Origin: an uncultured virus (IMG/VR IMGVR_UViG_3300023184_009054)
Taxonomy: Duplodnaviria > Heunggongvirae > Uroviricota > Caudoviricetes
Length of the DNA: 64,000 nt
Virus record (IMG/VR): IMGVR_UViG_3300023184_009054
Direction: 5' to 3' (one strand)
Shown: positions 1 to 64,000 of the stretch, piece by piece
Layout of the letters: every line of letters starts with the position of its first letter
How positions within the stretch are numbered: the first letter of the stretch is position 1
Notes under the pieces: model-generated
Seen by the model: the letters and a program-made list of their open reading frames with translations, nothing else
Told to the model about the DNA's origin: nothing
The model's database searches: none
Program-made: the position numbers and the translations under genes

Positions 1-734
1 GCTGTATTAGATCCAAAAACAAAATCATAAGAAAAGTTTTTAAAATATTTCATTTGATTGATCCATACATCAAGTGGGAGACTGTATTTTGAAAATTTAG
101 ATGCTAGTTCAGCAGATATAATCTGCTGCTTGTCGCCACGAAAAAAAGTTGCGGTAACTAAAACAATATCGTTTTTACGACTTAGGTTTTCAACAACTTT
201 TCCAATTCTATTCGAACTGTGCTGCACATGGTGTGCTTCATCTACTACAAGGACTAAATCATTCCAAATCTTTTCATTTCTGAATTTTTCCCAACACATC
301 ACTAATGTCTGTCTACAACAAATGATTACTCTTTCGTTGATGTCTGTAACTTCTTTGGAATTTAAAAAAGACAGAAGTTCTCTAATAGTTCTGATGCCTT
401 TTTTACTGCATAAATTAGTTTTTGGATTCCAATCTATTTTAGTTCCATCAGTCAATTGGACTTTAATACTTTTACCAAAACTAGATGCAATAAGAGTCTC
501 AGGAACACAGATAATCACTTTCTTATTATTATTTACAGCTTTTTTCCAAGCTATGCTGGCTATAACAATGGATTTACCAGACCCTGTTGGGGCATTTATA
601 ATCCCCAATTGTTCTTTTTGAAGCTGTTTTCTGCAATCTACCTGCCAATTTCTTTCTTTGACATATTCATCGTTGTTTTCGATGATGGTTGAGTGATTCG
701 AAGACTTCCAGTCAAATCCATTGATCTTAGACAT
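1..734 (-). CDS. SF2 DEAH-box helicase, N-terminal part (runs off window start; absent from ORF track)
   Basis: Manual translation from ATG at 734: MSKINGFDW...RNWQ...INAPTGSGKS (Walker A)...VVDEAHHV (motif II)...VTATFFRGD (motif III); open to position 1. Confidence 0.9.
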   Translation of the reverse strand, partial: MSKINGFDWKSSNHSTIIENNDEYVKERNWQVDCRKQLQKEQLGIINAPTGSGKSIVIASIAWKKAVNNNKKVIICVPETLIASSFGKSIKVQLTDGTKIDWNPKTNLCSKKGIRTIRELLSFLNSKEVTDINERVIICCRQTLVMCWEKFRNEKIWNDLVLVVDEAHHVQHSSNRIGKVVENLSRKNDIVLVTATFFRGDKQQIISAELASKFSKYSLPLDVWINQMKYFKNFSYDFVFGSNT

Positions 735-846
735 TATTTGCCCTTCCAAAAAACATTATGATCTATAAGTTAATACAACCTCATAAGGTCTTTCGTCACA
801 TCCATATTAATATTTCGCAAAATTATCCAAAAAACAAAAAATAAAA

Positions 847-876
847 CAAAAAACCACGACTTTTAAAAATCGTGGT
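847..876 (-). terminator. Intrinsic terminator-like hairpin
   Basis: ACCACGA(853-859)/TCGTGGT(870-876) stem with adjoining A-run (U-tract on minus strand), downstream of 911..1405. Confidence 0.65.
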
Positions 877-910
877 AATGAAATATACTTAAAAAAAGGG
901 CAAAGTAAAG

Positions 911-1405
911 TTAAGCGTAAGAATAAGTGCCAGTAAAAAAGCTTCTATGAAATTTATTTAGATGGTAGTCAATATCTTTGAGCAACAATGTAATGTTTTT
1001 CTTAACTTCGACCACACCTTCTTCTTTATCGACATTAATTTGCGAAATATCATAAATTTTATTGAATAAATCTTTAAAAATGAATTCTTCTTGCATGTTT
1101 TTTCTTTTTTTCTTCAATAAGTTAAAAACATTCATTGCAATTTTATACAACTTATCCATAAATTTCTTTTTATCTGTATTGGATGAATTACTCATACTAT
1201 CGAATGAATCTACCGCATCCTGTACTTTGCGACTTAAATCAGATAGTTCTTTTTTGGTATCTTCGCTTGACACCAAATCGCTCTGATCGATGATACCATC
1301 TTCATTTTCATCCGACACTTGTTTTAGATCTGGATGGTGCATCAAACCAGATGATTCCAAATAAACATATTCTTTATAAAGCTTATAAAACCTATAATCA
1401 ATCAT
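911..1405 (-). CDS. Hypothetical protein, probable late gene
   Basis: 164 aa; SD-like AAGGA; GATAGATA motif at 1449..1442 upstream. Confidence 0.7.
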   Translation of the reverse strand: MIDYRFYKLYKEYVYLESSGLMHHPDLKQVSDENEDGIIDQSDLVSSEDTKKELSDLSRKVQDAVDSFDSMSNSSNTDKKKFMDKLYKIAMNVFNLLKKKRKNMQEEFIFKDLFNKIYDISQINVDKEEGVVEVKKNITLLLKDIDYHLNKFHRSFFTGTYSYA

Positions 1406-1469
1406 ATTATTCCTTAGTCTACATTAAAAAAACATATGCTTTATCTATCGTTTCCGATATATAATAAGT

Positions 1470-1784
1470 ATGTCAAAAACAAAAAATATGTTGTTTTGGG
1501 TGTTGTTTACAATAATACTATCGATTAGTGCCTTCGATCTCTATCTCATAGTAAGATTTCAAAATGTACTAATCGATGAAGAAAAAAACATAATTGGAAT
1601 ATGGTTAATAAGGTTAGATTCTGGTTCTGTTGCGTTGTTTTCAGCACTGAAAATGTTTGGAACATGTTTAAGTTTAATGATTTGGAAAAAAATTCTAATT
1701 AAAAATCACTTTTGGGGTTTTTTCATTGGTTTTTCATTGGTTTTGTTTCAGATATTTTTGTTCTGCTGGCTAGTTTTCTTTTAA
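1470..1784 (+). CDS. Small multi-pass membrane protein (DUF5658-like)
   Basis: Three hydrophobic segments; D..T/L...E.N..G.W pattern recalled from DUF5658; GATATATA 6 nt upstream of ATG. Confidence 0.6.
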   Translation: MSKTKNMLFWVLFTIILSISAFDLYLIVRFQNVLIDEEKNIIGIWLIRLDSGSVALFSALKMFGTCLSLMIWKKILIKNHFWGFFIGFSLVLFQIFLFCWLVFF

Positions 1785-2107
1785 TGACTATGAAAACCTT
1801 TTAACAGAATAAATCCCAATATGATAAAAATCAATCCGACCATTTGAAAATAGTTAAATGAGAATTTAAAAATCATTAATGGGATGCAATATCCAATTAC
1901 CAGAATCATAAAATCCCAATATATGCTATTAATGAGAATTTTTTCTTTGTCATCTAAAGATTTAACAAGCATAAACCAAATTACAGTTCCGCAAGTGTTT
2001 AAAAGAATTGAAACAATAAAAAACCAATGACTTTTTCTGGTTGAATCGGAAAAAGTCAAAAACATTACCAGAGTGTAAAAAATACTAGCAACAATGTAAT
2101 GCCACAT
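1781..2107 (-). CDS. Small 4-TM membrane protein (SMR/EamA-like size)
   Basis: 108 aa, four hydrophobic helices, C-terminal QMVGLIFIILGFILL; CATATATA 4 nt upstream. Confidence 0.65.
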   Translation of the reverse strand: MWHYIVASIFYTLVMFLTFSDSTRKSHWFFIVSILLNTCGTVIWFMLVKSLDDKEKILINSIYWDFMILVIGYCIPLMIFKFSFNYFQMVGLIFIILGFILLKGFHSH

Positions 2108-2126
2108 GACTTATATATGTTTTGAA

Positions 2127-3197
2127 TCATGTGTTAATATCCATTTTCTTTTTTGATTCTTCTAAACTAAATCCAAGTTGTTTGAATTCTTTCAATCTAA
2201 GAATTTGATCTAAATTTAAATTACCAGCGGATTCGGCCCATTCTTCAATTAATTCAGTTTTTAATTCCAAATCTGGATTAGAAAAACACTTAACATATTT
2301 AAACCTACTCGGCCTACTTCTTAATGCCTCGTCTATTTTTTCAATGTTATTTGCAGTCAAGATAAAAACAACTCTTTCATAAGAATTAAACACACCATCC
2401 AAACAATTAAGTATTACATCAAATGTAAACTTGATTCCCATATTGTTGCTTCCGTTATTGCCCTCTCCTATGATGCACTTTCTACCATCAAAGTAATTAT
2501 CAAAATCCTCTAAAAGAACAATCGTACCTGAAGATATCTGAGAAAACATGAACATGATGTCTATATTCGTAAATTCGGGAACGAATGTTATAATTGTTAT
2601 TGGCAAATTATGTTTAACCGCAAGATATTTTACATAAGAAGTTTTTCCATTGCCTGGTTCACCATACAAAATAGCTCCTGTTTTGGAATTGTTTAACAAT
2701 ATGTTTCCTATCTCATCATCAAAGTCTTTCCATAAACTTTCTGGAAATATAGGGTTATTGGCATATTTAATAGCTCCAATTTTATCTGTGTTCCATGGAG
2801 TTGCTATTCTAACTGGTATGCCGAATAAATTAATTTGTAATTGCTTAAGACTAACTTCTAGAAAAGTTTTTATCTTTTTGTGATTCCAACGAGTACACAT
2901 GATAGAAGTAACTAAATCCTTACCTTGAAACCCAGCTTGAAGCAATCTCTCGTAATGACTAATGTAAAACCATGGGAAATTTTTATTGAAACAAAAAGCC
3001 CTATAAACTACCGGATGTCTTATCTCAGTAAAAAACTCTTCGTCAATTATAAATTTCTTTTCATCTTTACAGATGTCATAAAGAGTTCTGAATGTGTTGT
3101 TGTCGATTCGTATTTCTATTAAAATCAAATATCTAATGATCGCCCATGTGCCAACAGCAATTCCACTCAAGGCTAATATCGGTGTCATCCAATTCAT
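2127..3197 (-). CDS. Membrane-anchored AAA ATPase (BCS1-like)
   Basis: N-terminal TM; GEPGNGKT Walker A; VLLEDFD Walker B; ILNCLDG; TANN..KIDEAL..RPSRF second region of homology. Confidence 0.85.
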   Translation of the reverse strand: MNWMTPILALSGIAVGTWAIIRYLILIEIRIDNNTFRTLYDICKDEKKFIIDEEFFTEIRHPVVYRAFCFNKNFPWFYISHYERLLQAGFQGKDLVTSIMCTRWNHKKIKTFLEVSLKQLQINLFGIPVRIATPWNTDKIGAIKYANNPIFPESLWKDFDDEIGNILLNNSKTGAILYGEPGNGKTSYVKYLAVKHNLPITIITFVPEFTNIDIMFMFSQISSGTIVLLEDFDNYFDGRKCIIGEGNNGSNNMGIKFTFDVILNCLDGVFNSYERVVFILTANNIEKIDEALRSRPSRFKYVKCFSNPDLELKTELIEEWAESAGNLNLDQILRLKEFKQLGFSLEESKKKMDINT

Positions 3198-3625
3198 ATT
3201 TGTTTACTCAAATCTAAGCGAAAAAAAATCGCTTCTTGTTGGGAAAAACCTATTTTTTTATAAAATCCAATATTTGCTTCAGTAGTAAAAAGAACTAATT
3301 TGTAGCAAGGCTCTCGCTTGGCTTGGAGAATAACATAATCTATTAGCAACTTCCCAATTCCTTTTCCTTGAAAGTCCTTGGCCACACAAACATCTTCAAT
3401 ATAACCACACTTTTCTTTGTAACGAAATTTAGATTGTAATAATAAACTAGCTGTTGCTATAATCCTATTATCATCTTCAACAACAAAAGTTTTAACTCCA
3501 CATTTGCTTCTATGTTTTAATATTTGAGAAACATCACCAGCCTCGGAATGTATTTCTCCTAATTCACTAAGACAATTCATTAATCCTTTGTTTAAATCTG
3601 ATTTTCTAAATAATCTAATTTCCAA
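3194..3625 (-). CDS. GNAT acetyltransferase, glucosamine-6-phosphate N-acetyltransferase (GNA1)-like
   Basis: GYIEDVCV, FQGKGIGKLL acetyl-CoA motif, CYKLVL, FYKKIGF; TTG start with SD AGAGGAG. Confidence 0.85.
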   Translation of the reverse strand: MEIRLFRKSDLNKGLMNCLSELGEIHSEAGDVSQILKHRSKCGVKTFVVEDDNRIIATASLLLQSKFRYKEKCGYIEDVCVAKDFQGKGIGKLLIDYVILQAKREPCYKLVLFTTEANIGFYKKIGFSQQEAIFFRLDLSKQI

Positions 3626-3665
3626 TTTTAAATCTCCTCTTGATCAAATCAAAATAATCATGCAT

Positions 3666-3694
3666 ATTATCACAAAGAAATGAATAACTGTCAA
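3666..3694 (-). promoter_or_regulatory. Sigma70-type promoter for GNAT-AAA operon
   Basis: TTGACA-N17-GATAAT on minus strand. Confidence 0.7.
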
Positions 3695-3711
3695 ACTGAT
3701 AATGGATTGCA

Positions 3712-4749
3712 ATGAAATATATAACACACATAGGTCGCAAGTTTTTAAGAAATGGTGGTGCTGAAATATTTTTAAGAAGTATTGCATCACATGAGATGTT
3801 TCAAGGCGATCTGCAATTCAGACAAAGTTTATGCATCGATAGAAACTTTTATGATAAAGAATTTTGCGAAACATTTACTCATCCTGTGTACCTTGGCGGG
3901 AAAAACGAAATAAATAAAGCGATTGAAAATGAAGATATAATCTTGTTTTGGGGAGACATTCAATTAAACAATCTTGGTATTAAAAAACCAAAAGTTTGCA
4001 TATTGTTCGTGTGTAGCGAAGAACCAAATATAGTTTCCAAAAATTCAGACTATATTACACATTGCATCGCTTCATCAAAGAGAGCAGCACTAATTTCGTG
4101 TGGCAACATACCATATACAGTAATTCATGCTGGTTTTGACAAAACAAGATTAACACCAACAGAAACTAGAGATTCACAAAGAAAAAAAATGAATTTGAAT
4201 GATGATGATTTCTTAGTTGGCATGATCTCAAGAATTGGAGACAACAAAAGACAATTTTGGCTTATGGAAGCAATTCAAAAAATAAAATCAGAAAAAATAA
4301 AAGCAGTTTTTGTTGGTGGTGGAAAAGATTTAAAAAAACTTAAAAATATGAATGTAAGAAATTGCTTGTTTGTCGGCCATCAAGATGATGTCGCAAATTG
4401 GTATCTGTCTATGGATGCTTTTTGCATATTGTCAAAAAGCGAAGGAGGGCCAACAACCTTATTCGAATCGTCTTACATGAGAGTTCCATTGATACATACA
4501 GAATTTGCATTTACAAAAGAATTATGCAATAGTTATAATTCTTTTTTTGTAAGAGATGTTAAAGATTTGGTGGAAGTTATAAAAACAATGTATTCATTGG
4601 GAAGAGAAAATTTAAAAAAATATACAGATAATAATTATCGTATATACGAAGAGTTTGGAAATATAGAAAAGTCGGCAACAAATTGGTATAGAACAATTAA
4701 AAATGTGGTGGCAAAAAAAGAAAGAGAAGATTGCAGATTACTTTTATAA
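3712..4749 (+). CDS. Glycosyltransferase family 4 (GT-B)
   Basis: GGAE, ISRIGDNKRQ, FVGHQDDV, SKSEGGPTTLFES. Confidence 0.9.
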   Translation: MKYITHIGRKFLRNGGAEIFLRSIASHEMFQGDLQFRQSLCIDRNFYDKEFCETFTHPVYLGGKNEINKAIENEDIILFWGDIQLNNLGIKKPKVCILFVCSEEPNIVSKNSDYITHCIASSKRAALISCGNIPYTVIHAGFDKTRLTPTETRDSQRKKMNLNDDDFLVGMISRIGDNKRQFWLMEAIQKIKSEKIKAVFVGGGKDLKKLKNMNVRNCLFVGHQDDVANWYLSMDAFCILSKSEGGPTTLFESSYMRVPLIHTEFAFTKELCNSYNSFFVRDVKDLVEVIKTMYSLGRENLKKYTDNNYRIYEEFGNIEKSATNWYRTIKNVVAKKEREDCRLLL

Positions 4750-5361
4750 TCTACTTCTTTTTATTTTTTTTAAGTTTTTAATGTCCGAAGAACTTTGCTT
4801 ATAATCTTCTTTAATCAAATCCATAAATTTTTCTTTTAAGTCTTCTGGTATTGACATTAAAATCTTATCAATCAATTTATAATCAATGTAAAAAGTTCCT
4901 AATTTTACAAGTCCAAACTCACTGGAAAATCTTTTATAAAAATCATGATACATAATTTTTAAAGATGCAAATTCAGTGCTAAATTCTAAAGCAACAGGGT
5001 TTTCCTTGTCTATTACAGTCTTTATTGATTTTAAAGCTTCTGAATATACTTTATACGGATTCATGCTTTTTCCACTAGGAGAAAGTTCATCTTTAGCACC
5101 TTCTAATGTCATAAAAACAACATAGGTTGGTCTTGTTAATTCGTCTTTAAATTTATTTTCATATTTGAATAAGTCTGGCATTTTTTGAAATAGAAAATCT
5201 TTAACTCCTCTTGGATGCCTTATGAAATTCATTTTATATTTTTCGTTTTCGGAAGCATAGAAATGATAATCATATTGCCACTTACTTCCCTGTAATGCTA
5301 CTGGCTTAAAATCCGACAAGACTGACCGCAATTCATTTATGTATTGATAAAACGATTTCAT
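4744..5361 (-). CDS. Hypothetical, putative head internal protein; paralog of 5478..6227
   Basis: N-terminus MKSFYQYINE; shares P..VY...K.VI...NP.A...SL...Y..FYK block with neighbour. Confidence 0.65.
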   Translation of the reverse strand: MKSFYQYINELRSVLSDFKPVALQGSKWQYDYHFYASENEKYKMNFIRHPRGVKDFLFQKMPDLFKYENKFKDELTRPTYVVFMTLEGAKDELSPSGKSMNPYKVYSEALKSIKTVIDKENPVALEFSTEFASLKIMYHDFYKRFSSEFGLVKLGTFYIDYKLIDKILMSIPEDLKEKFMDLIKEDYKQSSSDIKNLKKIKRSRL

Positions 5362-5477
5362 GAATGTATATATATTTCACCAAGGCATTCTCAAGTGATT
5401 ATAATTAAAACTATTAGTCAATTTAATGAAATTATTGGTTTAACTTTTCAAACCATTTCTAAAATAAACTACGACAT

Positions 5478-6227
5478 TTAAGATGTTTTGTTTTTATGAA
5501 ACATTTTAAATTTTCTTATTTTAGAAACATAAGATTTTTTTTCTAAATCTACATCTTGTATTATTTTGATAAATTTGTCTGGTAAAGTTTGGTCTATTTT
5601 TCTTGAATCTCTTATTATGCTATCAATCTTATCTTTATTTATATAAAAGTCAGATCCGACAAAAGCGTATTGGGTATGAAGATAATATTTGTAAAATCTA
5701 TCATATATCGATATTAGACTTGGGTCTTGGTCATTGGGAGTTATCCAGAATGCATCAGGATTCTTTTCCTCGATGACCTTTCTGGTTGCCACAATCACAT
5801 TGGCATATACAAATAATGGATCGCTTTCTTCAAATTTACCAAATTTTGGAGTAAAATTACTTTTTTCACTATATAAATCTAATTTAAAAATTGCTTTTAA
5901 ATTACTTAAAAATATATCATTAATTTTTTTACCTAAATCAGAATCCTTCTCTATTGAAAGTTTTGCGAGGAACATCTTAGCAATTTCAGACGATAATCTT
6001 CTGCCGAAATTTTCAAATTGAACTTCATAATTGTCAGAATGCTCAATATCATATTCTTTTGATTTAAATTGATATCCAAAACCAGTACCAAAATTAGACA
6101 ACTTGACAGAACCAAGTGGTGCTTGCATTGCTGGGTATGATTTTCCGGTTATGGGATCAGTCCAATTAAATGAAACTTCTTGTAACAAAGCTTCAATAAG
6201 GTAATTTTTAAAATCCAATTTGAACAT
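5478..6227 (-). CDS. Hypothetical, putative head internal protein; paralog of 4744..5361
   Basis: N-terminus MFKLDFKNYLIE; shared C-terminal block; GATAAATA 4 nt upstream. Confidence 0.65.
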   Translation of the reverse strand: MFKLDFKNYLIEALLQEVSFNWTDPITGKSYPAMQAPLGSVKLSNFGTGFGYQFKSKEYDIEHSDNYEVQFENFGRRLSSEIAKMFLAKLSIEKDSDLGKKINDIFLSNLKAIFKLDLYSEKSNFTPKFGKFEESDPLFVYANVIVATRKVIEEKNPDAFWITPNDQDPSLISIYDRFYKYYLHTQYAFVGSDFYINKDKIDSIIRDSRKIDQTLPDKFIKIIQDVDLEKKSYVSKIRKFKMFHKNKTS

Positions 6228-6230
6228 ACA

Positions 6231-6698
6231 TTATTTATCTAAGATTTTGTATTTTTCTTGCAAATAAGCAAGCAATTCTTTTTGCTCTTGATCTAAAGTC
6301 TTATTTTTGTCGAAAAGTATTTCATATTTTTTCTGCATTTCTTGGAATGTTTCTCTTTTTCTCTTAATTGGAAATTCAGTTTTATAGTATTGGATATCAT
6401 CTGCAATATCGATGGAATCCAAAAAAGAACTATAATCTACGGCAAAACCTATTCTTTTTTCAGAGTATTTAAGAACTCTCATATCAACACTTTTGGTTGG
6501 TATCTTTCTAATTTCAGCAATAGTGTATTTAATTTCATTGGTTGCAATTGATGGTTTTGAATTTGTCTTTTTATTGAATTCATGGATCAAATCGTTGAAT
6601 TTAATCCAATAATTTTTAGTTGAGACTTCAGTATTTGTAGAAGTTTCAATTTTTCCTTGCGACAACAATAAAAATATAACTGAAAATAAAGAACACAT
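6231..6698 (-). CDS. Hypothetical exported/membrane-anchored helical protein
   Basis: Start reassigned to MCSLFSVIFLLL (SD AGGAG); N-terminal hydrophobic segment. Confidence 0.6.
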   Translation of the reverse strand: MCSLFSVIFLLLSQGKIETSTNTEVSTKNYWIKFNDLIHEFNKKTNSKPSIATNEIKYTIAEIRKIPTKSVDMRVLKYSEKRIGFAVDYSSFLDSIDIADDIQYYKTEFPIKRKRETFQEMQKKYEILFDKNKTLDQEQKELLAYLQEKYKILDK

Positions 6699-6814
6699 GA
6701 AAATTCTCCTTGGGTTTGTTTTCATAAGGATAATTTGATTTGTTTCATTTGTCAATCGATCTTGCTTTAATATTATAAATGATTTAAAATTCATTCGTTC
6801 AAAGGAGAAAAAAC

Positions 6815-7333
6815 ATGAACGAACTTGAAAATCCAGTGGCATTAGGAATCACAATAACTCTTGACCCAACCGAACAGTTAATTTGCAAAGCTATCGCTAA
6901 AAAAAGATATCAAAATGCAAGAAGTATGAATGTCAAAAACTCTAAAATTGGTGATCAATCTAATGAGCAGACTGATCTTGAAGGCGTTTCATCTGAATTA
7001 GCGTTTTGTAAGATGTTCAATGTATATCCCGATCTAACAGTACAAGTTAGATCGTCAATAGATGGCACAGATCAAGGTGATGCTGTGTTGCGTGATGGAA
7101 GAACTGTCGATGTAAAAAGCACAAGATATTTCACAGGAAGACTCCTTGCTGTAAGATGGAAGAAACAAAATGTCGATTTGTTCGCTCTAATGATAGGAAC
7201 TTTCCCAACATATACATTTAAGGGATTTATGAAAAGTGAAGAGCTTTTAAAAGAAGAAAGAATAGGTAATTTAGGTCACGGAAATGGCTACATAGCACAA
7301 CAGCATGAACTTAAAGATCTTGAAAATATATGA
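6815..7333 (+). CDS. Hypothetical, possible PD-(D/E)XK-fold protein
   Basis: SD AAGGAG; ELAF...GD....TVDVKST pattern. Confidence 0.55.
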   Translation: MNELENPVALGITITLDPTEQLICKAIAKKRYQNARSMNVKNSKIGDQSNEQTDLEGVSSELAFCKMFNVYPDLTVQVRSSIDGTDQGDAVLRDGRTVDVKSTRYFTGRLLAVRWKKQNVDLFALMIGTFPTYTFKGFMKSEELLKEERIGNLGHGNGYIAQQHELKDLENI

Positions 7334-7345
7334 AATAGGAGTCGC

Positions 7346-7844
7346 ATGATCAATAATTTGTTTAAACTTTATTTTTTTTTTGCATTATTTCTATGTGGTT
7401 GTCCAAAAGCAACTAATGATAATTTGAATGATATAAAGCAAAATCCCATAGAAGAAAAGCATAGTCAGAATATAGATTATAAAAATGAATATTCCGAATC
7501 AAATCTAAAGCTCTTAAAGCTTCATAATAAACAAAGAGAATACAAAGGTAGGGTTGGATTAGATTTAGATAAAACTCTTATAAATTACGCACAAAAGCAT
7601 GCTGAATGGATGGCTAGAAAAAATAACCTTACTCATTCTGATATATCAGTTTTAATGGGCAAGTATCATACTGCTGGTGAAAACATAGCTTGGAATCAAG
7701 AAGACGAGGAAGAGGTGACAAATTCATGGATGAATTCTTCTGGTCATCGTGCAAATATCTTATAGAAGTTTTTCCAAAGTTGGATTTGGTGTCGCACCAG
7801 CAAAAGATGGAAGTCTATATTGGTGTACTGTTTTTGGAGACTGA
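7346..7844 (+). pseudogene. CAP/SCP-domain lipoprotein split by a frameshift at about 7763
   Basis: Lipobox LCGC; HN..R, AQKHAEWM, GENIA, WMNSSGHRANIL then TAG; expected C-terminus RSFSKVGFGVAPAKDGSLYWCTVFGD* lies in the +1 frame 7764..7844. Confidence 0.85.
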
Positions 7845-8273
7845 TTCCATTTTCAAATATAAATTCTTAGGTGGTTCTTTATAATAAAACTTTATATAAG
7901 GACAAATCCAAGCTCCTTGATCAGACATCATACCTTTAAGATTTTCTTCATAGACATCATAAAGCCAACCATCATACAATGGCTCTTTGTAAATCATTTT
8001 AACATCACATGATGGAAAATAATTATCTGATACCAGAAGAATAAAACCATTTTCGTAATCTGATAGTTTTTTAAGCTTGCATCCTATATTTATCAATCTG
8101 TCTGTTCCAACAACCACTGGAGATAATGCCATGTCTGTAATTTGTGCTGGTGCAAAATCATAAAATTCTCCATTTTTTTCAAACATCCATCTATTGTCTC
8201 TTTTTAAAACAAAGAATGTTCTTACTCCAATTTTTTCGTAATCACTCTGATCAAATTCGTTTAAAACACTCAT
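7815..8273 (-). CDS. Hypothetical (DUF6717-like)
   Basis: WMF...GTD.....W.CPY..FYY..PPK.LY pattern recalled from DUF6717. Confidence 0.55.
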   Translation of the reverse strand: MSVLNEFDQSDYEKIGVRTFFVLKRDNRWMFEKNGEFYDFAPAQITDMALSPVVVGTDRLINIGCKLKKLSDYENGFILLVSDNYFPSCDVKMIYKEPLYDGWLYDVYEENLKGMMSDQGAWICPYIKFYYKEPPKNLYLKMESVSKNSTPI

Positions 8274-8707
8274 TGGAAGTCCTTAAATTTGTTTTGTGTT
8301 ATCTTTATTTTTTCAGTATCTTTAGCTGGTCTAGAAAAAACTTTTAGAACCATTTCTTCTTTTCTATAATTGAGTACAAATATAATCATATCACACTCTA
8401 AAGATTTACTTTTAGATGCGTATAAAATATTATGAATTTCAATCTTTTTTGATATCAACTTCTCAATACAACCAGCAATATCAAATGCAAAATTGTAATA
8501 AAATGTTTTGCCATCTCTTGCTCCTCCAACAATTTCATTTCTCGATGGACAAGCAAGCAATTCTATTTTTTTCGTATCTTCACCAAAGCTTACTTTGGTG
8601 TGAATATTAGTTTCCATATCAGATTCTTTTCTTTTTTCCTCTCCGATATAGCACCAATTGGTGTATACGCTTTCAAATATTTTTTTATATATTGGTTTAA
8701 TTTCCAT
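8270..8707 (-). CDS. Hypothetical protein
   Basis: 145 aa, overlapping/coupled with both neighbours. Confidence 0.65.
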   Translation of the reverse strand: MEIKPIYKKIFESVYTNWCYIGEEKRKESDMETNIHTKVSFGEDTKKIELLACPSRNEIVGGARDGKTFYYNFAFDIAGCIEKLISKKIEIHNILYASKSKSLECDMIIFVLNYRKEEMVLKVFSRPAKDTEKIKITQNKFKDFQ

Positions 8708-8901
8708 TAAGCGTACCCTGCCTTTCTGTCTATTTCGATAATCATATTCAATACTTTTTCTACCTCACTAAGCATCTCTGCTTTAGTTCCGTAGAATCTA
8801 AAATCTCCAAAATCATGGGCGATATCCCAAGGATAATTGGGTGATAACCTCTCTGCCTCAACATGAACACCATCTGAAGTATCAAAAACTATTTTTTTCA
8901 T
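8707..8901 (-). CDS. Hypothetical protein
   Basis: 64 aa, in operon. Confidence 0.6.
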   Translation of the reverse strand: MKKIVFDTSDGVHVEAERLSPNYPWDIAHDFGDFRFYGTKAEMLSEVEKVLNMIIEIDRKAGYA

Positions 8902-8910
8902 TTCATTTCT

Positions 8911-9141
8911 CTAAAAAGGTAATTCGTCAATTGTAAAAAACTTTGGAGAAACAACTTTGTATTCTTCTCCTATAAAATCAAGTATTTGTTGCTTTTTTTG
9001 ATCTGGTAAAAAATCAAAAGTTAATGCCAACAAATCAATAGCCACATTAACTTCGTCTTCCTCATTTGAGGATGCTGATTTTATAATCGAATTTAAAAAA
9101 TTCATAATCTTCTTTTTAATTTCAAGATTACTTTTTTTCAC
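8911..9141 (-). CDS. Hypothetical protein
   Basis: 76 aa, GTG start with SD GGAG; TTTACT...TATAGT promoter-like sequence upstream. Confidence 0.6.
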   Translation of the reverse strand: MKKSNLEIKKKIMNFLNSIIKSASSNEEDEVNVAIDLLALTFDFLPDQKKQQILDFIGEEYKVVSPKFFTIDELPF

Positions 9142-9201
9142 AGCACAAACTCCATAATTACACTATATCAACATTTCATGAACAGTAAAGAAAACTAATA
9201 G

Positions 9202-10050
9202 TCACCAAGAATAAAAATCAGATTTATACAAATCAAAATTAAAATCAAATATTTTCCTTTGTAAGTTTTCAGCAAAATGTTCTGGGCTTATGATGACATT
9301 GGTATCGCAATTTTTAATATTTTCTTTAACAATACTTGTTACACCATCAATAAACTTTACAGTTCCAAGAAGTGGCATTGTTTCTAAAAGTTGAAAAAAA
9401 CATTCCTCAGAAATTGATTTGTTGACTAAGAGATACTTACATAATTTTTTCATTTTGGTTGAAGCATCACACCAATCAGGGTGTTTTGCTGAAATTAAGT
9501 CAATAATAAACAAATCATAATTGCAAGACACAAAAGAATAAACACTTCTAATATTGTGCAGATACTGTCTCTCTTCACTAAATCCAATACTCTTTAAAAA
9601 AGCCGAATCATCTTGAGCTTCTGGCTTTGATTTTATCATACTTTGTATTAACAACCATGAATTCTTATTTTCAAGATCGATTGGAGATTCATCATTCCAA
9701 GTTATTTTATAATCACTATCGCACTTGTAGCCAAAACATTTCCCATCAAATGAATTGTCATTATAAAACAAAATAGAAAATGACGAATCTCTTTTTTCTG
9801 TATTGATATTTCCATCAATACAAATACACACTTGATCCACTGAAGCACCGACTTTAAACAGTTTGACAATCGATGCAATTTCATAATCATTTTTAGAAAA
9901 AACAATACAAGATGGAGAACCTTGCTTTCCAAATATTAAAAAGGAAGGTGTTAAAATTGATTTAGAATGTGACGACCAATATTCTTTAAATTTCTTGGCA
10001 AACTTAAAAATATTCTTTTCTTCCGTGAAAATAAAATCAAACATAATCAA
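9202..10050 (-). CDS. Hypothetical protein
   Basis: 282 aa ORF in operon. Confidence 0.65.
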   Translation of the reverse strand: MIMFDFIFTEEKNIFKFAKKFKEYWSSHSKSILTPSFLIFGKQGSPSCIVFSKNDYEIASIVKLFKVGASVDQVCICIDGNINTEKRDSSFSILFYNDNSFDGKCFGYKCDSDYKITWNDESPIDLENKNSWLLIQSMIKSKPEAQDDSAFLKSIGFSEERQYLHNIRSVYSFVSCNYDLFIIDLISAKHPDWCDASTKMKKLCKYLLVNKSISEECFFQLLETMPLLGTVKFIDGVTSIVKENIKNCDTNVIISPEHFAENLQRKIFDFNFDLYKSDFYSW

Positions 10051-10265
10051 CTCGGTGGTACTAAGTTCTGTAACTGTAAGCCAAAAGCCATAATAGCTGG
10101 ATTAGTAGGTTTACAAGCCACAATGAAATCCCCAATGTCTAAAGCAAGATTGAGATCTAAATCGACATCAACACGATGCTTAATGGAAAACGATGGATCT
10201 TTAGTCTTATTTCTAGTATCTTCAAAATCATTATTTTTTTTGAATCTAGGGTTAAATTCATTCAT
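10047..10265 (-). CDS. Hypothetical protein
   Basis: 72 aa, overlaps neighbours. Confidence 0.6.
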   Translation of the reverse strand: MNEFNPRFKKNNDFEDTRNKTKDPSFSIKHRVDVDLDLNLALDIGDFIVACKPTNPAIMAFGLQLQNLVPPS

Positions 10266-10581
10266 AATTCAGACCTTTCACTGTTATATATAAAAAATCA
10301 ATATTAGGAAGTTTATCCTGCAATTCGATAGGGAGTTTTATAACATTAGATTCAGTAGCATACAATATGAAATTATCATTTTTAGAAATAATCTTAATGA
10401 ACATATCATAATTAGGAATTTTACCCGATGATATCACCAATGAAATGCCATCATTGCACACTTCCTTTGAATGTTCAATAAATATTTTTAAAATTTCAGA
10501 TTCAAGTTGGATATTCCACTCAGGAAATATCCAACTATCATTCTTTTTAATGATTGGCACCACAGCCAAGCTATTACACAT
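10258..10581 (-). CDS. Hypothetical protein
   Basis: 107 aa, SD AGGAG. Confidence 0.6.
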   Translation of the reverse strand: MCNSLAVVPIIKKNDSWIFPEWNIQLESEILKIFIEHSKEVCNDGISLVISSGKIPNYDMFIKIISKNDNFILYATESNVIKLPIELQDKLPNIDFLYITVKGLNYE

Positions 10582-11467
10582 TTAAGCTCCTATGTTTTTT
10601 TATTACACTTACAGCCCTTTTAAAAGCATTTGTAATGGTCATTTTTGAGTAATTTCTTTTTGTAGACGGATTAACTAATGATCTTGCAAGTTCTGACCTC
10701 CATCCATGCTTGCCACCAAGAGAAGCGATGATACATTTACGCTCCATATCTGATAGTGGTAAATTATCGATTTCAGAAACATCAAATGTAACTTCCAATT
10801 CATTTTGTGTCGCAACTGGATCAAACCTTAGACCATCAGAATCATACAAACTCTCAACCACACACTTTGTGATGTGGCTATTTACAATTCTCCGTTGTTT
10901 GGAGTTAAGATTTAGATCATCAAACACATCTTCTCTCGTTTTATTCGGATTTTGAAGCTTGTTTCTTTCGACTATACTCTTAAGCACATGATGCCTTCGA
11001 GGAGAAACTATAAGACGATTATTATTGATATAATGCGATCTATATCGCAAGGCAACTTTACGCAAAAATGAAGTTATTTCTTTAGTTTCATCTGTAAAAT
11101 AATAAAGAGAAAAGATGGACTTAAGAAATAATTCTTGCATAAAATCTTCATCGTTATGTGACCATTTGTACAGTAATGGAAAATGTCCTTCAATTACCGC
11201 CACCTCGATAGTCTTATTTCCCAATTCTGAGAATATTACCTTTTTGGGAATTAAAATTGTTTTGCAATCATTTTCAAATTCTGCAATTAAATTTTCTGGA
11301 ATTTTATCCGTGTTTGGTTTATCACTTAGTACCGACCATCTGAAGGCTACTTTTTCCTTACGAGGATAAAAAGATGCCCATTTTTTGATTAGTTCTGAGC
11401 TTTTCTTTATCTTTTCTTTTATAAAAGACTTATTTTCCTCAGAAAGACTATTATATTTGTAACTCAT
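10574..11467 (-). CDS. Divergent sigma-factor-like / HTH transcription protein
   Basis: Region-2-like EDFMQELFL..IFSLYYF; C-terminal LSDMERKCI...ELARSL...TITNAFKRA region-4-like HTH. Confidence 0.6.
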   Translation of the reverse strand: MSYKYNSLSEENKSFIKEKIKKSSELIKKWASFYPRKEKVAFRWSVLSDKPNTDKIPENLIAEFENDCKTILIPKKVIFSELGNKTIEVAVIEGHFPLLYKWSHNDEDFMQELFLKSIFSLYYFTDETKEITSFLRKVALRYRSHYINNNRLIVSPRRHHVLKSIVERNKLQNPNKTREDVFDDLNLNSKQRRIVNSHITKCVVESLYDSDGLRFDPVATQNELEVTFDVSEIDNLPLSDMERKCIIASLGGKHGWRSELARSLVNPSTKRNYSKMTITNAFKRAVSVIKKHRSLNV

Positions 11468-11649
11468 TGCTTCTTCAAACCAACCTTTCTTATTGTGATT
11501 GTTTACCGACTACAAACATAAGGTGAAAAGATTTGGCCGAAACTCAACCTATACTTTTCCCCTCACACATAGTCTTCGTTGTGAGTTGAGATTTATTTCA
11601 AGAAAATGATCCTAATAATGAAAATTTTTGACAAATTGATTTTTAAAAA

Positions 11650-11657
11650 TATAAATA
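11650..11657 (+). promoter_or_regulatory. T4-type late promoter (exact TATAAATA), exemplar of the nATAnATA motif
   Basis: TATAAATA 5 nt upstream of ATG 11663; variants at 1456, 2112, 5367, 6232, 13331, 26043, 32885, 38325, 48498, 56385. Confidence 0.75.
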
Positions 11658-11662
11658 AAGCC

Positions 11663-12067
11663 ATGAACATTATTCATTTTTTTGAATGGGAACAGCCAGA
11701 TATCATAAGCTTTGACTTTGACGATACTTTGTGCTTAAAACATGGCGTTCCAAACGAAGAAATTGTTAAAATTCTTAAAAATTACCATCGTGAAGGATGT
11801 ACATGCATAATAGTGACAGCAAGAAACCATGAGCATGAATCAGAGGAATGGTGGCGAGAAAATCAACCAAATCGTACTACTATAATTAAATTCCTGAAAA
11901 AAAATCAGATACCAATTGAAAAGATATTTTTCACCAACCATGAGCCAAAAGGCCCAATTTTAAAAAAATTAAATGTAAAATTGCACTATGACGACAAAGA
12001 CGAAGAATTAGAAAGTGCTAAAGATCACGGAATAAAAACCATAAAAGTGGAATATAAGGAAGTTTAA
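11663..12067 (+). CDS. HAD-superfamily phosphatase
   Basis: SFDFDDTL motif I, IVTAR motif II, K, HYDD motif IV; start reassigned to MNIIHFFEWE. Confidence 0.8.
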   Translation: MNIIHFFEWEQPDIISFDFDDTLCLKHGVPNEEIVKILKNYHREGCTCIIVTARNHEHESEEWWRENQPNRTTIIKFLKKNQIPIEKIFFTNHEPKGPILKKLNVKLHYDDKDEELESAKDHGIKTIKVEYKEV

Positions 12068-12756
12068 TGGAAAGAGTAAGTTTAATTGAAGGCCAAATAC
12101 CAGTGGTTATTTTTGCTCCTCATGGATTTCAAGGCAATGATGAAAATACTGCAATTATCGCAGAAAACATTGCGAGACAAATATCTGCCTTTGCGGTCAT
12201 AAACAAAGGATGGGAAAGAGCAGACACAGTGGATTGCATCAGAGACAAAGCTGATTGTAACAATGTTGATCATTGCCACACAGAAGTTGTTGATGAAGAA
12301 ATACTAGAGCCTATGCTTAAATTTACAAAAAAAGCAAAAGCCTTCGGCAACACAGTTTTTCTTTATAATATTCACGGAATGAGCAATAAGCATAGAAGTA
12401 AGATAAATGATAAGATTGATATGGTCATTGGCTATGGAGAAGGCAATCCAGCAAGCTACACTATGGATATTTGGAGAAAAGATTTCTTTATGCATAGGCT
12501 TTTAAGTTTTGGAATTAACGCATATGAAGGCAAATCTGGAGGTCCTTTTAGTGGGTGGTCAAGGAACAATATGAATCAATTATTTCGAAAATGGAATTTA
12601 GACAATAGCATACAGGCATTGCAATTAGAAATAGCACATGAATTAAGATCAGATAAAGAAATGTGCATGTTATTTAGTGATTACTTGGCTACTTGCATTG
12701 GCGATCTTATTGGCATAAATGATTTTATACCAGAAAAAAAATATAAAAGTTATTGA
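12067..12756 (+). CDS. N-formylglutamate amidohydrolase / poly-gamma-glutamate hydrolase-like Zn hydrolase
   Basis: APHG, D, NIHG, ALQLEI motifs. Confidence 0.65.
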   Translation: MERVSLIEGQIPVVIFAPHGFQGNDENTAIIAENIARQISAFAVINKGWERADTVDCIRDKADCNNVDHCHTEVVDEEILEPMLKFTKKAKAFGNTVFLYNIHGMSNKHRSKINDKIDMVIGYGEGNPASYTMDIWRKDFFMHRLLSFGINAYEGKSGGPFSGWSRNNMNQLFRKWNLDNSIQALQLEIAHELRSDKEMCMLFSDYLATCIGDLIGINDFIPEKKYKSY

Positions 12757-12766
12757 TTAAATTTTT

Positions 12767-13324
12767 TTAAAACAAAGTAATTATTATTTTTTTAGTAATT
12801 TTTATAATAATATCATCATATAATTTATTTTTAAATGCTCTAAGATCAAAAACTTCTATCTTGTCACCTTTTGCTATTTTTTTTATTTCTCTCACAACTA
12901 AATCTGTGCCAACCAAGTCTTCAATAATATAAATACCATTTTTTTTAAGAATTGGATAAAATTTATTAAAAGCTTCGATTTGATTTTCGGCACGATGATC
13001 TGCATCGTCTATAATAATGTCAAAATTTATTTTTATCAATTCACTTGGAATTTCATCTTTATATAAATTCATTTTAAACAACTTGATTCTTTTTATATCT
13101 TGATGTTGTGAAAAAAATCTATTTTGAGAAAGATCTATATCTACTCCAAAAATTTTAGCTTTAGGTAAAACATTGGCAAATGTCAAAATGCTACCACCAT
13201 GCTGTACACCTAATTCCAATAAATTTATTTCGCTGTTTAAAAATGGCTGAAAAAGGCCATCATAAAAAGGGCCATAAGCATGTGCTGTGTTTTTGTCTGT
13301 AATGTTAGATTCTGAAAATTTCAT
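12767..13324 (-). CDS. Class I SAM methyltransferase (sugar/small-molecule type)
   Basis: TDK...HAY, LLELGVQHGGS, GVDID, FDIIIDDADH, GIYIIED. Confidence 0.85.
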   Translation of the reverse strand: MKFSESNITDKNTAHAYGPFYDGLFQPFLNSEINLLELGVQHGGSILTFANVLPKAKIFGVDIDLSQNRFFSQHQDIKRIKLFKMNLYKDEIPSELIKINFDIIIDDADHRAENQIEAFNKFYPILKKNGIYIIEDLVGTDLVVREIKKIAKGDKIEVFDLRAFKNKLYDDIIIKITKKIIITLF

Positions 13325-13370
13325 ATGATTTATATATGATTTTTCAAAATTTAATTAAAAAATATAAAAG

Positions 13371-13847
13371 TTATTGATTTTTTATATTTCGATCAATGAA
13401 AGACTGATCTTCTGGATTTACATTTATATTTTCTGGTTTTCTATTTAAAGACCAATCATAATTTAAGAAGATGAAGTTTTTTTCTTGATTGTTTTTTTCT
13501 ATTATGGAAAAATTTTCATTAAAGCCTATTCCTAAATTGTTTATTCTTTGAGAATTTTTTTTCAATTCTTTTTCTATATTTGTCATTCTTTCAATGATAG
13601 ATTCATCTACATTTGTCATTTTGCCAGTGACAGATTCATCTACAACTGGTTTGTTGGTGCTTTTAATTTTAAAATGTTCAATAAGCGAATATCTAAATTT
13701 ATCATTCTTTTTAAGAAAAAGTCCAATCATAATAAAAGAAAGTGTAATAATTACAAAGTATAAAAATAAATTGCTTTTTTGTTTTACGATATTTTTTTTT
13801 GATTTATTTAATATCTCATTTTCAAGTTCTTTTTCCCATGATTCCAT
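13371..13847 (-). CDS. Single-pass membrane protein with coiled coil
   Basis: TM at about aa 27-45; SD GGGGGA. Confidence 0.65.
   Translation of the reverse strand: MESWEKELENEILNKSKKNIVKQKSNLFLYFVIITLSFIMIGLFLKKNDKFRYSLIEHFKIKSTNKPVVDESVTGKMTNVDESIIERMTNIEKELKKNSQRINNLGIGFNENFSIIEKNNQEKNFIFLNYDWSLNRKPENINVNPEDQSFIDRNIKNQ
13578..13643. repeat. 33-bp imperfect tandem duplication within CDS
   Basis: Encodes VDESVTGKMTN / VDESIIERMTN. Confidence 0.8.
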
Positions 13848-13859
13848 ATATCCCCCAAA

Positions 13860-14774
13860 TTATTTGTGCTTCAATAGGCTTTTATGTATAGATATGACCA
13901 TATTGTTATAAATTTGACATTCATATTTTCTCTTATAAGAAAAAAGAGGCTCTAAATAAATTCCTCTTCTTATATTTCCAATATAATGTAAATTTTTTTT
14001 TGGACTATCATACATTGAAATTGCAATATATTTTTCTTTATCTTTATACACTGATAAATCACATCTTGTTTTGATGGCATCTTTGGATAAGCTTTTTATG
14101 TAATTTTGAGATTGATATTCTTGTGTATTGATCTTGGTAGAAAGTTTCATTTTTTCTGCGTCTATGAGATTATGCAATACCTTTTTATCTCCGTATTTAT
14201 TTTTTTCATAAATTTTTCTTATGTTGTGCAAATTTTCAATTGAAATATTTGAATGTCCTTTTAATCCATTGCATATTGAACACATAGTTTGATAATTTGA
14301 ATGTCTATCTGTTCCTCCTACACACTTGGGTGTAATGTGATCCTTAGTCAAGAGGACAAGGCCATCTTGACTTTTAGCATAAAGATTAAAATGAGGAGTA
14401 ACATCATTCAAGTTTTTTTCCAATATGACTTTTGTGCCTTCGATGCCACAACAAACACATTTGTTGTTTTCTCTAAACAGAAAGTATCTCTGCGAGTTCA
14501 TCTTTACAATGTACTCTTTACCTTGAAATGAAATTTTAAAATTATTGTTTGTTTTTTTTAATTTTTCTAATATAAAAGACCAAGAATATTCCTTGATCCT
14601 TTGAATTTCTATATTACTTTTTAATTCTTCGACTTTGATTTCTAAATCAATATTTGGAAAATTCAAATCACGAATGGCATTGGTTAATTCATCAAATGCT
14701 TTTTGTTGAACAAATTCTTTAGATTCACCACTTTTTATTGTCCATTTTACACTTGCCTTAATTTCATATTTCAT
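13860..14774 (-). CDS. HNH endonuclease domain protein
   Basis: CVCCG...TKDHITPKCVGG...NYQTMCSICNGLKG. Confidence 0.85.
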   Translation of the reverse strand: MKYEIKASVKWTIKSGESKEFVQQKAFDELTNAIRDLNFPNIDLEIKVEELKSNIEIQRIKEYSWSFILEKLKKTNNNFKISFQGKEYIVKMNSQRYFLFRENNKCVCCGIEGTKVILEKNLNDVTPHFNLYAKSQDGLVLLTKDHITPKCVGGTDRHSNYQTMCSICNGLKGHSNISIENLHNIRKIYEKNKYGDKKVLHNLIDAEKMKLSTKINTQEYQSQNYIKSLSKDAIKTRCDLSVYKDKEKYIAISMYDSPKKNLHYIGNIRRGIYLEPLFSYKRKYECQIYNNMVISIHKSLLKHK

Positions 14775-15028
14775 TGAAACTCTTCATTCATATGATCTGC
14801 TTCGGCTTGACTGTATAAAAGCTCATAAACCATAAGGCCACAATAGGCTGTAATCAATTTGTTTTTATTTATTTTAGAAAACGACCTAATCCATGTGCTT
14901 ATAATTGGATTGACTTCTTCTATTTCTTTAAGTTTGTTTTCAATATACAAAACATCATCAGCGTTTTGCAAATTTCCAATTAATGAAAATGTCGTTTCTT
15001 TTTTAACCACAGGCAAATACTTTTTCAT
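14771..15028 (-). CDS. Hypothetical protein
   Basis: 85 aa, in operon. Confidence 0.6.
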   Translation of the reverse strand: MKKYLPVVKKETTFSLIGNLQNADDVLYIENKLKEIEEVNPIISTWIRSFSKINKNKLITAYCGLMVYELLYSQAEADHMNEEFQ

Positions 15029-15036
15029 TATCTTCC

Positions 15037-15930
15037 TTAAGGTAATATCTGAAGTACATAATCATTAAACACTTGTGCCATCTGGTGTTCTGGGAATGCT
15101 TTGCTGTAGTTATCCCTAGTTATTCTTGATGACACCAATTTGTTGTCTTTGAAGAAATCTTCAACGAGAGTTTTAACACCATCTTGACTAACCGTCTTAA
15201 ACCTAGCACCATCAAACCATTTATTGTTTTCGGCAATTGGAAAATAAGTCTTCTGTTTTATATCACTAATAAGACCAAGCTCTGTTAACTCTTCGTCTGT
15301 AAACACCAATTGAACATAAGCTTTATTTAACTTTCTATACAAATGAGTTCCATGCCTTGATGAAAAAGGGTGGCAACGAACAAATATTTTTGAATTTTCA
15401 TTAACAATCTGGCGAACTTTATTTAAAATTTCAACTGGGTTTTCAGTATGATCCAAAACATCATAAAGCAAAACAAAATCGTAAGGACCATTTTCTTTGA
15501 TTTTTTCAAAGTCATTTGTCAACAAAAAGCTTTCTTTTTTTTCTTCCCAATTTAAATTACCACTTTTCAAAATATCATAACCATGAGACTTAGTCGCTCC
15601 AGATGTAGAGACATTAAGTGCAACATGTCCTTCTCCACATCCAAAATCCAAAAAGCTTTTATCTCGTAAGTCCTGACTTAAATAAGAAACAATACCTTCG
15701 GCCCTATCGATTTTATCTTGTTCGTTCTCTTCACAGATTAAAAAATCAGGGGCGGCTTGAGGCCATTCTTCCGACATAAGAAGTGATTTTAAAACATCAA
15801 AATCAGATTTTTTTTCTGTTTCTGGAATATTTTCTATTTTTCGATCATTGGTAATTGAAGCAATTTTTTTAAGTTGTGTCAGAATATCTTCAAAATTCTG
15901 AATGATTTTATCTAAGCTCATGAAATCCAT
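15037..15930 (-). CDS. Class I SAM methyltransferase with N-terminal helical extension; paralog of 29689..30564
   Basis: FLDFGCGEG, YDFVLLYDVLDH, FVRCHPFSSRHGTHL. Confidence 0.85.
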   Translation of the reverse strand: MDFMSLDKIIQNFEDILTQLKKIASITNDRKIENIPETEKKSDFDVLKSLLMSEEWPQAAPDFLICEENEQDKIDRAEGIVSYLSQDLRDKSFLDFGCGEGHVALNVSTSGATKSHGYDILKSGNLNWEEKKESFLLTNDFEKIKENGPYDFVLLYDVLDHTENPVEILNKVRQIVNENSKIFVRCHPFSSRHGTHLYRKLNKAYVQLVFTDEELTELGLISDIKQKTYFPIAENNKWFDGARFKTVSQDGVKTLVEDFFKDNKLVSSRITRDNYSKAFPEHQMAQVFNDYVLQILP

Positions 15931-15985
15931 CCTTTATAAAAGCCTATTCTATAATAGGAATTATAAAACAAAATTTAAAAAAATT

Positions 15986-16738
15986 TCAACCTTTAAGTGA
16001 TTGTAATTTTTGTTCTAAGCTTTTTTTTGAATGCATTTTAAATGTTGGGTACATATAACTAAAAGAATTTTTAACATTATTGAAGAAATCATCATATTTA
16101 GCCTGAATTATAATATCGCCATCTACTTTAAGAGTTCCAGCTAAATGAGCCATTCCACTGTCTATTCCAAAAAAACCAGAAGATTCCATTAGTTTTTTTG
16201 ATAGATTGATCAAATCAGAAAAAAAACACTCACGGTCTTCAATATAAGTTTTTGTTTCTGTTCCACCTATGCATATAGATTTTTTCTTCTCAAATGTTCC
16301 AAAAGCATTTCTCACATCATTGTTCGTAAAACTTTTTCTAGCTTCTACCGATCTACACAAAAAATGAAAACACAAAAAGTCTTTTTTTTCTTTAATGCTA
16401 TAAAATGTGTCAGGTAAGATAAATTTTTTTAATTTCATCTTTTTAAGGGTACTAAGTCCAAAGCATATATTTAAGTAAGAATAAGGAAGGTAATGGTCAA
16501 AACAAACAGTATTAAGTTCGGGTTTCCAAGGATGAAAATAATCACTCAAATAAATTCGACCATTGTAATTAAATATTTTAAAAAGCTTAGAATAAATTTC
16601 GGGATTTTCTCCCGAAATTCCTATCTTTATGCCTTCTTGTATGGCTAAATTATATAAAATATTAAAACTTGTAATTATATCGCCAAGATGCATGAACCGC
16701 AAATATACTTTCCCATCATTTTTTTTCAATTTTATCAT
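15986..16738 (-). CDS. GT9 (heptosyltransferase-like) GT-B protein
   Basis: HLGDII N-terminal; FFGIDSGMAHLA. Confidence 0.7.
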   Translation of the reverse strand: MIKLKKNDGKVYLRFMHLGDIITSFNILYNLAIQEGIKIGISGENPEIYSKLFKIFNYNGRIYLSDYFHPWKPELNTVCFDHYLPYSYLNICFGLSTLKKMKLKKFILPDTFYSIKEKKDFLCFHFLCRSVEARKSFTNNDVRNAFGTFEKKKSICIGGTETKTYIEDRECFFSDLINLSKKLMESSGFFGIDSGMAHLAGTLKVDGDIIIQAKYDDFFNNVKNSFSYMYPTFKMHSKKSLEQKLQSLKG

Positions 16739-17172
16739 AGCTGTGAATTAAAATTTATTTTTCTTAAGATATTTTTTTGCTTGTCTCTTTGTTTGAGATA
16801 GTAACTTATTCCCTTTTTTATTTGATTTTCTTTAGATTCTCTTACATCTCCAAAAATTGCATAATTCTCCATTTTTATAAGCTTGGCCATATTATCTTCC
16901 CCGCCAAACAAACTAAGCTCTCTAATTCTAATATCCACTTCTTCACTTGCTTTTTTTTGAATTTCTTCCTCAGTCATAACAACAAGATCCACATCAATTG
17001 GCAAAGAAACCTTTCTGATATTTTCCCACATCCATACAGGAATAATGACCACATGATTAGTGTCATTTTTCAAAACCTCGACTTCTTCAAGTTGCAAATA
17101 AATATTATCAGCATCAAAGCACTGCTTGTATACTTTGTATCCTTCTCCAGAAGACAAATTTATCTTAGTCAT
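16735..17172 (-). CDS. Hypothetical protein
   Basis: 145 aa, SD AGGAG. Confidence 0.65.
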   Translation of the reverse strand: MTKINLSSGEGYKVYKQCFDADNIYLQLEEVEVLKNDTNHVVIIPVWMWENIRKVSLPIDVDLVVMTEEEIQKKASEEVDIRIRELSLFGGEDNMAKLIKMENYAIFGDVRESKENQIKKGISYYLKQRDKQKNILRKINFNSQL

Positions 17173-17281
17173 GAAAATTCTCCTACAGACAAATTATAAG
17201 AGAAAATAATAACAATAAAAATATTTGTTTTTATTTTTATGTAATCTTAAAATTAAACAAATAACTTTTTGGTGAGATATA

Positions 17282-17872
17282 ATGCCATACAAAGATAAAG
17301 AAGATTGTAAAAAGTATCAAAAAAAATATCATAAAGATTGGTATGATATGAATAAGGAAAATAGAAAAAAACAAATAAAAAAAAGAAAAGTTGAAATCTA
17401 CGGAGAAGTGGCCAACTTCAAATCAACCAATAAATGCAAGATATGCAAAGAATCAAATCCAGTCGCACTAGATTTTCATCATCTTTCTGATAAAAAATTT
17501 GGAATTCGTGCTGGTATCTCTTCTGGGTATAACCTAAAAAAAATAGTTGATGAGATGTCCAAATGTATAGTGTTGTGTGCGAATTGTCACAGGAAAGAAC
17601 ACTACGACAAAAAAGAAAATAAAAAAATAAACAATCGTGAAAAAATAAACAATTTCAAATCAATCAATAAATGCAAGATATGCAAAGAATCAAATCCAGT
17701 CGCACTAGATTTTCATCATTTGTCTGATAAAAAATTTGAAATCAGCAAAGTATCAAGCTCCAGATATAGTCTCGAACATATAATGAATGAAATATCAAAA
17801 TGTATATTGCTATGTGCGAATTGTCATAGAAAAGAACATTATGGCGAAAAATCAGAATCATCCCACTCGTAA
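17282..17872 (+). CDS. Tandem double-HNH endonuclease (free-standing, homing-endonuclease-like)
   Basis: Two copies of CKIC...LDFHH...K...EI.KC..LCANCHRKEH; opposite strand to neighbours. Confidence 0.85.
   Translation: MPYKDKEDCKKYQKKYHKDWYDMNKENRKKQIKKRKVEIYGEVANFKSTNKCKICKESNPVALDFHHLSDKKFGIRAGISSGYNLKKIVDEMSKCIVLCANCHRKEHYDKKENKKINNREKINNFKSINKCKICKESNPVALDFHHLSDKKFEISKVSSSRYSLEHIMNEISKCILLCANCHRKEHYGEKSESSHS
17414..17738 (+). repeat. 88-bp direct repeat (17414-17501 / 17651-17738)
   Basis: 84/88 identical by manual alignment, offset 237 nt (79 codons). Confidence 0.9.
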
Positions 17873-18192
17873 GGAATAATCTTCCATATGTCTAGGGCGG
17901 TATAATCTTCTTTTAAATCCATTTCTGGATGCAACTGCCAGCTAGTAATTCTAACACCTCGAACAGTAACTTTGTGATCTTCCATCATCATGCACAAATT
18001 GAGTGCTGTTCCTTGTTCGTGCCAATCATCCATTTCCCGATCAGATGGCTCAATTTGAATGATTAGATGTCCTGTAATATCCTCTAGCTGATAACTGCTA
18101 GGTAAAGGAAATTGACCCGCATTCGATGGGTAATCACCAGGGTCTTCCCAAATATCTAATTCTACAGATAAAGTGTTTTCAAGAATTTTCAT
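17839..18192 (-). CDS. Hypothetical acidic protein
   Basis: 117 aa, SD GAGG. Confidence 0.65.
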   Translation of the reverse strand: MKILENTLSVELDIWEDPGDYPSNAGQFPLPSSYQLEDITGHLIIQIEPSDREMDDWHEQGTALNLCMMMEDHKVTVRGVRITSWQLHPEMDLKEDYTALDIWKIIPYEWDDSDFSP

Positions 18193-18232
18193 ATGCTTCG
18201 CCTCAATATAAAATTACATAAATATATTTTTG

Positions 18233-18269
18233 ATAAGAATCACAAATCAATATGACTTGTGATTCTTAT
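18233..18269. terminator. Hairpin/terminator after 18281..19174
   Basis: ATAAGAATCACAA/TTGTGATTCTTAT 13-bp perfect inverted repeat. Confidence 0.7.
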
Positions 18270-18280
18270 TCGCTCAAAAA

Positions 18281-19174
18281 TTAGTCTGCGTTTGTGCCAA
18301 GAATATCAGCAGCAGCAGCAATTTTTCGATTACTCTGTTCGACTGGATTGTCGCCAACCGCAAATTTTGGATATGCAGGATAAGATACTGGTTTGATCAA
18401 ATTAAAGATTGCGATCAATTGATCCACACTCTTTGCATATGCACAGACCCGTTCCAGAAATCCATCACGAAGAGTAACACCAGAATCACGATGAATAAGA
18501 GCGATTTTTTCATCATCGGTAAGACCTTCAATCGTTGTCTTTCCAGATGCTGTCAAAAACATAGCAAGCTTTTTACCAGCAGATTTTTCAATCTCAGTCG
18601 CTGGCACAAATTCCCTGCCGCTTCCATAATGACCAGTCAATAAATCGGTGATGGGGCGAACACCAATCACTGGATTTAAAATCAATTCGTTATTTACCAA
18701 AGATTCGGCATCATGTGGATGTAAGCCAGAATCAGCAAATGCCGAAATATAAACACTTTTTGCATCAAGTCCTTCAGTGACTTCTGGAAGTTTCACTTTG
18801 AATTTATCGGTGAACAGCCAACTTGCGGTGTGATCAACAGTGTTGTTCTTTTCCGTTTGTAGTTGGGGATTAGAAGGTCTTGATCTAGATTCAAAATATT
18901 TTGTACAAAATTCTTGTAAACATATTTCATTCAAAATGTCTTTTGAATTTTCTAATCGCTGCATAACTGGTTCAGCTACAATTTTTGCAGAAATCCAACG
19001 AGTGAACACTTCTTGTGCTTCTTCATCTAGATGTATTTTCCACTTGGGAGCTTTACCTTTTACCATTGGGGTAATTGCAGGTAGAGATGCGACCAAGGAT
19101 TCTAAAACATTTGCTACAGATTCTGTAGTGGAAGATTTGGATACGGACACAGACTTTGTGGCTTTTTTGGCCAT
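18281..19174 (-). CDS. Hypothetical protein, own transcription unit
   Basis: 297 aa, SD GAGGT, basic N-terminus MAKKATK, downstream hairpin. Confidence 0.75.
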   Translation of the reverse strand: MAKKATKSVSVSKSSTTESVANVLESLVASLPAITPMVKGKAPKWKIHLDEEAQEVFTRWISAKIVAEPVMQRLENSKDILNEICLQEFCTKYFESRSRPSNPQLQTEKNNTVDHTASWLFTDKFKVKLPEVTEGLDAKSVYISAFADSGLHPHDAESLVNNELILNPVIGVRPITDLLTGHYGSGREFVPATEIEKSAGKKLAMFLTASGKTTIEGLTDDEKIALIHRDSGVTLRDGFLERVCAYAKSVDQLIAIFNLIKPVSYPAYPKFAVGDNPVEQSNRKIAAAADILGTNAD

Positions 19175-19278
19175 GATACATTACCTCATACTATAACCAT
19201 TTGTTGCTTTGGCACATTGCCATCGCTAGGGTCAATATATGGAAATAAATTTAAAAGTAAGGTGAGAAAATATATTTT

Positions 19279-20139
19279 TCAAAAATTATTCGCAGAAATA
19301 AGAAGTGTTTGATCTGCCATTAGTATCCAAGACTGCAAAAAGTAAGCATTTGGTAAACTTTTTTGTTCCATTTCTCGAAGTAAAACTTTTGCATTTTCGT
19401 TTATTTTATTTAAATTTTCATGGTCATTATTCAACTGAACAAGAATTTTAATGTTATCTACCAAATCATAATACTGAAGAATTAAAGATTCATACATTTT
19501 TTTAGGCTCTAAGTAGAAGTATTTCAAAATATTTTCAACACAATCATTTGAATGTAGCTGTCCATTTGAATGATGCAACCATCCAGCACACATTAAGTCT
19601 ACTTTTTCATTCGGCTTTAAATTTATATCATATGCAGCCTCCTGTGTCATGGAGTACAAATGATTTTTTAATGGAATTTTTCCAAAAAATATATCATCCT
19701 TATGTAATTCTAAGGATTCATACTTTGACTTTCTAATATCTTTATTTATAAAATATTCTTGAACAAAAACCTTGCATTTTCTACAAATTCCATCGCCAAC
19801 TAAATCATTTTGACTTTCATTGTAAAAATCATGACTACAAGATTTTATTTTTTTAAAGTTATCATATGCATCATCCTCGGCAATTTCTATTTTTTTACCT
19901 CTTCCGGTAATCCATATTCTTGGCCTTTGCCATTTTTCAAGTATAAATATATTTGGCAAATTTATACTTTCTGGTATTTGTACATTAGCAGCAAATAAAT
20001 ATTTGTCTTTTTTATCTTTTTTTGAATAAAGATTTTTATATTTCAAATAATTTATTTCAGATTCTTTTATCTGAACAATCGCATCTTCGCCCCAATCCTT
20101 GGAACTTGAATATTCGATTTCTATGTTGTTAGAGTACAT
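19279..20139 (-). CDS. Hypothetical protein
   Basis: 286 aa; CSH...CRKC possible Zn site. Confidence 0.65.
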   Translation of the reverse strand: MYSNNIEIEYSSSKDWGEDAIVQIKESEINYLKYKNLYSKKDKKDKYLFAANVQIPESINLPNIFILEKWQRPRIWITGRGKKIEIAEDDAYDNFKKIKSCSHDFYNESQNDLVGDGICRKCKVFVQEYFINKDIRKSKYESLELHKDDIFFGKIPLKNHLYSMTQEAAYDINLKPNEKVDLMCAGWLHHSNGQLHSNDCVENILKYFYLEPKKMYESLILQYYDLVDNIKILVQLNNDHENLNKINENAKVLLREMEQKSLPNAYFLQSWILMADQTLLISANNF

Positions 20140-21052
20140 TTTTACAATCCGTATTTTTCACAGTTTGACGCATGGAAATCAAAAACTTCTCTTTTAACTG
20201 CCTTACTCTTTCCTTTGTTATCTCCAACAAGCAACTTATTTCTTCGAGATTTTTTCTTTCTTTTCCATTAATGCCAAAATAATGTTCAATGATTAAAATC
20301 TGCCTGTTGATATCTCTTGTATTAAGTCTTTTTTTTGCAGTTTCAATAACACGATTGATAAATATTGCATTTTCTTTTTGATGCACTTCTGATGTAAGGA
20401 ATGTTTCTGCCGAATTTTGACTTTCTGTTTGATTATCATCAATGCTGTAGAACTCATTTTTTTTATTTTTTTTAAGGTTAATCATTCTGAAGAAGTTTTT
20501 ACGGAGAACCCAAACACAATATGTGCTAAACTTATTTCCAAGAGTGTAATTAAAATAATCAACAGATTTTATCACATCCATATAGGCATCTGACAAATAA
20601 TTATCCAGATTGCGTTTTTCTCTATAATTTTTAAAATCGTTTTTCAAAATGTGTGTCGCCAAACGAAAATTAGAACTTGCTATCTTGTTACGCAAATCAT
20701 ATATTTTAATTTGTAGATTTTCTATTTTTTTTATTTTTGTTTTAATCGATTTTTTGCAATTCAATTTTTCAATTAGATTTTTAGCTTTGAATTTAAAAAA
20801 GTTAAGTTGTTTGAAAAGATGATATTCTTGTTCCCTTGTAAGAAGTGGCTCTTCGTAACAAGGTCTCATTTCTGGTTGTTTGTTTGCGTTTCTAAGATTT
20901 AAAACCTTCTTTGACTCTAAATCAAATTTATGTTTGTCTGGTATATCGTCTAATATTTTTTCACTTGTAATCTTTTTATCAAAATCGACATGATGGAAAT
21001 ACTTTAAATTTGTCCTTAATATAGATTCTTTCCTTTCTTCAATCGCTTGCAT
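20129..21052 (-). CDS. RNA polymerase sigma-70 family factor
   Basis: PLLTREQEYHLFKQLNF (region 1.2), SNFRLA, DYFNYTLGNKFSTY..W (region 2), LEEIS..LEITKERVRQL (region 4.2). Confidence 0.92.
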   Translation of the reverse strand: MQAIEERKESILRTNLKYFHHVDFDKKITSEKILDDIPDKHKFDLESKKVLNLRNANKQPEMRPCYEEPLLTREQEYHLFKQLNFFKFKAKNLIEKLNCKKSIKTKIKKIENLQIKIYDLRNKIASSNFRLATHILKNDFKNYREKRNLDNYLSDAYMDVIKSVDYFNYTLGNKFSTYCVWVLRKNFFRMINLKKNKKNEFYSIDDNQTESQNSAETFLTSEVHQKENAIFINRVIETAKKRLNTRDINRQILIIEHYFGINGKERKNLEEISCLLEITKERVRQLKEKFLISMRQTVKNTDCKNVL

Positions 21053-21128
21053 TTTTAAACCTCTAAATTATAAAAATAAACATAAAATTATTTTAAATTA
21101 TAAATTTAAATATTGCAAGATAAATCTA

Positions 21129-21455
21129 TTACAAATCTTCCATTTCCTTTTTTATTTTATTTCGTACAAGATCGGCAGATGATTCTAGTATACTTATAGA
21201 TAAGGCTGGAGGTATATTAAAGCAATCTACCAATATTCCATTAGTAGATGTTTTTATTATAATTAAAGGTGTTTCACGATTTTTAATTTCTTCAAAAAAC
21301 TGATCCATGGTAGCCAATTCTAGATATTCTTGCAATGTTTTATGCTGATATGATTTGAGTTTTCTATTTTCTGTTATTAGAATTGAAAGTAACAAATATC
21401 CAATCGATATGCCAAATACGAATAATGCTATAAGAACTGTTAGTAAAACTTCCAT
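21129..21455 (-). CDS. Membrane-anchored hypothetical protein
   Basis: N-terminal TM. Confidence 0.6.
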   Translation of the reverse strand: MEVLLTVLIALFVFGISIGYLLLSILITENRKLKSYQHKTLQEYLELATMDQFFEEIKNRETPLIIIKTSTNGILVDCFNIPPALSISILESSADLVRNKIKKEMEDL

Positions 21456-21458
21456 CGA

Positions 21459-21878
21459 TCACCTTATGGGCCAAAACAATCCAGCTTCTTTACACTGGCT
21501 TACATCTTTTTGATAAAAATAAGCTTCGGCAGTCTTTCTGTATAATTTAGTAAGCGTTTCACTAAAAAGTGGCAAATTCACAATTGTTATTTCATCCAAT
21601 AAAATTTCACACCTTTGAAAAACATTGTATTCCACCCCTTCAATGTCATCTAAAACACGCAAACATTCTGTATCCACTTCGTATAATTCCCCATATATTT
21701 TTTTACCAGCAAATTCATCTTTCGATTCGACCAAACATGGGTACGAAATCGTTCTAAACATAGAATATTGTCCGATTGTTTTAGCAATTCCTATGTATCT
21801 TTGCTCTTCTAAAATAGAATGCCTTGAATGGCCATTTTTTAAGGTTCCATAAACAAAGACCAAATGATAATCTTCCAT
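21459..21878 (-). CDS. Gamma-glutamylcyclotransferase (AIG2/YtfP-like)
   Basis: VFVYGTLK, YPCL, GELYEV...LDDIEG. Confidence 0.9.
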   Translation of the reverse strand: MEDYHLVFVYGTLKNGHSRHSILEEQRYIGIAKTIGQYSMFRTISYPCLVESKDEFAGKKIYGELYEVDTECLRVLDDIEGVEYNVFQRCEILLDEITIVNLPLFSETLTKLYRKTAEAYFYQKDVSQCKEAGLFWPIR

Positions 21879-21884
21879 AATTAA

Positions 21885-22391
21885 CTACCTTTCAATAAGA
21901 CTTACTTTATGCTCATAAAAAGACAAACAAAAATTACAAATTAGTTCGTGATTATAATTTTTATTTTCCATAAAATTATAAACGAGCCATTTGGCATATA
22001 TTCTGCGAACCTGTTCCCAAAAAGTTTGAGGTGCGAATATAAAACCAACATCATAAACAAGCCTTTCTTGAAAATATTCATAGAAATAAACTTGTTTTAA
22101 AATGTTTACTATCGGTAAAACCAATAGTTTTTTATCTTCTTGAAAAACTTCATCAACAACAATCCTATCTTTAAAGTCGATATTTTTTATGTCTTTGTAC
22201 GAATCTGTTAATATCACAGGACCTTTTGTAAAACTTAGTGTCTTGTAAATATCATCCGCTATTGCTGGTATTCCTTCGATTTCTAAAATCGAAGGGCCAA
22301 CACCAAGAATGGCAACTTCGTGACCTTCATCCTTATATTGATTCATCCAACTATAAGACTTATCTTTTTTATAAATACTATATATTTTCAT
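21885..22391 (-). CDS. Hypothetical protein (possible degenerate GT-A fold)
   Basis: 168 aa; ILTDS, YDVGFIF. Confidence 0.55.
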   Translation of the reverse strand: MKIYSIYKKDKSYSWMNQYKDEGHEVAILGVGPSILEIEGIPAIADDIYKTLSFTKGPVILTDSYKDIKNIDFKDRIVVDEVFQEDKKLLVLPIVNILKQVYFYEYFQERLVYDVGFIFAPQTFWEQVRRIYAKWLVYNFMENKNYNHELICNFCLSFYEHKVSLIER

Positions 22392-22421
22392 GTTTTTGTA
22401 CCACTTGTGTTATTGTATTTT

Positions 22422-23675
22422 TCAAACATTTTTAACTAACATCTCATCAATTGTGATCGAATTAGTATCATTGTCGGAAGCATTGAACATTATGTCGCTC
22501 ATAAAATTTTCAACAACCGACCTCAAAGCTCTTGCTCCTGTTCCTTTTTTAAATGCCACATTTGCAATTTCTTTTATTGCCCCATCAGTAAATTTCAAGT
22601 CAATATCATCATAAAAAAATAATTTTTGATATTGTTTTAAAATTGAATTTTTAGGTTCAGTCAAAATTGAAATTAAATGGCCTTCAGTCATATGATCTAA
22701 AGCGACCTGTATTGGCAACCTTCCTACGAACTCAGGTATCATTCCATATTCTATAAAGTCTTCATCAGTAACGCTTTTAAGAATTTCATGATCTAAATTT
22801 TCAATATCTGGTGAATTTGCAAATCCAATTTTACTTTTGCCAATTCTTCTTCTGATTGTATCTTCAATACCAACAAAAGTTCCGCCACATATAAAAAGTA
22901 TGTTTGATGTATCGACTTGTATAAAGTGTTGCTCTGGATGTTTTCTTCCGCCTTGAGGGGGAACATTACAAACTGTTCCTTCTATTATTTTAAGAAGTGA
23001 TTGCTGAACTCCTTCTCCACTCACATCTCTTGTTATTGACATGTTCTTTGATGTTTTAGCTATTTTGTCTATTTCATCGATGTAAATGATTCCCATTTGT
23101 GCTTTGTTGACATCATAATTTGTTTCACGGAGAAGTTTGACTATAAGATTTTCAACATCTTCTCCAACATAACCAGCCTGGGTAAGAACAGTAGCATCTC
23201 CGATGGCAAATGGAACTCCAAGAAATTTGGCCAAAGTTTTTGCGAGTAATGTTTTTCCACAACCTGTCGGCCCTAGAAATAAGATGTTGGATTTTTCTAT
23301 CGTAACATCTTGAAGTTTTTTTGGAATTTTCAATTGGTTGGTCTTATCGTTTATGCGTTTATAATGGTTACAAACAGCAATTGCCAACAGTCTTTTTGCT
23401 CGATCTTGACCTATAACATGTTGATCTAAAAATTCAACAACCTTTTTAGGACTAATCTTCTCGGAAAATTGAATTTCTTTTTTTGATTTTGGCAAATCTT
23501 TAAAATCACTGGGGTTTGCAGTGGACAAAGATATATGCATTACATTTATACAACTAGAACAAATGTAAGCCTTATCGCCTTTTTTTCTTCCATTTCTTGG
23601 CCTTGATAATGATGAACCCTCAACAATAACACCATCATTTTTTTCACAAAAATCACAATAAAAAACCTTAGACAT
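22422..23675 (-). CDS. clpX: ATP-dependent Clp protease ATP-binding subunit ClpX
   Basis: C4 Zn finger, [50 protein letters not shown] loop, TGARALR. Confidence 0.97.
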
Positions 23676-23703
23676 TTACCAATCCTCCATGAAATAAAAA
23701 AAC

Positions 23704-23732
23704 ATTATACCATGAACATTAACATCAATCAA
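23704..23732 (-). promoter_or_regulatory. Sigma70-type promoter of clpX
   Basis: TTGATT-N17-TATAAT with TGG extended -10; SD GGAGG downstream. Confidence 0.75.
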
Positions 23733-23735
23733 TAT

Positions 23736-24494
23736 TTAAGATTTAAAGAATCTATGAGACCATCTTTTTTTTATAATTTCATGATTACGAGTAAAGCTAG
23801 ACTCACAGTCAATAGTCTTCATGACCTCTTTAATCGTTTTGTTCTCATGATGAATTACCAATCCAAGATGTAAAGCGTAAATTCTTTCCTTAAATTCTGT
23901 CAGTCTCAAAGAAAAGTCACTGTCTTCACAATAGGCAAAACGCAAATGCTCTTCGTCAAACAAACCATATTTTTCATAGGTAAATCTAGGAATACAAAAG
24001 CACCAACCGCAAATGTAATCTATATCGCTTCCAAAATTAAAAATTGTTCCTTTGCCAGATTCGTTTATTTTTCCTCCAAGATATCCAACTTGTGCATAGC
24101 CATGTTGTTGGATTTGACCAATCATTGCCTTGTCCCAATTTGGTAATACCTCGGTATCAGAATTTAATAAAATTGCATATGGATTTTTAGAGATTTTCAT
24201 TAATTCATTGTTTGGTATAATGAAGCCAATGTTTTGATCATGATGAGAGCAAATTATGTCTTTTTGACTTTCTATCCAACTTTTTGTTTCTTGATCTGAA
24301 TTATTATTCCAAATATAAATTTGATAATTTTTTGTATTTCTTCTAATTGATTCAACACATTTTTTAAGATAAAAAAGCTGATTGTGTACAATTATCAAAA
24401 TGTCTTTGGAAACATCTTGGTAATTTGACATGCAATCCAACTCTGCTAGAATCTTTTGACTGTATCTTTCGATTCTAAATATGACATCATTCAT
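23736..24494 (-). CDS. Glycosyltransferase family 2
   Basis: IIVHN, NIGF, LLNSD, GLFDE, EDSDFSLR. Confidence 0.9.
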   Translation of the reverse strand: MNDVIFRIERYSQKILAELDCMSNYQDVSKDILIIVHNQLFYLKKCVESIRRNTKNYQIYIWNNNSDQETKSWIESQKDIICSHHDQNIGFIIPNNELMKISKNPYAILLNSDTEVLPNWDKAMIGQIQQHGYAQVGYLGGKINESGKGTIFNFGSDIDYICGWCFCIPRFTYEKYGLFDEEHLRFAYCEDSDFSLRLTEFKERIYALHLGLVIHHENKTIKEVMKTIDCESSFTRNHEIIKKRWSHRFFKS

Positions 24495-24505
24495 ATACCA
24501 ATTAT

Positions 24506-24538
24506 AAAAAAAAAGCGTAGAAAAATCTACGCTTTTTT
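24506..24538. terminator. Bidirectional intrinsic terminator
   Basis: A9-GCGTAGA-aaaa-TCTACGC-T6. Confidence 0.85.
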
Positions 24539-24554
24539 AAAATTAATATGTGAA

Positions 24555-24878
24555 TTAATTTTTCAATTCTTTTAACAAATTGATAAACTCAAGCAATTTA
24601 TCAATTCCGCCAACCTTTTGGGCAAAACTTCTAAGCTCGATCAAAATAGAACCATAATTTTGCAAATCAATTGGATTGTTTTCTTCTTGATTTAATTTTC
24701 CAATCTCTTTGGAGCGTATGGCATAAATATTAACTTTTTTTATGTCAATATTTAAATCCTTAAGCCTTTGTATCATTGTATCCTTCCAATCTTTTGGTGG
24801 ATTTTCTGATACGGCTCCAATTTCTTGCAAAAGTTGCCTAACTATTTTGCTTTTATTTCCAACAGTGTCTTTTTGCAT
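24555..24878 (-). CDS. Small putative DNA-binding protein
   Basis: NKSKIVRQLL...FAQKVGGIDK; resembles a small planctomycete family from memory; start reassigned (SD AGGTGG). Confidence 0.6.
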   Translation of the reverse strand: MQKDTVGNKSKIVRQLLQEIGAVSENPPKDWKDTMIQRLKDLNIDIKKVNIYAIRSKEIGKLNQEENNPIDLQNYGSILIELRSFAQKVGGIDKLLEFINLLKELKN

Positions 24879-24885
24879 GTTCCAC

Positions 24886-25356
24886 CTATACTGCAAAATA
24901 CAAGATTTCGCCATTATCTCTTTTTTGCTTAAGGTCTTTTGCTTTGACCAATTTGTTTACTGCTTGATAAACATTATTGGCAAAGTTTTTAGCATCGCTC
25001 TTGTAGCCAAGCTTTTGAGCTACACCAGCTATTTCTTTCAAAGATATTGGTTCTTTTGACTCATATATAATTTTACACACTAAAGCACCCAAAGACATGG
25101 GCTTGTCATTTTTTGTGACAATTTCTTTTTTTGCCTTATTGTGCAATTTTGGATTAGAAGCAGGTAATTTATCTTCCTGATTGCATGACTCCAAAACTTG
25201 CGATTTTGAGAAAACTGCCGTTGTTGAAGCTCCATTTGAAAGAGATGCCAATCTACTTTCAAAAACTGTAACTTCTTCAAGCTTGGAAATAATCCCATCA
25301 ATAAATTCTCGCTGTTGTTTGAGAGCAGCGATTCTCTCCAGTGTATTAACTGACAT
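24886..25356 (-). CDS. Coiled-coil plus winged-helix DNA-binding protein
   Basis: C-terminal SLGALVCKII...PISLKEIA...GYKS...NNVYQAVNKL; SD GGAG. Confidence 0.7.
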   Translation of the reverse strand: MSVNTLERIAALKQQREFIDGIISKLEEVTVFESRLASLSNGASTTAVFSKSQVLESCNQEDKLPASNPKLHNKAKKEIVTKNDKPMSLGALVCKIIYESKEPISLKEIAGVAQKLGYKSDAKNFANNVYQAVNKLVKAKDLKQKRDNGEILYFAV

Positions 25357-25571
25357 TAGAAACTCCATAAGCAAAGTCATTTTTGTAATTGATCATAAAG
25401 CCATGACTAAATCCTTACGATCATTTGTCTACAATTTAACTTACTGAAATGTTTCGTCATCGTAAAGAGATTTAATAAAAATTATTTATATGATTTAAAA
25501 AATAGTCATACAAGCTATTTTATCATTAGGCTGTAAATCGCAATTAATATTCGTAATAAAAGGAATTAAAC

Positions 25572-25757
25572 ATGCTTGTACTTAGTAGAAAAAAAGATGA
25601 AAAAATTATACTAAAGTGTCCTGATATGGCCGACATAATGATAACCATTGTTAGGATTGACAACAAAAATAGAGTACGCATTGGGATCGAAGCCGATAAA
25701 GACATAACTGTTCTACGATCTGAATTAGATCGACCAATCACAAATAGCAACGATTAG
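25572..25757 (+). CDS. csrA: Carbon storage regulator CsrA, divergent copy 1
   Basis: MLVLSRK..E.I.L...I.I.IV....RVRIGIEA...I.VLRSEL. Confidence 0.9.
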   Translation: MLVLSRKKDEKIILKCPDMADIMITIVRIDNKNRVRIGIEADKDITVLRSELDRPITNSND

Positions 25758-26034
25758 AAATTTTTATTTTTTGCAAATACTTTAAAAATTCTTCATGCGA
25801 ATACGATTCCACGATAACTTTATCAGAAATCAAATCTGCTTCAGATTCGGATAAGGATAGTTTGCTTTTTAATTTTTCGATAGTGTAGTTCTTTTTTCTA
25901 GCAATCCAAGCTGCCGATAGCAGTCTAGATTGATTACTAGAATCAAATAAATTAGAACAAGAAGTGCAAATGCAAATTCCATCCACTAGTGGATGGGATA
26001 GACTTTGACCGCAATTAGGACAGACATAAATCAT
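25738..26034 (-). CDS. Zn-ribbon plus HTH protein
   Basis: CPNC...CTSC; CATAAATA 8 nt upstream. Confidence 0.65.
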   Translation of the reverse strand: MIYVCPNCGQSLSHPLVDGICICTSCSNLFDSSNQSRLLSAAWIARKKNYTIEKLKSKLSLSESEADLISDKVIVESYSHEEFLKYLQKIKISNRCYL

Positions 26035-26059
26035 CTCAATAATATTTATGCTGTAAAAG

Positions 26060-26090
26060 AAAAAACCCCATCATAAAGATGGGGTTTTTT
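26060..26090. terminator. Bidirectional intrinsic terminator
   Basis: A6-CCCCATC-ataaa-GATGGGG-T6. Confidence 0.9.
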
Positions 26091-26105
26091 CAAAATAAAG
26101 AATTT

Positions 26106-27344
26106 CTACTTCTTATCTTGCTTGGAAAAACACTTTTTTAAGACTTTGTAACAGTTTTCTTCACCATCATGTATAGCCTTGGCTATTCTGATGGCCACCA
26201 TTACAACATCTTTCTTTGGAACCTGCTTAGGTATGTTGAACAAAGGCTCTTCTTCAAGACAATTTGCATCATTTTTGTAAACCTTGGTAAGATATCGAAT
26301 ATAATTTTCTTCTATTATTTGCTGCTTTAACGCCTTTGGTTTGGATTCTTCAATATCCTCACCATTTACCACCTTTGAAGCAGCATCAATATCTTTTCCC
26401 TTCGTTGAGTTTTTATTTTCACGCTGACGAGAAACAGCATCTGAAACCTTTAAATTAGCCACATCCAAATTAGCCTGTGCAATTTCGATCTCAACTTCAT
26501 CGTTTTGATCTGCCAATTGAATTTCTACTTCGGCAATTTGCTTTTCCTTAGTAGCTCTATTCAATCTTCGAGAATCACGCATGGTTTTCTGTTCATTTCG
26601 ACTTTCTGCAATTTCATTCGCAGTTTCACGAATTTCATTTCTTTCTTCAACATCGTCAATTTCTGATAATTTTATCGCAGCAAGCCTATTTATTCTACCT
26701 TCGAGCAAGTCATTCAAGGTAGAAGAATCAAGTCTTTTTACGAGGTGATCAGTATCACGAAGCCAAAGCTTGTTTTTTTGAAGAATGCTCAAAATTTGGT
26801 CATCTGTGGCCTTGAATTTACGCAATTCCATCAATAAGGCAACATCATGACCATCATTTAAATTCTTACGACAAGCATTTTCCGAATATGAATATGCCAA
26901 AGCATCAAGATCGCTCTCAGCATTATAAATCTGGCATATCACATCTTTATAAACTTCGTCAGCAACCTTCCAAGCATATTCTTCTTTTCCATTATCGCCC
27001 TCAATAATACAAGATGGATCTCTAACCATCTCATGCTTTTGTATTAATTGCGACAAAGCACGATACCTTCTATCTCCACCAACCAATTGGATTGATTTAG
27101 TTTCTTGGATATAGCGACAAATCAAAGGAACCATCATGGTTTTATTTTTAATGTCCTCTTTCAAAATCTTTGAAAGATCCGCATCAATAAGATCATTCTG
27201 GCCAGATTCAGTTATCAATCTAGGATTATAAAATTGATAATTACCTGCTGATTGATCGGCTTCTGGCACTTCAATCAAATTAAAAGGTACTAAGAACAAA
27301 GTTCCATGAAGATTCTTAACACTTTGGGGTAAATCAAAAGACAT
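26106..27344 (-). CDS. ParB/Srx-like N-terminal domain protein with coiled-coil C-terminus
   Basis: NPR, PLI, LVGGDRRYRA, SENACRKNL; start reassigned to MSFDL (SD AAGGAG). Confidence 0.8.
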   Translation of the reverse strand: MSFDLPQSVKNLHGTLFLVPFNLIEVPEADQSAGNYQFYNPRLITESGQNDLIDADLSKILKEDIKNKTMMVPLICRYIQETKSIQLVGGDRRYRALSQLIQKHEMVRDPSCIIEGDNGKEEYAWKVADEVYKDVICQIYNAESDLDALAYSYSENACRKNLNDGHDVALLMELRKFKATDDQILSILQKNKLWLRDTDHLVKRLDSSTLNDLLEGRINRLAAIKLSEIDDVEERNEIRETANEIAESRNEQKTMRDSRRLNRATKEKQIAEVEIQLADQNDEVEIEIAQANLDVANLKVSDAVSRQRENKNSTKGKDIDAASKVVNGEDIEESKPKALKQQIIEENYIRYLTKVYKNDANCLEEEPLFNIPKQVPKKDVVMVAIRIAKAIHDGEENCYKVLKKCFSKQDKK

Positions 27345-27609
27345 AGAAAAAACTCCTTGATAGAGAGATGATGACTTCCATTCCAAGGCAAAAATTATCA
27401 GAAATTAAAATCCCTGTCAATAGGCTTACGACAACAATTTAAATAATTTTTTTCGCAATACATATGACCCAAATTATCCAAACCAACCAAACTTCATATT
27501 TTAAAAAATGAAAGATAATTATGGCTACTTTAGACTTAGTTGGAATAATTAACTTCATAGCATCAATTTATTTTCGTTTTTTCAACAAAAATAAATTGAT
27601 TATTTAATT

Positions 27610-27792
27610 TTATATTTTATTGGCGTTAAATTTTTCGGAAAAATCATTGATTAGATTGAATTCTTTTGGTTCTTTTACTTTAAAAACAAAACCATTACAA
27701 TGATTGCAAATAACATTGAAATCATTGTCGATTAAATAATTATGATCTTTCAAAAACTTTTTACAATGTGGACAACTTCTTGCTTTTGGCAT
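27610..27792 (-). CDS. Small Zn-ribbon protein
   Basis: CPHC...CNHC. Confidence 0.6.
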   Translation of the reverse strand: MPKARSCPHCKKFLKDHNYLIDNDFNVICNHCNGFVFKVKEPKEFNLINDFSEKFNANKI

Positions 27793-27961
27793 CTATTTCA
27801 CCTAATTTGATGGCATCATAAACTTCTTGCCTGTGGACAGGTATCTCACTTGGAGCTTCTATGCCTATTCTAACTTTACCCCTGCCAACCTCTACAACGG
27901 TAATAACAATATTATTGTTTATCACAAGACTCTCATTGATTTTTCTCGATAGTATCAGCAT
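27761..27961 (-). CDS. csrA: Carbon storage regulator CsrA, canonical copy 2
   Basis: MLILSRKINESLVI...KVRIGIEAP..IPVHRQEVY. Confidence 0.97.
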   Translation of the reverse strand: MLILSRKINESLVINNNIVITVVEVGRGKVRIGIEAPSEIPVHRQEVYDAIKLGEIDAKSKKLSTL

Positions 27962-28042
27962 TTCATATCTTCCTTGAAAAAATAAATTGACCTTTGATTA
28001 CTATAATTTAAATTTCAAGTAAAAACAAGACTTAATCAAAAC

Positions 28043-28073
28043 AAAAAAAGGCAGCAGGTAATCCTGCCGCCTT
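28043..28073 (-). terminator. Intrinsic terminator
   Basis: GGCGGCAGG-atta-CCTGCTGCC-T7 on minus strand. Confidence 0.85.
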
Positions 28074-28092
28074 ATCAAAATATACATTTTGA

Positions 28093-28254
28093 TTAGACGA
28101 ATAAAGCTTGGCTACAAACTGTAATTGCAGCTACATAAGCACCAGAACGACCATTGCAGGTGCCAGAAGCAATGTTTGCTCTGCTACACTGAGGGTAAAA
28201 AAATCTCCAAGTAATATTCGTATATGTTGAATCACTTTTTTTGCAGCGAAACAT
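28093..28254 (-). CDS. 53-aa Cys-containing small protein (absent from ORF track)
   Basis: MFRCKKSDSTYTNITWRFFYPQCSRANIASGTCNGRSGAYVAAITVCSQALFV; SD GGAGG; followed by terminator. Confidence 0.75.
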   Translation of the reverse strand: MFRCKKSDSTYTNITWRFFYPQCSRANIASGTCNGRSGAYVAAITVCSQALFV

Positions 28255-28287
28255 AATTCCTCCATTTTATAAAATGAGAAGCGAAAT

Positions 28288-29115
28288 TCAGACAACAATA
28301 TTTAGAGTTGATAAATATTTATTTAAAGAATCTTTAAAAGCATCATGGTCTTTTCGCAAAATTTCTTTCGATTCTGATGATAATGTGCTTATAGTTCCTT
28401 TACCATCATGATGAATCCAGCTATTTCCAGCTATAGCTTGTTTAAAACCATTTTTATTCATGTTCAATGCATACTCTTGTGATTCACATCCAGCATACTT
28501 GTACTCTTGAAAATAACCAGAAAATTTAAACAAATCTCTATGACAAATTGAACAAAACATTGGAAGATATTCATTAATGTTCAAAATATAATCATCTGAC
28601 TTTTGTTCTTTTTTTGTCTCAAGATGCCTAAGATCATCATTGAAACAATTACTTCTGGCAGATACCATCTTTACATTTTTAGATTTTAATCTTTTTAAGC
28701 ACGATCCAATGTTTGTCAGCCAATTTGTATCATCTGGGAGGACATCAGAGTGCAAAATGCATACATATGGAATCCATGGATTATTTGAATTTTTTAATGC
28801 ATAATTTACAGCAGCACCAAACCCTTGATTCTCTTCTTTTTGCAAGCAATTGAGTCCGGCAATTTTCTTCTTAGATAAATCTTTTATGAATGATTTGTTT
28901 TTTGAACCATCATCAACCAATGTCACTTGATACCTATTTGTTCTTATAGTCGAAAAAATTGCTTCCAACAATTTTGCAACAGAAGAATAAGTGTTGTAGA
29001 AAGGAATAATAATTTCTACAGATTTCATATTTCTTGGATCTATGCTAGAAAAACCATCCATTGCAATATCATATTTTGTAACCTTCTCTTTTTCTTCTGT
29101 TTCTAAATCATCCAT
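28288..29115 (-). CDS. Glycosyltransferase family 2
   Basis: IIIPFYN, LVDDGS, NQGFGAAVN, ILHSD. Confidence 0.85.
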   Translation of the reverse strand: MDDLETEEKEKVTKYDIAMDGFSSIDPRNMKSVEIIIPFYNTYSSVAKLLEAIFSTIRTNRYQVTLVDDGSKNKSFIKDLSKKKIAGLNCLQKEENQGFGAAVNYALKNSNNPWIPYVCILHSDVLPDDTNWLTNIGSCLKRLKSKNVKMVSARSNCFNDDLRHLETKKEQKSDDYILNINEYLPMFCSICHRDLFKFSGYFQEYKYAGCESQEYALNMNKNGFKQAIAGNSWIHHDGKGTISTLSSESKEILRKDHDAFKDSLNKYLSTLNIVV

Positions 29116-29638
29116 TTTTAATCTCCTTTGTAATATCTTTCAAAATAGAATTAAAATAATTCATTTCTAAAATGCAGTAATAATTTGATTTTTTATCTTC
29201 TACGGCTTCTTGAAGTTCTTTCGAGTTATGGGAAAATTCAAGAACATGAACAGAACAATTGAAATCTTTATCTTCATTCATTCTTAAAATGTTTTTGTAT
29301 GCATAAGTTTTATTAGGTTTGAATTTATTAGTACAAACAAAAATAATTTTTTTGCAGTCCTCTTGAGATCCAACACCAAATAAAGTATCTCTAAATAATT
29401 TTTCAAATAAATCAGTATCTTTTATTTTATAAGAATTTAATTGAGCTAAACCTTCTGCATGAGTGTTCGGCAACTTGGAATTTCCAGAAACATAAAGTTT
29501 TGAACTGGCTCCTATATTTGAAAAAAAATCCATAAATGTTTTTTTTATAAATTTAAGTCCAGAATCTTTATTGTATGTGAAATCATGTATGTCAAAAACA
29601 ATTCCAACATATATCTGTTTTTCAAATCCTTCAATCAT
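29108..29638 (-). CDS. Hypothetical (possible degenerate VWA fold)
   Basis: VGIVFD...KKIIFVCTN alpha/beta pattern without MIDAS residues. Confidence 0.5.
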   Translation of the reverse strand: MIEGFEKQIYVGIVFDIHDFTYNKDSGLKFIKKTFMDFFSNIGASSKLYVSGNSKLPNTHAEGLAQLNSYKIKDTDLFEKLFRDTLFGVGSQEDCKKIIFVCTNKFKPNKTYAYKNILRMNEDKDFNCSVHVLEFSHNSKELQEAVEDKKSNYYCILEMNYFNSILKDITKEIKNG

Positions 29639-29688
29639 TTTTGCTCCCCATTATACTATTTAATAGTAGAGAAACAAAGGAGTAAAAA

Positions 29689-30564
29689 ATGGAAAATAGA
29701 GAACAAATAAAGCAATACATTAAAGCTTGTGAACATATGATTAAGTTTTTCACCAAGTTTCTTGATACTGATACGCTTGGTGTTAAATCTTTATCAAAAG
29801 AAGATAAACTGAAAGAATTGACTGATTTAAGGTACGAAATCAAAAAAGATACTTGGCCAGAAGCCGAAAGTCCAAAACTTACACAATCTCAAAAAAGCAT
29901 GAAATTATTTGGGGAATTAATTTCTACCCCAGTAAAAAATAAAAATATATTAGAATTTGGATGTTGTGATTGTGAATTATCATCATTGTTAAAAAGTAAA
30001 TTTGGAGCCAAAACTGTTGTTGCCTTTAAATTAGAAGATTGTCAGTCTACAGATACCAATCTTTTAGATACAAATGTCATTTTTACAGACAACTTCCGTG
30101 TTGCTCAACAAATAGCCCCATTCGATATTATCATTCTAAATGATGTTATTGATCATTTAGAAAAGCCAGTTTTCTGGATTAAACAACTAGCAAAAATGCT
30201 TTCTAAAGAAACAGGAAGAATGTTTGTTCGTTGTCATCCATGGCTATCAAGAAATGGAACACACCTATCAGAACAAATGAACAAAGCCTTCTTACATCTA
30301 ATGCTATCCGATGACGAATTGGGAACTTTAGGTGTATCCAATAAATTCACAAGAAAAATAACCGATGGTATGGATTCATATAAAAGATTTTTTGAAGAAT
30401 CAAATTTAAAAATTTTAAACCATAAATTTTACACCAAATCAATAGAAGTGTCATTTCTTAAAAACCAAGTTATTTTAGAAAGAATTAAAAAGTTTACCAA
30501 AATAGATAAAAACTTGTTAGAAAAATTAGAAGTAGAGTTTATTGACTTTGAATTAAAGTCTTAA
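29689..30564 (+). CDS. Class I SAM methyltransferase-like; paralog of 15037..15930
   Basis: WPEA, ILEFGCCDC, FDIIILNDVIDH, FVRCHPWLSRNGTHL. Confidence 0.8.
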   Translation: MENREQIKQYIKACEHMIKFFTKFLDTDTLGVKSLSKEDKLKELTDLRYEIKKDTWPEAESPKLTQSQKSMKLFGELISTPVKNKNILEFGCCDCELSSLLKSKFGAKTVVAFKLEDCQSTDTNLLDTNVIFTDNFRVAQQIAPFDIIILNDVIDHLEKPVFWIKQLAKMLSKETGRMFVRCHPWLSRNGTHLSEQMNKAFLHLMLSDDELGTLGVSNKFTRKITDGMDSYKRFFEESNLKILNHKFYTKSIEVSFLKNQVILERIKKFTKIDKNLLEKLEVEFIDFELKS

Positions 30565-30566
30565 AT

Positions 30567-31184
30567 CTACTTTTCGCCATTATCATTATCTAATTCTATT
30601 ATCCAATAAGCCACACCTAAAAAGCTTTCCCAATCTTTTATTTTATAGTCACATCTCAAAGCATTCATTTTAGGCTTCTTAGGTACTTTCAACAGCTTCA
30701 TATTGGCTTGTGATGGATTCCTATTCGCTTTTTTGGTGTTACACTTCACACAAGCCAAAACACAATTTTCCCAAGTGGTTAAACCGCCATGACTTCTAGG
30801 AATAACATGATCTATAGATAATTCTTCTGTACTAGGTTTCTGACCACAATATTGACATTTATATTCATCTCTTTTATAAATTGTCTTTCTACAATAATGA
30901 ACTTTTTTTGTTGGAACTTTATCGTATCTTGTAAGCTGAATGACCGATGGGATTCTAAATGATGCACTCACACTTCTAAGCTTTTCTTCATCGTCTTGTG
31001 GCCTTACTTTAGACCAATCTTCCCAAGTAAGAGTTTGAAATCCATTAGCACAATCTACAATTATAGCTTTTGGTTCGCCATCTTTATGTTCACTGAATAA
31101 TTTTATTAAAGCTTTTTCAAGCGTTAGAATAGTAATTGGTCGCCACGACTTGTTTAAAACTAAAACTTTTCTATTTTGTATCAT
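30567..31184 (-). CDS. HNH endonuclease (McrA-like)
   Basis: VLVLNKSW.P, RDEYKCQYCG, SIDHVIPRSHGG.TTWENCVLACVKCN.KK. Confidence 0.92.
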   Translation of the reverse strand: MIQNRKVLVLNKSWRPITILTLEKALIKLFSEHKDGEPKAIIVDCANGFQTLTWEDWSKVRPQDDEEKLRSVSASFRIPSVIQLTRYDKVPTKKVHYCRKTIYKRDEYKCQYCGQKPSTEELSIDHVIPRSHGGLTTWENCVLACVKCNTKKANRNPSQANMKLLKVPKKPKMNALRCDYKIKDWESFLGVAYWIIELDNDNGEK

Positions 31185-31199
31185 ATTGTATTTACAGTC

Positions 31200-32168
31200 T
31201 TAACCGCAATTAGACCATTCTTTAATTCTAATTTTTGCCAATTTCATGGCATCTTCAAACCATTCTTTAGTTTTCTTGAAATGAGGAGGACTATACATTT
31301 TTCCAGATGTGTAACTTCTAAAGTGATCTATATTAGAATCATTAGTTCTTTTTTCATTTTCTTCATGTCCAATTATAATTGTTTCAATATTATTTTTTCT
31401 TAATATGTAATTACCAAGTATTTCGGTGTCTGGCCAGTTTGGTCTCATTGGATCTGGCTTGTAATCAACAATATTATATTCATTACAAAGCCTACGCAAA
31501 CTCCAAGCAAAACCAATTTTATCCATGGTCTTCATGTGATACATGCTTGCAGTGTGTGAAATCATACCTCTCCAATCATCATGCTTTCTTGGAGTTATTT
31601 CATAGCCTACGACTGGAGTTTTCTCATTACATATATTCAATAAATAATCTATAAAATCATTACGCTTTAAAAATACATCGGCATGTGTGGCAAACAAATA
31701 TGGAGTTCTACATAATGTCATAGCCAAATCCATAGCCATAGCTGGATAATCACTTGGATGCATAACTCCGTTCAAGGCAATTGTATGAACCTCTACATCT
31801 TCATCTCGAAGATACAATACACTATCCAAATGATCGCTTCTACTTCCAGTATCAATGATCATGATGTATGGTCTTTCTGTTTGCAATCGCAACAACTCAA
31901 TGCAAGTCCTCAATGTTTCTGATGTATTCAAGCAAGGTATGACCGCTGTTGCTTTATATTCCCAAGGCTTTTTATCACATGATCCTTCCCATGGAGATTT
32001 TATAGTTAATTCGCCATAAGATGGAGATGTTTCAAATTTGCGAAGCTCTACTTCTTCCCAATTATTTTCAGTATCTAACCAAATATAATTTCTATCTTGG
32101 CTAATTTTCTTCTTCTTTTCTGGTGTTTTTTCCCATCTGGAATGAGAAATTTTCATAATTTTATTCAT
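31200..32168 (-). CDS. Glycosyltransferase family 2-like
   Basis: AVIPCLN, IIDTGS, ATHADVF. Confidence 0.75.
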   Translation of the reverse strand: MNKIMKISHSRWEKTPEKKKKISQDRNYIWLDTENNWEEVELRKFETSPSYGELTIKSPWEGSCDKKPWEYKATAVIPCLNTSETLRTCIELLRLQTERPYIMIIDTGSRSDHLDSVLYLRDEDVEVHTIALNGVMHPSDYPAMAMDLAMTLCRTPYLFATHADVFLKRNDFIDYLLNICNEKTPVVGYEITPRKHDDWRGMISHTASMYHMKTMDKIGFAWSLRRLCNEYNIVDYKPDPMRPNWPDTEILGNYILRKNNIETIIIGHEENEKRTNDSNIDHFRSYTSGKMYSPPHFKKTKEWFEDAMKLAKIRIKEWSNCG

Positions 32169-32232
32169 TTAAATATATCCCTCGCAATAACTAAGTAAGC
32201 AATTGTTTTTTTATTATAAGAGAAGGTACATT

Positions 32233-32523
32233 ATGTTGACAAATTTTTATGAATGGATGAGCTTTAGACAAGCTGTAGAAGCCCCAGAAGGCGATTATGC
32301 TTTTATAGGAACATACAATAATGATCAATTCCCCGACTTAAAAGAAACAAGCCAAAGAATTGAATTGGATGATGCATTATCCTTAATTCCAAAATCTTAT
32401 CAAAATCAATTTTCTAACATGGAAACCATTCATGCTGGGAAGTCGCAAAACGAGAGCAATAAAGATGTTATTTGGATTTCTAATCAAGATCAAAATGTTA
32501 CTTTTTTGTTCGAAAAAAGATAA
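32233..32523 (+). CDS. Hypothetical, putative head internal protein
   Basis: Start reassigned to MLTNFYEWMSFRQAVE (SD AAGGT). Confidence 0.6.
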   Translation: MLTNFYEWMSFRQAVEAPEGDYAFIGTYNNDQFPDLKETSQRIELDDALSLIPKSYQNQFSNMETIHAGKSQNESNKDVIWISNQDQNVTFLFEKR

Positions 32524-32880
32524 TTATTTTTTAATATGATTTATTGAAAAAGGATAGTTATCCTTTGCTGTATAAAACTTCTTAATTGGCTCTGGGCCTG
32601 ATATGTGCCTTATATCAAATGGTGCCTTAGTGCCATTATTTCCATCGCCATAATCCTTTGGCTCGCCTGGTATGTGCTTAATGCTAAATGGAGGGCCATC
32701 ACCATTATCATAAAGCCTATCATCCAAACTAATATACAAAAGAGCATCGGCAGAACGAGGCAAATATGTTTGTAATGGATAAAGTCCAATTCCGCCATAT
32801 CCTAAAGGGTACAAACTAGTTTTTCCAGATGTTTGACCTTCATTGATTTTAAACCAGCTTTTAAACGAAAAGTCTTTCAT
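32524..32880 (-). CDS. Hypothetical with three PF-x-I-x-HI repeats, putative head internal protein
   Basis: MKDFSFKSWFKINE; PFSIKHI, PFDIRHI, PFSINHI; CATAAATA 4 nt upstream. Confidence 0.7.
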   Translation of the reverse strand: MKDFSFKSWFKINEGQTSGKTSLYPLGYGGIGLYPLQTYLPRSADALLYISLDDRLYDNGDGPPFSIKHIPGEPKDYGDGNNGTKAPFDIRHISGPEPIKKFYTAKDNYPFSINHIKK

Positions 32881-32900
32881 GTATTATTTATGCATGAAGT

Positions 32901-32931
32901 AAAAAAAAAGGAGCGTTTTTCAACACTCCTT
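32901..32931 (-). terminator. Intrinsic terminator
   Basis: GGAGTGTT-gaaa-AACGCTCC-T9 on minus strand. Confidence 0.8.
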
Positions 32932-32957
32932 GGTTTGACAATTTTTAAAGATAAAAA

Positions 32958-33233
32958 TTACTTAGTGCTAGGTGCAACGACTTTTGGCTTTTCTGCACCT
33001 TTTGGAGCTTCTGTCGCTTTTGTAGCTTTAGCAGGTGCAGTAGAACACCCACCAGAACCACAAGAATTACGACCACCAAGCAGTTTTACCCCACAACCAG
33101 AAGTTGTAGCCTTGCAAGAAGAGCCACATGACTTACTTCGCAACTTGCCACCAAGCAACCCGCCACGACATCCTGCTTCAGCGGAACTTACACTAAAAGC
33201 AACTGCCAAAACCAAAACTGAAAGATACTTCAT
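32958..33233 (-). CDS. Secreted Cys/Gly-rich small protein
   Basis: Signal peptide ending AEA; mature GCRGG..SCGSSC..GCG..SCGSGGC; Ala/Lys/Pro tail; SD AAGGAG. Confidence 0.8.
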   Translation of the reverse strand: MKYLSVLVLAVAFSVSSAEAGCRGGLLGGKLRSKSCGSSCKATTSGCGVKLLGGRNSCGSGGCSTAPAKATKATEAPKGAEKPKVVAPSTK

Positions 33234-33281
33234 CTTTCACTCCTTTGAAAAAAGTAGGAAACAAACAAACTAACCATAAAC

Positions 33282-33310
33282 AATATACCAAACACTTAAA
33301 CGAAAGTAAA
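33282..33310 (-). promoter_or_regulatory. Sigma70-type promoter
   Basis: TTTACT-N17-TATATT with TGG extended -10. Confidence 0.6.
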
Positions 33311-33318
33311 ATGAATTT

Positions 33319-33549
33319 CTATTTTTTCGTGTACGGAAACCATATTCTAAAACAAAAACCAAATAATAAATTCATCTTAAGTGCCTGTACAAAGGTGATT
33401 TCGGTCAATCTTCCTTGTGTTATTTCTGGCATTAAAGAATTCCACAACCACCAAACTGGTAGGGTTAATATGACAGCGTAAATAATTACCAAACACACGA
33501 CAGCAATGCTAATTGCGAAAATTTGCTTAATGTTAAAATCATCAGACAT
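33319..33549 (-). CDS. Small membrane protein
   Basis: PVWWLWNSLMPEI...ITFVQAL pattern; SD GAGGT. Confidence 0.7.
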   Translation of the reverse strand: MSDDFNIKQIFAISIAVVCLVIIYAVILTLPVWWLWNSLMPEITQGRLTEITFVQALKMNLLFGFCFRIWFPYTKK

Positions 33550-33570
33550 AATTTTGTACCTCTAGTTCTA

Positions 33571-34311
33571 TCATAAAATAGTAATTCTTTTATATTGTTT
33601 AAAATCATTGTATTCAAATAATTTTTTCTGTATTTGAATTTGCCATAGTTTTTGATTTACACGAAAACTTTTTGTATAGCTTTTATCGTGTTGTCTGTAA
33701 AAAAGTAAGGATTCTGGCATATTGTGCAATATCTTATCACTTTGAAGCATTCTAATCCAAAGTTCATAATCCTCAACTATACAATTTGGAGACTCGTCAT
33801 ATCCACCAACATCTAATACAGATTTCTTTTTAAACAAAACTGTTGGGTGGTTTATAAACCAAAAGCTTGAACTGGCGATTTTTTTAGTAATTACATGAGG
33901 ATGATCTGTTTTGTTACTTAGCATCCATCTTGTATTATTTGCGACCATAAATGTAAGATTACTTCCAACCAAATCAACATTTGGATTTCTTTGCAAATAA
34001 TCAAATTGTTTAAAAAGTCTTTTTGGAAGAGAAAAATCATCTGCATCCATTCTTGCAATCAAATCGAATTGTGATTCTTGTATGCCTTTATTACAACCAA
34101 AAGAAATGCCAAAATTATGCTTAAGATGAATAACTTTTATATTGTTGCTTTTGTGAAAATGACTCAATAAACTCTTTGTGTCTTTAGAATTTGATCCATT
34201 ATCTACAATAATTATTTCTATTTTTTTAAATGTTTGATTCAAGATGGAATCAACAGCTTCTTTCAGCCAAAGAGAATTAGTGTTACATACTGGCATTACT
34301 ACAGATATCAT
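33571..34311 (-). CDS. Glycosyltransferase family 2
   Basis: ISVVMPV, IIVDNGS, IARMDADD, HPTV, GGYD, EDYELW. Confidence 0.95.
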   Translation of the reverse strand: MISVVMPVCNTNSLWLKEAVDSILNQTFKKIEIIIVDNGSNSKDTKSLLSHFHKSNNIKVIHLKHNFGISFGCNKGIQESQFDLIARMDADDFSLPKRLFKQFDYLQRNPNVDLVGSNLTFMVANNTRWMLSNKTDHPHVITKKIASSSFWFINHPTVLFKKKSVLDVGGYDESPNCIVEDYELWIRMLQSDKILHNMPESLLFYRQHDKSYTKSFRVNQKLWQIQIQKKLFEYNDFKQYKRITIL

Positions 34312-34326
34312 ACTTTGCCTTAATTT

Positions 34327-34361
34327 AAAAAAGCCCACCACAATATTATTGTAGTAGGCTT
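34327..34361 (-). terminator. Intrinsic terminator
   Basis: GCCTACTACAAT/ATTGTGGTGGGC stem (G-U pairs) followed by T-run on minus strand. Confidence 0.7.
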
Positions 34362-34383
34362 ATTTTTGCATATAATCTTAAAA

Positions 34384-34608
34384 TTAAGATTCGATAATAA
34401 AATCAAGATTGCCATTGTCTTCGATGGTATCGGTAAAGTTACCACCATCTAAAACACGACCAGCAACTTTTCTATTAGCTCCATTAAGAACCGTCATGCC
34501 ATGAACAGATCGTTGAATCGAGTTACCACCAGTAACAGATGTATCCAAAGACCCTTCAGTTCCAAGATTCACCAGGGCTGGTGACAATTCTACAGTATAA
34601 GTAGCCAT
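34384..34608 (-). CDS. Small putative virion protein
   Basis: MATYTVELSP..., G/T/N/V-rich beta-type composition, SD AGGAG, own terminator. Confidence 0.65.
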   Translation of the reverse strand: MATYTVELSPALVNLGTEGSLDTSVTGGNSIQRSVHGMTVLNGANRKVAGRVLDGGNFTDTIEDNGNLDFIIES

Positions 34609-34697
34609 AATTTTTCTCCTTTTGCAAAAGTAAACTACCAAAATATATAACCTTTTAAAGCCTATTTTGATTTTAAAAGTGTGTCTTTTGGTGAGAA

Positions 34698-35546
34698 TTA
34701 GTTTTCGACCAACTTCCCTTCAAAAGCCAATTTAGAGAACAAATAAGGGAATGCACTGCTTGTTGAGTGAAGTATAGCTAGGTCTTGACTGTATTCAAAC
34801 ACAGAAACATCTTCAGTATCAAAAAATGAATTTTTAATTTTATTTTCAAGAACAAAAAGATTACATGCAACTTCTTCTCTATTTCTTCCGTCTTCTCGTA
34901 ATGCATACATCATATCTGACATTGGGTGTTTTTTGTACAGTAGATTGTTACAATACTGTAAAACCTGCTTTCCGTATTCTTTTAGTAAATTACCTTTCCA
35001 AAAAACTACGCCAGAATTAAATGGCATTAATGTTTGTTTCTCTAAATTTTCACCATCAAAATAAGTAAATCGCATTTTTTGCTTAGATATAGCTCCATTG
35101 TTAATTCCGACCAAAGGACAAGCGACAAAGTCATAATTAGAATATTTTTCGAAAATGAAATCAATTGATCTGAAACAAAATGTATCTACATCTAAAAGAA
35201 TTGCATCATCAAAATCATAATTCTCAAATATGCACCTTTGTATGGAAACATAATTTTGTGATTTGTATGGAAGATGATTAATTTCTATAAGATTTATATC
35301 TAGATTTTTAACAAGACTGAAAATGTCTTCTTGGCGAAATAACATGAACCTTTTCGTATATTCTGGGGATATCTCTTTAAATAACTTGTTTGTTTGTTCC
35401 CAAGAATCTTTATTTAAATCATTTACATAAAATAAAGTAATTGGTATTTTTGGATTGTGCTTTCTAAATGTTCTAATAGAAACACTAAACATAGCGTTGT
35501 AAATTGGATTTTCATTCAAAACATAAACACAACACTTATTGTTCAT
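34698..35546 (-). CDS. GT8-like glycosyltransferase
   Basis: SIRTFRKHN, LLDVDT, FNSGVV. Confidence 0.7.
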   Translation of the reverse strand: MNNKCCVYVLNENPIYNAMFSVSIRTFRKHNPKIPITLFYVNDLNKDSWEQTNKLFKEISPEYTKRFMLFRQEDIFSLVKNLDINLIEINHLPYKSQNYVSIQRCIFENYDFDDAILLDVDTFCFRSIDFIFEKYSNYDFVACPLVGINNGAISKQKMRFTYFDGENLEKQTLMPFNSGVVFWKGNLLKEYGKQVLQYCNNLLYKKHPMSDMMYALREDGRNREEVACNLFVLENKIKNSFFDTEDVSVFEYSQDLAILHSTSSAFPYLFSKLAFEGKLVEN

Positions 35547-36462
35547 TTTGCTTTTGTATTCTTTCTTGAACCTTCCAAGGAGAAACCGTCAAACTATTGC
35601 CAGCCTCTATGGGGTCATAAACAGGCTTATTCATAGGGCGTGTTTTGAGAGTTCCGTCAAAAGCTTGATTGATGCGATTACAGGCTAAATCAACATATGC
35701 TTGTGAGATTTCAGACCCAGCACCTTTTCTACCATTTTTGATGGCCGCTATAATACTCGTACCAGTGCCAAGAAACGGATCATAAACCCAATCTCCCTGC
35801 TGTGTCATCGACAGAACTAGACGCTCAATCATTTCAACAGGATATTGACATGGATGGTCTGTCTTTTCGACATGATTACTTTTAACATTGGGAATCACCC
35901 ACATATCACTTGGGTTCTTACCAAGTGGATTGCAGGAGAGCTTTCCTGCCTTCGGTCCTTTGAAATATTTTTTGCCTGGATATTTCTGCGGAACTCTGAC
36001 CGGATCGAGATTGAAGAAATAATTATCACTTTTTGAAAACCACATTATGGTTTCATATCGCCCAGAAAACCTTTTTGAGCAATGCAAACCATGCTCAAAA
36101 TGCCAGATGATTCTATTTCTCATTTTTAAACCTAGACTGGCAAAAATGGGATAAAGAGCAATGTCCAGTGGCATAATACTCCCATTGTCAACAAAGTTTC
36201 CCACTTGCCAGCATATGCTCCCAGAATGAGCTAGGCATCTGACACATTCTTTAATAATCTTTTCTTGTTGTGCAATGTAATAATCAATTTTTGTCCGTTT
36301 CTCATAAGCCTTGCCAATGTTGTATGGGGGGGATGTCACGATAAGTTGAAAAACATCCTTTGGGCAAGACGAAAGAAAATCTAGACAATCGCAAGGGGAA
36401 ACTATTGCTTGTTCAGACGCTTCAAACCTATCTGTTTTTTTGACTATCGCTTTGTTCATCAA
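35536..36462 (-). CDS. Beta-class N4/N6 DNA methyltransferase, M.BglII/M.BstYI-like
   Basis: TSPPYN motif IV precedes DPFLGTGT motif I; WQVG, RNRIIW..HGLH, VPQKY, PLGKNP, HPCQYP match M.BglII as recalled; GC higher than flanks. Confidence 0.92.
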   Translation of the reverse strand: MMNKAIVKKTDRFEASEQAIVSPCDCLDFLSSCPKDVFQLIVTSPPYNIGKAYEKRTKIDYYIAQQEKIIKECVRCLAHSGSICWQVGNFVDNGSIMPLDIALYPIFASLGLKMRNRIIWHFEHGLHCSKRFSGRYETIMWFSKSDNYFFNLDPVRVPQKYPGKKYFKGPKAGKLSCNPLGKNPSDMWVIPNVKSNHVEKTDHPCQYPVEMIERLVLSMTQQGDWVYDPFLGTGTSIIAAIKNGRKGAGSEISQAYVDLACNRINQAFDGTLKTRPMNKPVYDPIEAGNSLTVSPWKVQERIQKQNEQ

Positions 36463-36848
36463 TCGAACCTACTGCCATTTTTTATGAAAACAAATTTAGT
36501 TATGTAGCAATCATTGATCTGCCAATAGCAACCATCTTGATTAAATTTTGAATCTAAAACTTTATAATTTGCTCTCAAATAATATTCTTCGTCAATCTTT
36601 TTAATCAAATAAACCTTTGAAAAAACCCATCCATTTTTATCAATTGAGCTAACCATGCCAAGGCCAACATACTCATCCTTCCAATAAACTGGTATGAACC
36701 CTTTTGATTTTATCAATTTGTCGATACAGTTATAGTTAATTAAGACCCGATTTGAACTAATCGTATCTGCCTTCAAAAATGGAAGATCAATTGCTTTATC
36801 CTTATCGGCATAAAATACAATAAAGCAAAACAAAAGATTAATCATCAT
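36459..36848 (-). CDS. Hypothetical exported protein
   Basis: Hydrophobic N-terminus. Confidence 0.55.
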   Translation of the reverse strand: MMINLLFCFIVFYADKDKAIDLPFLKADTISSNRVLINYNCIDKLIKSKGFIPVYWKDEYVGLGMVSSIDKNGWVFSKVYLIKKIDEEYYLRANYKVLDSKFNQDGCYWQINDCYITKFVFIKNGSRFD

Positions 36849-37032
36849 GATAAGAGTCCAATGCTACTGATTTAGAATTGGTGCCACTTTTTTTTATTTC
36901 GCTTTCTTTTCTCTCAGAACACTTTGAGCAAAATCTAATCGTAAACTTATCAGGACTACGAAATTGTTTATTGCACCAACCTAAACAGTTTGCGATACCA
37001 CTTCTATCAATGATGTTCAATTTGTTTTTCAT
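36838..37032 (-). CDS. Small Zn-finger protein
   Basis: CLGWCNKQFRS...RFCSKC. Confidence 0.65.
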   Translation of the reverse strand: MKNKLNIIDRSGIANCLGWCNKQFRSPDKFTIRFCSKCSERKESEIKKSGTNSKSVALDSYHDD

Positions 37033-37041
37033 CGTTTTCTC

Positions 37042-37836
37042 CTATTTTTGAATAGTACCAAAGTTTTTAAAATTCTTCAACAGGTTTTGCAAATTATTAT
37101 TTCTATCTGTTTTAACTTTCATGACATTTGATATTTCATCCATACTCCAAGGTGTTCCAAATAAAAAATTTGGTCTTAAATTATCGACCCCAACATCCAT
37201 GGTTAGATTGTTGCCCTTAGATAAAGAAATAACATCAATCAAACGATTTATAATATCATCATTTCGAGAAACATTTAAGATAGATGCAAAACTATCTCTG
37301 TATAAGTTAGCGTCACATTCAAGTACTATTCCATCATCTTCTGGAGAAAAAAAACCATGTGTATGACCATAAAGCATCCAAGAACCATAAGATTTTCTAT
37401 CCCATGATCTACAAGGGTAGTGAAAGGTAAAAACAAATTGTCCATCAATTTTAAATGTATATTGATCATAGCAAGTGAAATATTTACTCATGTATTTACG
37501 ATCATCATGATTTCCAAGTATTAAATACACATTAAAACAATTAATTCTATCTCTTAATTTCTTAATATCTAAATCTCTATCTTTATTTTTTGTGTGACAA
37601 AAATCTCCAATAATAACTAAATTATCTTTTCTTGAAACAACAGAATTTATTGAATCGATAATTGAATCAGTCATTGAGTCAGTAGATTCTTTGCTTATTA
37701 CAACATCGGAAATTGGAATTGCTTTTTTGTTTACTAAATCCAGCATATCTTGTTCTATTTTTGAACAAAATGGCCTATTGCAATACTTAATGATATTACT
37801 ATGATTCAAATGCAAATCAGCAGTAAAAAACCACAT
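37042..37836 (-). CDS. Calcineurin-like metallophosphoesterase
   Basis: ADLH, IGD, GNHD, HYP, GHTH, DVGVD. Confidence 0.92.
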   Translation of the reverse strand: MWFFTADLHLNHSNIIKYCNRPFCSKIEQDMLDLVNKKAIPISDVVISKESTDSMTDSIIDSINSVVSRKDNLVIIGDFCHTKNKDRDLDIKKLRDRINCFNVYLILGNHDDRKYMSKYFTCYDQYTFKIDGQFVFTFHYPCRSWDRKSYGSWMLYGHTHGFFSPEDDGIVLECDANLYRDSFASILNVSRNDDIINRLIDVISLSKGNNLTMDVGVDNLRPNFLFGTPWSMDEISNVMKVKTDRNNNLQNLLKNFKNFGTIQK

Positions 37837-37900
37837 TCACTATCCTCGTAAATTAAGTAATTACGAATGATAGCAAAAGAATAAATTTTCAACAATTAAA

Positions 37901-38317
37901 TTATTTTTCTTTTTTCCAAGAAATGGGCTTACTAGTTTTCTTTCTTTTAACGCCAGTTTTAGTACATGCTGATAATGTTGGTCTACAAGCTGGATATTTT
38001 CTTTCTGTGCCTTTACCAGCTTTTTTACGGCCACAAGGAACAAGGCTTCCTTTTTTACTGGCTTTACAATCAATCCAACCTTTACCTTTATTTCTGCTAA
38101 ACCATCCATGAAGACCTTTTTCTTTTTCTGTTTTAAAAGTGTCTTCATTCATATTTGATTTTTTTTTGGAGTTGCCCCAATTAGAAGCACCAACTTTACG
38201 ACATTTGACTAGCGCACCACTAGCATAAGCGGAAGGAAAAACATCATACCTACTTTTTACCTTGTGGTAACAAGCATCTTTTTCTTCACGCAATTCTAGC
38301 CATTCACTAAATTTCAT
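37901..38317 (-). CDS. Basic phage protein of a T4-like myovirus family, putative head internal protein
   Basis: DACYHKVKSRY..PSAYASGALVKCRK and GL..WF...W.DC...PCGR...YPACRP modules recalled from aquatic myoviruses; MKFSEWLELREE. Confidence 0.7.
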   Translation of the reverse strand: MKFSEWLELREEKDACYHKVKSRYDVFPSAYASGALVKCRKVGASNWGNSKKKSNMNEDTFKTEKEKGLHGWFSRNKGKGWIDCKASKKGSLVPCGRKKAGKGTERKYPACRPTLSACTKTGVKRKKTSKPISWKKEK

Positions 38318-38356
38318 ATTATCTTATCTATGATTATGACTTTATAATTGACTAAT

Positions 38357-38614
38357 TTATTTTTTAAATAAACCGACTATCCTTCTTTGCTCTGTTCCAT
38401 TGATGATAAAAATGGTTGTAGGATAAAAGAACACATTGAATTGTTGTGCAATGTCGATATTTTCTTCAACATTACAAAAAATAAGATTATAATTTGATTT
38501 TTCTTTTTTGCTAATAGTCAACTGTTGAAAGGATGGATTTCCCCAAGGAACCCAAAAAACAATTCTCCATTTTCCATGACTTAAAATGGTAAAGTTACTT
38601 GCTGTTAATTCCAT
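38357..38614 (-). CDS. Thioredoxin-fold protein lacking CxxC
   Basis: ELTASNF, VFWVPWGNPS, CNVEEN.DIAQQFNV..YPT.IF..G...RIVG. Confidence 0.75.
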   Translation of the reverse strand: MELTASNFTILSHGKWRIVFWVPWGNPSFQQLTISKKEKSNYNLIFCNVEENIDIAQQFNVFFYPTTIFIINGTEQRRIVGLFKK

Positions 38615-39261
38615 AAAAAATCAAATCCAAAATAATTATCACTTGCTGATTGAGAAGGAGAAATCAATTTGTTTTTTATCTCATGATAATTAACAAAATT
38701 AAATTCAGAATGCCATCCATGTCTTATAAGTGTGGAATTAGTATTTGTTAAATTTTCTGGTAGTTTTCCAGTATATTTTGTAAACCCATACATGAATCTG
38801 ATGAGTGCGATTTTTGTTTCTTTTATAAGTTTGTTTTCTTGGAATTCTCCAAAAAAACAATTTTCAAAATTATCAATTTTAATATCATAATTTAAAGATG
38901 CTCTAAGCACCAAAGTAAAAAGAGATTTTTTCAACATGCAATCAAACCAAAAGCTCGAAGGAGATATCCACAAAATATTATCCTTATCCGTCTTATTGAA
39001 ATTAGAAAATATAAAATTTTCATGAGAAACAGCCAAAATATTTTCAAATTTAGTAACAAAACTTGCAACATCTTCACTTTTTTCATGATAATTAGAAAAA
39101 TAAAAACCTTTTATTTCAGATGTCATTTTTCCTAAGAATTGCTCTCTGCAATGATCCCAAACTATAGGCTTAGATGCTTCTGAATCTAATGCAAATTGGC
39201 CAACTGAGGGTGGTTGGTATACAAAATTAATATTTTTAACTTCTCCAAATTTAGCTTTCAT
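38605..39261 (-). CDS. Hypothetical protein
   Basis: 218 aa in operon. Confidence 0.65.
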   Translation of the reverse strand: MKAKFGEVKNINFVYQPPSVGQFALDSEASKPIVWDHCREQFLGKMTSEIKGFYFSNYHEKSEDVASFVTKFENILAVSHENFIFSNFNKTDKDNILWISPSSFWFDCMLKKSLFTLVLRASLNYDIKIDNFENCFFGEFQENKLIKETKIALIRFMYGFTKYTGKLPENLTNTNSTLIRHGWHSEFNFVNYHEIKNKLISPSQSASDNYFGFDFLWN

Positions 39262-39274
39262 TAAACACCAAAAG

Positions 39275-39934
39275 TTAATTATGGATCATTTTTTTCAAAT
39301 TAAGATTATAAAATAATTTGTTAATCCAATTAGCATAGTTGTTTGCCATATCAAGCATATCTACATTCCACACGCAATAAAGAGAATAGAATTTATTGTA
39401 CAATATCTTTAAAATTTTATCTATATTTTTAATTCTATTTTCTGCTAGATTATTCACATCTAGACTTTCCCATAAAATTTCTTTTACTTCAGTGTTCTCA
39501 TGTGTAAAATACGAATCAAATAAATACACAAAAGATTCCCACATCATAAAATAAGCATCTTGTTGATTTGATGGCGTAATGTAATCTGAACAATTCAAAG
39601 AAAGTGAATCGAAATAATTAAAAATAAAATTTTCATAATCATCATATTCAACAATATTACTTGATGAGGTTTTGTAAATTAAATTTCTATCTATGTAATT
39701 TTTATTTTTTAAAAATTCGTACCAATTAGTATTAAATTTTTTAAATGATTTAAATTGAATTGTATAATTGCCTGGGCCTTTTTGCTTATCGTTCCATTTT
39801 ATATCAATCAAAATATAATTATTTGATTCTGTTATAGAAACTGGTTTTAATATAAAAAAAGAACTGTCGCAATGTTGAACAATAGGTATATCATTCAAAT
39901 TATTTCGATTTAAAAACTCTTCAATTATTTTCAC
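39275..39934 (-). CDS. Hypothetical protein
   Basis: 219 aa in operon. Confidence 0.6.
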   Translation of the reverse strand: MKIIEEFLNRNNLNDIPIVQHCDSSFFILKPVSITESNNYILIDIKWNDKQKGPGNYTIQFKSFKKFNTNWYEFLKNKNYIDRNLIYKTSSSNIVEYDDYENFIFNYFDSLSLNCSDYITPSNQQDAYFMMWESFVYLFDSYFTHENTEVKEILWESLDVNNLAENRIKNIDKILKILYNKFYSLYCVWNVDMLDMANNYANWINKLFYNLNLKKMIHN

Positions 39935-40601
39935 TAGGAACTAATTCCTTATCAATTATTGGCAAGCTTGGATTTAAAATGTCTTCTTTTTTCTGAAAAT
40001 TTAAATTAATTTTATCTTGAATACTTTTAAGTTCAATTTTGATGTTAGATATCATCGATTTGATTTCTTTATATTCTTCTTTTGTTTGTGATTTTTCTAT
40101 ACATTGCATCAGAACTTCATTCTTTTTGTTAATGTCTAATAACATGGCTTTAAGTTCCTCTAAATTTTTTGAAAAACCCTTTATTGCATCATTGCCTTCA
40201 ATATGTTTATTTAGTGTTTTTAACTTGTTAATTTCACTTTGAATTAAAGAAAATCTTTCCAAAAAGCTTTCTTCATTATTTTTAGTTTGTAGCTTATTTT
40301 CAAGTGTTTTATTTTTTGAAAATAAAATAAATTTCTGATTTGTGTATAATAAACAATCTTTATCGTTATAATCACAAACTAATTTTTTACTTTCTTCGTT
40401 TAATTGCTGAATATAAATCACTGGTATTAGATTATTTAGGACTGGTACCTTTACGAGATCGGCATTTGGAAGTATTGCATCAATGTAATCATGCTTTACA
40501 ACATCTTTATTGAGTAAAATCTCTAAGACATAATTATCTTTGTTGATTTGTTGCGGATTCGAAAAAAGCAAAACAAAAAAAATAAAAACAACATTGTTCA
40601 T
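39921..40601 (-). CDS. Exported coiled-coil protein
   Basis: Hydrophobic N-terminus, heptad-rich C-half. Confidence 0.6.
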   Translation of the reverse strand: MNNVVFIFFVLLFSNPQQINKDNYVLEILLNKDVVKHDYIDAILPNADLVKVPVLNNLIPVIYIQQLNEESKKLVCDYNDKDCLLYTNQKFILFSKNKTLENKLQTKNNEESFLERFSLIQSEINKLKTLNKHIEGNDAIKGFSKNLEELKAMLLDINKKNEVLMQCIEKSQTKEEYKEIKSMISNIKIELKSIQDKINLNFQKKEDILNPSLPIIDKELVPSENN

Positions 40602-40822
40602 TTTATTCCCTCAAAAAATTCTTTTTGAAATGTAAAGTCATCAGTGTGCATCCAACATTTAGAATTTTCATTCCAATAAATAGGATAATATTTTGGCATA
40701 GTATCTAAAATATCAAAAAGATTTCCAGCAGATGATGCATGCTCAATAGATCTTTGAAAAATCAAAGGATGCACTTCTGAATATCTTTTTTTTAAAGATG
40801 CGATGATTTCATCATCAATCAT
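40598..40822 (-). CDS. Hypothetical protein
   Basis: 74 aa, coupled overlaps. Confidence 0.65.
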   Translation of the reverse strand: MIDDEIIASLKKRYSEVHPLIFQRSIEHASSAGNLFDILDTMPKYYPIYWNENSKCWMHTDDFTFQKEFFEGIK

Positions 40823-41117
40823 TGATCTTTTTCCCAGTAAAGAAATCTCTTGGCCCAGATGGAGATTTCTTTAGTACATAAAATCTAAATGCAATACAAC
40901 ATACGACACCACCCAATATAGACATAATAAAGCCAGAAGGTTCGTATGGAGCATTGCCAAAATCCAAAAGCCAATTGATCATTCCACCAATAAACGATCC
41001 AGCTACGCCAATAAGAATTGTCGGCAAACAACCCAAAGGATCATCACCAGGATGAATAGCTTTTGCGATACAACCAGTAACTAATCCGAAAAATGACCAA
41101 ATAATTAAACTAAACAT
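40815..41117 (-). CDS. GlsB/YeaQ/YmgE family membrane protein
   Basis: GLVTGCIAKAIHPG...TILIGVAGSFIGG...GFIMSILGGVV. Confidence 0.9.
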   Translation of the reverse strand: MFSLIIWSFFGLVTGCIAKAIHPGDDPLGCLPTILIGVAGSFIGGMINWLLDFGNAPYEPSGFIMSILGGVVCCIAFRFYVLKKSPSGPRDFFTGKKIND

Positions 41118-41119
41118 TT

Positions 41120-41959
41120 TTACCTCTCAATCTTTTTAATTTGTAAATAGGAATCAGGAATTACTTTGTTTGTTATATCTTTAGACAGACCATCAATGTA
41201 ACGAACATAGGTTTTTTCAAAATCAGAATAATCTTTAAACCCAAGAACTTTCTTTACAGATTCGTTAGAACCACTTTTAAATGATGTTTTTAAAAAACTA
41301 TGGAGTTTCAATTCTCCAAATTCTTTCCTCAAAAGAAGACATAATGCTACAGACTGATTGATGAATAATTTCTGCTTATCTTGGCCTAATTTAACAAATT
41401 GCTGTTCATTCATATTTAAAATTGTTTGAATGTCATAAATCTTGACATTACTTAAATTTGACAAATCCAATTTAATATCATCAATCATTCCATTTAAGCT
41501 ACTCATACCTTTTTTAGACCATAATGGCAATTTAACTAGATTTGAAGATTCAAATTCAGCAAGAATGATTTCGGTTAAATAAATAGGCAAAACCTTTGAT
41601 GGTTTGTCGTCTAATACCAACCACATTGCCGTTATTTCTATTTCATCATTTTTTTTTCTAATTTCAATTTTTGATGAATCAAGATTAAACAATTTTTTAA
41701 GCAGGTTTTTATTTGGAACGCAAAATATCCTACATTCCTTAGAAAATTTGATGTCTGAAAATCCCCATCTTGTCAAACACCATATTTTAATATCTTCTAA
41801 ATTATTTTTCATCCAATAACCTTGATCATTGTCAATGCTCAAAATCGTAAAATTGGTTGTAATATATCTGTTCCAAACCAAATTTTTGATTAATGGATCT
41901 TCAATGACGGGTGGATCAAAACCTAAAAGTAACGCAAAAACAAACAACAAATTACACAT
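41120..41959 (-). CDS. Exported peptidase-MA (gluzincin)-like protein lacking HExxH
   Basis: Signal peptide; TTNFTI; VLPIYLTEIIL...LPLWSKKGMS; FINQSVALC. Confidence 0.55.
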   Translation of the reverse strand: MCNLLFVFALLLGFDPPVIEDPLIKNLVWNRYITTNFTILSIDNDQGYWMKNNLEDIKIWCLTRWGFSDIKFSKECRIFCVPNKNLLKKLFNLDSSKIEIRKKNDEIEITAMWLVLDDKPSKVLPIYLTEIILAEFESSNLVKLPLWSKKGMSSLNGMIDDIKLDLSNLSNVKIYDIQTILNMNEQQFVKLGQDKQKLFINQSVALCLLLRKEFGELKLHSFLKTSFKSGSNESVKKVLGFKDYSDFEKTYVRYIDGLSKDITNKVIPDSYLQIKKIER

Positions 41960-42968
41960 TGTTACACCTCTGATTTATTGATATCTTATCTAATATAGTT
42001 TGGGCTTGATTTTTAATTGATTTTTGCAAAACACTAAGATGAAAAAATTCCAAAACTCTAGGACATCCATATATGCTTTCACTATTTGCAAATCTATTCA
42101 ATAGCCATATTTTTGTTTTATAAATGTTTGAATCAAAAATTGAAAAATTATTATCGTGACCAAATCCAATTATATCAAACAAATCACTCAAGGATATGAT
42201 TTTATCTTTATCTAAATTTTCCATATACGAAAAATCTTTTTTTTTCACATTATCTATAAAGCTTACAAACATAAGAACCCAATTTTTTATGTCTTCGCAA
42301 TCTAAAGAACCTTCTGGCCATCGTAACTCCAAAGTCTTTCTTAGATTGGTTTTTAATCGCAAGGCATTGTAGAAATTAACTAAATTTAAATTCTTTCTTC
42401 TTGCCATATAATCATCCGTCTGTGGCCTGTATATATTAAAAACTCCCCTATAACCATGATTGTTGTACTGGTATGGGATTAGCTTAGAATCAAATTTTGG
42501 TTTTAAATTTTGACAATATTTGTTATCCCATCTTCTTATTGGGAGAGCAAACATAAGTATTGGCTCTATTGTAAGCCAATACATTAAGATTCTTCCAACA
42601 GATTCTTCATCCAAATCTATAGCATCGGCATGAATATGAAGACCACAATTATCATTCACTATTCCGCCATGACCTTTTATTTTTTTAACTATTTTCAAAA
42701 TGTGATACAGATCTTTTAACGAAGAGCAAACAAAGGTTGCTATTTCTACTCCATTTGGGCCATCAGAACCTCTAGGGCCACAACTTCCATCGGTTTTTAC
42801 ATGCCAATTTTTATTGTCATAAGATACGGCATATCTAGAAACTTTAACACCACGATTGGAATTTTCATTTATAATTTCTTTTATTTTTTTCTTAGATAAG
42901 TTATTCGACAATTCGATTTCAATTCCGAATCTTCTAGATGACGAAAAATCTTTAAAATTAATTATCAT
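41952..42968 (-). CDS. Amidoligase (COOH-NH2 ligase) family protein
   Basis: RRFGIEIE, WHVKTDGS, VEIAT, NCGLHIH, LNL, TLELR. Confidence 0.9.
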   Translation of the reverse strand: MIINFKDFSSSRRFGIEIELSNNLSKKKIKEIINENSNRGVKVSRYAVSYDNKNWHVKTDGSCGPRGSDGPNGVEIATFVCSSLKDLYHILKIVKKIKGHGGIVNDNCGLHIHADAIDLDEESVGRILMYWLTIEPILMFALPIRRWDNKYCQNLKPKFDSKLIPYQYNNHGYRGVFNIYRPQTDDYMARRKNLNLVNFYNALRLKTNLRKTLELRWPEGSLDCEDIKNWVLMFVSFIDNVKKKDFSYMENLDKDKIISLSDLFDIIGFGHDNNFSIFDSNIYKTKIWLLNRFANSESIYGCPRVLEFFHLSVLQKSIKNQAQTILDKISINQRCNNV

Positions 42969-43246
42969 TATTGATCTAGATCCATCAATCCATTTTGTTG
43001 CCTACTTCTTCTTAAAATCTCATTAAGCTCTTCTTCGTATTTTTGATCCCAATTTTTCACCAAAGGAACATCTGCTTCTGAGCTTTGTAAAGAACTTTCT
43101 GTTTGTCCTAACACATTCAAAACATCAATAAAAAAACTCTTTTGCTCTTCTTTCAATCTAACCAAAAAGCTACTAAGATAAAATAAAATTATCGTATTTA
43201 AGATAAGAAAAAACAAAACGATTATATCAAAAATTAAATTTTGCAT
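42968..43246 (-). CDS. Membrane-anchored hypothetical protein
   Basis: N-terminal TM. Confidence 0.6.
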   Translation of the reverse strand: MQNLIFDIIVLFFLILNTIILFYLSSFLVRLKEEQKSFFIDVLNVLGQTESSLQSSEADVPLVKNWDQKYEEELNEILRRSRQQNGLMDLDQ

Positions 43247-43251
43247 TTTTT

Positions 43252-45447
43252 TTACAAATAAAACTGTATTGGTGCCTGTGGTCTAATTGAAGTAATATCG
43301 ATTACCGAAACATCTAACAATGTAAGTTTCTCTAAAATTCTGCAATTAAGACTGTTAGCATTCCAGTATATTCCATTAAACAAACCTATACTATCATATA
43401 TTGTAAAATTATCAACAACAAGATTGAAATTATTTATTACAAAATTATCTCTAAAATGAACATTAATAGTAAAATCAAGACCATATGAACTTGCACTAAC
43501 GCATATATCCTCTGATGGGAAATAGGCTAAAATTTTACTGTCGGAATCATCACCAGTTGCAATATTTGTTTTATTCACATACAATGAAAATTTCCAAAGA
43601 TTAGAACTTAATTTATTTTCTCCAAAATAATTCACACAAGACCACTCAATATTAATCTGCCAATTTTCAGCAGTATTTGTATTTCCAATGCCATTAAAGT
43701 GAAATGATCTCTGCCAAGATTCTGTTCTTGTGCTGTAAAACATTTCAATGTTTTCACTTAATGAAAATCCATTGTTATCTAAAAATTCCTTTAGCACCTT
43801 AGCTTTATCAAAATTATGCTTTAAATAAAGTATTTTTGGAATTGCATTACACAAACCACATGCTGTATTGACTGTTTCGGATATCGGAATCATTACTTGA
43901 TCAACAGATTCTGAAAAGTTTACTTCAAAAGTGCTAATTTCTACAGCCATGCCCATGCCAATGTTATTTGCCAAAAACAATGATGATGCAATAGTTCCAG
44001 AAAGATCAATTATTCCGCTTCCTTTATATTTATAACCTGACAAAAACGACAAAGAAGATTCCTCTAGCAATATTGGAGATAATATTGTTGTGTACCAAAA
44101 ATCTCCCAAAGAAGAATCTCTGGTCTCAACAGTTCCATCAATCGAAATAAAACCAGAATCTGGTTCGTAGGCATATGAAGCAATATTTACAAGTATGGAA
44201 TCACCTACTGTAATTGCTCCATCAGTCACATAAGAAAAATATGGCGACACAATTGAAGCGTTGCCAAAAACAAGAGCATTGCCTTCTGCATAGTTCCAAA
44301 TATATGGCGTATTTGAAATAGAGATTCCATTAACTAAAATCCCACCAGTAGCGTTTTGCAATATAGGATATTCTGCATTCCCATAGATGATTATCCCATC
44401 ATAGGTCGGATATGTATCGCTCTTTCCAGTAGAAACAAAACTTAATTTAAATTGCACCAAAGCATCATCAGAAGTGCTAATATTTCCAAACCCATTGTAT
44501 TTCCAGTTAGGACTTATAACTTCTGGGTTGCCTTCGACAATTATATTTCCACTTCCTTCAAATGCACGATATGAATATACAAGTTCTGATTCCCCATAAA
44601 TTAAAGAATCTCCAGATCCAATGTAGCTAAAGTAATTATTTGAAAAATCCGCTGAACCAGATAATAAAACTGTTCCAGATCCAACATACGAGGATATTAA
44701 TTTAACACTTCCACCAATTGCGATGCCTCCAGTAGCGGCAAAAAAATTAATTTCAATTAAACCCGTAGAAATTCCCATTTTCACTAATGGTGTCGGCAAA
44801 ACGGTAAATTGTAAACATTGTGGTATTTGAGAAAATGGAACGACTTCAAATTGATTCGATGTTGGAACAAATTCACCATTTGTTGCAATTCCAGTAGATC
44901 CAATTGCAAAAAAAGATTCAATTGGATGAACAGATCTTTCTATAGTTTCAATTGGCCAAGTCCAATTCACATCACTTAAAAATTGACAAACTTCTTGCGG
45001 ACTTCTAGCAATTATTTCTTGGAACATTCTATTTAAACCATTTGGTATTCCACAAAATGGTATGTAATCACAATTATAATATTGACGACCAGTAACTCTG
45101 AATGTTCTTAATGGCAATTCGCCAACATTATAGGAAAAATCATAAGATGTTTGAAATGATTGATGAACATCGTATGAAAAACTATATGAAAAATCTATAT
45201 TAAAATTATATAATGAAGATGTAGTATTTGTAACATTTATAAACCCATCCGATACATGTTTTGGATGATAAACACAATGCGATGATCCATAGATGGTTAC
45301 ATATCCTGAGCCTTCATATGCATTAGATTCGTCACTATCTCCATATATCACAATACCACCAGTAGAAATTTCAATAAATGAAATTATGGCATATTGTGAA
45401 TTACCAGATGTGAAAATATCTCCACTAGCTTCGTAATTATAGATCAT
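43252..45447 (-). CDS. Putative virion structural protein with repeated beta motifs
   Basis: 731 aa, G/S/I/Y-rich, recurring Y.GSG.I.I.G.A units. Confidence 0.7.
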   Translation of the reverse strand: MIYNYEASGDIFTSGNSQYAIISFIEISTGGIVIYGDSDESNAYEGSGYVTIYGSSHCVYHPKHVSDGFINVTNTTSSLYNFNIDFSYSFSYDVHQSFQTSYDFSYNVGELPLRTFRVTGRQYYNCDYIPFCGIPNGLNRMFQEIIARSPQEVCQFLSDVNWTWPIETIERSVHPIESFFAIGSTGIATNGEFVPTSNQFEVVPFSQIPQCLQFTVLPTPLVKMGISTGLIEINFFAATGGIAIGGSVKLISSYVGSGTVLLSGSADFSNNYFSYIGSGDSLIYGESELVYSYRAFEGSGNIIVEGNPEVISPNWKYNGFGNISTSDDALVQFKLSFVSTGKSDTYPTYDGIIIYGNAEYPILQNATGGILVNGISISNTPYIWNYAEGNALVFGNASIVSPYFSYVTDGAITVGDSILVNIASYAYEPDSGFISIDGTVETRDSSLGDFWYTTILSPILLEESSLSFLSGYKYKGSGIIDLSGTIASSLFLANNIGMGMAVEISTFEVNFSESVDQVMIPISETVNTACGLCNAIPKILYLKHNFDKAKVLKEFLDNNGFSLSENIEMFYSTRTESWQRSFHFNGIGNTNTAENWQINIEWSCVNYFGENKLSSNLWKFSLYVNKTNIATGDDSDSKILAYFPSEDICVSASSYGLDFTINVHFRDNFVINNFNLVVDNFTIYDSIGLFNGIYWNANSLNCRILEKLTLLDVSVIDITSIRPQAPIQFYL

Positions 45448-46163
45448 TTCCTTACATTCATCTCTTCAAACTTATCTAATATTCCAGCAATCAAGGGATG
45501 TCTTACGATTGAGCAAGCCTTGAACCTTATAACCGCAACTCCCTTTAGTTCTTCCATTTTATTTGCTATTTCCAATAACGATGAATTACCTCCATTTATA
45601 TCACTTTGATCTGGATCTCCTGTGATGATCATTTTACTATTATGTCCAAATCTAGTCATAAAAAGTTTAATTTGTGTTTTAGTTGCATTTTGAGCTTCGT
45701 CAAATATGCAAACAGAATCTTTAAAGGTTCTACCACGGCAAAAAGCTATAGGTGCGATTTCCATTGATTTATTTATTATTTCTCTTTGTGGGCCATCTTT
45801 GCCAAGACAGGTTTCCATACAGTCATACATTGGCATCATATAAGGATTTAACTTCTCTTCTATGCCACCAGGCAAAAACCCAAGGCTTTCTCCAGCTTCA
45901 ACAACTGGTCTGGTTAGAATTATTTTTTTTCTTTTTAATGCTAAGATTTCACTTATAGCAAAAGCACAAGACAATTGAGTCTTGCCACATCCAGCAGGGC
46001 CAAGTAAAAACAAAACATCATGTTGGTCAAAAGCACCCCAAGCCAATCTTTGAGCTTGATTCATAAATTCAAAATGAAAATTTTGACTTGTAGAAGCATG
46101 GTTAGGTTTTGGTATTTCTTGTTTTTTGTTTTTATAGACAACTTTTCTTTTTGATCTAGACAT
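45444..46163 (-). CDS. phoH: PhoH family ATPase
   Basis: GPAGCGKT, TRPVVEAGESLGFLPG, RGRTF, DEAQN, ITGD..QSD, IVRHPL. Confidence 0.97.
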   Translation of the reverse strand: MSRSKRKVVYKNKKQEIPKPNHASTSQNFHFEFMNQAQRLAWGAFDQHDVLFLLGPAGCGKTQLSCAFAISEILALKRKKIILTRPVVEAGESLGFLPGGIEEKLNPYMMPMYDCMETCLGKDGPQREIINKSMEIAPIAFCRGRTFKDSVCIFDEAQNATKTQIKLFMTRFGHNSKMIITGDPDQSDINGGNSSLLEIANKMEELKGVAVIRFKACSIVRHPLIAGILDKFEEMNVRK

Positions 46164-46242
46164 TTATTTGTTTCCTGATAAATAGTTAGTTTCCAACATA
46201 TATATCAATTGAAATGACAAATAATCAGCATAAGGCAAATAT

Positions 46243-46713
46243 ATGTTAACCAATAATTTTAAATTATTTTTTGAAGAAAAAGAAATGGAAGATGTAAAGA
46301 AACTTCTAAATAAGTTGCCTACAAGTCATAAAAAATTGATCCATGGATTCAAATTCAAATATACTGGTAATAATACTTTAAATGGCGACAAAAAACATGT
46401 TGGTGTAATTTATGATAAAAAAATTGAAATTGCTGCTCCTTGGAATTATAGCAGAGAATTTACCACATTACACGAAATAGCACATTTGGTTTGGTCTCAT
46501 AAATTAACGCCTAAATTAAAAAAAGAATGGGCAAAACTTTTAAAATCAACAAAAAAAGAAATGAATAAAAAAGAAATTTCAAAATCTTCTTTAAATCAAG
46601 GTGCTGAAGAAATTTTTGCTATGAGTTATGCAAATTATTATTCAAAACATAAAATTTTGACATATAATCATCCCAAGTGGATGGATTTCATAAAAGAAAA
46701 AGTACCAGACTAA
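46243..46713 (+). CDS. Zincin-like (HExxH) protein, putative head internal protein
   Basis: TTLHEIAHLVW, EEIFAMSY; N-terminus MLTNNFKLFFEEKE; CATATATA at 46197-46204. Confidence 0.75.
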   Translation: MLTNNFKLFFEEKEMEDVKKLLNKLPTSHKKLIHGFKFKYTGNNTLNGDKKHVGVIYDKKIEIAAPWNYSREFTTLHEIAHLVWSHKLTPKLKKEWAKLLKSTKKEMNKKEISKSSLNQGAEEIFAMSYANYYSKHKILTYNHPKWMDFIKEKVPD

Positions 46714-47432
46714 ATTGGCTTGGATTGAACTTGGCTTACCAATTTTGGCAATATCGTAACAGCTTCTTCTTGAAGCTTTTCATATTCGTTGATTCCCAAG
46801 CTAAATATTTTATAATGATGAACTACTGGGGTTTTCATTATTTGTGGCTTAAAACCTCTGCTTTGAGATTTCATAGTCATAATAAAGCTTGTTCCAATTT
46901 GTGGCAACTCTTCTGGCCAAGGTCCAATATCATCCCAACAATCTCTAGTCATCAAAATAAGATGATCGGTAATAAAACCAACATCTTGATTGCCAACTGT
47001 ATATGTTTGACTGTCTAATCCAATAAATCCAGAAGATGTAGATTCGCTTACATTGAGAAGTAAATCTAACCAACTTGGGTTGGTGATCACAACATCACAA
47101 TGCATAAAAATAAGATATTTTGAATTTTTGTCAGCAGCCTTTGCACCCTTGTTACATGCAGCAGACCAATATAGATTTTTTTCATTTCTGACAACTTTAA
47201 CAGTTCCTTCTATATCATCCAAAAAATCTTGAGATTCCTTATCGCTACCATTATCAACAACTATGATTTCGTAATTACTATTAAAAGATGTGACACAAAT
47301 ACTTTGTAGAGTAAGATTCAAATATTCGGGCCTATCTTTATGAACTATGATGATTGATATCTGTTCATCACTATAATTTTTTAAAGATACTGTTAATTCT
47401 GATTTTTTATTTTCTAAAGTATTATCGCTCAT
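46710..47432 (-). CDS. Glycosyltransferase family 2
   Basis: SIIIVH, IIVVDNGS, AACNKGA, FMHCD. Confidence 0.85.
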   Translation of the reverse strand: MSDNTLENKKSELTVSLKNYSDEQISIIIVHKDRPEYLNLTLQSICVTSFNSNYEIIVVDNGSDKESQDFLDDIEGTVKVVRNEKNLYWSAACNKGAKAADKNSKYLIFMHCDVVITNPSWLDLLLNVSESTSSGFIGLDSQTYTVGNQDVGFITDHLILMTRDCWDDIGPWPEELPQIGTSFIMTMKSQSRGFKPQIMKTPVVHHYKIFSLGINEYEKLQEEAVTILPKLVSQVQSKPI

Positions 47433-47434
47433 AT

Positions 47435-47647
47435 TTATTCCTCAATTTCTAATTCGAAAACACCTCTAGTACACAGACATTGAACTGGTCCGGTTGGAGT
47501 TTGAATTGATTCTGTGTAAATTTTTGCAAGTTTATTTGCGTACTGTTCCGCTTTATTGGATTCACGAAAAGCTTTTTCTGGCTTTAGTACAATGTATTCG
47601 CCTTCGACCTGCCTAGCAACGCTTATTACTGCAAATATCTTTTCCAT
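47435..47647 (-). CDS. Hypothetical protein
   Basis: 70 aa. Confidence 0.65.
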   Translation of the reverse strand: MEKIFAVISVARQVEGEYIVLKPEKAFRESNKAEQYANKLAKIYTESIQTPTGPVQCLCTRGVFELEIEE

Positions 47648-47674
47648 AAAATAATCTAGTTACTTATTTTAAAT

Positions 47675-48166
47675 TTAAATTTCTTTTAATCCATTTGGAG
47701 CAATTAAGGGATTTTGATCTTCACTTTTTAAATCTATTCCATTATCAAAATCTTCCGTTTGCATATTAATATAATCATTAATTTTAGGCTCTTTTGTCAA
47801 AGTGTCTGTTACAACAGACGATTTCTTAAAGTCTGGTGATTTAAAATCATCACTTAAAGAATCTAATTTTTTATAGTTATCATCTCCCAATTCCCCAACA
47901 AATAAAGGCCTATCCTTTTTCGCCAACATTTGAGCCTTACCCAAGTGTTGACGAAAATTTTTACCAAATGAACTATATGCATTGCTTGGATATTTGCTAA
48001 CCATTTTTTTAAGTTCATTTTTTATAGATTCATCATATTCTTTTTTGTCGATCCAAGCAAAAACTTTATCTAAGGTCAGCATTCTAAAGTCTCTTTGCTC
48101 TTCTCGATCTGGATTGTTTAAATTTACAACTTTAAAATTTATTGATTCTGCACTATGGTGACTCAT
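47675..48166 (-). CDS. Hypothetical protein
   Basis: 163 aa, overlaps upstream stop. Confidence 0.65.
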   Translation of the reverse strand: MSHHSAESINFKVVNLNNPDREEQRDFRMLTLDKVFAWIDKKEYDESIKNELKKMVSKYPSNAYSSFGKNFRQHLGKAQMLAKKDRPLFVGELGDDNYKKLDSLSDDFKSPDFKKSSVVTDTLTKEPKINDYINMQTEDFDNGIDLKSEDQNPLIAPNGLKEI

Positions 48167-48489
48167 ATTTTATCCTTTTTTTCATTCATATTTTGATATT
48201 CTTTGATTTCTTTAGTAATCCCAAAAAACTCCATATTTCCCATTTGAGCGTTTTTTATGTTCTCTTTTATATATTCTGGAATTTCAAAAGAAATTGTGTT
48301 TATTGGTGTTTCGTAATATCCACCAATATATTCTCCAATTTTATTTTTTATTTCGGCATCAATTTGACCTATTGGCATAACCTTTTTCTGCTCATTGTCA
48401 TAAAAAACAATGACTGATTTTGAATTTCCATCATCATCAATCATATTTATTTCAAATGTAGTCAACAAATTGGCAGATAATATTTGCAT
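48163..48489 (-). CDS. Hypothetical protein
   Basis: 108 aa; palindromic TATATATA 8 nt upstream. Confidence 0.65.
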   Translation of the reverse strand: MQILSANLLTTFEINMIDDDGNSKSVIVFYDNEQKKVMPIGQIDAEIKNKIGEYIGGYYETPINTISFEIPEYIKENIKNAQMGNMEFFGITKEIKEYQNMNEKKDKI

Positions 48490-48497
48490 AATTTTTT

Positions 48498-48505
48498 TAT
48501 ATATA
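48498..48505. promoter_or_regulatory. Palindromic late-promoter-like octamer between divergent genes
   Basis: TATATATA in a 20-bp gap, 8 nt from ATG 48489(-) and 4 nt from ATG 48510(+). Confidence 0.65.
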
Positions 48506-48509
48506 ATAT

Positions 48510-48863
48510 ATGGAAAATAAATTTAAAAATTTCGTTATTTTAAAAGAGTTATCGGAACACAATAATCTTTACATACCAGAAGGATTTGATTGGGTAAAAG
48601 ACTATATCCATAAAATTCCCAAATATGATATAGATCTTCCGACAATCACTAAAAAGTCTAAAATTCATTTTATAAACAAAAACAAGAATCCCATCTCTAT
48701 TCATTTTATGGATGGATCTAAAATATTTTGCTCATATGATCAATTTCTTAGACTTCCAAAAAACTTATGCCAAGGAAACGAACTTGAATTTAAATTTCTC
48801 GGTCATTCTAGCCAAAAAGACCAACCAATGTTATTGAAGTCAGTAAAATTAATTAGCGTTTAA
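48510..48863 (+). CDS. Hypothetical, putative head internal protein
   Basis: MENKFKNFVILKE N-terminus. Confidence 0.65.
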   Translation: MENKFKNFVILKELSEHNNLYIPEGFDWVKDYIHKIPKYDIDLPTITKKSKIHFINKNKNPISIHFMDGSKIFCSYDQFLRLPKNLCQGNELEFKFLGHSSQKDQPMLLKSVKLISV

Positions 48864-49056
48864 CTTTATCGATATCGATTTTATCAGGATCAAATCCTGG
48901 AGAAAATGGAGATGGAGAATATTCTTTTTGCAACTTATGAATCACTCTATCGGCCACTTTATCGATAATTACTTTATGGCCAAATACTAAACCTAAAAAC
49001 AAAATTGCCAATGCAACAACTGGCAAAAATAATTTATTTTCTGTAATGTTACTCAT
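48853..49056 (-). CDS. Small membrane protein
   Basis: One TM; SD GGAAGG. Confidence 0.65.
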   Translation of the reverse strand: MSNITENKLFLPVVALAILFLGLVFGHKVIIDKVADRVIHKLQKEYSPSPFSPGFDPDKIDIDKVKR

Positions 49057-49077
49057 TTCGAACCTTCCTTTTGAATA

Positions 49078-50133
49078 TTATAGTTTACTAACTTTCCTAT
49101 CCCATTCTTTTTTTCTTACACTTGGGTTTTTTTTCTCAATTTCATTTAATTTTTCAAGCAAATCAAGGTATTCTTGTGGCATATTTTTGGGCATATCTAA
49201 CTTTGGAATTGCAAACATGTCACCAATACCATCTATTCCACCAGGCAAACCCTGTCTTTGGATTCTAATTTGTGAATTTGGCATAGTGTTTTTTGGTATT
49301 TTTACTTTTACCTTTTGTTTGTAAATATTTAAAATATCTAATTCAAATCCATTTACAAGTTGATAAAAAGTACAAGGAACATCTATCACAATGTGATTGT
49401 CATGTCGTTGGAAAAATTCATGCTGTAATACTTGAATAAATATAATCAAATCGCCATTAATTCCATTGTTGTGCCTACAAGGATCACCTTGTTCTGGCAT
49501 GCGTATTTGACCACTTGATACACCCGCTGGAATGGGTAAATCAATTATCACTTCTTCACTTTGCATTCCTTGATATCCAGCACCATTACAGTCGGTACAA
49601 TTCTCTATAATTATCTTCCCAGAACCATTACATGCTTGGCATGCAGTTTGAAAATTAACAGTTGCATTACCTTGCAACAAAACATTGTGAATGCCTGTTC
49701 CGTTACAATGTTTGCAACTTTCAAACTTTTTAGATCCATTTCCATTACATGATGCACATATTTTGCTTTTTTTTACTTTTACTTGTTTAGAACAACCTGT
49801 GGCAGCTTCTTCTAAAGTAATTTCAACTTTAACTTGTATGTTTTTTCCTTTGTGAATAGATTTTCCAAAGATATCGTGCATAGTATGCATGAAACCAGAA
49901 GACCATTCATTAGGATTAACACCAAAACCAAATTGATCAAATTGGTTTTTATTTTTTGAATTATTTAAAATGTCATAAGATTCTTGAACTTCTCTAAATT
50001 TCTCCTCTGCTGTAGGATCTCCAATATTCCTATCAGGATGAAACTGTTTAGCTTTTTTCCTGTAGGCATTTTGAATTTCTTCAGCAGAGGCAGTTCTAGA
50101 AATTTCTAATACTAAATATGGATCTTTGTTCAT
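49078..50133 (-). CDS. dnaJ: Chaperone DnaJ (class A)
   Basis: J-domain with HPD, four CxxCxGxG repeats, C-terminal GDL domain. Confidence 0.96.
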   Translation of the reverse strand: MNKDPYLVLEISRTASAEEIQNAYRKKAKQFHPDRNIGDPTAEEKFREVQESYDILNNSKNKNQFDQFGFGVNPNEWSSGFMHTMHDIFGKSIHKGKNIQVKVEITLEEAATGCSKQVKVKKSKICASCNGNGSKKFESCKHCNGTGIHNVLLQGNATVNFQTACQACNGSGKIIIENCTDCNGAGYQGMQSEEVIIDLPIPAGVSSGQIRMPEQGDPCRHNNGINGDLIIFIQVLQHEFFQRHDNHIVIDVPCTFYQLVNGFELDILNIYKQKVKVKIPKNTMPNSQIRIQRQGLPGGIDGIGDMFAIPKLDMPKNMPQEYLDLLEKLNEIEKKNPSVRKKEWDRKVSKL

Positions 50134-50138
50134 TTTTT

Positions 50139-50477
50139 CTATTCGACAATAACAGCCTTAATAGCATTGGGTTCCATCAAGAAAGAATCTCGATGAATAG
50201 AGTTGTAATTTGGAGAAATTACACCGCTTCCACTAATTAAAACTCGATCACCAACCTTATAGCCCCATTCCGAACTAAAGGTTGGGCCAACCGCCCTTAT
50301 GTAGCCCTGCAAAGGCACCTTAAGATCTGTTTTTTCAGAAATGGTAATATTGGTATTCATAAGCTCTTGCGGTGTCAAAATCTCAACTAAAACTTGACTA
50401 CCACAAGGAGATACACCTTTAACAGTATTGACTGAAGAAAGGCACTCGCCATCTGCACCGACAATTTTCTTAGACAT
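50139..50477 (-). CDS. GroES/Cpn10-like co-chaperonin
   Basis: PCGSQVLVE...G.IRAVGP....KVGDRVL...IKAVI. Confidence 0.8.
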   Translation of the reverse strand: MSKKIVGADGECLSSVNTVKGVSPCGSQVLVEILTPQELMNTNITISEKTDLKVPLQGYIRAVGPTFSSEWGYKVGDRVLISGSGVISPNYNSIHRDSFLMEPNAIKAVIVE

Positions 50478-50486
50478 TAGAAACTC

Positions 50487-50813
50487 CTAAAAAATATCAC
50501 TTGTATTAGTTGTTATAGTAATACTCTTTGCATAAATTTCATTAGTAGAAAAATTGTTATGATCAAATTGATTAGAAACAAATAATTGTGGATTAATTTG
50601 CCTATTTGCAGTTTCTGAATCATATATTTTAAAGTCTGAATTTTTTTTATCGTCTGGTGCAACTGAAGGTAATTCTGATAATTTTTCAAATATTTTTTCG
50701 ACTTCTCTTTCGCAATAACCATCCATTAAATCTAAATGACCCAAACAAGCATCGTAATAAATTGATTTGGAAAAACTCAATAGTTGTTCAATTGTAATTT
50801 TTTTATAAATCAT
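50487..50813 (-). CDS. Hypothetical protein
   Basis: 108 aa, SD AAGGAG. Confidence 0.65.
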   Translation of the reverse strand: MIYKKITIEQLLSFSKSIYYDACLGHLDLMDGYCEREVEKIFEKLSELPSVAPDDKKNSDFKIYDSETANRQINPQLFVSNQFDHNNFSTNEIYAKSITITTNTSDIF

Positions 50814-50825
50814 AAAATTCTCCTT

Positions 50826-52034
50826 TTAAATCCAATATGTTATAAAGTAACATTTGTGGTCTTTTTCAGCAACTATAATTGGATTAAAATATTTATTTTG
50901 AATCATATTTTTATCAAATTCATATTTTGATTCCAAACAATCTTGATAGATTCGCAATCTTCCATTGCAATCTATAAATGAATAATTTTTATCTTTAGAT
51001 AAAATAGGAAAATCAAAAGAAGGCACTATTAAACCATAAAAATCAAATATTGATTTATTGTTTGCCTCTGGGAAGTTTTCCAATTTGCTTATAACATCTT
51101 TTATATTATCGGTTAAAATATCATTAAAATAATTTAGTGGGTATATTTTAGGTTCATATTCATAACCATTTATTTCTTTATTTTCATCAAAGATGTATTC
51201 TCCAAAAATAGATTGAGTGACAAATATTTTAAATATGTCTGACTGGCCTGAAAAAATCGTTGGTGTGATTACACTTTTATAGTTAAAGTTTCTCGAAAGA
51301 ATTAAACTGGCAGCAGACATGGTAATTCTATTGAATCCGAAATAATTTTGTCTTACATACTCATGATAGGACTGTAAGTTATTTGTTATTTCATTTGCCA
51401 AAAACGAACAACCCAAATCCTCATATCTTTTGGCCTTTATTTCCATATTTTTAACTTCATTTTCTAAAGATTTATCAAATCTTAAAAAATTATAAAAATT
51501 ATTTGGATGAGAGTTAAAATTATAAATTCCTTTTTTATAAGCACTATTGAGATCAATTATTTGCATCTTTTTTTGACATCTGATTTTTTCTTTTTTTTCA
51601 TTGTCACTTAAAAACCGCAAATTGCATCTATTGTTTTCGGGAATATCAATTTTAGACAGTATTTTAAAATTGTCCAAAACATATTTACTCATAAAGCTTT
51701 GAAGAAGCTCACCCAGCTTGGTGAATTTATTCGCTTTTCCAAAATTGTAATAGGAACATAATTCATCGAATACCTGATTGAATTCCCAATTATCTTGAAA
51801 AATTCCATCATAACAATCTTCAATATTTGGATGGTTTATGTCAATACTTTTTAAAAAAGCGACAATTTTATCTCCGATATCTCCAAATGCAGAACGCAAT
51901 ATTTCATGATCAGAATTAAGTAATTTTGAAATGAATAAATTATCTTTTTTTTTGTAAGAACTAGAATTAGAATTAAGTCTTTTGTAGAATTCATCAAAAA
52001 AACTAATTATATTTGTGTCTTTAATGGGATTCAT
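50826..52034 (-). CDS. Hypothetical protein
   Basis: About 402 aa; start reassigned to MNPIKD downstream of the infC stop. Confidence 0.65.
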   Translation of the reverse strand: MNPIKDTNIISFFDEFYKRLNSNSSSYKKKDNLFISKLLNSDHEILRSAFGDIGDKIVAFLKSIDINHPNIEDCYDGIFQDNWEFNQVFDELCSYYNFGKANKFTKLGELLQSFMSKYVLDNFKILSKIDIPENNRCNLRFLSDNEKKEKIRCQKKMQIIDLNSAYKKGIYNFNSHPNNFYNFLRFDKSLENEVKNMEIKAKRYEDLGCSFLANEITNNLQSYHEYVRQNYFGFNRITMSAASLILSRNFNYKSVITPTIFSGQSDIFKIFVTQSIFGEYIFDENKEINGYEYEPKIYPLNYFNDILTDNIKDVISKLENFPEANNKSIFDFYGLIVPSFDFPILSKDKNYSFIDCNGRLRIYQDCLESKYEFDKNMIQNKYFNPIIVAEKDHKCYFITYWI

Positions 52035-52041
52035 GTTTTTC

Positions 52042-52599
52042 TCAAACTTTAGAAGCCAAACAACAAAATATTTTATTACCTTCAAATTTAGGAGCAACTT
52101 CTACTGTTGAATATTCAGACAAACTATCAATCAGTTTTTTAACAAGATTAAAACCATTGTCAATGTGATTTAATTCTCTTCCGCCTTTAAATTGAACAAT
52201 ACAGTGAATCTTGCAGCCTTCTTGTAAAAACTTCTTTGCATGATTAACTTTTGTCATAAGGTCATTTTCTGCAATTGATGGTCTAAATCTCAATTCTTTA
52301 AATTGTATTTGAGATTCCCTTTTCTTTTTGGCACTCTCTTTATCTTTTACCTTTTTTTCATATTTGTATTTAGCATAATCCATAATTTTGCAAAGTGGAG
52401 GATTAGCATTTGGAATAACTTCCACTAAATCAAAATTAGATTCTTCTGCAAGCCTTCTTGCATTTTCAGTTGACATAATTCCAAGCTGCTCTTCATTTCT
52501 TACGACTCTTACAGTAAGAACTCTAATTTGATAATTTATTCTAAGTTCGCTAGGTTTTTTTGGATCTTTATCATAATTCCGATAATTCTGATGATGCAT
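52042..52599 (-). CDS. infC: Translation initiation factor IF-3
   Basis: RINYQIR...VRVV...QLGI...A...DLVEV.PNANPPLCKIMDY.KYKYE; KELRFRP.I..ND..TK...KFL..G. Confidence 0.96.
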   Translation of the reverse strand: MHHQNYRNYDKDPKKPSELRINYQIRVLTVRVVRNEEQLGIMSTENARRLAEESNFDLVEVIPNANPPLCKIMDYAKYKYEKKVKDKESAKKKRESQIQFKELRFRPSIAENDLMTKVNHAKKFLQEGCKIHCIVQFKGGRELNHIDNGFNLVKKLIDSLSEYSTVEVAPKFEGNKIFCCLASKV

Positions 52600-54146
52600 T
52601 AAATACTTTCCTTGGTAAATGTCACATTTATAAGACTAATTTCTTTAGATTTCAGAGATGTAGATATAACGCTGTCTAATTCATCTTTGTTAGATACAAT
52701 AAATCCATTGCCGAAATTAAAAAATTGCTTAAACTTTTCAATATTATAAAATTTATTCATGTTATTACTTAGTATAAAAATTATAGGATTAAGTTTATTT
52801 TGAAACAAAGTGTGCAATTCGATCATGGAAATATTAAATGAATTTTCACTCAACAATACAATTGGTCTAAGTTCTGGCCTTGATAGTTGTAAGCCCAAAG
52901 ACCCCGGAATTGCAAATCCTGTAGAGTAATGAAATGCAGGGCTAAAAAATCTATTTTCATAAACCCTCAATCTGGAAGCACTTGTGAGGAAATCGCCAGC
53001 ATCAGCTATTATTGCCAAATTATTATCTTTGCATATAAGATCATTGATTTTATTGAAAAAATATTTTTCAGAAATGTATTCGTTATTTTTACAATCATCA
53101 AAATATTCATTATTTTTATAATTTTCAATTTTTGACTTAGAAAGAAAATTTATTTCAAATAAAGAATTACAAAAATCAGAAAATGTTACATTATTGTAAA
53201 CATGATTCTTTATATAAAGACCTTCAGTAGAGCAAAAAACAACATGCCTTTTAGTAAATCTTGGAGATTGAAATCCAAGAGTCACATCTGATAAACATTC
53301 TCCAAAAACCAACAGACAGTCAGATTGATCTATGATTGCATTCACATTTTCATCAGATGTTTTAGATCCGCAATAAACCCCACGAAACAAATGATTGTTC
53401 TCATCAACTGAACTTTTTCCAAGCAATGTTGTCATAAATGGAATATTGTGCTTTTCTGCAAATCTAACAATCTTTTTGCTTAGTCCATATCTTATAATTT
53501 GAACGCCTATTAATATCACAGGGCTTTTACTTTCGGCAATCCAATCTGAAGTTTCTTTTATTGAATCCTGTAATGTTTCTTTGTCACTTGTTTTGCTATT
53601 TGGAGTTCCATCACGATAAACATCATATCTGATTGGTGTATTAGCTACATCTATAGGAAGCTCTAAATAAATAGGCTGCTTGTTTTTCACAAGTGCCTCC
53701 AATCCCTCATCGATAGCCAGACCTGCTTTTGTAGCATCATTTAAAATAGTCGAATAACAAGTAATGTTTTTAAATATTTTCTGTTGGTTGTCAAAACTTC
53801 TCACGACATGATGTAATAAAAAATCTTCATTCCTTGATTTTATAGGAGGTGACATGGATATCACAATGACTGGTGATTTCTCTGAGTATGCACCCGCAAT
53901 TGAATTACAAAGCTTTAAAGCTCCAGCATTGTAATTCGCACAAACGCAACCAGTTCCTTGAATCCTAGCGTAAATGTCAGCAGCAAATCCAGAACTGTTT
54001 TCATCTTTATTGGCAATAAATTTTATTTTAGAATTATTATTTATATTTTCTATGAAATTATTATTGTGACCACCAACAACTCCAAAAATGTGTTTAACAC
54101 CAATGTTTTCAAGCCTTTCAATCAAAAAATTTGAAACTAGTGACAT
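52599..54146 (-). CDS. Pyruvate/indolepyruvate decarboxylase-like protein with degenerate ThDP motif
   Basis: ERL..GV.HIFG, DE..GFAAD.YARI, AGAYSE..PV, LLHH, PIYLELP; GDG motif replaced by SEN. Confidence 0.85.
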   Translation of the reverse strand: MSLVSNFLIERLENIGVKHIFGVVGGHNNNFIENINNNSKIKFIANKDENSSGFAADIYARIQGTGCVCANYNAGALKLCNSIAGAYSEKSPVIVISMSPPIKSRNEDFLLHHVVRSFDNQQKIFKNITCYSTILNDATKAGLAIDEGLEALVKNKQPIYLELPIDVANTPIRYDVYRDGTPNSKTSDKETLQDSIKETSDWIAESKSPVILIGVQIIRYGLSKKIVRFAEKHNIPFMTTLLGKSSVDENNHLFRGVYCGSKTSDENVNAIIDQSDCLLVFGECLSDVTLGFQSPRFTKRHVVFCSTEGLYIKNHVYNNVTFSDFCNSLFEINFLSKSKIENYKNNEYFDDCKNNEYISEKYFFNKINDLICKDNNLAIIADAGDFLTSASRLRVYENRFFSPAFHYSTGFAIPGSLGLQLSRPELRPIVLLSENSFNISMIELHTLFQNKLNPIIFILSNNMNKFYNIEKFKQFFNFGNGFIVSNKDELDSVISTSLKSKEISLINVTFTKESI

Positions 54147-54153
54147 AATTTTC

Positions 54154-54936
54154 TCATATCTCTGATGTTGGACTATCTGAAATTTTTAAAATATAGCCTT
54201 CGGCATCTACTGGGAATCTTCTAATCCATTCGATGTTGGGAGGTATGTTGCAGTGATAGTCAATATTGCTAGGATCTATAAAACTTGGAGTTACCGATAA
54301 TGATTCTAAGTTTAGTGGCACAACCATTTTCATGAGTTTAAATTCTAAAAAGTAACAACCTGGAAAACAGGTGTCTCCATTTTTCCATGGATATACGAAA
54401 TAACTTTCTTGTAAAACATCTTTAGTTGTCATTCCATCAACGCCAATCACATCTTGGTAGACCATTTCTGTTTGGGCAGAAGAATTCATAAACTTTATAA
54501 TTTTTATAGGTTGACCTTTTTTCCAATTTTGAACAATTGTTCCATGATAACCTCTTTGTACTTGAATGTAATAATTAGATTCATCAAAGGCGGTTACCAA
54601 CAAATGCTCCGTCTGTCTTGGTCTATCAACTATTATAACATCACCAATCATAATCTGATTAAATCCAATATTGTCAGCAAGGGAAAAATATGTATCTGTG
54701 CTGCTGACTGCAAATTTGAATTTCCCATTTGACCACATCGAAGCTTCTAACACGAGATCGGTAAGATCTAAAGGACCATCACAATCTTCAATCTTTACTT
54801 TAAAATCAGGCTTTGTATCGTTTCTTCTCAGAGTGAAGTCGGGGCATACACCACTTTTACAACCATATTGGTCAATGCATCCGCTACTCTGACCCGTGTA
54901 TTTGTTTGAATTGCAACTCATATAATATTTATCCAA
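54154..54936 (-). CDS. Putative virion/baseplate protein (BppU-like N-terminus)
   Basis: FTLRRNDTKP...PLDLT...Y.W..GDT..PG.Y.LEF; likely start MSCNS at 54921. Confidence 0.6.
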   Translation of the reverse strand: MDKYYMSCNSNKYTGQSSGCIDQYGCKSGVCPDFTLRRNDTKPDFKVKIEDCDGPLDLTDLVLEASMWSNGKFKFAVSSTDTYFSLADNIGFNQIMIGDVIIVDRPRQTEHLLVTAFDESNYYIQVQRGYHGTIVQNWKKGQPIKIIKFMNSSAQTEMVYQDVIGVDGMTTKDVLQESYFVYPWKNGDTCFPGCYFLEFKLMKMVVPLNLESLSVTPSFIDPSNIDYHCNIPPNIEWIRRFPVDAEGYILKISDSPTSEI

Positions 54937-54940
54937 TCCC

Positions 54941-55378
54941 TTAAAATATCTCAGCTTGTTGTATTAAAAATATGTAATCCTTTATCCAATGAAGGTTTCC
55001 ATCGTATTTTTGCAAATCTATATTTGCACTTAAACACAACTGCTCGACTTCATTATTTATCACTTCTGTTTCAATATAAACAATTTTTTTCACCAAAGAA
55101 TTAGCTAAAATTATCAAAGATTCAAATAATGGCGTGTAAGTTAAATAAAGAATACCAGAAACATCAAAAATTTTAAGATTAGTAAACAAATATATTTCTG
55201 GCTCTAAAACAAATATACCTTGCTCAGAACTAATGCCTTTGGGCTTATTCTCAGAACTAATATAAATTATATTATTTGTGTCACAAAATAACGCTATTTT
55301 TCTTTGCTTAGATTTAACTGATGATAGAAGAGCAATTCCAATATGATAATCATCATTTTTCAATCTCTGAACTTCCAT
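54941..55378 (-). CDS. dCMP-deaminase-fold protein lacking Zn ligands
   Basis: Y..IALLSS..S, LEPEIY (for HAE), LYLTYTPLFES (for LY.T..PCxxC), VKKIVY. Confidence 0.65.
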   Translation of the reverse strand: MEVQRLKNDDYHIGIALLSSVKSKQRKIALFCDTNNIIYISSENKPKGISSEQGIFVLEPEIYLFTNLKIFDVSGILYLTYTPLFESLIILANSLVKKIVYIETEVINNEVEQLCLSANIDLQKYDGNLHWIKDYIFLIQQAEIF

Positions 55379-55789
55379 TTAATCACCAACCATTTGAAGA
55401 AATTCAACGGATAAATTGTCATAGTCATTAATATTTATAAAATCTTTCAACAATTTCTTTTGTGTTCTGTCCATGAGTTTCATACAAATTTTTGAAGAAA
55501 GTGGAATTTTTATTTCCCATGAATTATGAATATGCAAACAAGCCACTCCTTGGATGCTTCCCAATCTATAATAATCAACACATTCTTTTACATAAAAATC
55601 AGATGCACAATCGTATGAATAGCCACTAATAGCTATTCCTTTTTCGCATGGTATATTTAACAATTTGTTTTTGCATGGATTGATATTATCTATAAAAACC
55701 GCAACAAGATATGTTGTTTGACTTACATCCAAAGAAATATTTAATTCTTTTTTTTGCAATTTACACAATGAATTTAAATTCGTAGCCAT
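55379..55789 (-). CDS. Hypothetical protein
   Basis: 136 aa. Confidence 0.65.
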   Translation of the reverse strand: MATNLNSLCKLQKKELNISLDVSQTTYLVAVFIDNINPCKNKLLNIPCEKGIAISGYSYDCASDFYVKECVDYYRLGSIQGVACLHIHNSWEIKIPLSSKICMKLMDRTQKKLLKDFININDYDNLSVEFLQMVGD

Positions 55790-55837
55790 AACCTATTCTA
55801 ATGCTGATTTAAATCTATTTCAATTATAAATTTAGCC

Positions 55838-56380
55838 TTATTTTTTAATTACTTTTTTAATTACTTTCTTAATTACTTTTTTAATTACCTTCTTATCATC
55901 CTTCTCAACCACCTTCTTATCATCTTTTTTAGCTACTTTCTTATCGTCTTTCTTAGCTACTTTCTTATCGTCTTTCTTGTCATCTTTTTCAGCTTCTTTG
56001 CTTTCATCATCCTCTACGCTAACACCATGTTTTTTCATGATTTCTTTCATTTTATCTTGTGTTTCTTTTTTATTTTTCAACAGCTTTAATTCCCAAATAT
56101 CTTTAGCCAAAAACTCAATCGAAGACATAAACTTGTCAAAATTCAAATCTCTTGGCATAGGCTTTTTAGCCTCTCCAATCATATGGCTTTTCTTTTTGTG
56201 TCTTTTCTTTTTGTGACTTTTCTTTAATGCCTTTTTCAATCTTGTGACTTGCCAAGGAGGTGGAGTTCCATGGCCAAATATGTCCGCAACAGGGGGAGCC
56301 AAGCCTAATGCAGCTTGTGTTTTAATCCTTGTTGCTGAACTTGATTCTTTTACTTTCAAAAAATTAGAAAATGTTATCAT
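55838..56380 (-). CDS. Lys-rich protein, putative head internal protein
   Basis: MITFSNFLKVKE; KKDDKKVA and KKVI repeats; CATAAATA 4 nt upstream. Confidence 0.7.
   Translation of the reverse strand: MITFSNFLKVKESSSATRIKTQAALGLAPPVADIFGHGTPPPWQVTRLKKALKKSHKKKRHKKKSHMIGEAKKPMPRDLNFDKFMSSIEFLAKDIWELKLLKNKKETQDKMKEIMKKHGVSVEDDESKEAEKDDKKDDKKVAKKDDKKVAKKDDKKVVEKDDKKVIKKVIKKVIKKVIKK
55841..55990 (-). repeat. Coding tandem repeats (24-bp and 12-bp units)
   Basis: KKDDKKVA-type units followed by four KKVI units. Confidence 0.8.
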
Positions 56381-56387
56381 GCCATAT

Positions 56388-56705
56388 TTATGCTTCGGGA
56401 AATGAGTTTAATGAGAATTTTCCACTTTCTATTTCAGAAAGAAATTCTAAATTCATTTCCTTTTTAGCCTTACGATGTGAGTCTTCTATCAATTTGAATC
56501 TAGAATACATAAATTGCATATATCTTTTTTTACAAAAAATACCAGTATGATCTACAAAGTTATCATAATTTCCAAATACCAAAAGATATGAAATAAAATT
56601 TTCTTGTATTCCAGTAGAAAAATACTTCATAAGATACCTCTTATCTTTTGGTATCTTGTAATCAAAAAATTCACCTGAGATAAACAAAGCATCATTATTA
56701 GACAT
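56388..56705 (-). CDS. Hypothetical protein
   Basis: 105 aa. Confidence 0.65.
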   Translation of the reverse strand: MSNNDALFISGEFFDYKIPKDKRYLMKYFSTGIQENFISYLLVFGNYDNFVDHTGIFCKKRYMQFMYSRFKLIEDSHRKAKKEMNLEFLSEIESGKFSLNSFPEA

Positions 56706-57102
56706 TAATCTTTATACCTTTAACATATTTCAAATATATAAGCATCATTCCGCCAGCAAATTTTTGAGGTATTCCACTTTTGCATAATAAATTTAATGTC
56801 TCATTAACAATTTTAATATCTTCCGTTATATCTCCTATTTTTTTTAATTCAACAAAATTTGAATCTTTCATAGAATCATAAGCAATCTTTACACCATCGA
56901 TTAAAGTGGTTGAAGATACCATTGAGATTTTTCTAGGGTCTGTTAATATATATTTTGGAACTTTTCCACCACAATGCATGATTTTATCAGCAAAAAATCT
57001 ATCAATACAAGACTTTAAAAAGTCTTTTGAATTCTCCGAAATTGCATTTGCACTATCATTTATATCATTTTCAAAATCATCATCAAAATCTTCATTTTGC
57101 AC
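56698..57102 (-). CDS. Hypothetical protein
   Basis: 134 aa, GTG start, SD AAGGAG. Confidence 0.65.
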   Translation of the reverse strand: MQNEDFDDDFENDINDSANAISENSKDFLKSCIDRFFADKIMHCGGKVPKYILTDPRKISMVSSTTLIDGVKIAYDSMKDSNFVELKKIGDITEDIKIVNETLNLLCKSGIPQKFAGGMMLIYLKYVKGIKINV

Positions 57103-57169
57103 AGTAAACTCCTTTTCAACTTAAACAAAATTACAAAGAATAATCTACATACTTAAAACAGGAGGTCAA

Positions 57170-57676
57170 ATGAAAAAAACACTTTTCATCATTATTTTTA
57201 TAATTTTTATTTCTGGCTGTGGTAATTTCAATCCTCGTCTTCAAAATAGGATAGCTAACGAGAATGGTAAAATTGAAGACATTAGAAATAATCAAAATGG
57301 ATTTATGCTTGAGTTAGGAAAACTTCGTAACGAAGCACAAATACAAAACTCACAACTCAAAGAGGTGCAGCAGGGAATGTTGAACATGAACAATGCCTTA
57401 TCTCGCAATGAAAACAGTGGAATACAAATACTTCAAGGAGATGGATCGCTTATGCTTATATTCGCTTTGGCATCAATCGGTATGTTGCTTTTTTACTATA
57501 GAAATAAAGCAAATAATAATGAAAAAATTGCCAATATGCTTGCTGTAGAAGTGGCTAGATTCAATGACCCAAATTTAAATGATAACATTTTAAGAACTTC
57601 CATGTTTACCTCGGTTGAATCAAAAGTGTTCAAACTATTGAACACGCATGCAAAGAAGATATCACCGAAATCTTAA
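57170..57676 (+). CDS. Lipoprotein with coiled coil and internal TM
   Basis: MKK-hydrophobic-ISGC lipobox; N/Q-rich helix; TM SLMLIFALASIGMLLFYY; SD GGAGG. Confidence 0.75.
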   Translation: MKKTLFIIIFIIFISGCGNFNPRLQNRIANENGKIEDIRNNQNGFMLELGKLRNEAQIQNSQLKEVQQGMLNMNNALSRNENSGIQILQGDGSLMLIFALASIGMLLFYYRNKANNNEKIANMLAVEVARFNDPNLNDNILRTSMFTSVESKVFKLLNTHAKKISPKS

Positions 57677-57685
57677 AAGTAAAGT

Positions 57686-57967
57686 CTAAAGAATATCATA
57701 TCCTTGAACAATGTTTTTAAGCTTAATATATCCTGAGCAATTGTCACCCAAAGGAACTTTTTGCGAATGTGGATTTTTGCCTTTATTTTTCGACTCTTTT
57801 AAAAATTCCACAACTCGCTTGTCAATAATTGCTTTTTTTTCTGCAATTAATTTGAGGCAGTAATGTTTAGATGGATCGAGATCATCCTTCTCCAAGTACT
57901 TACACATACCACTAGGACTTGAGATGGAGCCAGAACAAACATTTTTTATTTGCTTTAAACTTAACAC
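57686..57967 (-). CDS. Small Cys-containing hypothetical protein
   Basis: Probable GTG start just after def; C...CKYL...YCLK...DNC. Confidence 0.6.
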   Translation of the reverse strand: MLSLKQIKNVCSGSISSPSGMCKYLEKDDLDPSKHYCLKLIAEKKAIIDKRVVEFLKESKNKGKNPHSQKVPLGDNCSGYIKLKNIVQGYDIL

Positions 57968-57968
57968 A

Positions 57969-58469
57969 TTAATTCCTATGAATGTAAATTGGCTTACCAA
58001 TTTGTGAAATTAAAATTCCATTTTGATGATCTATTTCATGTTGATAAATAATAGAATTGAAATTATCAACATCTTCCTCAAATTCACTAATTACGAGCAT
58101 TGGATTATTGTCAGAAACCAATAGCCTTTTACCTTTTATCTTAATTTTTTCAAATCTGTCAACTTCGTACCTTTGAAGATTTCCATTAGAATCTTTCAAA
58201 GACAGACACCCCTCAATGGATTTAACCTTTTCTCCAACACCTTCATAACTACAATGAAAAAAATATTCATTTTTTTTTAAATTAATGATAACAAAAAAAT
58301 CATATGGAATTCCAACTTGGACTGCTGACAATCCGACCCCATTGTTATCAAGGCAAATTTGCTCCATATGCATCCCAAGCTTGTATAAATCCAAAAGATT
58401 ATCAGTTGGAGTTATACATGCTAAAGGAATATCTTTGGTGTCTACTAATCGCAAAGACTTAAAGTCCAT
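57969..58469 (-). CDS. def: Peptide deformylase
   Basis: GVGLSAVQ, EGCLS, QHEIDH motifs all present. Confidence 0.95.
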   Translation of the reverse strand: MDFKSLRLVDTKDIPLACITPTDNLLDLYKLGMHMEQICLDNNGVGLSAVQVGIPYDFFVIINLKKNEYFFHCSYEGVGEKVKSIEGCLSLKDSNGNLQRYEVDRFEKIKIKGKRLLVSDNNPMLVISEFEEDVDNFNSIIYQHEIDHQNGILISQIGKPIYIHRN

Positions 58470-58470
58470 A

Positions 58471-58734
58471 TTAGTCCTTTAAAGATGATAAAGTTTTTAC
58501 GATTAGCTCTACCCTTTGGTCAATCCAACTCTTCAACATGACTTTTTCTTTGCGAAGGTCTTTTGGAATCTTCAAAACAACCATGTCAACATTATCTTCT
58601 TCATTTAAGAATTTGTCTGCTAAATCACGAATCAATTTAGAAACAGACACATCCCTTTTCTTTGCTACAATCTTTAGCCTGTCTTGAATATCCAAATCCA
58701 TAGACAAGCTCATGATATTAACTTTCTTAGCCAT
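58471..58734 (-). CDS. Ribbon-helix-helix (CopG-like) DNA-binding protein
   Basis: MSLSMD..IQDRL..VAKKRDVSVSKLIRDL. Confidence 0.8.
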   Translation of the reverse strand: MAKKVNIMSLSMDLDIQDRLKIVAKKRDVSVSKLIRDLADKFLNEEDNVDMVVLKIPKDLRKEKVMLKSWIDQRVELIVKTLSSLKD

Positions 58735-58742
58735 AAAATCTC

Positions 58743-59033
58743 CTATACTTTTTTGTTTCTACGAAAAGGCTTATTATCTTTCTTTTCAGTTTTTCGATTA
58801 GGAAAATTTTCTCGCAACTTCATTTTAAGTCTTTGAAGTTCTGCATCTCTTTTCTTTTTTCTCTTTTTCTTAGATTCGCTTTCATAGAACTCATGCTCTT
58901 TATAATCATGCAGCACTCCAGCATCTGTTACTGCTTTTTTAAAAGTTGCAAACATTCTTCTAAATGCAATTTCCCTTTCATCTCTAGAACAATTTGGATG
59001 CATATCCCTTAGTTCCACTCTTACATTTCTCAT
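58743..59033 (-). CDS. rpsU: Ribosomal protein bS21, divergent
   Basis: FRRMF..FKK.V..AGVL.DYKEHEFYE..S.KKRKK. Confidence 0.85.
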   Translation of the reverse strand: MRNVRVELRDMHPNCSRDEREIAFRRMFATFKKAVTDAGVLHDYKEHEFYESESKKKRKKKRDAELQRLKMKLRENFPNRKTEKKDNKPFRRNKKV

Positions 59034-59042
59034 AAAAACACC

Positions 59043-60179
59043 TTAATCCCTATTTATTTTAAATAATTTTTTACCCAACTTTATGGTTTCTATAGTTCTA
59101 ACGCTTTCTTTATAAGAAACCTTTTTCCAACTTTCAGAAGTTGTTGGCCATAATTCACGATCTAATTCTGGTAGGAATTTGTTTAATCGATTGACTATGT
59201 TCTGCAAAATATCACCATTCCAACTTTGAATATTTCCATCTTTTATAATAGTAGAAAATGTAAAAATATATTGCTTTGGTAATTCTAAAGCACACATATC
59301 ATCAGATTCGTATTCTTTAAGATTGTTAAATCTCGATCTTTCATCAATACATAAAAATGGAGTTCTAGCCATTATTGCAAATCGTGATATGCCATTAAAA
59401 ACATCAAGAACACATCCACTTAATCTCATGGCAGAAAGAATCTTACTTATATCTTTATCGTTTATAAAAAGACAAGAATCTAAAAGTTCAGAAGAAATGT
59501 CGTATGTGAAATTATTTTGCCATATTATTGGAACAAAATTTTCACTTATTAGCTTTTTAGCAAGCTGTATATAAAAATCTTTAGTTGATTTGAAATTTCT
59601 AGATTTGCCATTATGCCACTGTTTGCAATAAATAGTGGGAGAAAACAAAACTTTAAATCCAGCCATCAAATTTGCTTGTTTTGTAAATTCTTTTCCCAAT
59701 ATAGAAGATGAAGGAACAAAGGGTAAAAATGTTTCTATTGGATTGCTAGAAAATTCTTTTTTAAATCCTTTATTGCAAGGTAAAAAAACATCTTTAATAT
59801 CAATTACACTTCTAAAAAACTCATTCAAATTTCTTGTATAAATGCTTGCAATGTCTGATGTGTTCTGAAACCCATCAGATTTCTCATACATTCTTGATAA
59901 TTGAGATTCATCTGAAAAACCCCAATACTCATCAACATAAGGAAACAAACTTGCATTACCAGGCCAAGAACATAAAATGAAATATCTACTAGATTTAAAT
60001 TGTTTCTTGTAATTGTGCAAAAGAAAAGAAGATAACAAAAATGTATTTCTATAATCGCCAAAAAAAGGAAGGACACAAATGTCACTAAATTCTGTAGGAA
60101 TGTTATTTTCATGGTATCTTTCTCTTTCATAGCCGTTTCTATGGGAGGCTCTTTTTAAGAAATCTGATACTGAGTTCAA
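59043..60179 (-). CDS. GT-B (GT9-like) protein; paralog of 60176..61423
   Basis: W.G...L...VDEYW; SRFAIMARTPF. Confidence 0.6.
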   Translation of the reverse strand: MNSVSDFLKRASHRNGYERERYHENNIPTEFSDICVLPFFGDYRNTFLLSSFLLHNYKKQFKSSRYFILCSWPGNASLFPYVDEYWGFSDESQLSRMYEKSDGFQNTSDIASIYTRNLNEFFRSVIDIKDVFLPCNKGFKKEFSSNPIETFLPFVPSSSILGKEFTKQANLMAGFKVLFSPTIYCKQWHNGKSRNFKSTKDFYIQLAKKLISENFVPIIWQNNFTYDISSELLDSCLFINDKDISKILSAMRLSGCVLDVFNGISRFAIMARTPFLCIDERSRFNNLKEYESDDMCALELPKQYIFTFSTIIKDGNIQSWNGDILQNIVNRLNKFLPELDRELWPTTSESWKKVSYKESVRTIETIKLGKKLFKINRD

Positions 60180-61423
60180 TTTTTACCCCACCAATAATTT
60201 AACTTCTTCATATTTCCCTCTACAACAGGTTTGTTGTCTACCATACCTACTATAGTTTCAAAATTTTTATTTATAATTTCATTTATAGATTGTTCACAAT
60301 ATAAAATGCCAGTTTCTTCGTTTTCTGATAAATTTTGGAAGTTGGCAATTACTATTTTCTTTTTATCATAATCGGTTGTTAGAACAATTCTCATTCCTTC
60401 TTGGCCATTTCCGACAAGCTGATCTGCACTCTCGAATAATATCCATGGGGTTTTCACCATGGATGCCAAACGAGTAGAGGCTGTATAAAATTGTATTGTA
60501 AAAATGCACTGAGAAATAATAGCAAGCGTTAATTCCAAATCTCTTGATTCATCACGAGTAGTAAAATCAAGAATTGTTGGATCTGGACACTTGTGAACGC
60601 TTTGCTTTTCTCCCATCCAAATTGGGTTATATCCCATTCTTCTCAATAAATTTATAAGCTTTACATAAAAATTAATTGACAAATTTCTGCCGTATCTAGT
60701 TCTATTTCTTGCGAATATAGCAACTGTATTTTCCTTCAACAATGACTTAGCATAATTTTTCTTTTCTTGTGTAGGGTCTGGGATTTTCCATAATCTCTTC
60801 TTACTTCCTTCCAAATCCCCAAAAAGTGGCCTCACAAGATTACTACTTTTGCACTTATCACAAACTGTATTTATATGTTCCTTTGTAGAAAAAAAACTAT
60901 TGCATGAGACACAATAATATTCAACGCATAACCTAGACATCATCCCCGCACAAACGACTTTTCCTTGTTGTCCAAGCTTTATTTCTAGGTTTGATAAATT
61001 TCTACTCTCGGTTCTAAAAGCATCTGCATATTCTCTCAACCATTGATATTCTTCTTTTAATTCCCAATATTCATCAGCAATTTTACTGTATAAAAAAGAT
61101 CTTCCGTACCAACCAACAACTATCACATAACAATCAGGATTGCGATGTATTATTTGAGGAATGCAATATGTTATTCCTATAGTCTCTACGCCAAATTCAT
61201 AAAATGCTGGTATGAATATTATTTTTCTGTTGTCGTTTGGTTTTTTTCTATTGTTAAAATTATGAACATGAAATGTGAGTTCATCTATTTTTTTCTCTGG
61301 GAGCATTTTACTTCTGCTTCCAGTCGCATAAGCATAAGGCTTAACTAAGATAAGTTTCTTATTGGCATTTGTTTTGCAGTGTAACCGCATTTTGGACATC
61401 TGAATTTCCTGAACTGTTTGCAT
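60176..61423 (-). CDS. GT-B (GT9-like) protein with Zn-ribbon insert
   Basis: EFGVE, WYGRSFLY..ADEYW, CVSC..CDKC, TRLASMVKTPW. Confidence 0.65.
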   Translation of the reverse strand: MQTVQEIQMSKMRLHCKTNANKKLILVKPYAYATGSRSKMLPEKKIDELTFHVHNFNNRKKPNDNRKIIFIPAFYEFGVETIGITYCIPQIIHRNPDCYVIVVGWYGRSFLYSKIADEYWELKEEYQWLREYADAFRTESRNLSNLEIKLGQQGKVVCAGMMSRLCVEYYCVSCNSFFSTKEHINTVCDKCKSSNLVRPLFGDLEGSKKRLWKIPDPTQEKKNYAKSLLKENTVAIFARNRTRYGRNLSINFYVKLINLLRRMGYNPIWMGEKQSVHKCPDPTILDFTTRDESRDLELTLAIISQCIFTIQFYTASTRLASMVKTPWILFESADQLVGNGQEGMRIVLTTDYDKKKIVIANFQNLSENEETGILYCEQSINEIINKNFETIVGMVDNKPVVEGNMKKLNYWWGKN

Positions 61424-61527
61424 TTAGCACATGATTTATATTCAAATAAATCCTTAGTGTCGTCAGGATTTACTACAACTCTTGACCAACTACATTTGAC
61501 ACATTTTACTATATTTGTATTAGCCAT
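61345..61527 (-). CDS. Small Zn-finger protein
   Basis: CVKC, CAKC, CPKCG. Confidence 0.65.
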   Translation of the reverse strand: MANTNIVKCVKCSWSRVVVNPDDTKDLFEYKSCAKCKQFRKFRCPKCGYTAKQMPIRNLS

Positions 61528-61921
61528 AGATCAACTTATTATACTTTAGCCATTCTGAAAATTTAATGTCTTTTCCATTTTGTTTAAAAATAATTTCAAT
61601 TGTATAATCAAAACCATTCTTATCAACTATCAACAACATAGGAGATTCTATGCTGTTTAATAGATTTATAATTTTGTTTTTTGAATCTGATTTTATTTTA
61701 TAATTTAAATGGCCATCTATACAAACTGATTCACCTTTCGACAAAAATGTAACTTCGTATCTATCGGTAGAAATTATTTTAATTTGTTTTATAATATGCA
61801 TCGTTTTAGGATGCATATTATTTTTGTCTTGATGCGAAAATTGATTTCTAATAAATAAAAATGAAAAAATAAATAAAATAAACAAAAATACAAAACAAAG
61901 TGTTATGTTTTTCTTAGTCAT
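61520..61921 (-). CDS. Membrane-anchored hypothetical protein
   Basis: N-terminal TM. Confidence 0.6.
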   Translation of the reverse strand: MTKKNITLCFVFLFILFIFSFLFIRNQFSHQDKNNMHPKTMHIIKQIKIISTDRYEVTFLSKGESVCIDGHLNYKIKSDSKNKIINLLNSIESPMLLIVDKNGFDYTIEIIFKQNGKDIKFSEWLKYNKLIYG

Positions 61922-62492
61922 TTTTTTTTAATTTTTTTCCATCACTCAATTTATTTCCATTTAACATATCACTTAATTTATCAATTTCATTTGTGATATT
62001 TTCAATTGACTTTTCAATTTTACTTACATTTTTACCAAAAGCCTCATCCCCCAACATCTTGTCTTGAAGATCATGAAGTTGTTTTTTCAATTTATCCAAA
62101 GAATCAAGTTCTTTTCCAGAACTGAAATTGTTAACTGGCTTCAACTCGGTATCTTTGCCGATTGAATCTGGATAAACAGGGTTTTGAGCATTAGCTGATT
62201 TTTTTACATTATCTTTTATTTTTTTTTTTGAGGGATTATTCTCTTCGTTTAAAACCCTTTGATTTCTAGGATCAAAATGATCATTCATGGTTCTCATGAC
62301 ATCATTCCATTGACCCATATCATCTTGATTAATCTCAGTGTCAAAAACATTTGGCATTTGGCCAAAGAAATTAACTTGTTTGCTGTCTCTTTCAGAAGCA
62401 GCTTGAGCATCAGACTTCCCAAAAATATTTTGAGCTTGAGCTTTATCCCATATTTTGGTTAACCTAGCTAGATCGTCACGCATATCAGACAT
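61914..62492 (-). CDS. Coiled-coil hypothetical protein
   Basis: Start reassigned to MSDMRDD (SD GGAG). Confidence 0.65.
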   Translation of the reverse strand: MSDMRDDLARLTKIWDKAQAQNIFGKSDAQAASERDSKQVNFFGQMPNVFDTEINQDDMGQWNDVMRTMNDHFDPRNQRVLNEENNPSKKKIKDNVKKSANAQNPVYPDSIGKDTELKPVNNFSSGKELDSLDKLKKQLHDLQDKMLGDEAFGKNVSKIEKSIENITNEIDKLSDMLNGNKLSDGKKLKKND

Positions 62493-62616
62493 TTTTATTT
62501 TCTCCATTAGTTTGACCAAATAATTTCTGTACTAAATTTTTTACCCATATTGGTTGTGGTAAAAAGTTCCAGCCTATAATTAGGCCAGCAACAAAAAATA
62601 AAGCATATATCAACAT
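62485..62616 (-). CDS. 43-aa membrane peptide (absent from ORF track)
   Basis: MLIYALFFVAGLIIGWNFLPQPIWVKNLVQKLFGQTNGENKNV; SD GGAAGG; GATATATA upstream. Confidence 0.75.
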   Translation of the reverse strand: MLIYALFFVAGLIIGWNFLPQPIWVKNLVQKLFGQTNGENKNV

Positions 62617-62699
62617 TAAAAATACCTTCCTCTTATTTCACTTATATATCTAGTTTTTTTCAAGTAATTCTGATAAAATAAAGAAATAAGGAGAAAAAT

Positions 62700-63659
62700 A
62701 TGCCTCATCCATACATGGCTTTTAGTATTGAAGAATGTGAAAGATTAAGTTTACTTCCCCAAAAAAACACTTTAATCATGGCGACATCACAAAGTTCCAT
62801 GGATATATTTATGCTTTCTGTTTTTAGCATACTCCTAAGAAGCAACCCAAAAAAACTCGAACATCTAATGGTATGCATAAACGGAGCAGACAAAAGATGT
62901 GGAGACCCAACACTTCAAGATATAAAACAAAATTTCTTAGAAGAATTGAGAAATATGAAATGGAACGGAAGGGATATGCCACTTACTGTAATTCGTGCTT
63001 GGAGTCGTGTTGGACACTCTCACTCTCTAGAAATGGCAATCCCTTGGGTTCATACTGAATTTTATACAATTATCCATGATGATGTAATTATCTTGCGTAA
63101 AGAATGGTGCGAAGAAGCAATTGAAAATTTAAATGATCCAAAAGCTGCGATCTGCTATTTTCCACCTTTACTAAATGGTGGAGTTTTAAAAAAAATACAC
63201 AACAACAAATGGTTCTTAGACCTCCCTCATCTAAATAGTACATTTATAGTTTGTAGAAAATCTTCTTTAGCCAAAATCGGAGCAAGATGGATCGGATATC
63301 ATTTTGAACATGAATTTAATCTTTATGATCGTGTAAATATCAAAAAATTCTTAGATCATCATTACGAATTGAATAATATCGAAAGCTTTCCGGTAATTGA
63401 AAAGCCATATTCTGGGATTGGTATGGATGTTGGAGCTTGGGTTTATAACAATCTATTAGAGAATAAATATGAATTTATTCCAATGAAAAAAAATACAGCC
63501 ATCCATCTTGTGGGCATGAGTTGGCATGATGACGATACAAAAGAAAAAACACTGACAATAAACAAAGATGAAATCAATTCGATTTACGAAGAGATAAAGA
63601 AAAACGAAAATTATATTTCACTTTTCGAGAAATACAAAAATGCCAAATCCAATACTTAA
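62700..63659 (+). CDS. Glycosyltransferase family 2-like
   Basis: GHSHSLE.A, IIHDDVI, DVG; SD AAGGAG. Confidence 0.7.
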   Translation: MPHPYMAFSIEECERLSLLPQKNTLIMATSQSSMDIFMLSVFSILLRSNPKKLEHLMVCINGADKRCGDPTLQDIKQNFLEELRNMKWNGRDMPLTVIRAWSRVGHSHSLEMAIPWVHTEFYTIIHDDVIILRKEWCEEAIENLNDPKAAICYFPPLLNGGVLKKIHNNKWFLDLPHLNSTFIVCRKSSLAKIGARWIGYHFEHEFNLYDRVNIKKFLDHHYELNNIESFPVIEKPYSGIGMDVGAWVYNNLLENKYEFIPMKKNTAIHLVGMSWHDDDTKEKTLTINKDEINSIYEEIKKNENYISLFEKYKNAKSNT

Positions 63660-64000
63660 CATAATTACCGCTGTAAGTCGTGAATTGAATATTTATTTAA
63701 TTGACCACGAACTTAGAAAAATAAAGAATTTAGATGTAAGATGGTATCTTATATACGATGGAATTTCAATGACATCAATTAAAATACCAGAAGATATAAA
63801 ATATTATCATGCAGAAATCTCTAATCCAATAAAAAGAGATTCTAGTGGTGCTGTGCAAAAAAATATAGCATTATCCAAAATAACAGAAGGATGGATTTAT
63901 GTATTGGATGATGATAATTCTATACATCCAAATTTCGAAAAAGAATTTTTAAATGCTATAAAAAAATACCCCAATAAAAAAGCCTTTGTTTTTTCACAAG
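63640..64000 (+). CDS. GT-A glycosyltransferase, partial (runs off window end)
   Basis: MPNPILNIITAVSR...WYLIYD...GAVQKNIAL...GWIYVLDDDN.IHP. Confidence 0.8.
   Translation, partial: MPNPILNIITAVSRELNIYLIDHELRKIKNLDVRWYLIYDGISMTSIKIPEDIKYYHAEISNPIKRDSSGAVQKNIALSKITEGWIYVLDDDNSIHPNFEKEFLNAIKKYPNKKAFVFSQ

Follow-up and report, generated by a model that had tools for sequence, protein, structure and literature searches.

The late promoters of phage T4 (TATAAATA) are recognized by gp55 together with gp33 and the gp45 clamp, and RNA synthesis begins 5-6 nt past the box. In other large phages, late promoters also lie beside the start site: that of phiKZ is described as TATG, with the G as the start, and the leaders of AR9 as 26-491 nt long (PMC5312081). 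A phage example of a leaderless gene is lambda cI, transcribed from pRM. The leaderless mRNA of cI has been described (PMC10491246). Huge phages are described as encoding IF3 and S21 with N-terminal extensions (Al-Shayeb 2020, PMC7162821), and the core genes of pelagimyophages as including S21 and PDF (PMC7029224).

In the window, the whole 64,000-nucleotide stretch of a huge freshwater phage analyzed here, we observed a nATAnATA box directly before the ATG of approximately one gene in eight, typically at 4-5 nt. A preliminary description had placed this octamer 4-8 nt from the ATG at 12 starts, and a sequence check recovered the octamer and its spacing at all 12. For starts 48489 and 48510, where no octamer had been given, one palindromic box serves both, and the list lacked a further site at 54921 (GATAAATA, 4 nt). 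Overall, 13 of about 103 genes are led by the motif, and their boxes are as follows.

1457-1463, plus strand: box (G)ATATATA, 6 nt from the ATG at 1470; gene 1470-1784, 104 aa, no family
2112-2118, minus strand: box (C)ATATATA, 4 nt from the ATG at 2107; gene 1781-2107, 108 aa
5367-5375, minus strand: box TATATATA in two registers, 5 or 7 nt from the ATG at 5361; gene 4744-5361, 205 aa
6232-6238, minus strand: box (G)ATAAATA, 4 nt from the ATG at 6227; gene 5478-6227, 249 aa
11651-11657, plus strand: box (T)ATAAATA, 5 nt from the ATG at 11663; gene 11663-12067, HAD-type phosphatase
13331-13337, minus strand: box (C)ATATATA, 6 nt from the ATG at 13324; gene 12767-13324, methyltransferase
26043-26049, minus strand: box (C)ATAAATA, 8 nt from the ATG at 26034; gene 25738-26034, 98 aa
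32885-32891, minus strand: box (C)ATAAATA, 4 nt from the ATG at 32880; gene 32524-32880, 118 aa
38325-38331, minus strand: box (C)ATAGATA, 7 nt from the ATG at 38317; gene 37901-38317, 138 aa, DUF5872-like
48498-48505, no single strand: palindromic TATATATA, lying in the 20 nt that separate divergent genes 48163-48489 (minus, ATG at 8 nt) and 48510-48863 (plus, ATG at 4 nt)
54926-54932, minus strand: box (G)ATAAATA, 4 nt from the ATG at 54921; gene 54154-54921, 255 aa
56385-56391, minus strand: box (C)ATAAATA, 4 nt from the ATG at 56380; gene 55838-56380, 180 aa

Over both strands of the window, ATAnATA was not over-represented (97 copies against 95.5 ± 11.3 in 100 shuffles). This count is what would be expected if AT-rich words simply piled up at starts in 70%-AT DNA, or if the TAA in ATAAATA marked gene junctions, and TAA-containing words did lie slightly above the median (3-4%). 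The position of the copies argues against such an origin. When 106 ORFs were chosen greedily and each was taken from its longest-ORF start, spacers of 4-8 nt gave 12 matches, all other spacers from -33 to +60 giving 0-2 each. Fifteen of the 97 copies (15.5%) were followed 4-8 nt on by an ATG and at least 50 codons, compared to 0.8-4.0% for 15 control AT-rich words; among the 64 AT-only 3+N+3 words ATAnATA ranked first, none of the other 63 exceeding 4.0% (median 1.5%). When each intergenic region was shuffled separately, a mean of 0.76 such matches was obtained (maximum 5, 200 shuffles) for 9 observed, so that the enrichment at -4 to -8 over shuffled DNA, on which the preliminary description had made its case depend, is present as an enrichment of position. 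The signal also held in contigs of 42% and 50% GC, and no layout signal was detected in T4, RaK2, Atu_ph07, Syn9 or S-PM2 at 32-41% GC. On these word rankings, region-wise shuffles, contigs and phages, we tested and rejected a compositional origin, which we consider extremely improbable.

The same signal was found in LR756511.1, a published phage of 595 kb, and in relatives at 42-45% protein identity, of which one has a GC content of 50%. ATAnATA ranked first of 64 in the window (15/97), G002 (21/208), G004 (15/191) and LR756511.1 (39/364), and second in the 50%-GC contig G005 (12/90). CheckV rates the window, G002, G004 and G005 at only 28-39% complete; the relative LR756511.1 is complete. 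Across 46 sites in four contigs, the spacing was 4 nt at 16, 5 nt at 14, 6-8 nt at 13 and 3 nt at 3 sites; in LR756511.1 it was 5 nt in 19 of 36. A single-base scan of the box tolerated substitution only at the first A, all others reaching at most 2.3% in the AT-rich contigs; in G005, where counts were small, two substitutions reached 3.4% and 5.7%. Any of A, T, G and C may occupy the central position, C or G predominates at the first, and no conserved -35 element was found upstream of the box.

The box remained at the orthologous starts of 26034, 32880, 54921 and 2107 while spacers and flanks diverged (42-70% protein identity). It was retained at four of four orthologous places for 26034, for 32880 (CATATATA in G005) and for 54921 (the LR756511.1 homologue, with its start at 328977, has AATATATA 5 nt upstream), and at three of three for 2107 (CATATATA in G002; TATATATA at 6 nt in G004). 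At 56380, where the stop codon of the preceding gene sits within the box, it was exact in three of four places, G004 carrying TATAACTA. The boxes of 5361 and 6227, the latter overlapping the 3′ end of the preceding gene, were retained in G002, and that of 1470, which heads a divergent unit, had one-mismatch variants at its counterparts in G002 and G005. Toward 48510, the palindrome matched the motif exactly in both the window and G005, and G002 (TATATCTA) and G004 carried single-base variants. Three of the 12 listed sites were poorly conserved: 48489 (one of four places, the window only), 38317 (one of two; G002 has no box, and AGGA 4 nt from the ATG) and 11663 (a box 38 nt upstream plus a TAGGA Shine-Dalgarno (SD) in G005; no box in G004). 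The absence of the upstream ATG 11606 from G002 supports 11663 as a true start, and TTGACA lies 16 nt upstream of its box. For the gene whose longest ORF begins at 54936, the true start is 54921, and this gene heads a run of TPP enzyme, IF3 and a 423-aa gene. All 12 motif-led ORFs with a G002 counterpart showed an excess of substitutions at third codon positions, indicating real genes; the thirteenth is the methyltransferase gene 12767-13324, which G002 lacks entirely, box included.

We then compared the context of motif-led and SD-led starts. Ten of 11 motif-led starts had SD pairing energies between 0 and -0.7 kcal/mol, in contrast to -9.3 kcal/mol for clpX (start 23675; promoter TTGATT-17-TATAAT with TG) and -9.0 kcal/mol for the GNAT gene (start 3625; TTGACA-17-GATAAT with TG), as the preliminary description had proposed for these two genes. 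About half of the window genes are SD-led. Motif-led genes start with ATG almost without exception: the codon opening a long frame 4-6 nt past the box was ATG 61 times, and neither GTG nor TTG was among the 12 commonest codons at that place, the twelfth of which occurs 3 times. A pyrimidine occupied position -1 at 36 of 41 motif-led versus 155 of 275 SD-led starts (p = 6e-5), and at 53 of 61 in a separate count. Transcription start sites prefer Y(-1)R(+1), which this -1 pyrimidine fits, rather than a ribosome-binding site. As 2107, 6227, 54921, 56380 and perhaps 38317 lie at tight same-strand junctions, translational coupling could also dispense with an SD at these four or five sites.

The sequences upstream of the box were also informative at 26034 and 32880, where we found the following hairpins.

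26059-26090, minus strand: terminator hairpin and U-run, -18.2 kcal/mol (z -6.1), ending about 9 nt upstream of box 26043-26049
32908-32931, minus strand: terminator hairpin and T9 run, -13.8 kcal/mol (z -4.9), 8 nt upstream of box 32885-32891

Hairpins orthologous to the first reached -20.6 kcal/mol in G004 and -24.2 kcal/mol in G005 with different inner stem sequences, and G004 has a hairpin of another sequence (-16.6 kcal/mol) in place of the second. At both starts and their orthologues, the strong hairpins end 8-11 nt upstream of the box, which leaves space for neither a -35 element nor a leader. These data bear on the possibility that AUAnAUA, 4-5 nt from the AUG, acts in RNA as a ribosome-binding site or enhancer that needs no SD, perhaps read by ribosomes carrying the phage bS21, in transcripts that start farther upstream. 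The tightly fixed, ribosome-binding-site-like distance, the several sites within tight operon junctions, and the joint occurrence of the layout and bS21 in two lineages are in line with such an element. However, the U-run terminators, which were seen for two gene families and for each of them in as many as four genomes, argue against it, as do the start-site character of the -1 pyrimidine, the lack of such an effect for other AT-only words, and the match of the box to a generalized T4 late promoter with gp55-family genes in LR756511.1 and HTVC008M. In addition, genes with this box at 11-60 nt from the start carry a normal SD, and 17 intergenic boxes lie more than 8 nt from a start in G005 (4.6 ± 2.2 in shuffles). 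We therefore regard an RNA-level element as unlikely.

The explanation we favor, and consider probable, is that the box is a late promoter of the T4 type, arranged for leaderless messages and serving about one eighth of the window genes. Its core, (A/C/G)TAnATA, would define a T4-late-type promoter with a -10 element only, the box ending 4-5 nt (range 3-8) from the ATG. With the T4 start point, RNA would begin at or near the A of AUG, leaving no space for an SD, and the messages would probably be leaderless or near-leaderless. At the commonest spacing, 4 nt, a start at the sixth base past the box, as in T4, would fall on the U of AUG, and the polymerase would need to start one base earlier. 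The proposal that mRNAs start at or beside the AUG is thus compatible with geometry and sequence context, the start site itself being predicted from them. Sequences of the window occur in 20 public sequencing runs, none of which is an RNA run. Late expression of these genes would follow from the promoter type.

The box is probably read by host RNA polymerase with a phage gp55-like factor. In LR756511.1, a 186-aa ORF matched the gp55 family (phrog_234, E 7.4e-8), with a second match at 1.8e-5; by BLASTP the 186-aa ORF matched T4 gp55 only at E 0.01. No gp55-family match was obtained in the four incomplete contigs. A search for the gp45-clamp family returned zero matches everywhere, controls likewise zero. 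The contigs carry T4-like replication genes (UvsX-like, gp32-like SSB, endonuclease VII). With TATAAATA being one instance of nATAnATA, the lack of a -35 and this gp55-family ORF, the T4-late likeness put forward earlier is supported. A candidate alternative reader is encoded in the window.

20129-21052, minus strand: diverged sigma-70-family gene with regions 2 and 4, 307 aa (TIGR02937, 47.1 vs 42.9 bits; phrog_351)

It lies behind TATAAT and a GAGG SD and is 52-53% identical in G004 and G005. The box itself was rejected as a sigma-70 -10 hexamer, no register of the octamer, read by eye, giving both A-11 and T-7.

The cultured T4-type phage HTVC008M, for which a late sigma factor is annotated, shares the layout at 14 annotated starts, with a spacing of exactly 5 nt at 10 of them. 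Seven of the 14 box-led genes are annotated virion parts, and others are a DNA end protector and a curli-type assembly-set gene; none of the 13 motif-led window genes has a structural annotation.

The preliminary description had joined the layout to two phage translation genes.

52042-52599, minus strand: phage IF3 gene (TIGR00168, 162.8 vs a 60-bit cut-off; PF05198 and PF00707 match)
58743-59033, minus strand: phage bS21 gene, 96 aa (PF01165, 34.4 bits; TIGR00030, 30.6 vs 28.95, a narrow pass)

In that proposal, phage IF3 and bS21 retune host ribosomes to leaderless messages as one functional unit. IF3, bS21, PDF and the box are indeed all retained in the window clade, including LR756511.1, and IF3 belongs to the gene run headed by 54921. 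The bS21, 96 aa versus 51-88 aa in matched bacterial chains, was the most conserved protein compared (82-90% across the clade; others 43-72% against G004 and G005, where IF3 is 54-56% identical). By contrast, RaK2 and Atu_ph07 possess IF3 and a gp55-family protein without the layout (ATAnATA ranks 22 and 24 of 64), and in HTVC008M the layout occurs but no IF3 is annotated, which speaks against the pairing with IF3. For bS21, co-occurrence is only suggestive: the layout is present in two of three bS21-bearing lineages (the window clade and HTVC008M) and in none of four without it (T4, RaK2, Syn9, S-PM2). Atu_ph07 is a counter-example (PF01165 match of 47 bits, no layout), and over these seven lineages, confounded by host differences, a hand-computed Fisher test gave p = 0.14. 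Both genes are themselves SD-led (IF3 by ATG behind AAGGAA, and SD-led in all four contigs; bS21 by AAGGTG). In E. coli, IF3 discriminates against leaderless mRNA and ribosomes without bS21 still translate it; on this biochemistry, added IF3 and bS21 should favor SD-led, not leaderless, initiation. A joint retuning therefore seems doubtful, and of the system first proposed, the promoter-like box and the leaderless-fitting geometry stand, without the IF3 pairing.

Compared with known systems, the box recalls the phiKZ and AR9 late promoters as a short motif next to the start site. Those are read by phage multisubunit polymerases, and AR9 leaders are long; no phage polymerase subunits were seen in PHROG scans, which took in the 106 ORFs of the window and, beyond the window region, 95 ORFs of G002 and, at a length of 120 aa or more, 111 of G005 and 8 of the 49 listed for G004. 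As in bacterial leaderless genes, the start codon is ATG, lacks an SD and follows a promoter-like box by a short, fixed distance; here, though, that box differs from a sigma-70 -10 hexamer, and a phage-wide set, not isolated cases, would be under one special promoter. The likeness to T4 late promoters lies in an 8-bp AT-only box without a -35, a T4 consensus that fits nATAnATA, and gp55-family genes in the complete relative and HTVC008M. The differences are the free central base, the first base mostly C/G, box-led window genes that are not recognizably structural, and the distance, since T4 has the box at 4-8 nt in 0 of 158 cases (of the 24 TATAAATA copies that have a gene start no more than 120 nt away, 21 are separated from it by 13-34 nt) and the window in 13 of 29. 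Finally, the phage resembles other huge phages with translation genes (IF1, IF3, S21, PDF) in having IF3, bS21 and PDF. In their relevant sections, the accounts of such genes (PMC7162821, PMC7029224) make no mention of leaderless messages or promoter-to-start distance, and a promoter abutting the start codon would be an addition to these accounts.

The preliminary description had listed 12 start codons in the window preceded by an octamer nATAnATA, and every site was recovered as described, at the spacing given. The total number of copies of the ATAnATA core (hereafter the box) was as expected by chance (97 versus 95.5 ± 11.3 in shuffles), and the signal is the position of the box. Upstream of the 106 longest-ORF starts, we observed 12 matches at spacers of 4-8 nt, and each other spacer between -33 and +60 had 0-2. 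We refer to a box ending 4-8 nt before an ATG as the layout and to the gene behind it as motif-led. When all 64 AT-only words of the form 3+N+3 were scored by the copies followed 4-8 nt later by an ATG and a long frame, ATAnATA ranked first in the window, with 15 of 97 copies leading to an ATG and at least 50 codons (runner-up 4.0%, median 1.5%). The comparison of distances to the ATG with shuffled sequence, proposed beforehand as a check, upheld the enrichment: region-by-region shuffles of the intergenic sequence gave 0.76 hits (maximum 5, 200 shuffles) versus 9 observed. An unbiased 6-mer scan ahead of starts returned enriched words of two classes only, Shine-Dalgarno (SD) words and ATA-type words. 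The site list was nevertheless incomplete, since it missed 54921, the true start of a gene placed at 54936 by the longest-ORF rule, and contained two weak members, 48489 and 38317; one palindromic TATATATA is common to sites 48489 and 48510.

The window has a GC content of 30%, is 96% coding and carries most of its genes on the minus strand. It encodes ClpX, DnaJ, a Cpn10-like protein, CsrA, PhoH, peptide deformylase (PDF), IF3 and bS21, together with a diverged sigma-70-family protein, many glycosyl- and methyltransferases and HNH endonucleases; family and profile searches of its ORFs recognised no virion gene. The CsrA homologue (27761-27961, minus strand; TIGR00202, 80.4 versus 70.1 bits) is 61-65% identical in the two more distant relatives described below and is a further post-transcriptional regulator in this phage. 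Twenty public runs, all of them DNA, contain window positions 1400-11399; they come from 14 lake and freshwater studies, and no RNA run is listed. Against the phage collection, neither a megablast of window 50000-60000 nor a tblastn of a 731-aa protein (43252-45447) gave a match, and a protein atlas queried with IF3 pointed to no host, its taxa being mixed (Spirochaetota, viruses, Bacteroidota).

Relatives were found in IMG/VR via IF3 and via alignment of the 731-aa protein with its homologues. The contig G002 (165,207 bp) is about 93% identical to the window over its positions 27669-90420, and its CheckV completeness of 34% implies a genome near 480 kb. G004 (136 kb, 33.5% GC) and G005 (189 kb, 50.2% GC) show 42-45% identity to the 731-aa protein, and both carry IF3, bS21, PDF, DnaJ, ClpX, CsrA and the sigma-like gene. 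A published related phage, LR756511.1 (595 kb, 42% GC), shares a module comprising the 54921 homologue, a TPP enzyme, IF3, a 423-aa gene, DnaJ, PDF and bS21. Third-codon-position substitution bias in all 12 motif-led ORFs with a G002 counterpart (12 of 13) indicates that these are real genes. Some segments differ between the window and G002: window 12758-13356, which holds a methyltransferase gene (12767-13324) together with its own box, and window 35547-36452, within an N6/N4 DNA methylase gene (35536-36462), are absent from G002, and both genes look like recent gains or losses. Window 17413-17839, part of an HNH endonuclease gene (17282-17872), has second matches in G002 at 80-82% identity and in swapped order, which suggests paralogous or rearranged copies. 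G002 also contains a family-B DNA polymerase (phrog_405) as two ORFs about 9 kb apart, 91874-94612 (matching profile positions 441-1067) and 103926-105272 (positions 51-439), the larger piece being present in G005 as well.

The box was enriched at the same position throughout this clade. ATAnATA ranked first in G004 (15/191) and second in G005 (12/90), and genome-wide in LR756511.1 it ranked first (39/364), with 36 sites of which 19 lie at exactly 5 nt. The G005 box, [CG]ATA[ACGT]ATA, is conspicuous against its GC-rich flanks. The window and G002, at 93% identity, are too close for testing the conservation of an 8-mer. Across orthologous starts, the box was found at all four for 26034, 32880 and 54921, at all three for 2107, and at three of four for 56380, the last having a single-base variant. 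Site 11663 shows turnover: the box-to-ATG distance is 5 nt in the window and in G002, G004 lacks a box, and in G005 the distance is 38 nt, with a TAGGA SD. In a single-base scan, a change was tolerated at the first A only (to C or G); in the AT-rich contigs no substitution elsewhere scored above 2.3%, and in G005 two substitutions reached 3.4% and 5.7% on small counts. At orthologous places in G002 (29129 and 74933) and G004 (70965), the exact box is replaced by TATAACTA or TATATCTA, whose fifth core position is C; genome-wide, ATAnCTA was not enriched before starts (1/155 and 0/37). Two tandem G005 paralogues of 260-262 aa (172819 and 173638, one an FkbM-type methyltransferase) share upstream ggcgcggaaac, then [GC]ATA[CG]ATA, aaac and the ATG; the duplication took the promoter along with the gene.

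We then considered how messages from these sites would begin. SD pairing was absent (0 to -0.7 kcal/mol) at 10 of 11 motif-led starts; by contrast, clpX and the GNAT gene, described earlier as SD-led, indeed pair at -9.3 and -9.0 kcal/mol behind sigma-70-type promoters with TG extensions. The boxes of 26034 and 32880 each follow, at 8-9 nt, a strong hairpin that carries a U-run, and the box alone lies between this terminator and the ATG. The orthologous hairpins in G004 and G005 differ in sequence, and energies overall range from -13.8 to -24.2 kcal/mol (z -4.9 to -7.5) as single folds; MAFFT consensus folds gave one compensatory pair each because the stems were misaligned. Bacterial RNA polymerase prefers start sites of the form Y(-1)R(+1), and a pyrimidine occupied -1 at 36 of 41 motif-led starts, compared with 155 of 275 SD-led starts (p = 6e-5) and 152 of 293 other starts (p = 7e-6); a second tally gave 53 of 61 motif-led starts. 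Leaderless initiation generally requires AUG. The codon after the box was ATG 61 times, and GTG and TTG were not among the 12 commonest codons (the twelfth has 3), while SD-led genes of the window do use GTG or TTG, for example at 3625, 9141 and 57102. The leaderless genomic signature, which the GeneMarkS-2 paper is said to define as a promoter box at a fixed short distance, no SD and an AUG start, is thus present in the window clade. In G005, intergenic copies more than 8 nt from a gene were also in excess (17 versus 4.6 ± 2.2 in shuffles), with a normal SD between box and gene; the box is therefore a unit usable with or without a leader, as expected of a promoter. Another minus-strand gene, a GT2 glycosyltransferase (23736-24494), is preceded in window 24494-24545 by a hairpin (-16.0 kcal/mol), TATAAT, 6 nt and the ATG, that is, by a canonical -10 hexamer in a leaderless-type position without SD (pairing -2.4).

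The best-supported reading, which is the core of the original interpretation, is that the box is probably a T4-type late promoter from whose position transcripts would begin at the AUG or next to it. The T4 late consensus TATAAATA is one instance of nATAnATA. No conserved -35 element was found upstream of the box in 46 sites from the window, G002, G004 and G005. A weak T bias was observed 15-16 nt upstream (T in 30 and 28 of the 46 sites, roughly ATTT in G005), which could be a weak second promoter element or reflect in part the U-runs of terminators. A sigma-70 consensus scan stayed at shuffle level (109 versus 109.1, 101 versus 102.4 and 97 versus 113.2) and is uninformative on promoters here. 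T4 gp55 is a member of phrog_234, and this family was matched in LR756511.1 by a 186-aa ORF (E 7.4e-8; BLASTP against T4 gp55 weak, E 0.01) and by a second match (1.8e-5); G002, G004 and G005, contigs only 28-39% complete, gave no match. The gp45 family (phrog_223) went unmatched in all four records and equally in every control genome, so this search is uninformative. T4-like replication genes, namely UvsX-like, gp32-like SSB, endonuclease VII and DnaB-like helicase genes, are present on the G002, G004 and G005 fragments. T4 itself places its promoters differently: its 158 ATAnATA copies include none at 4-8 nt ahead of a gene (rank 64 of 64), and a gene start lies within 120 nt of 24 TATAAATA copies, at a distance of 13-34 nt for 21 of them. 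Box-to-start distances of 4-8 nt accounted for 13 of 29 in the window and 27 of 119 in LR756511.1, and for none in T4.

The late timing of box-led genes is suggested by analogy with T4. None of the 13 motif-led genes of the window has a structural annotation; they have no assigned function or are annotated as methyltransferase or HAD phosphatase. Genes behind the box in G002, G004 and G005 include methyltransferases, an HNH endonuclease, a glycosyltransferase, a helicase and PhoH, the last two in G005. Among the 29 scanned in LR756511.1, a neck adaptor was recognised at E 6e-13, an endolysin-like protein at 5e-8 and, weakly, a DNA end protector at 6e-5, as well as a LAGLIDADG endonuclease and a polynucleotide kinase-like protein. 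The cultured pelagimyophage HTVC008M, in which a late sigma factor is annotated, has the layout at 14 annotated starts (10 sites at exactly 5 nt); 7 of the 14 are annotated virion parts, to which a DNA end protector is added, and the 14 include baseplate genes, tail tube cap, neck adaptor and tape measure.

The regulon had further been proposed to be paired with phage-encoded IF3 and bS21. The identity of both proteins was confirmed. IF3 contains both domains (PF05198, 94.9 bits; PF00707, 85.4 bits), scores 162.8 with TIGR00168 against a cut-off of 60 and matches a solved IF3 chain (5me0_Y, E 1.4e-37). bS21 (58743-59033, 96 aa) scores 34.4 versus 27 with PF01165 and, by a narrow margin, 30.6 versus 28.95 with TIGR00030; its best solved match is a bS21 chain (8rd8_NV, E 1.5e-5), and it extends beyond the Pfam match (26-65) on either side. 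It is the most conserved protein compared in the clade, at 82-90% versus 43-72% for others in G004 and G005. Both genes are SD-led. In the window and G002, bS21 is preceded at 17 nt by a box, which was considered as its promoter and dropped, as it is not kept in G004. Co-occurrence with the layout was compared across seven T4-type lineages.

Occurrence of IF3, bS21 and the layout in seven T4-type lineages (copies in the layout over all ATAnATA copies, and rank of 64; best 60 of 61 IF3 hits listed)
Window clade: IF3 yes; bS21 yes; 15/97 (window), rank 1
HTVC008M: IF3 none annotated; bS21 annotated; 16/193, rank 1
Atu_ph07 (400 of 490 kb scanned): IF3 yes; bS21 PF01165, 47 bits; 9/450, rank 24
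RaK2: IF3 yes; no PF01165 match; 8/534, rank 22
T4: not among the IF3 matches listed; no PF01165 match; 0/158, rank 64
Syn9: not among the IF3 matches listed; no PF01165 match; 1/87, rank 48
S-PM2: not among the IF3 matches listed; no PF01165 match; 2/143, rank 31

The comparison contradicts the pairing with IF3. The layout occurs in one of the three IF3 lineages, and HTVC008M has it with no IF3 annotated, so IF3 does not track the layout; a gp55-family gene is present in both Atu_ph07 and RaK2. bS21 tracks the layout loosely: the layout is found in two of three bS21 lineages versus none of the four others. Atu_ph07 is a counter-example, and p is 3/21 = 0.14 (hand-computed, seven lineages, confounded by host clade). 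The most telling contrast is with the cyanophages Syn9 and S-PM2, which belong to the same family as HTVC008M and have neither bS21 nor layout, though their hosts differ too. In RaK2 (138350-139414) and Atu_ph07 (244-2066), the IF3 gene adjoins a gene for an ATP-dependent (Clp-type) protease, and in Atu_ph07, whose record is circular, the bS21 match (489120-489257) and IF3 are close neighbours on opposite sides of the origin.

It is conceivable, but improbable, that in T4-type phages carrying bS21 the late promoters moved to the start codon while bS21 favours leaderless mRNA. Under such a scheme, part of the late promoters of the huge-phage clade and HTVC008M would have come to adjoin the start codon, the bS21 that the phage makes during infection would alter the anti-SD region of host ribosomes, and the altered ribosomes would disfavour SD-led host messages and favour leaderless phage messages. 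If true, the virus would itself have set up a division between two modes of initiating translation. The role of phage bS21, a long-standing question, becomes testable in a cultured system.

Huge phages encode IF1, IF3 and S21, and ribosome hijacking has been proposed (Al-Shayeb 2020, PMC7162821); in Bacteroidetes phages, bS21 expression is linked to late replication (Chen 2022, PMC9723584); S21 and PDF are among pelagimyophage core genes (Zaragoza-Solas 2020, PMC7029224); and late motifs are given for phiKZ and AR9, with AR9 leaders of 26-491 nt (PMC5312081). The available portions of these four papers contain no mention of a promoter abutting the start codon, and that of the aquatic 'moraphage' paper (PMC12619734) holds no match to the features of the window clade. 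Searches of the open full-text literature found no phage-wide late-type promoters abutting start codons. The layout could make huge-phage transcription units predictable from sequence and start-codon calls better, the longest-ORF rule having mis-called 54921 and 11663. T4 late promoters, leaderless messages and ribosomal genes carried by phages have each been described separately. The layout, absent from T4, RaK2, Atu_ph07, Syn9 and S-PM2, is kept in relatives whose GC content ranges from 30% to 50%, and both a published 595-kb genome and a cultured pelagiphage have it.
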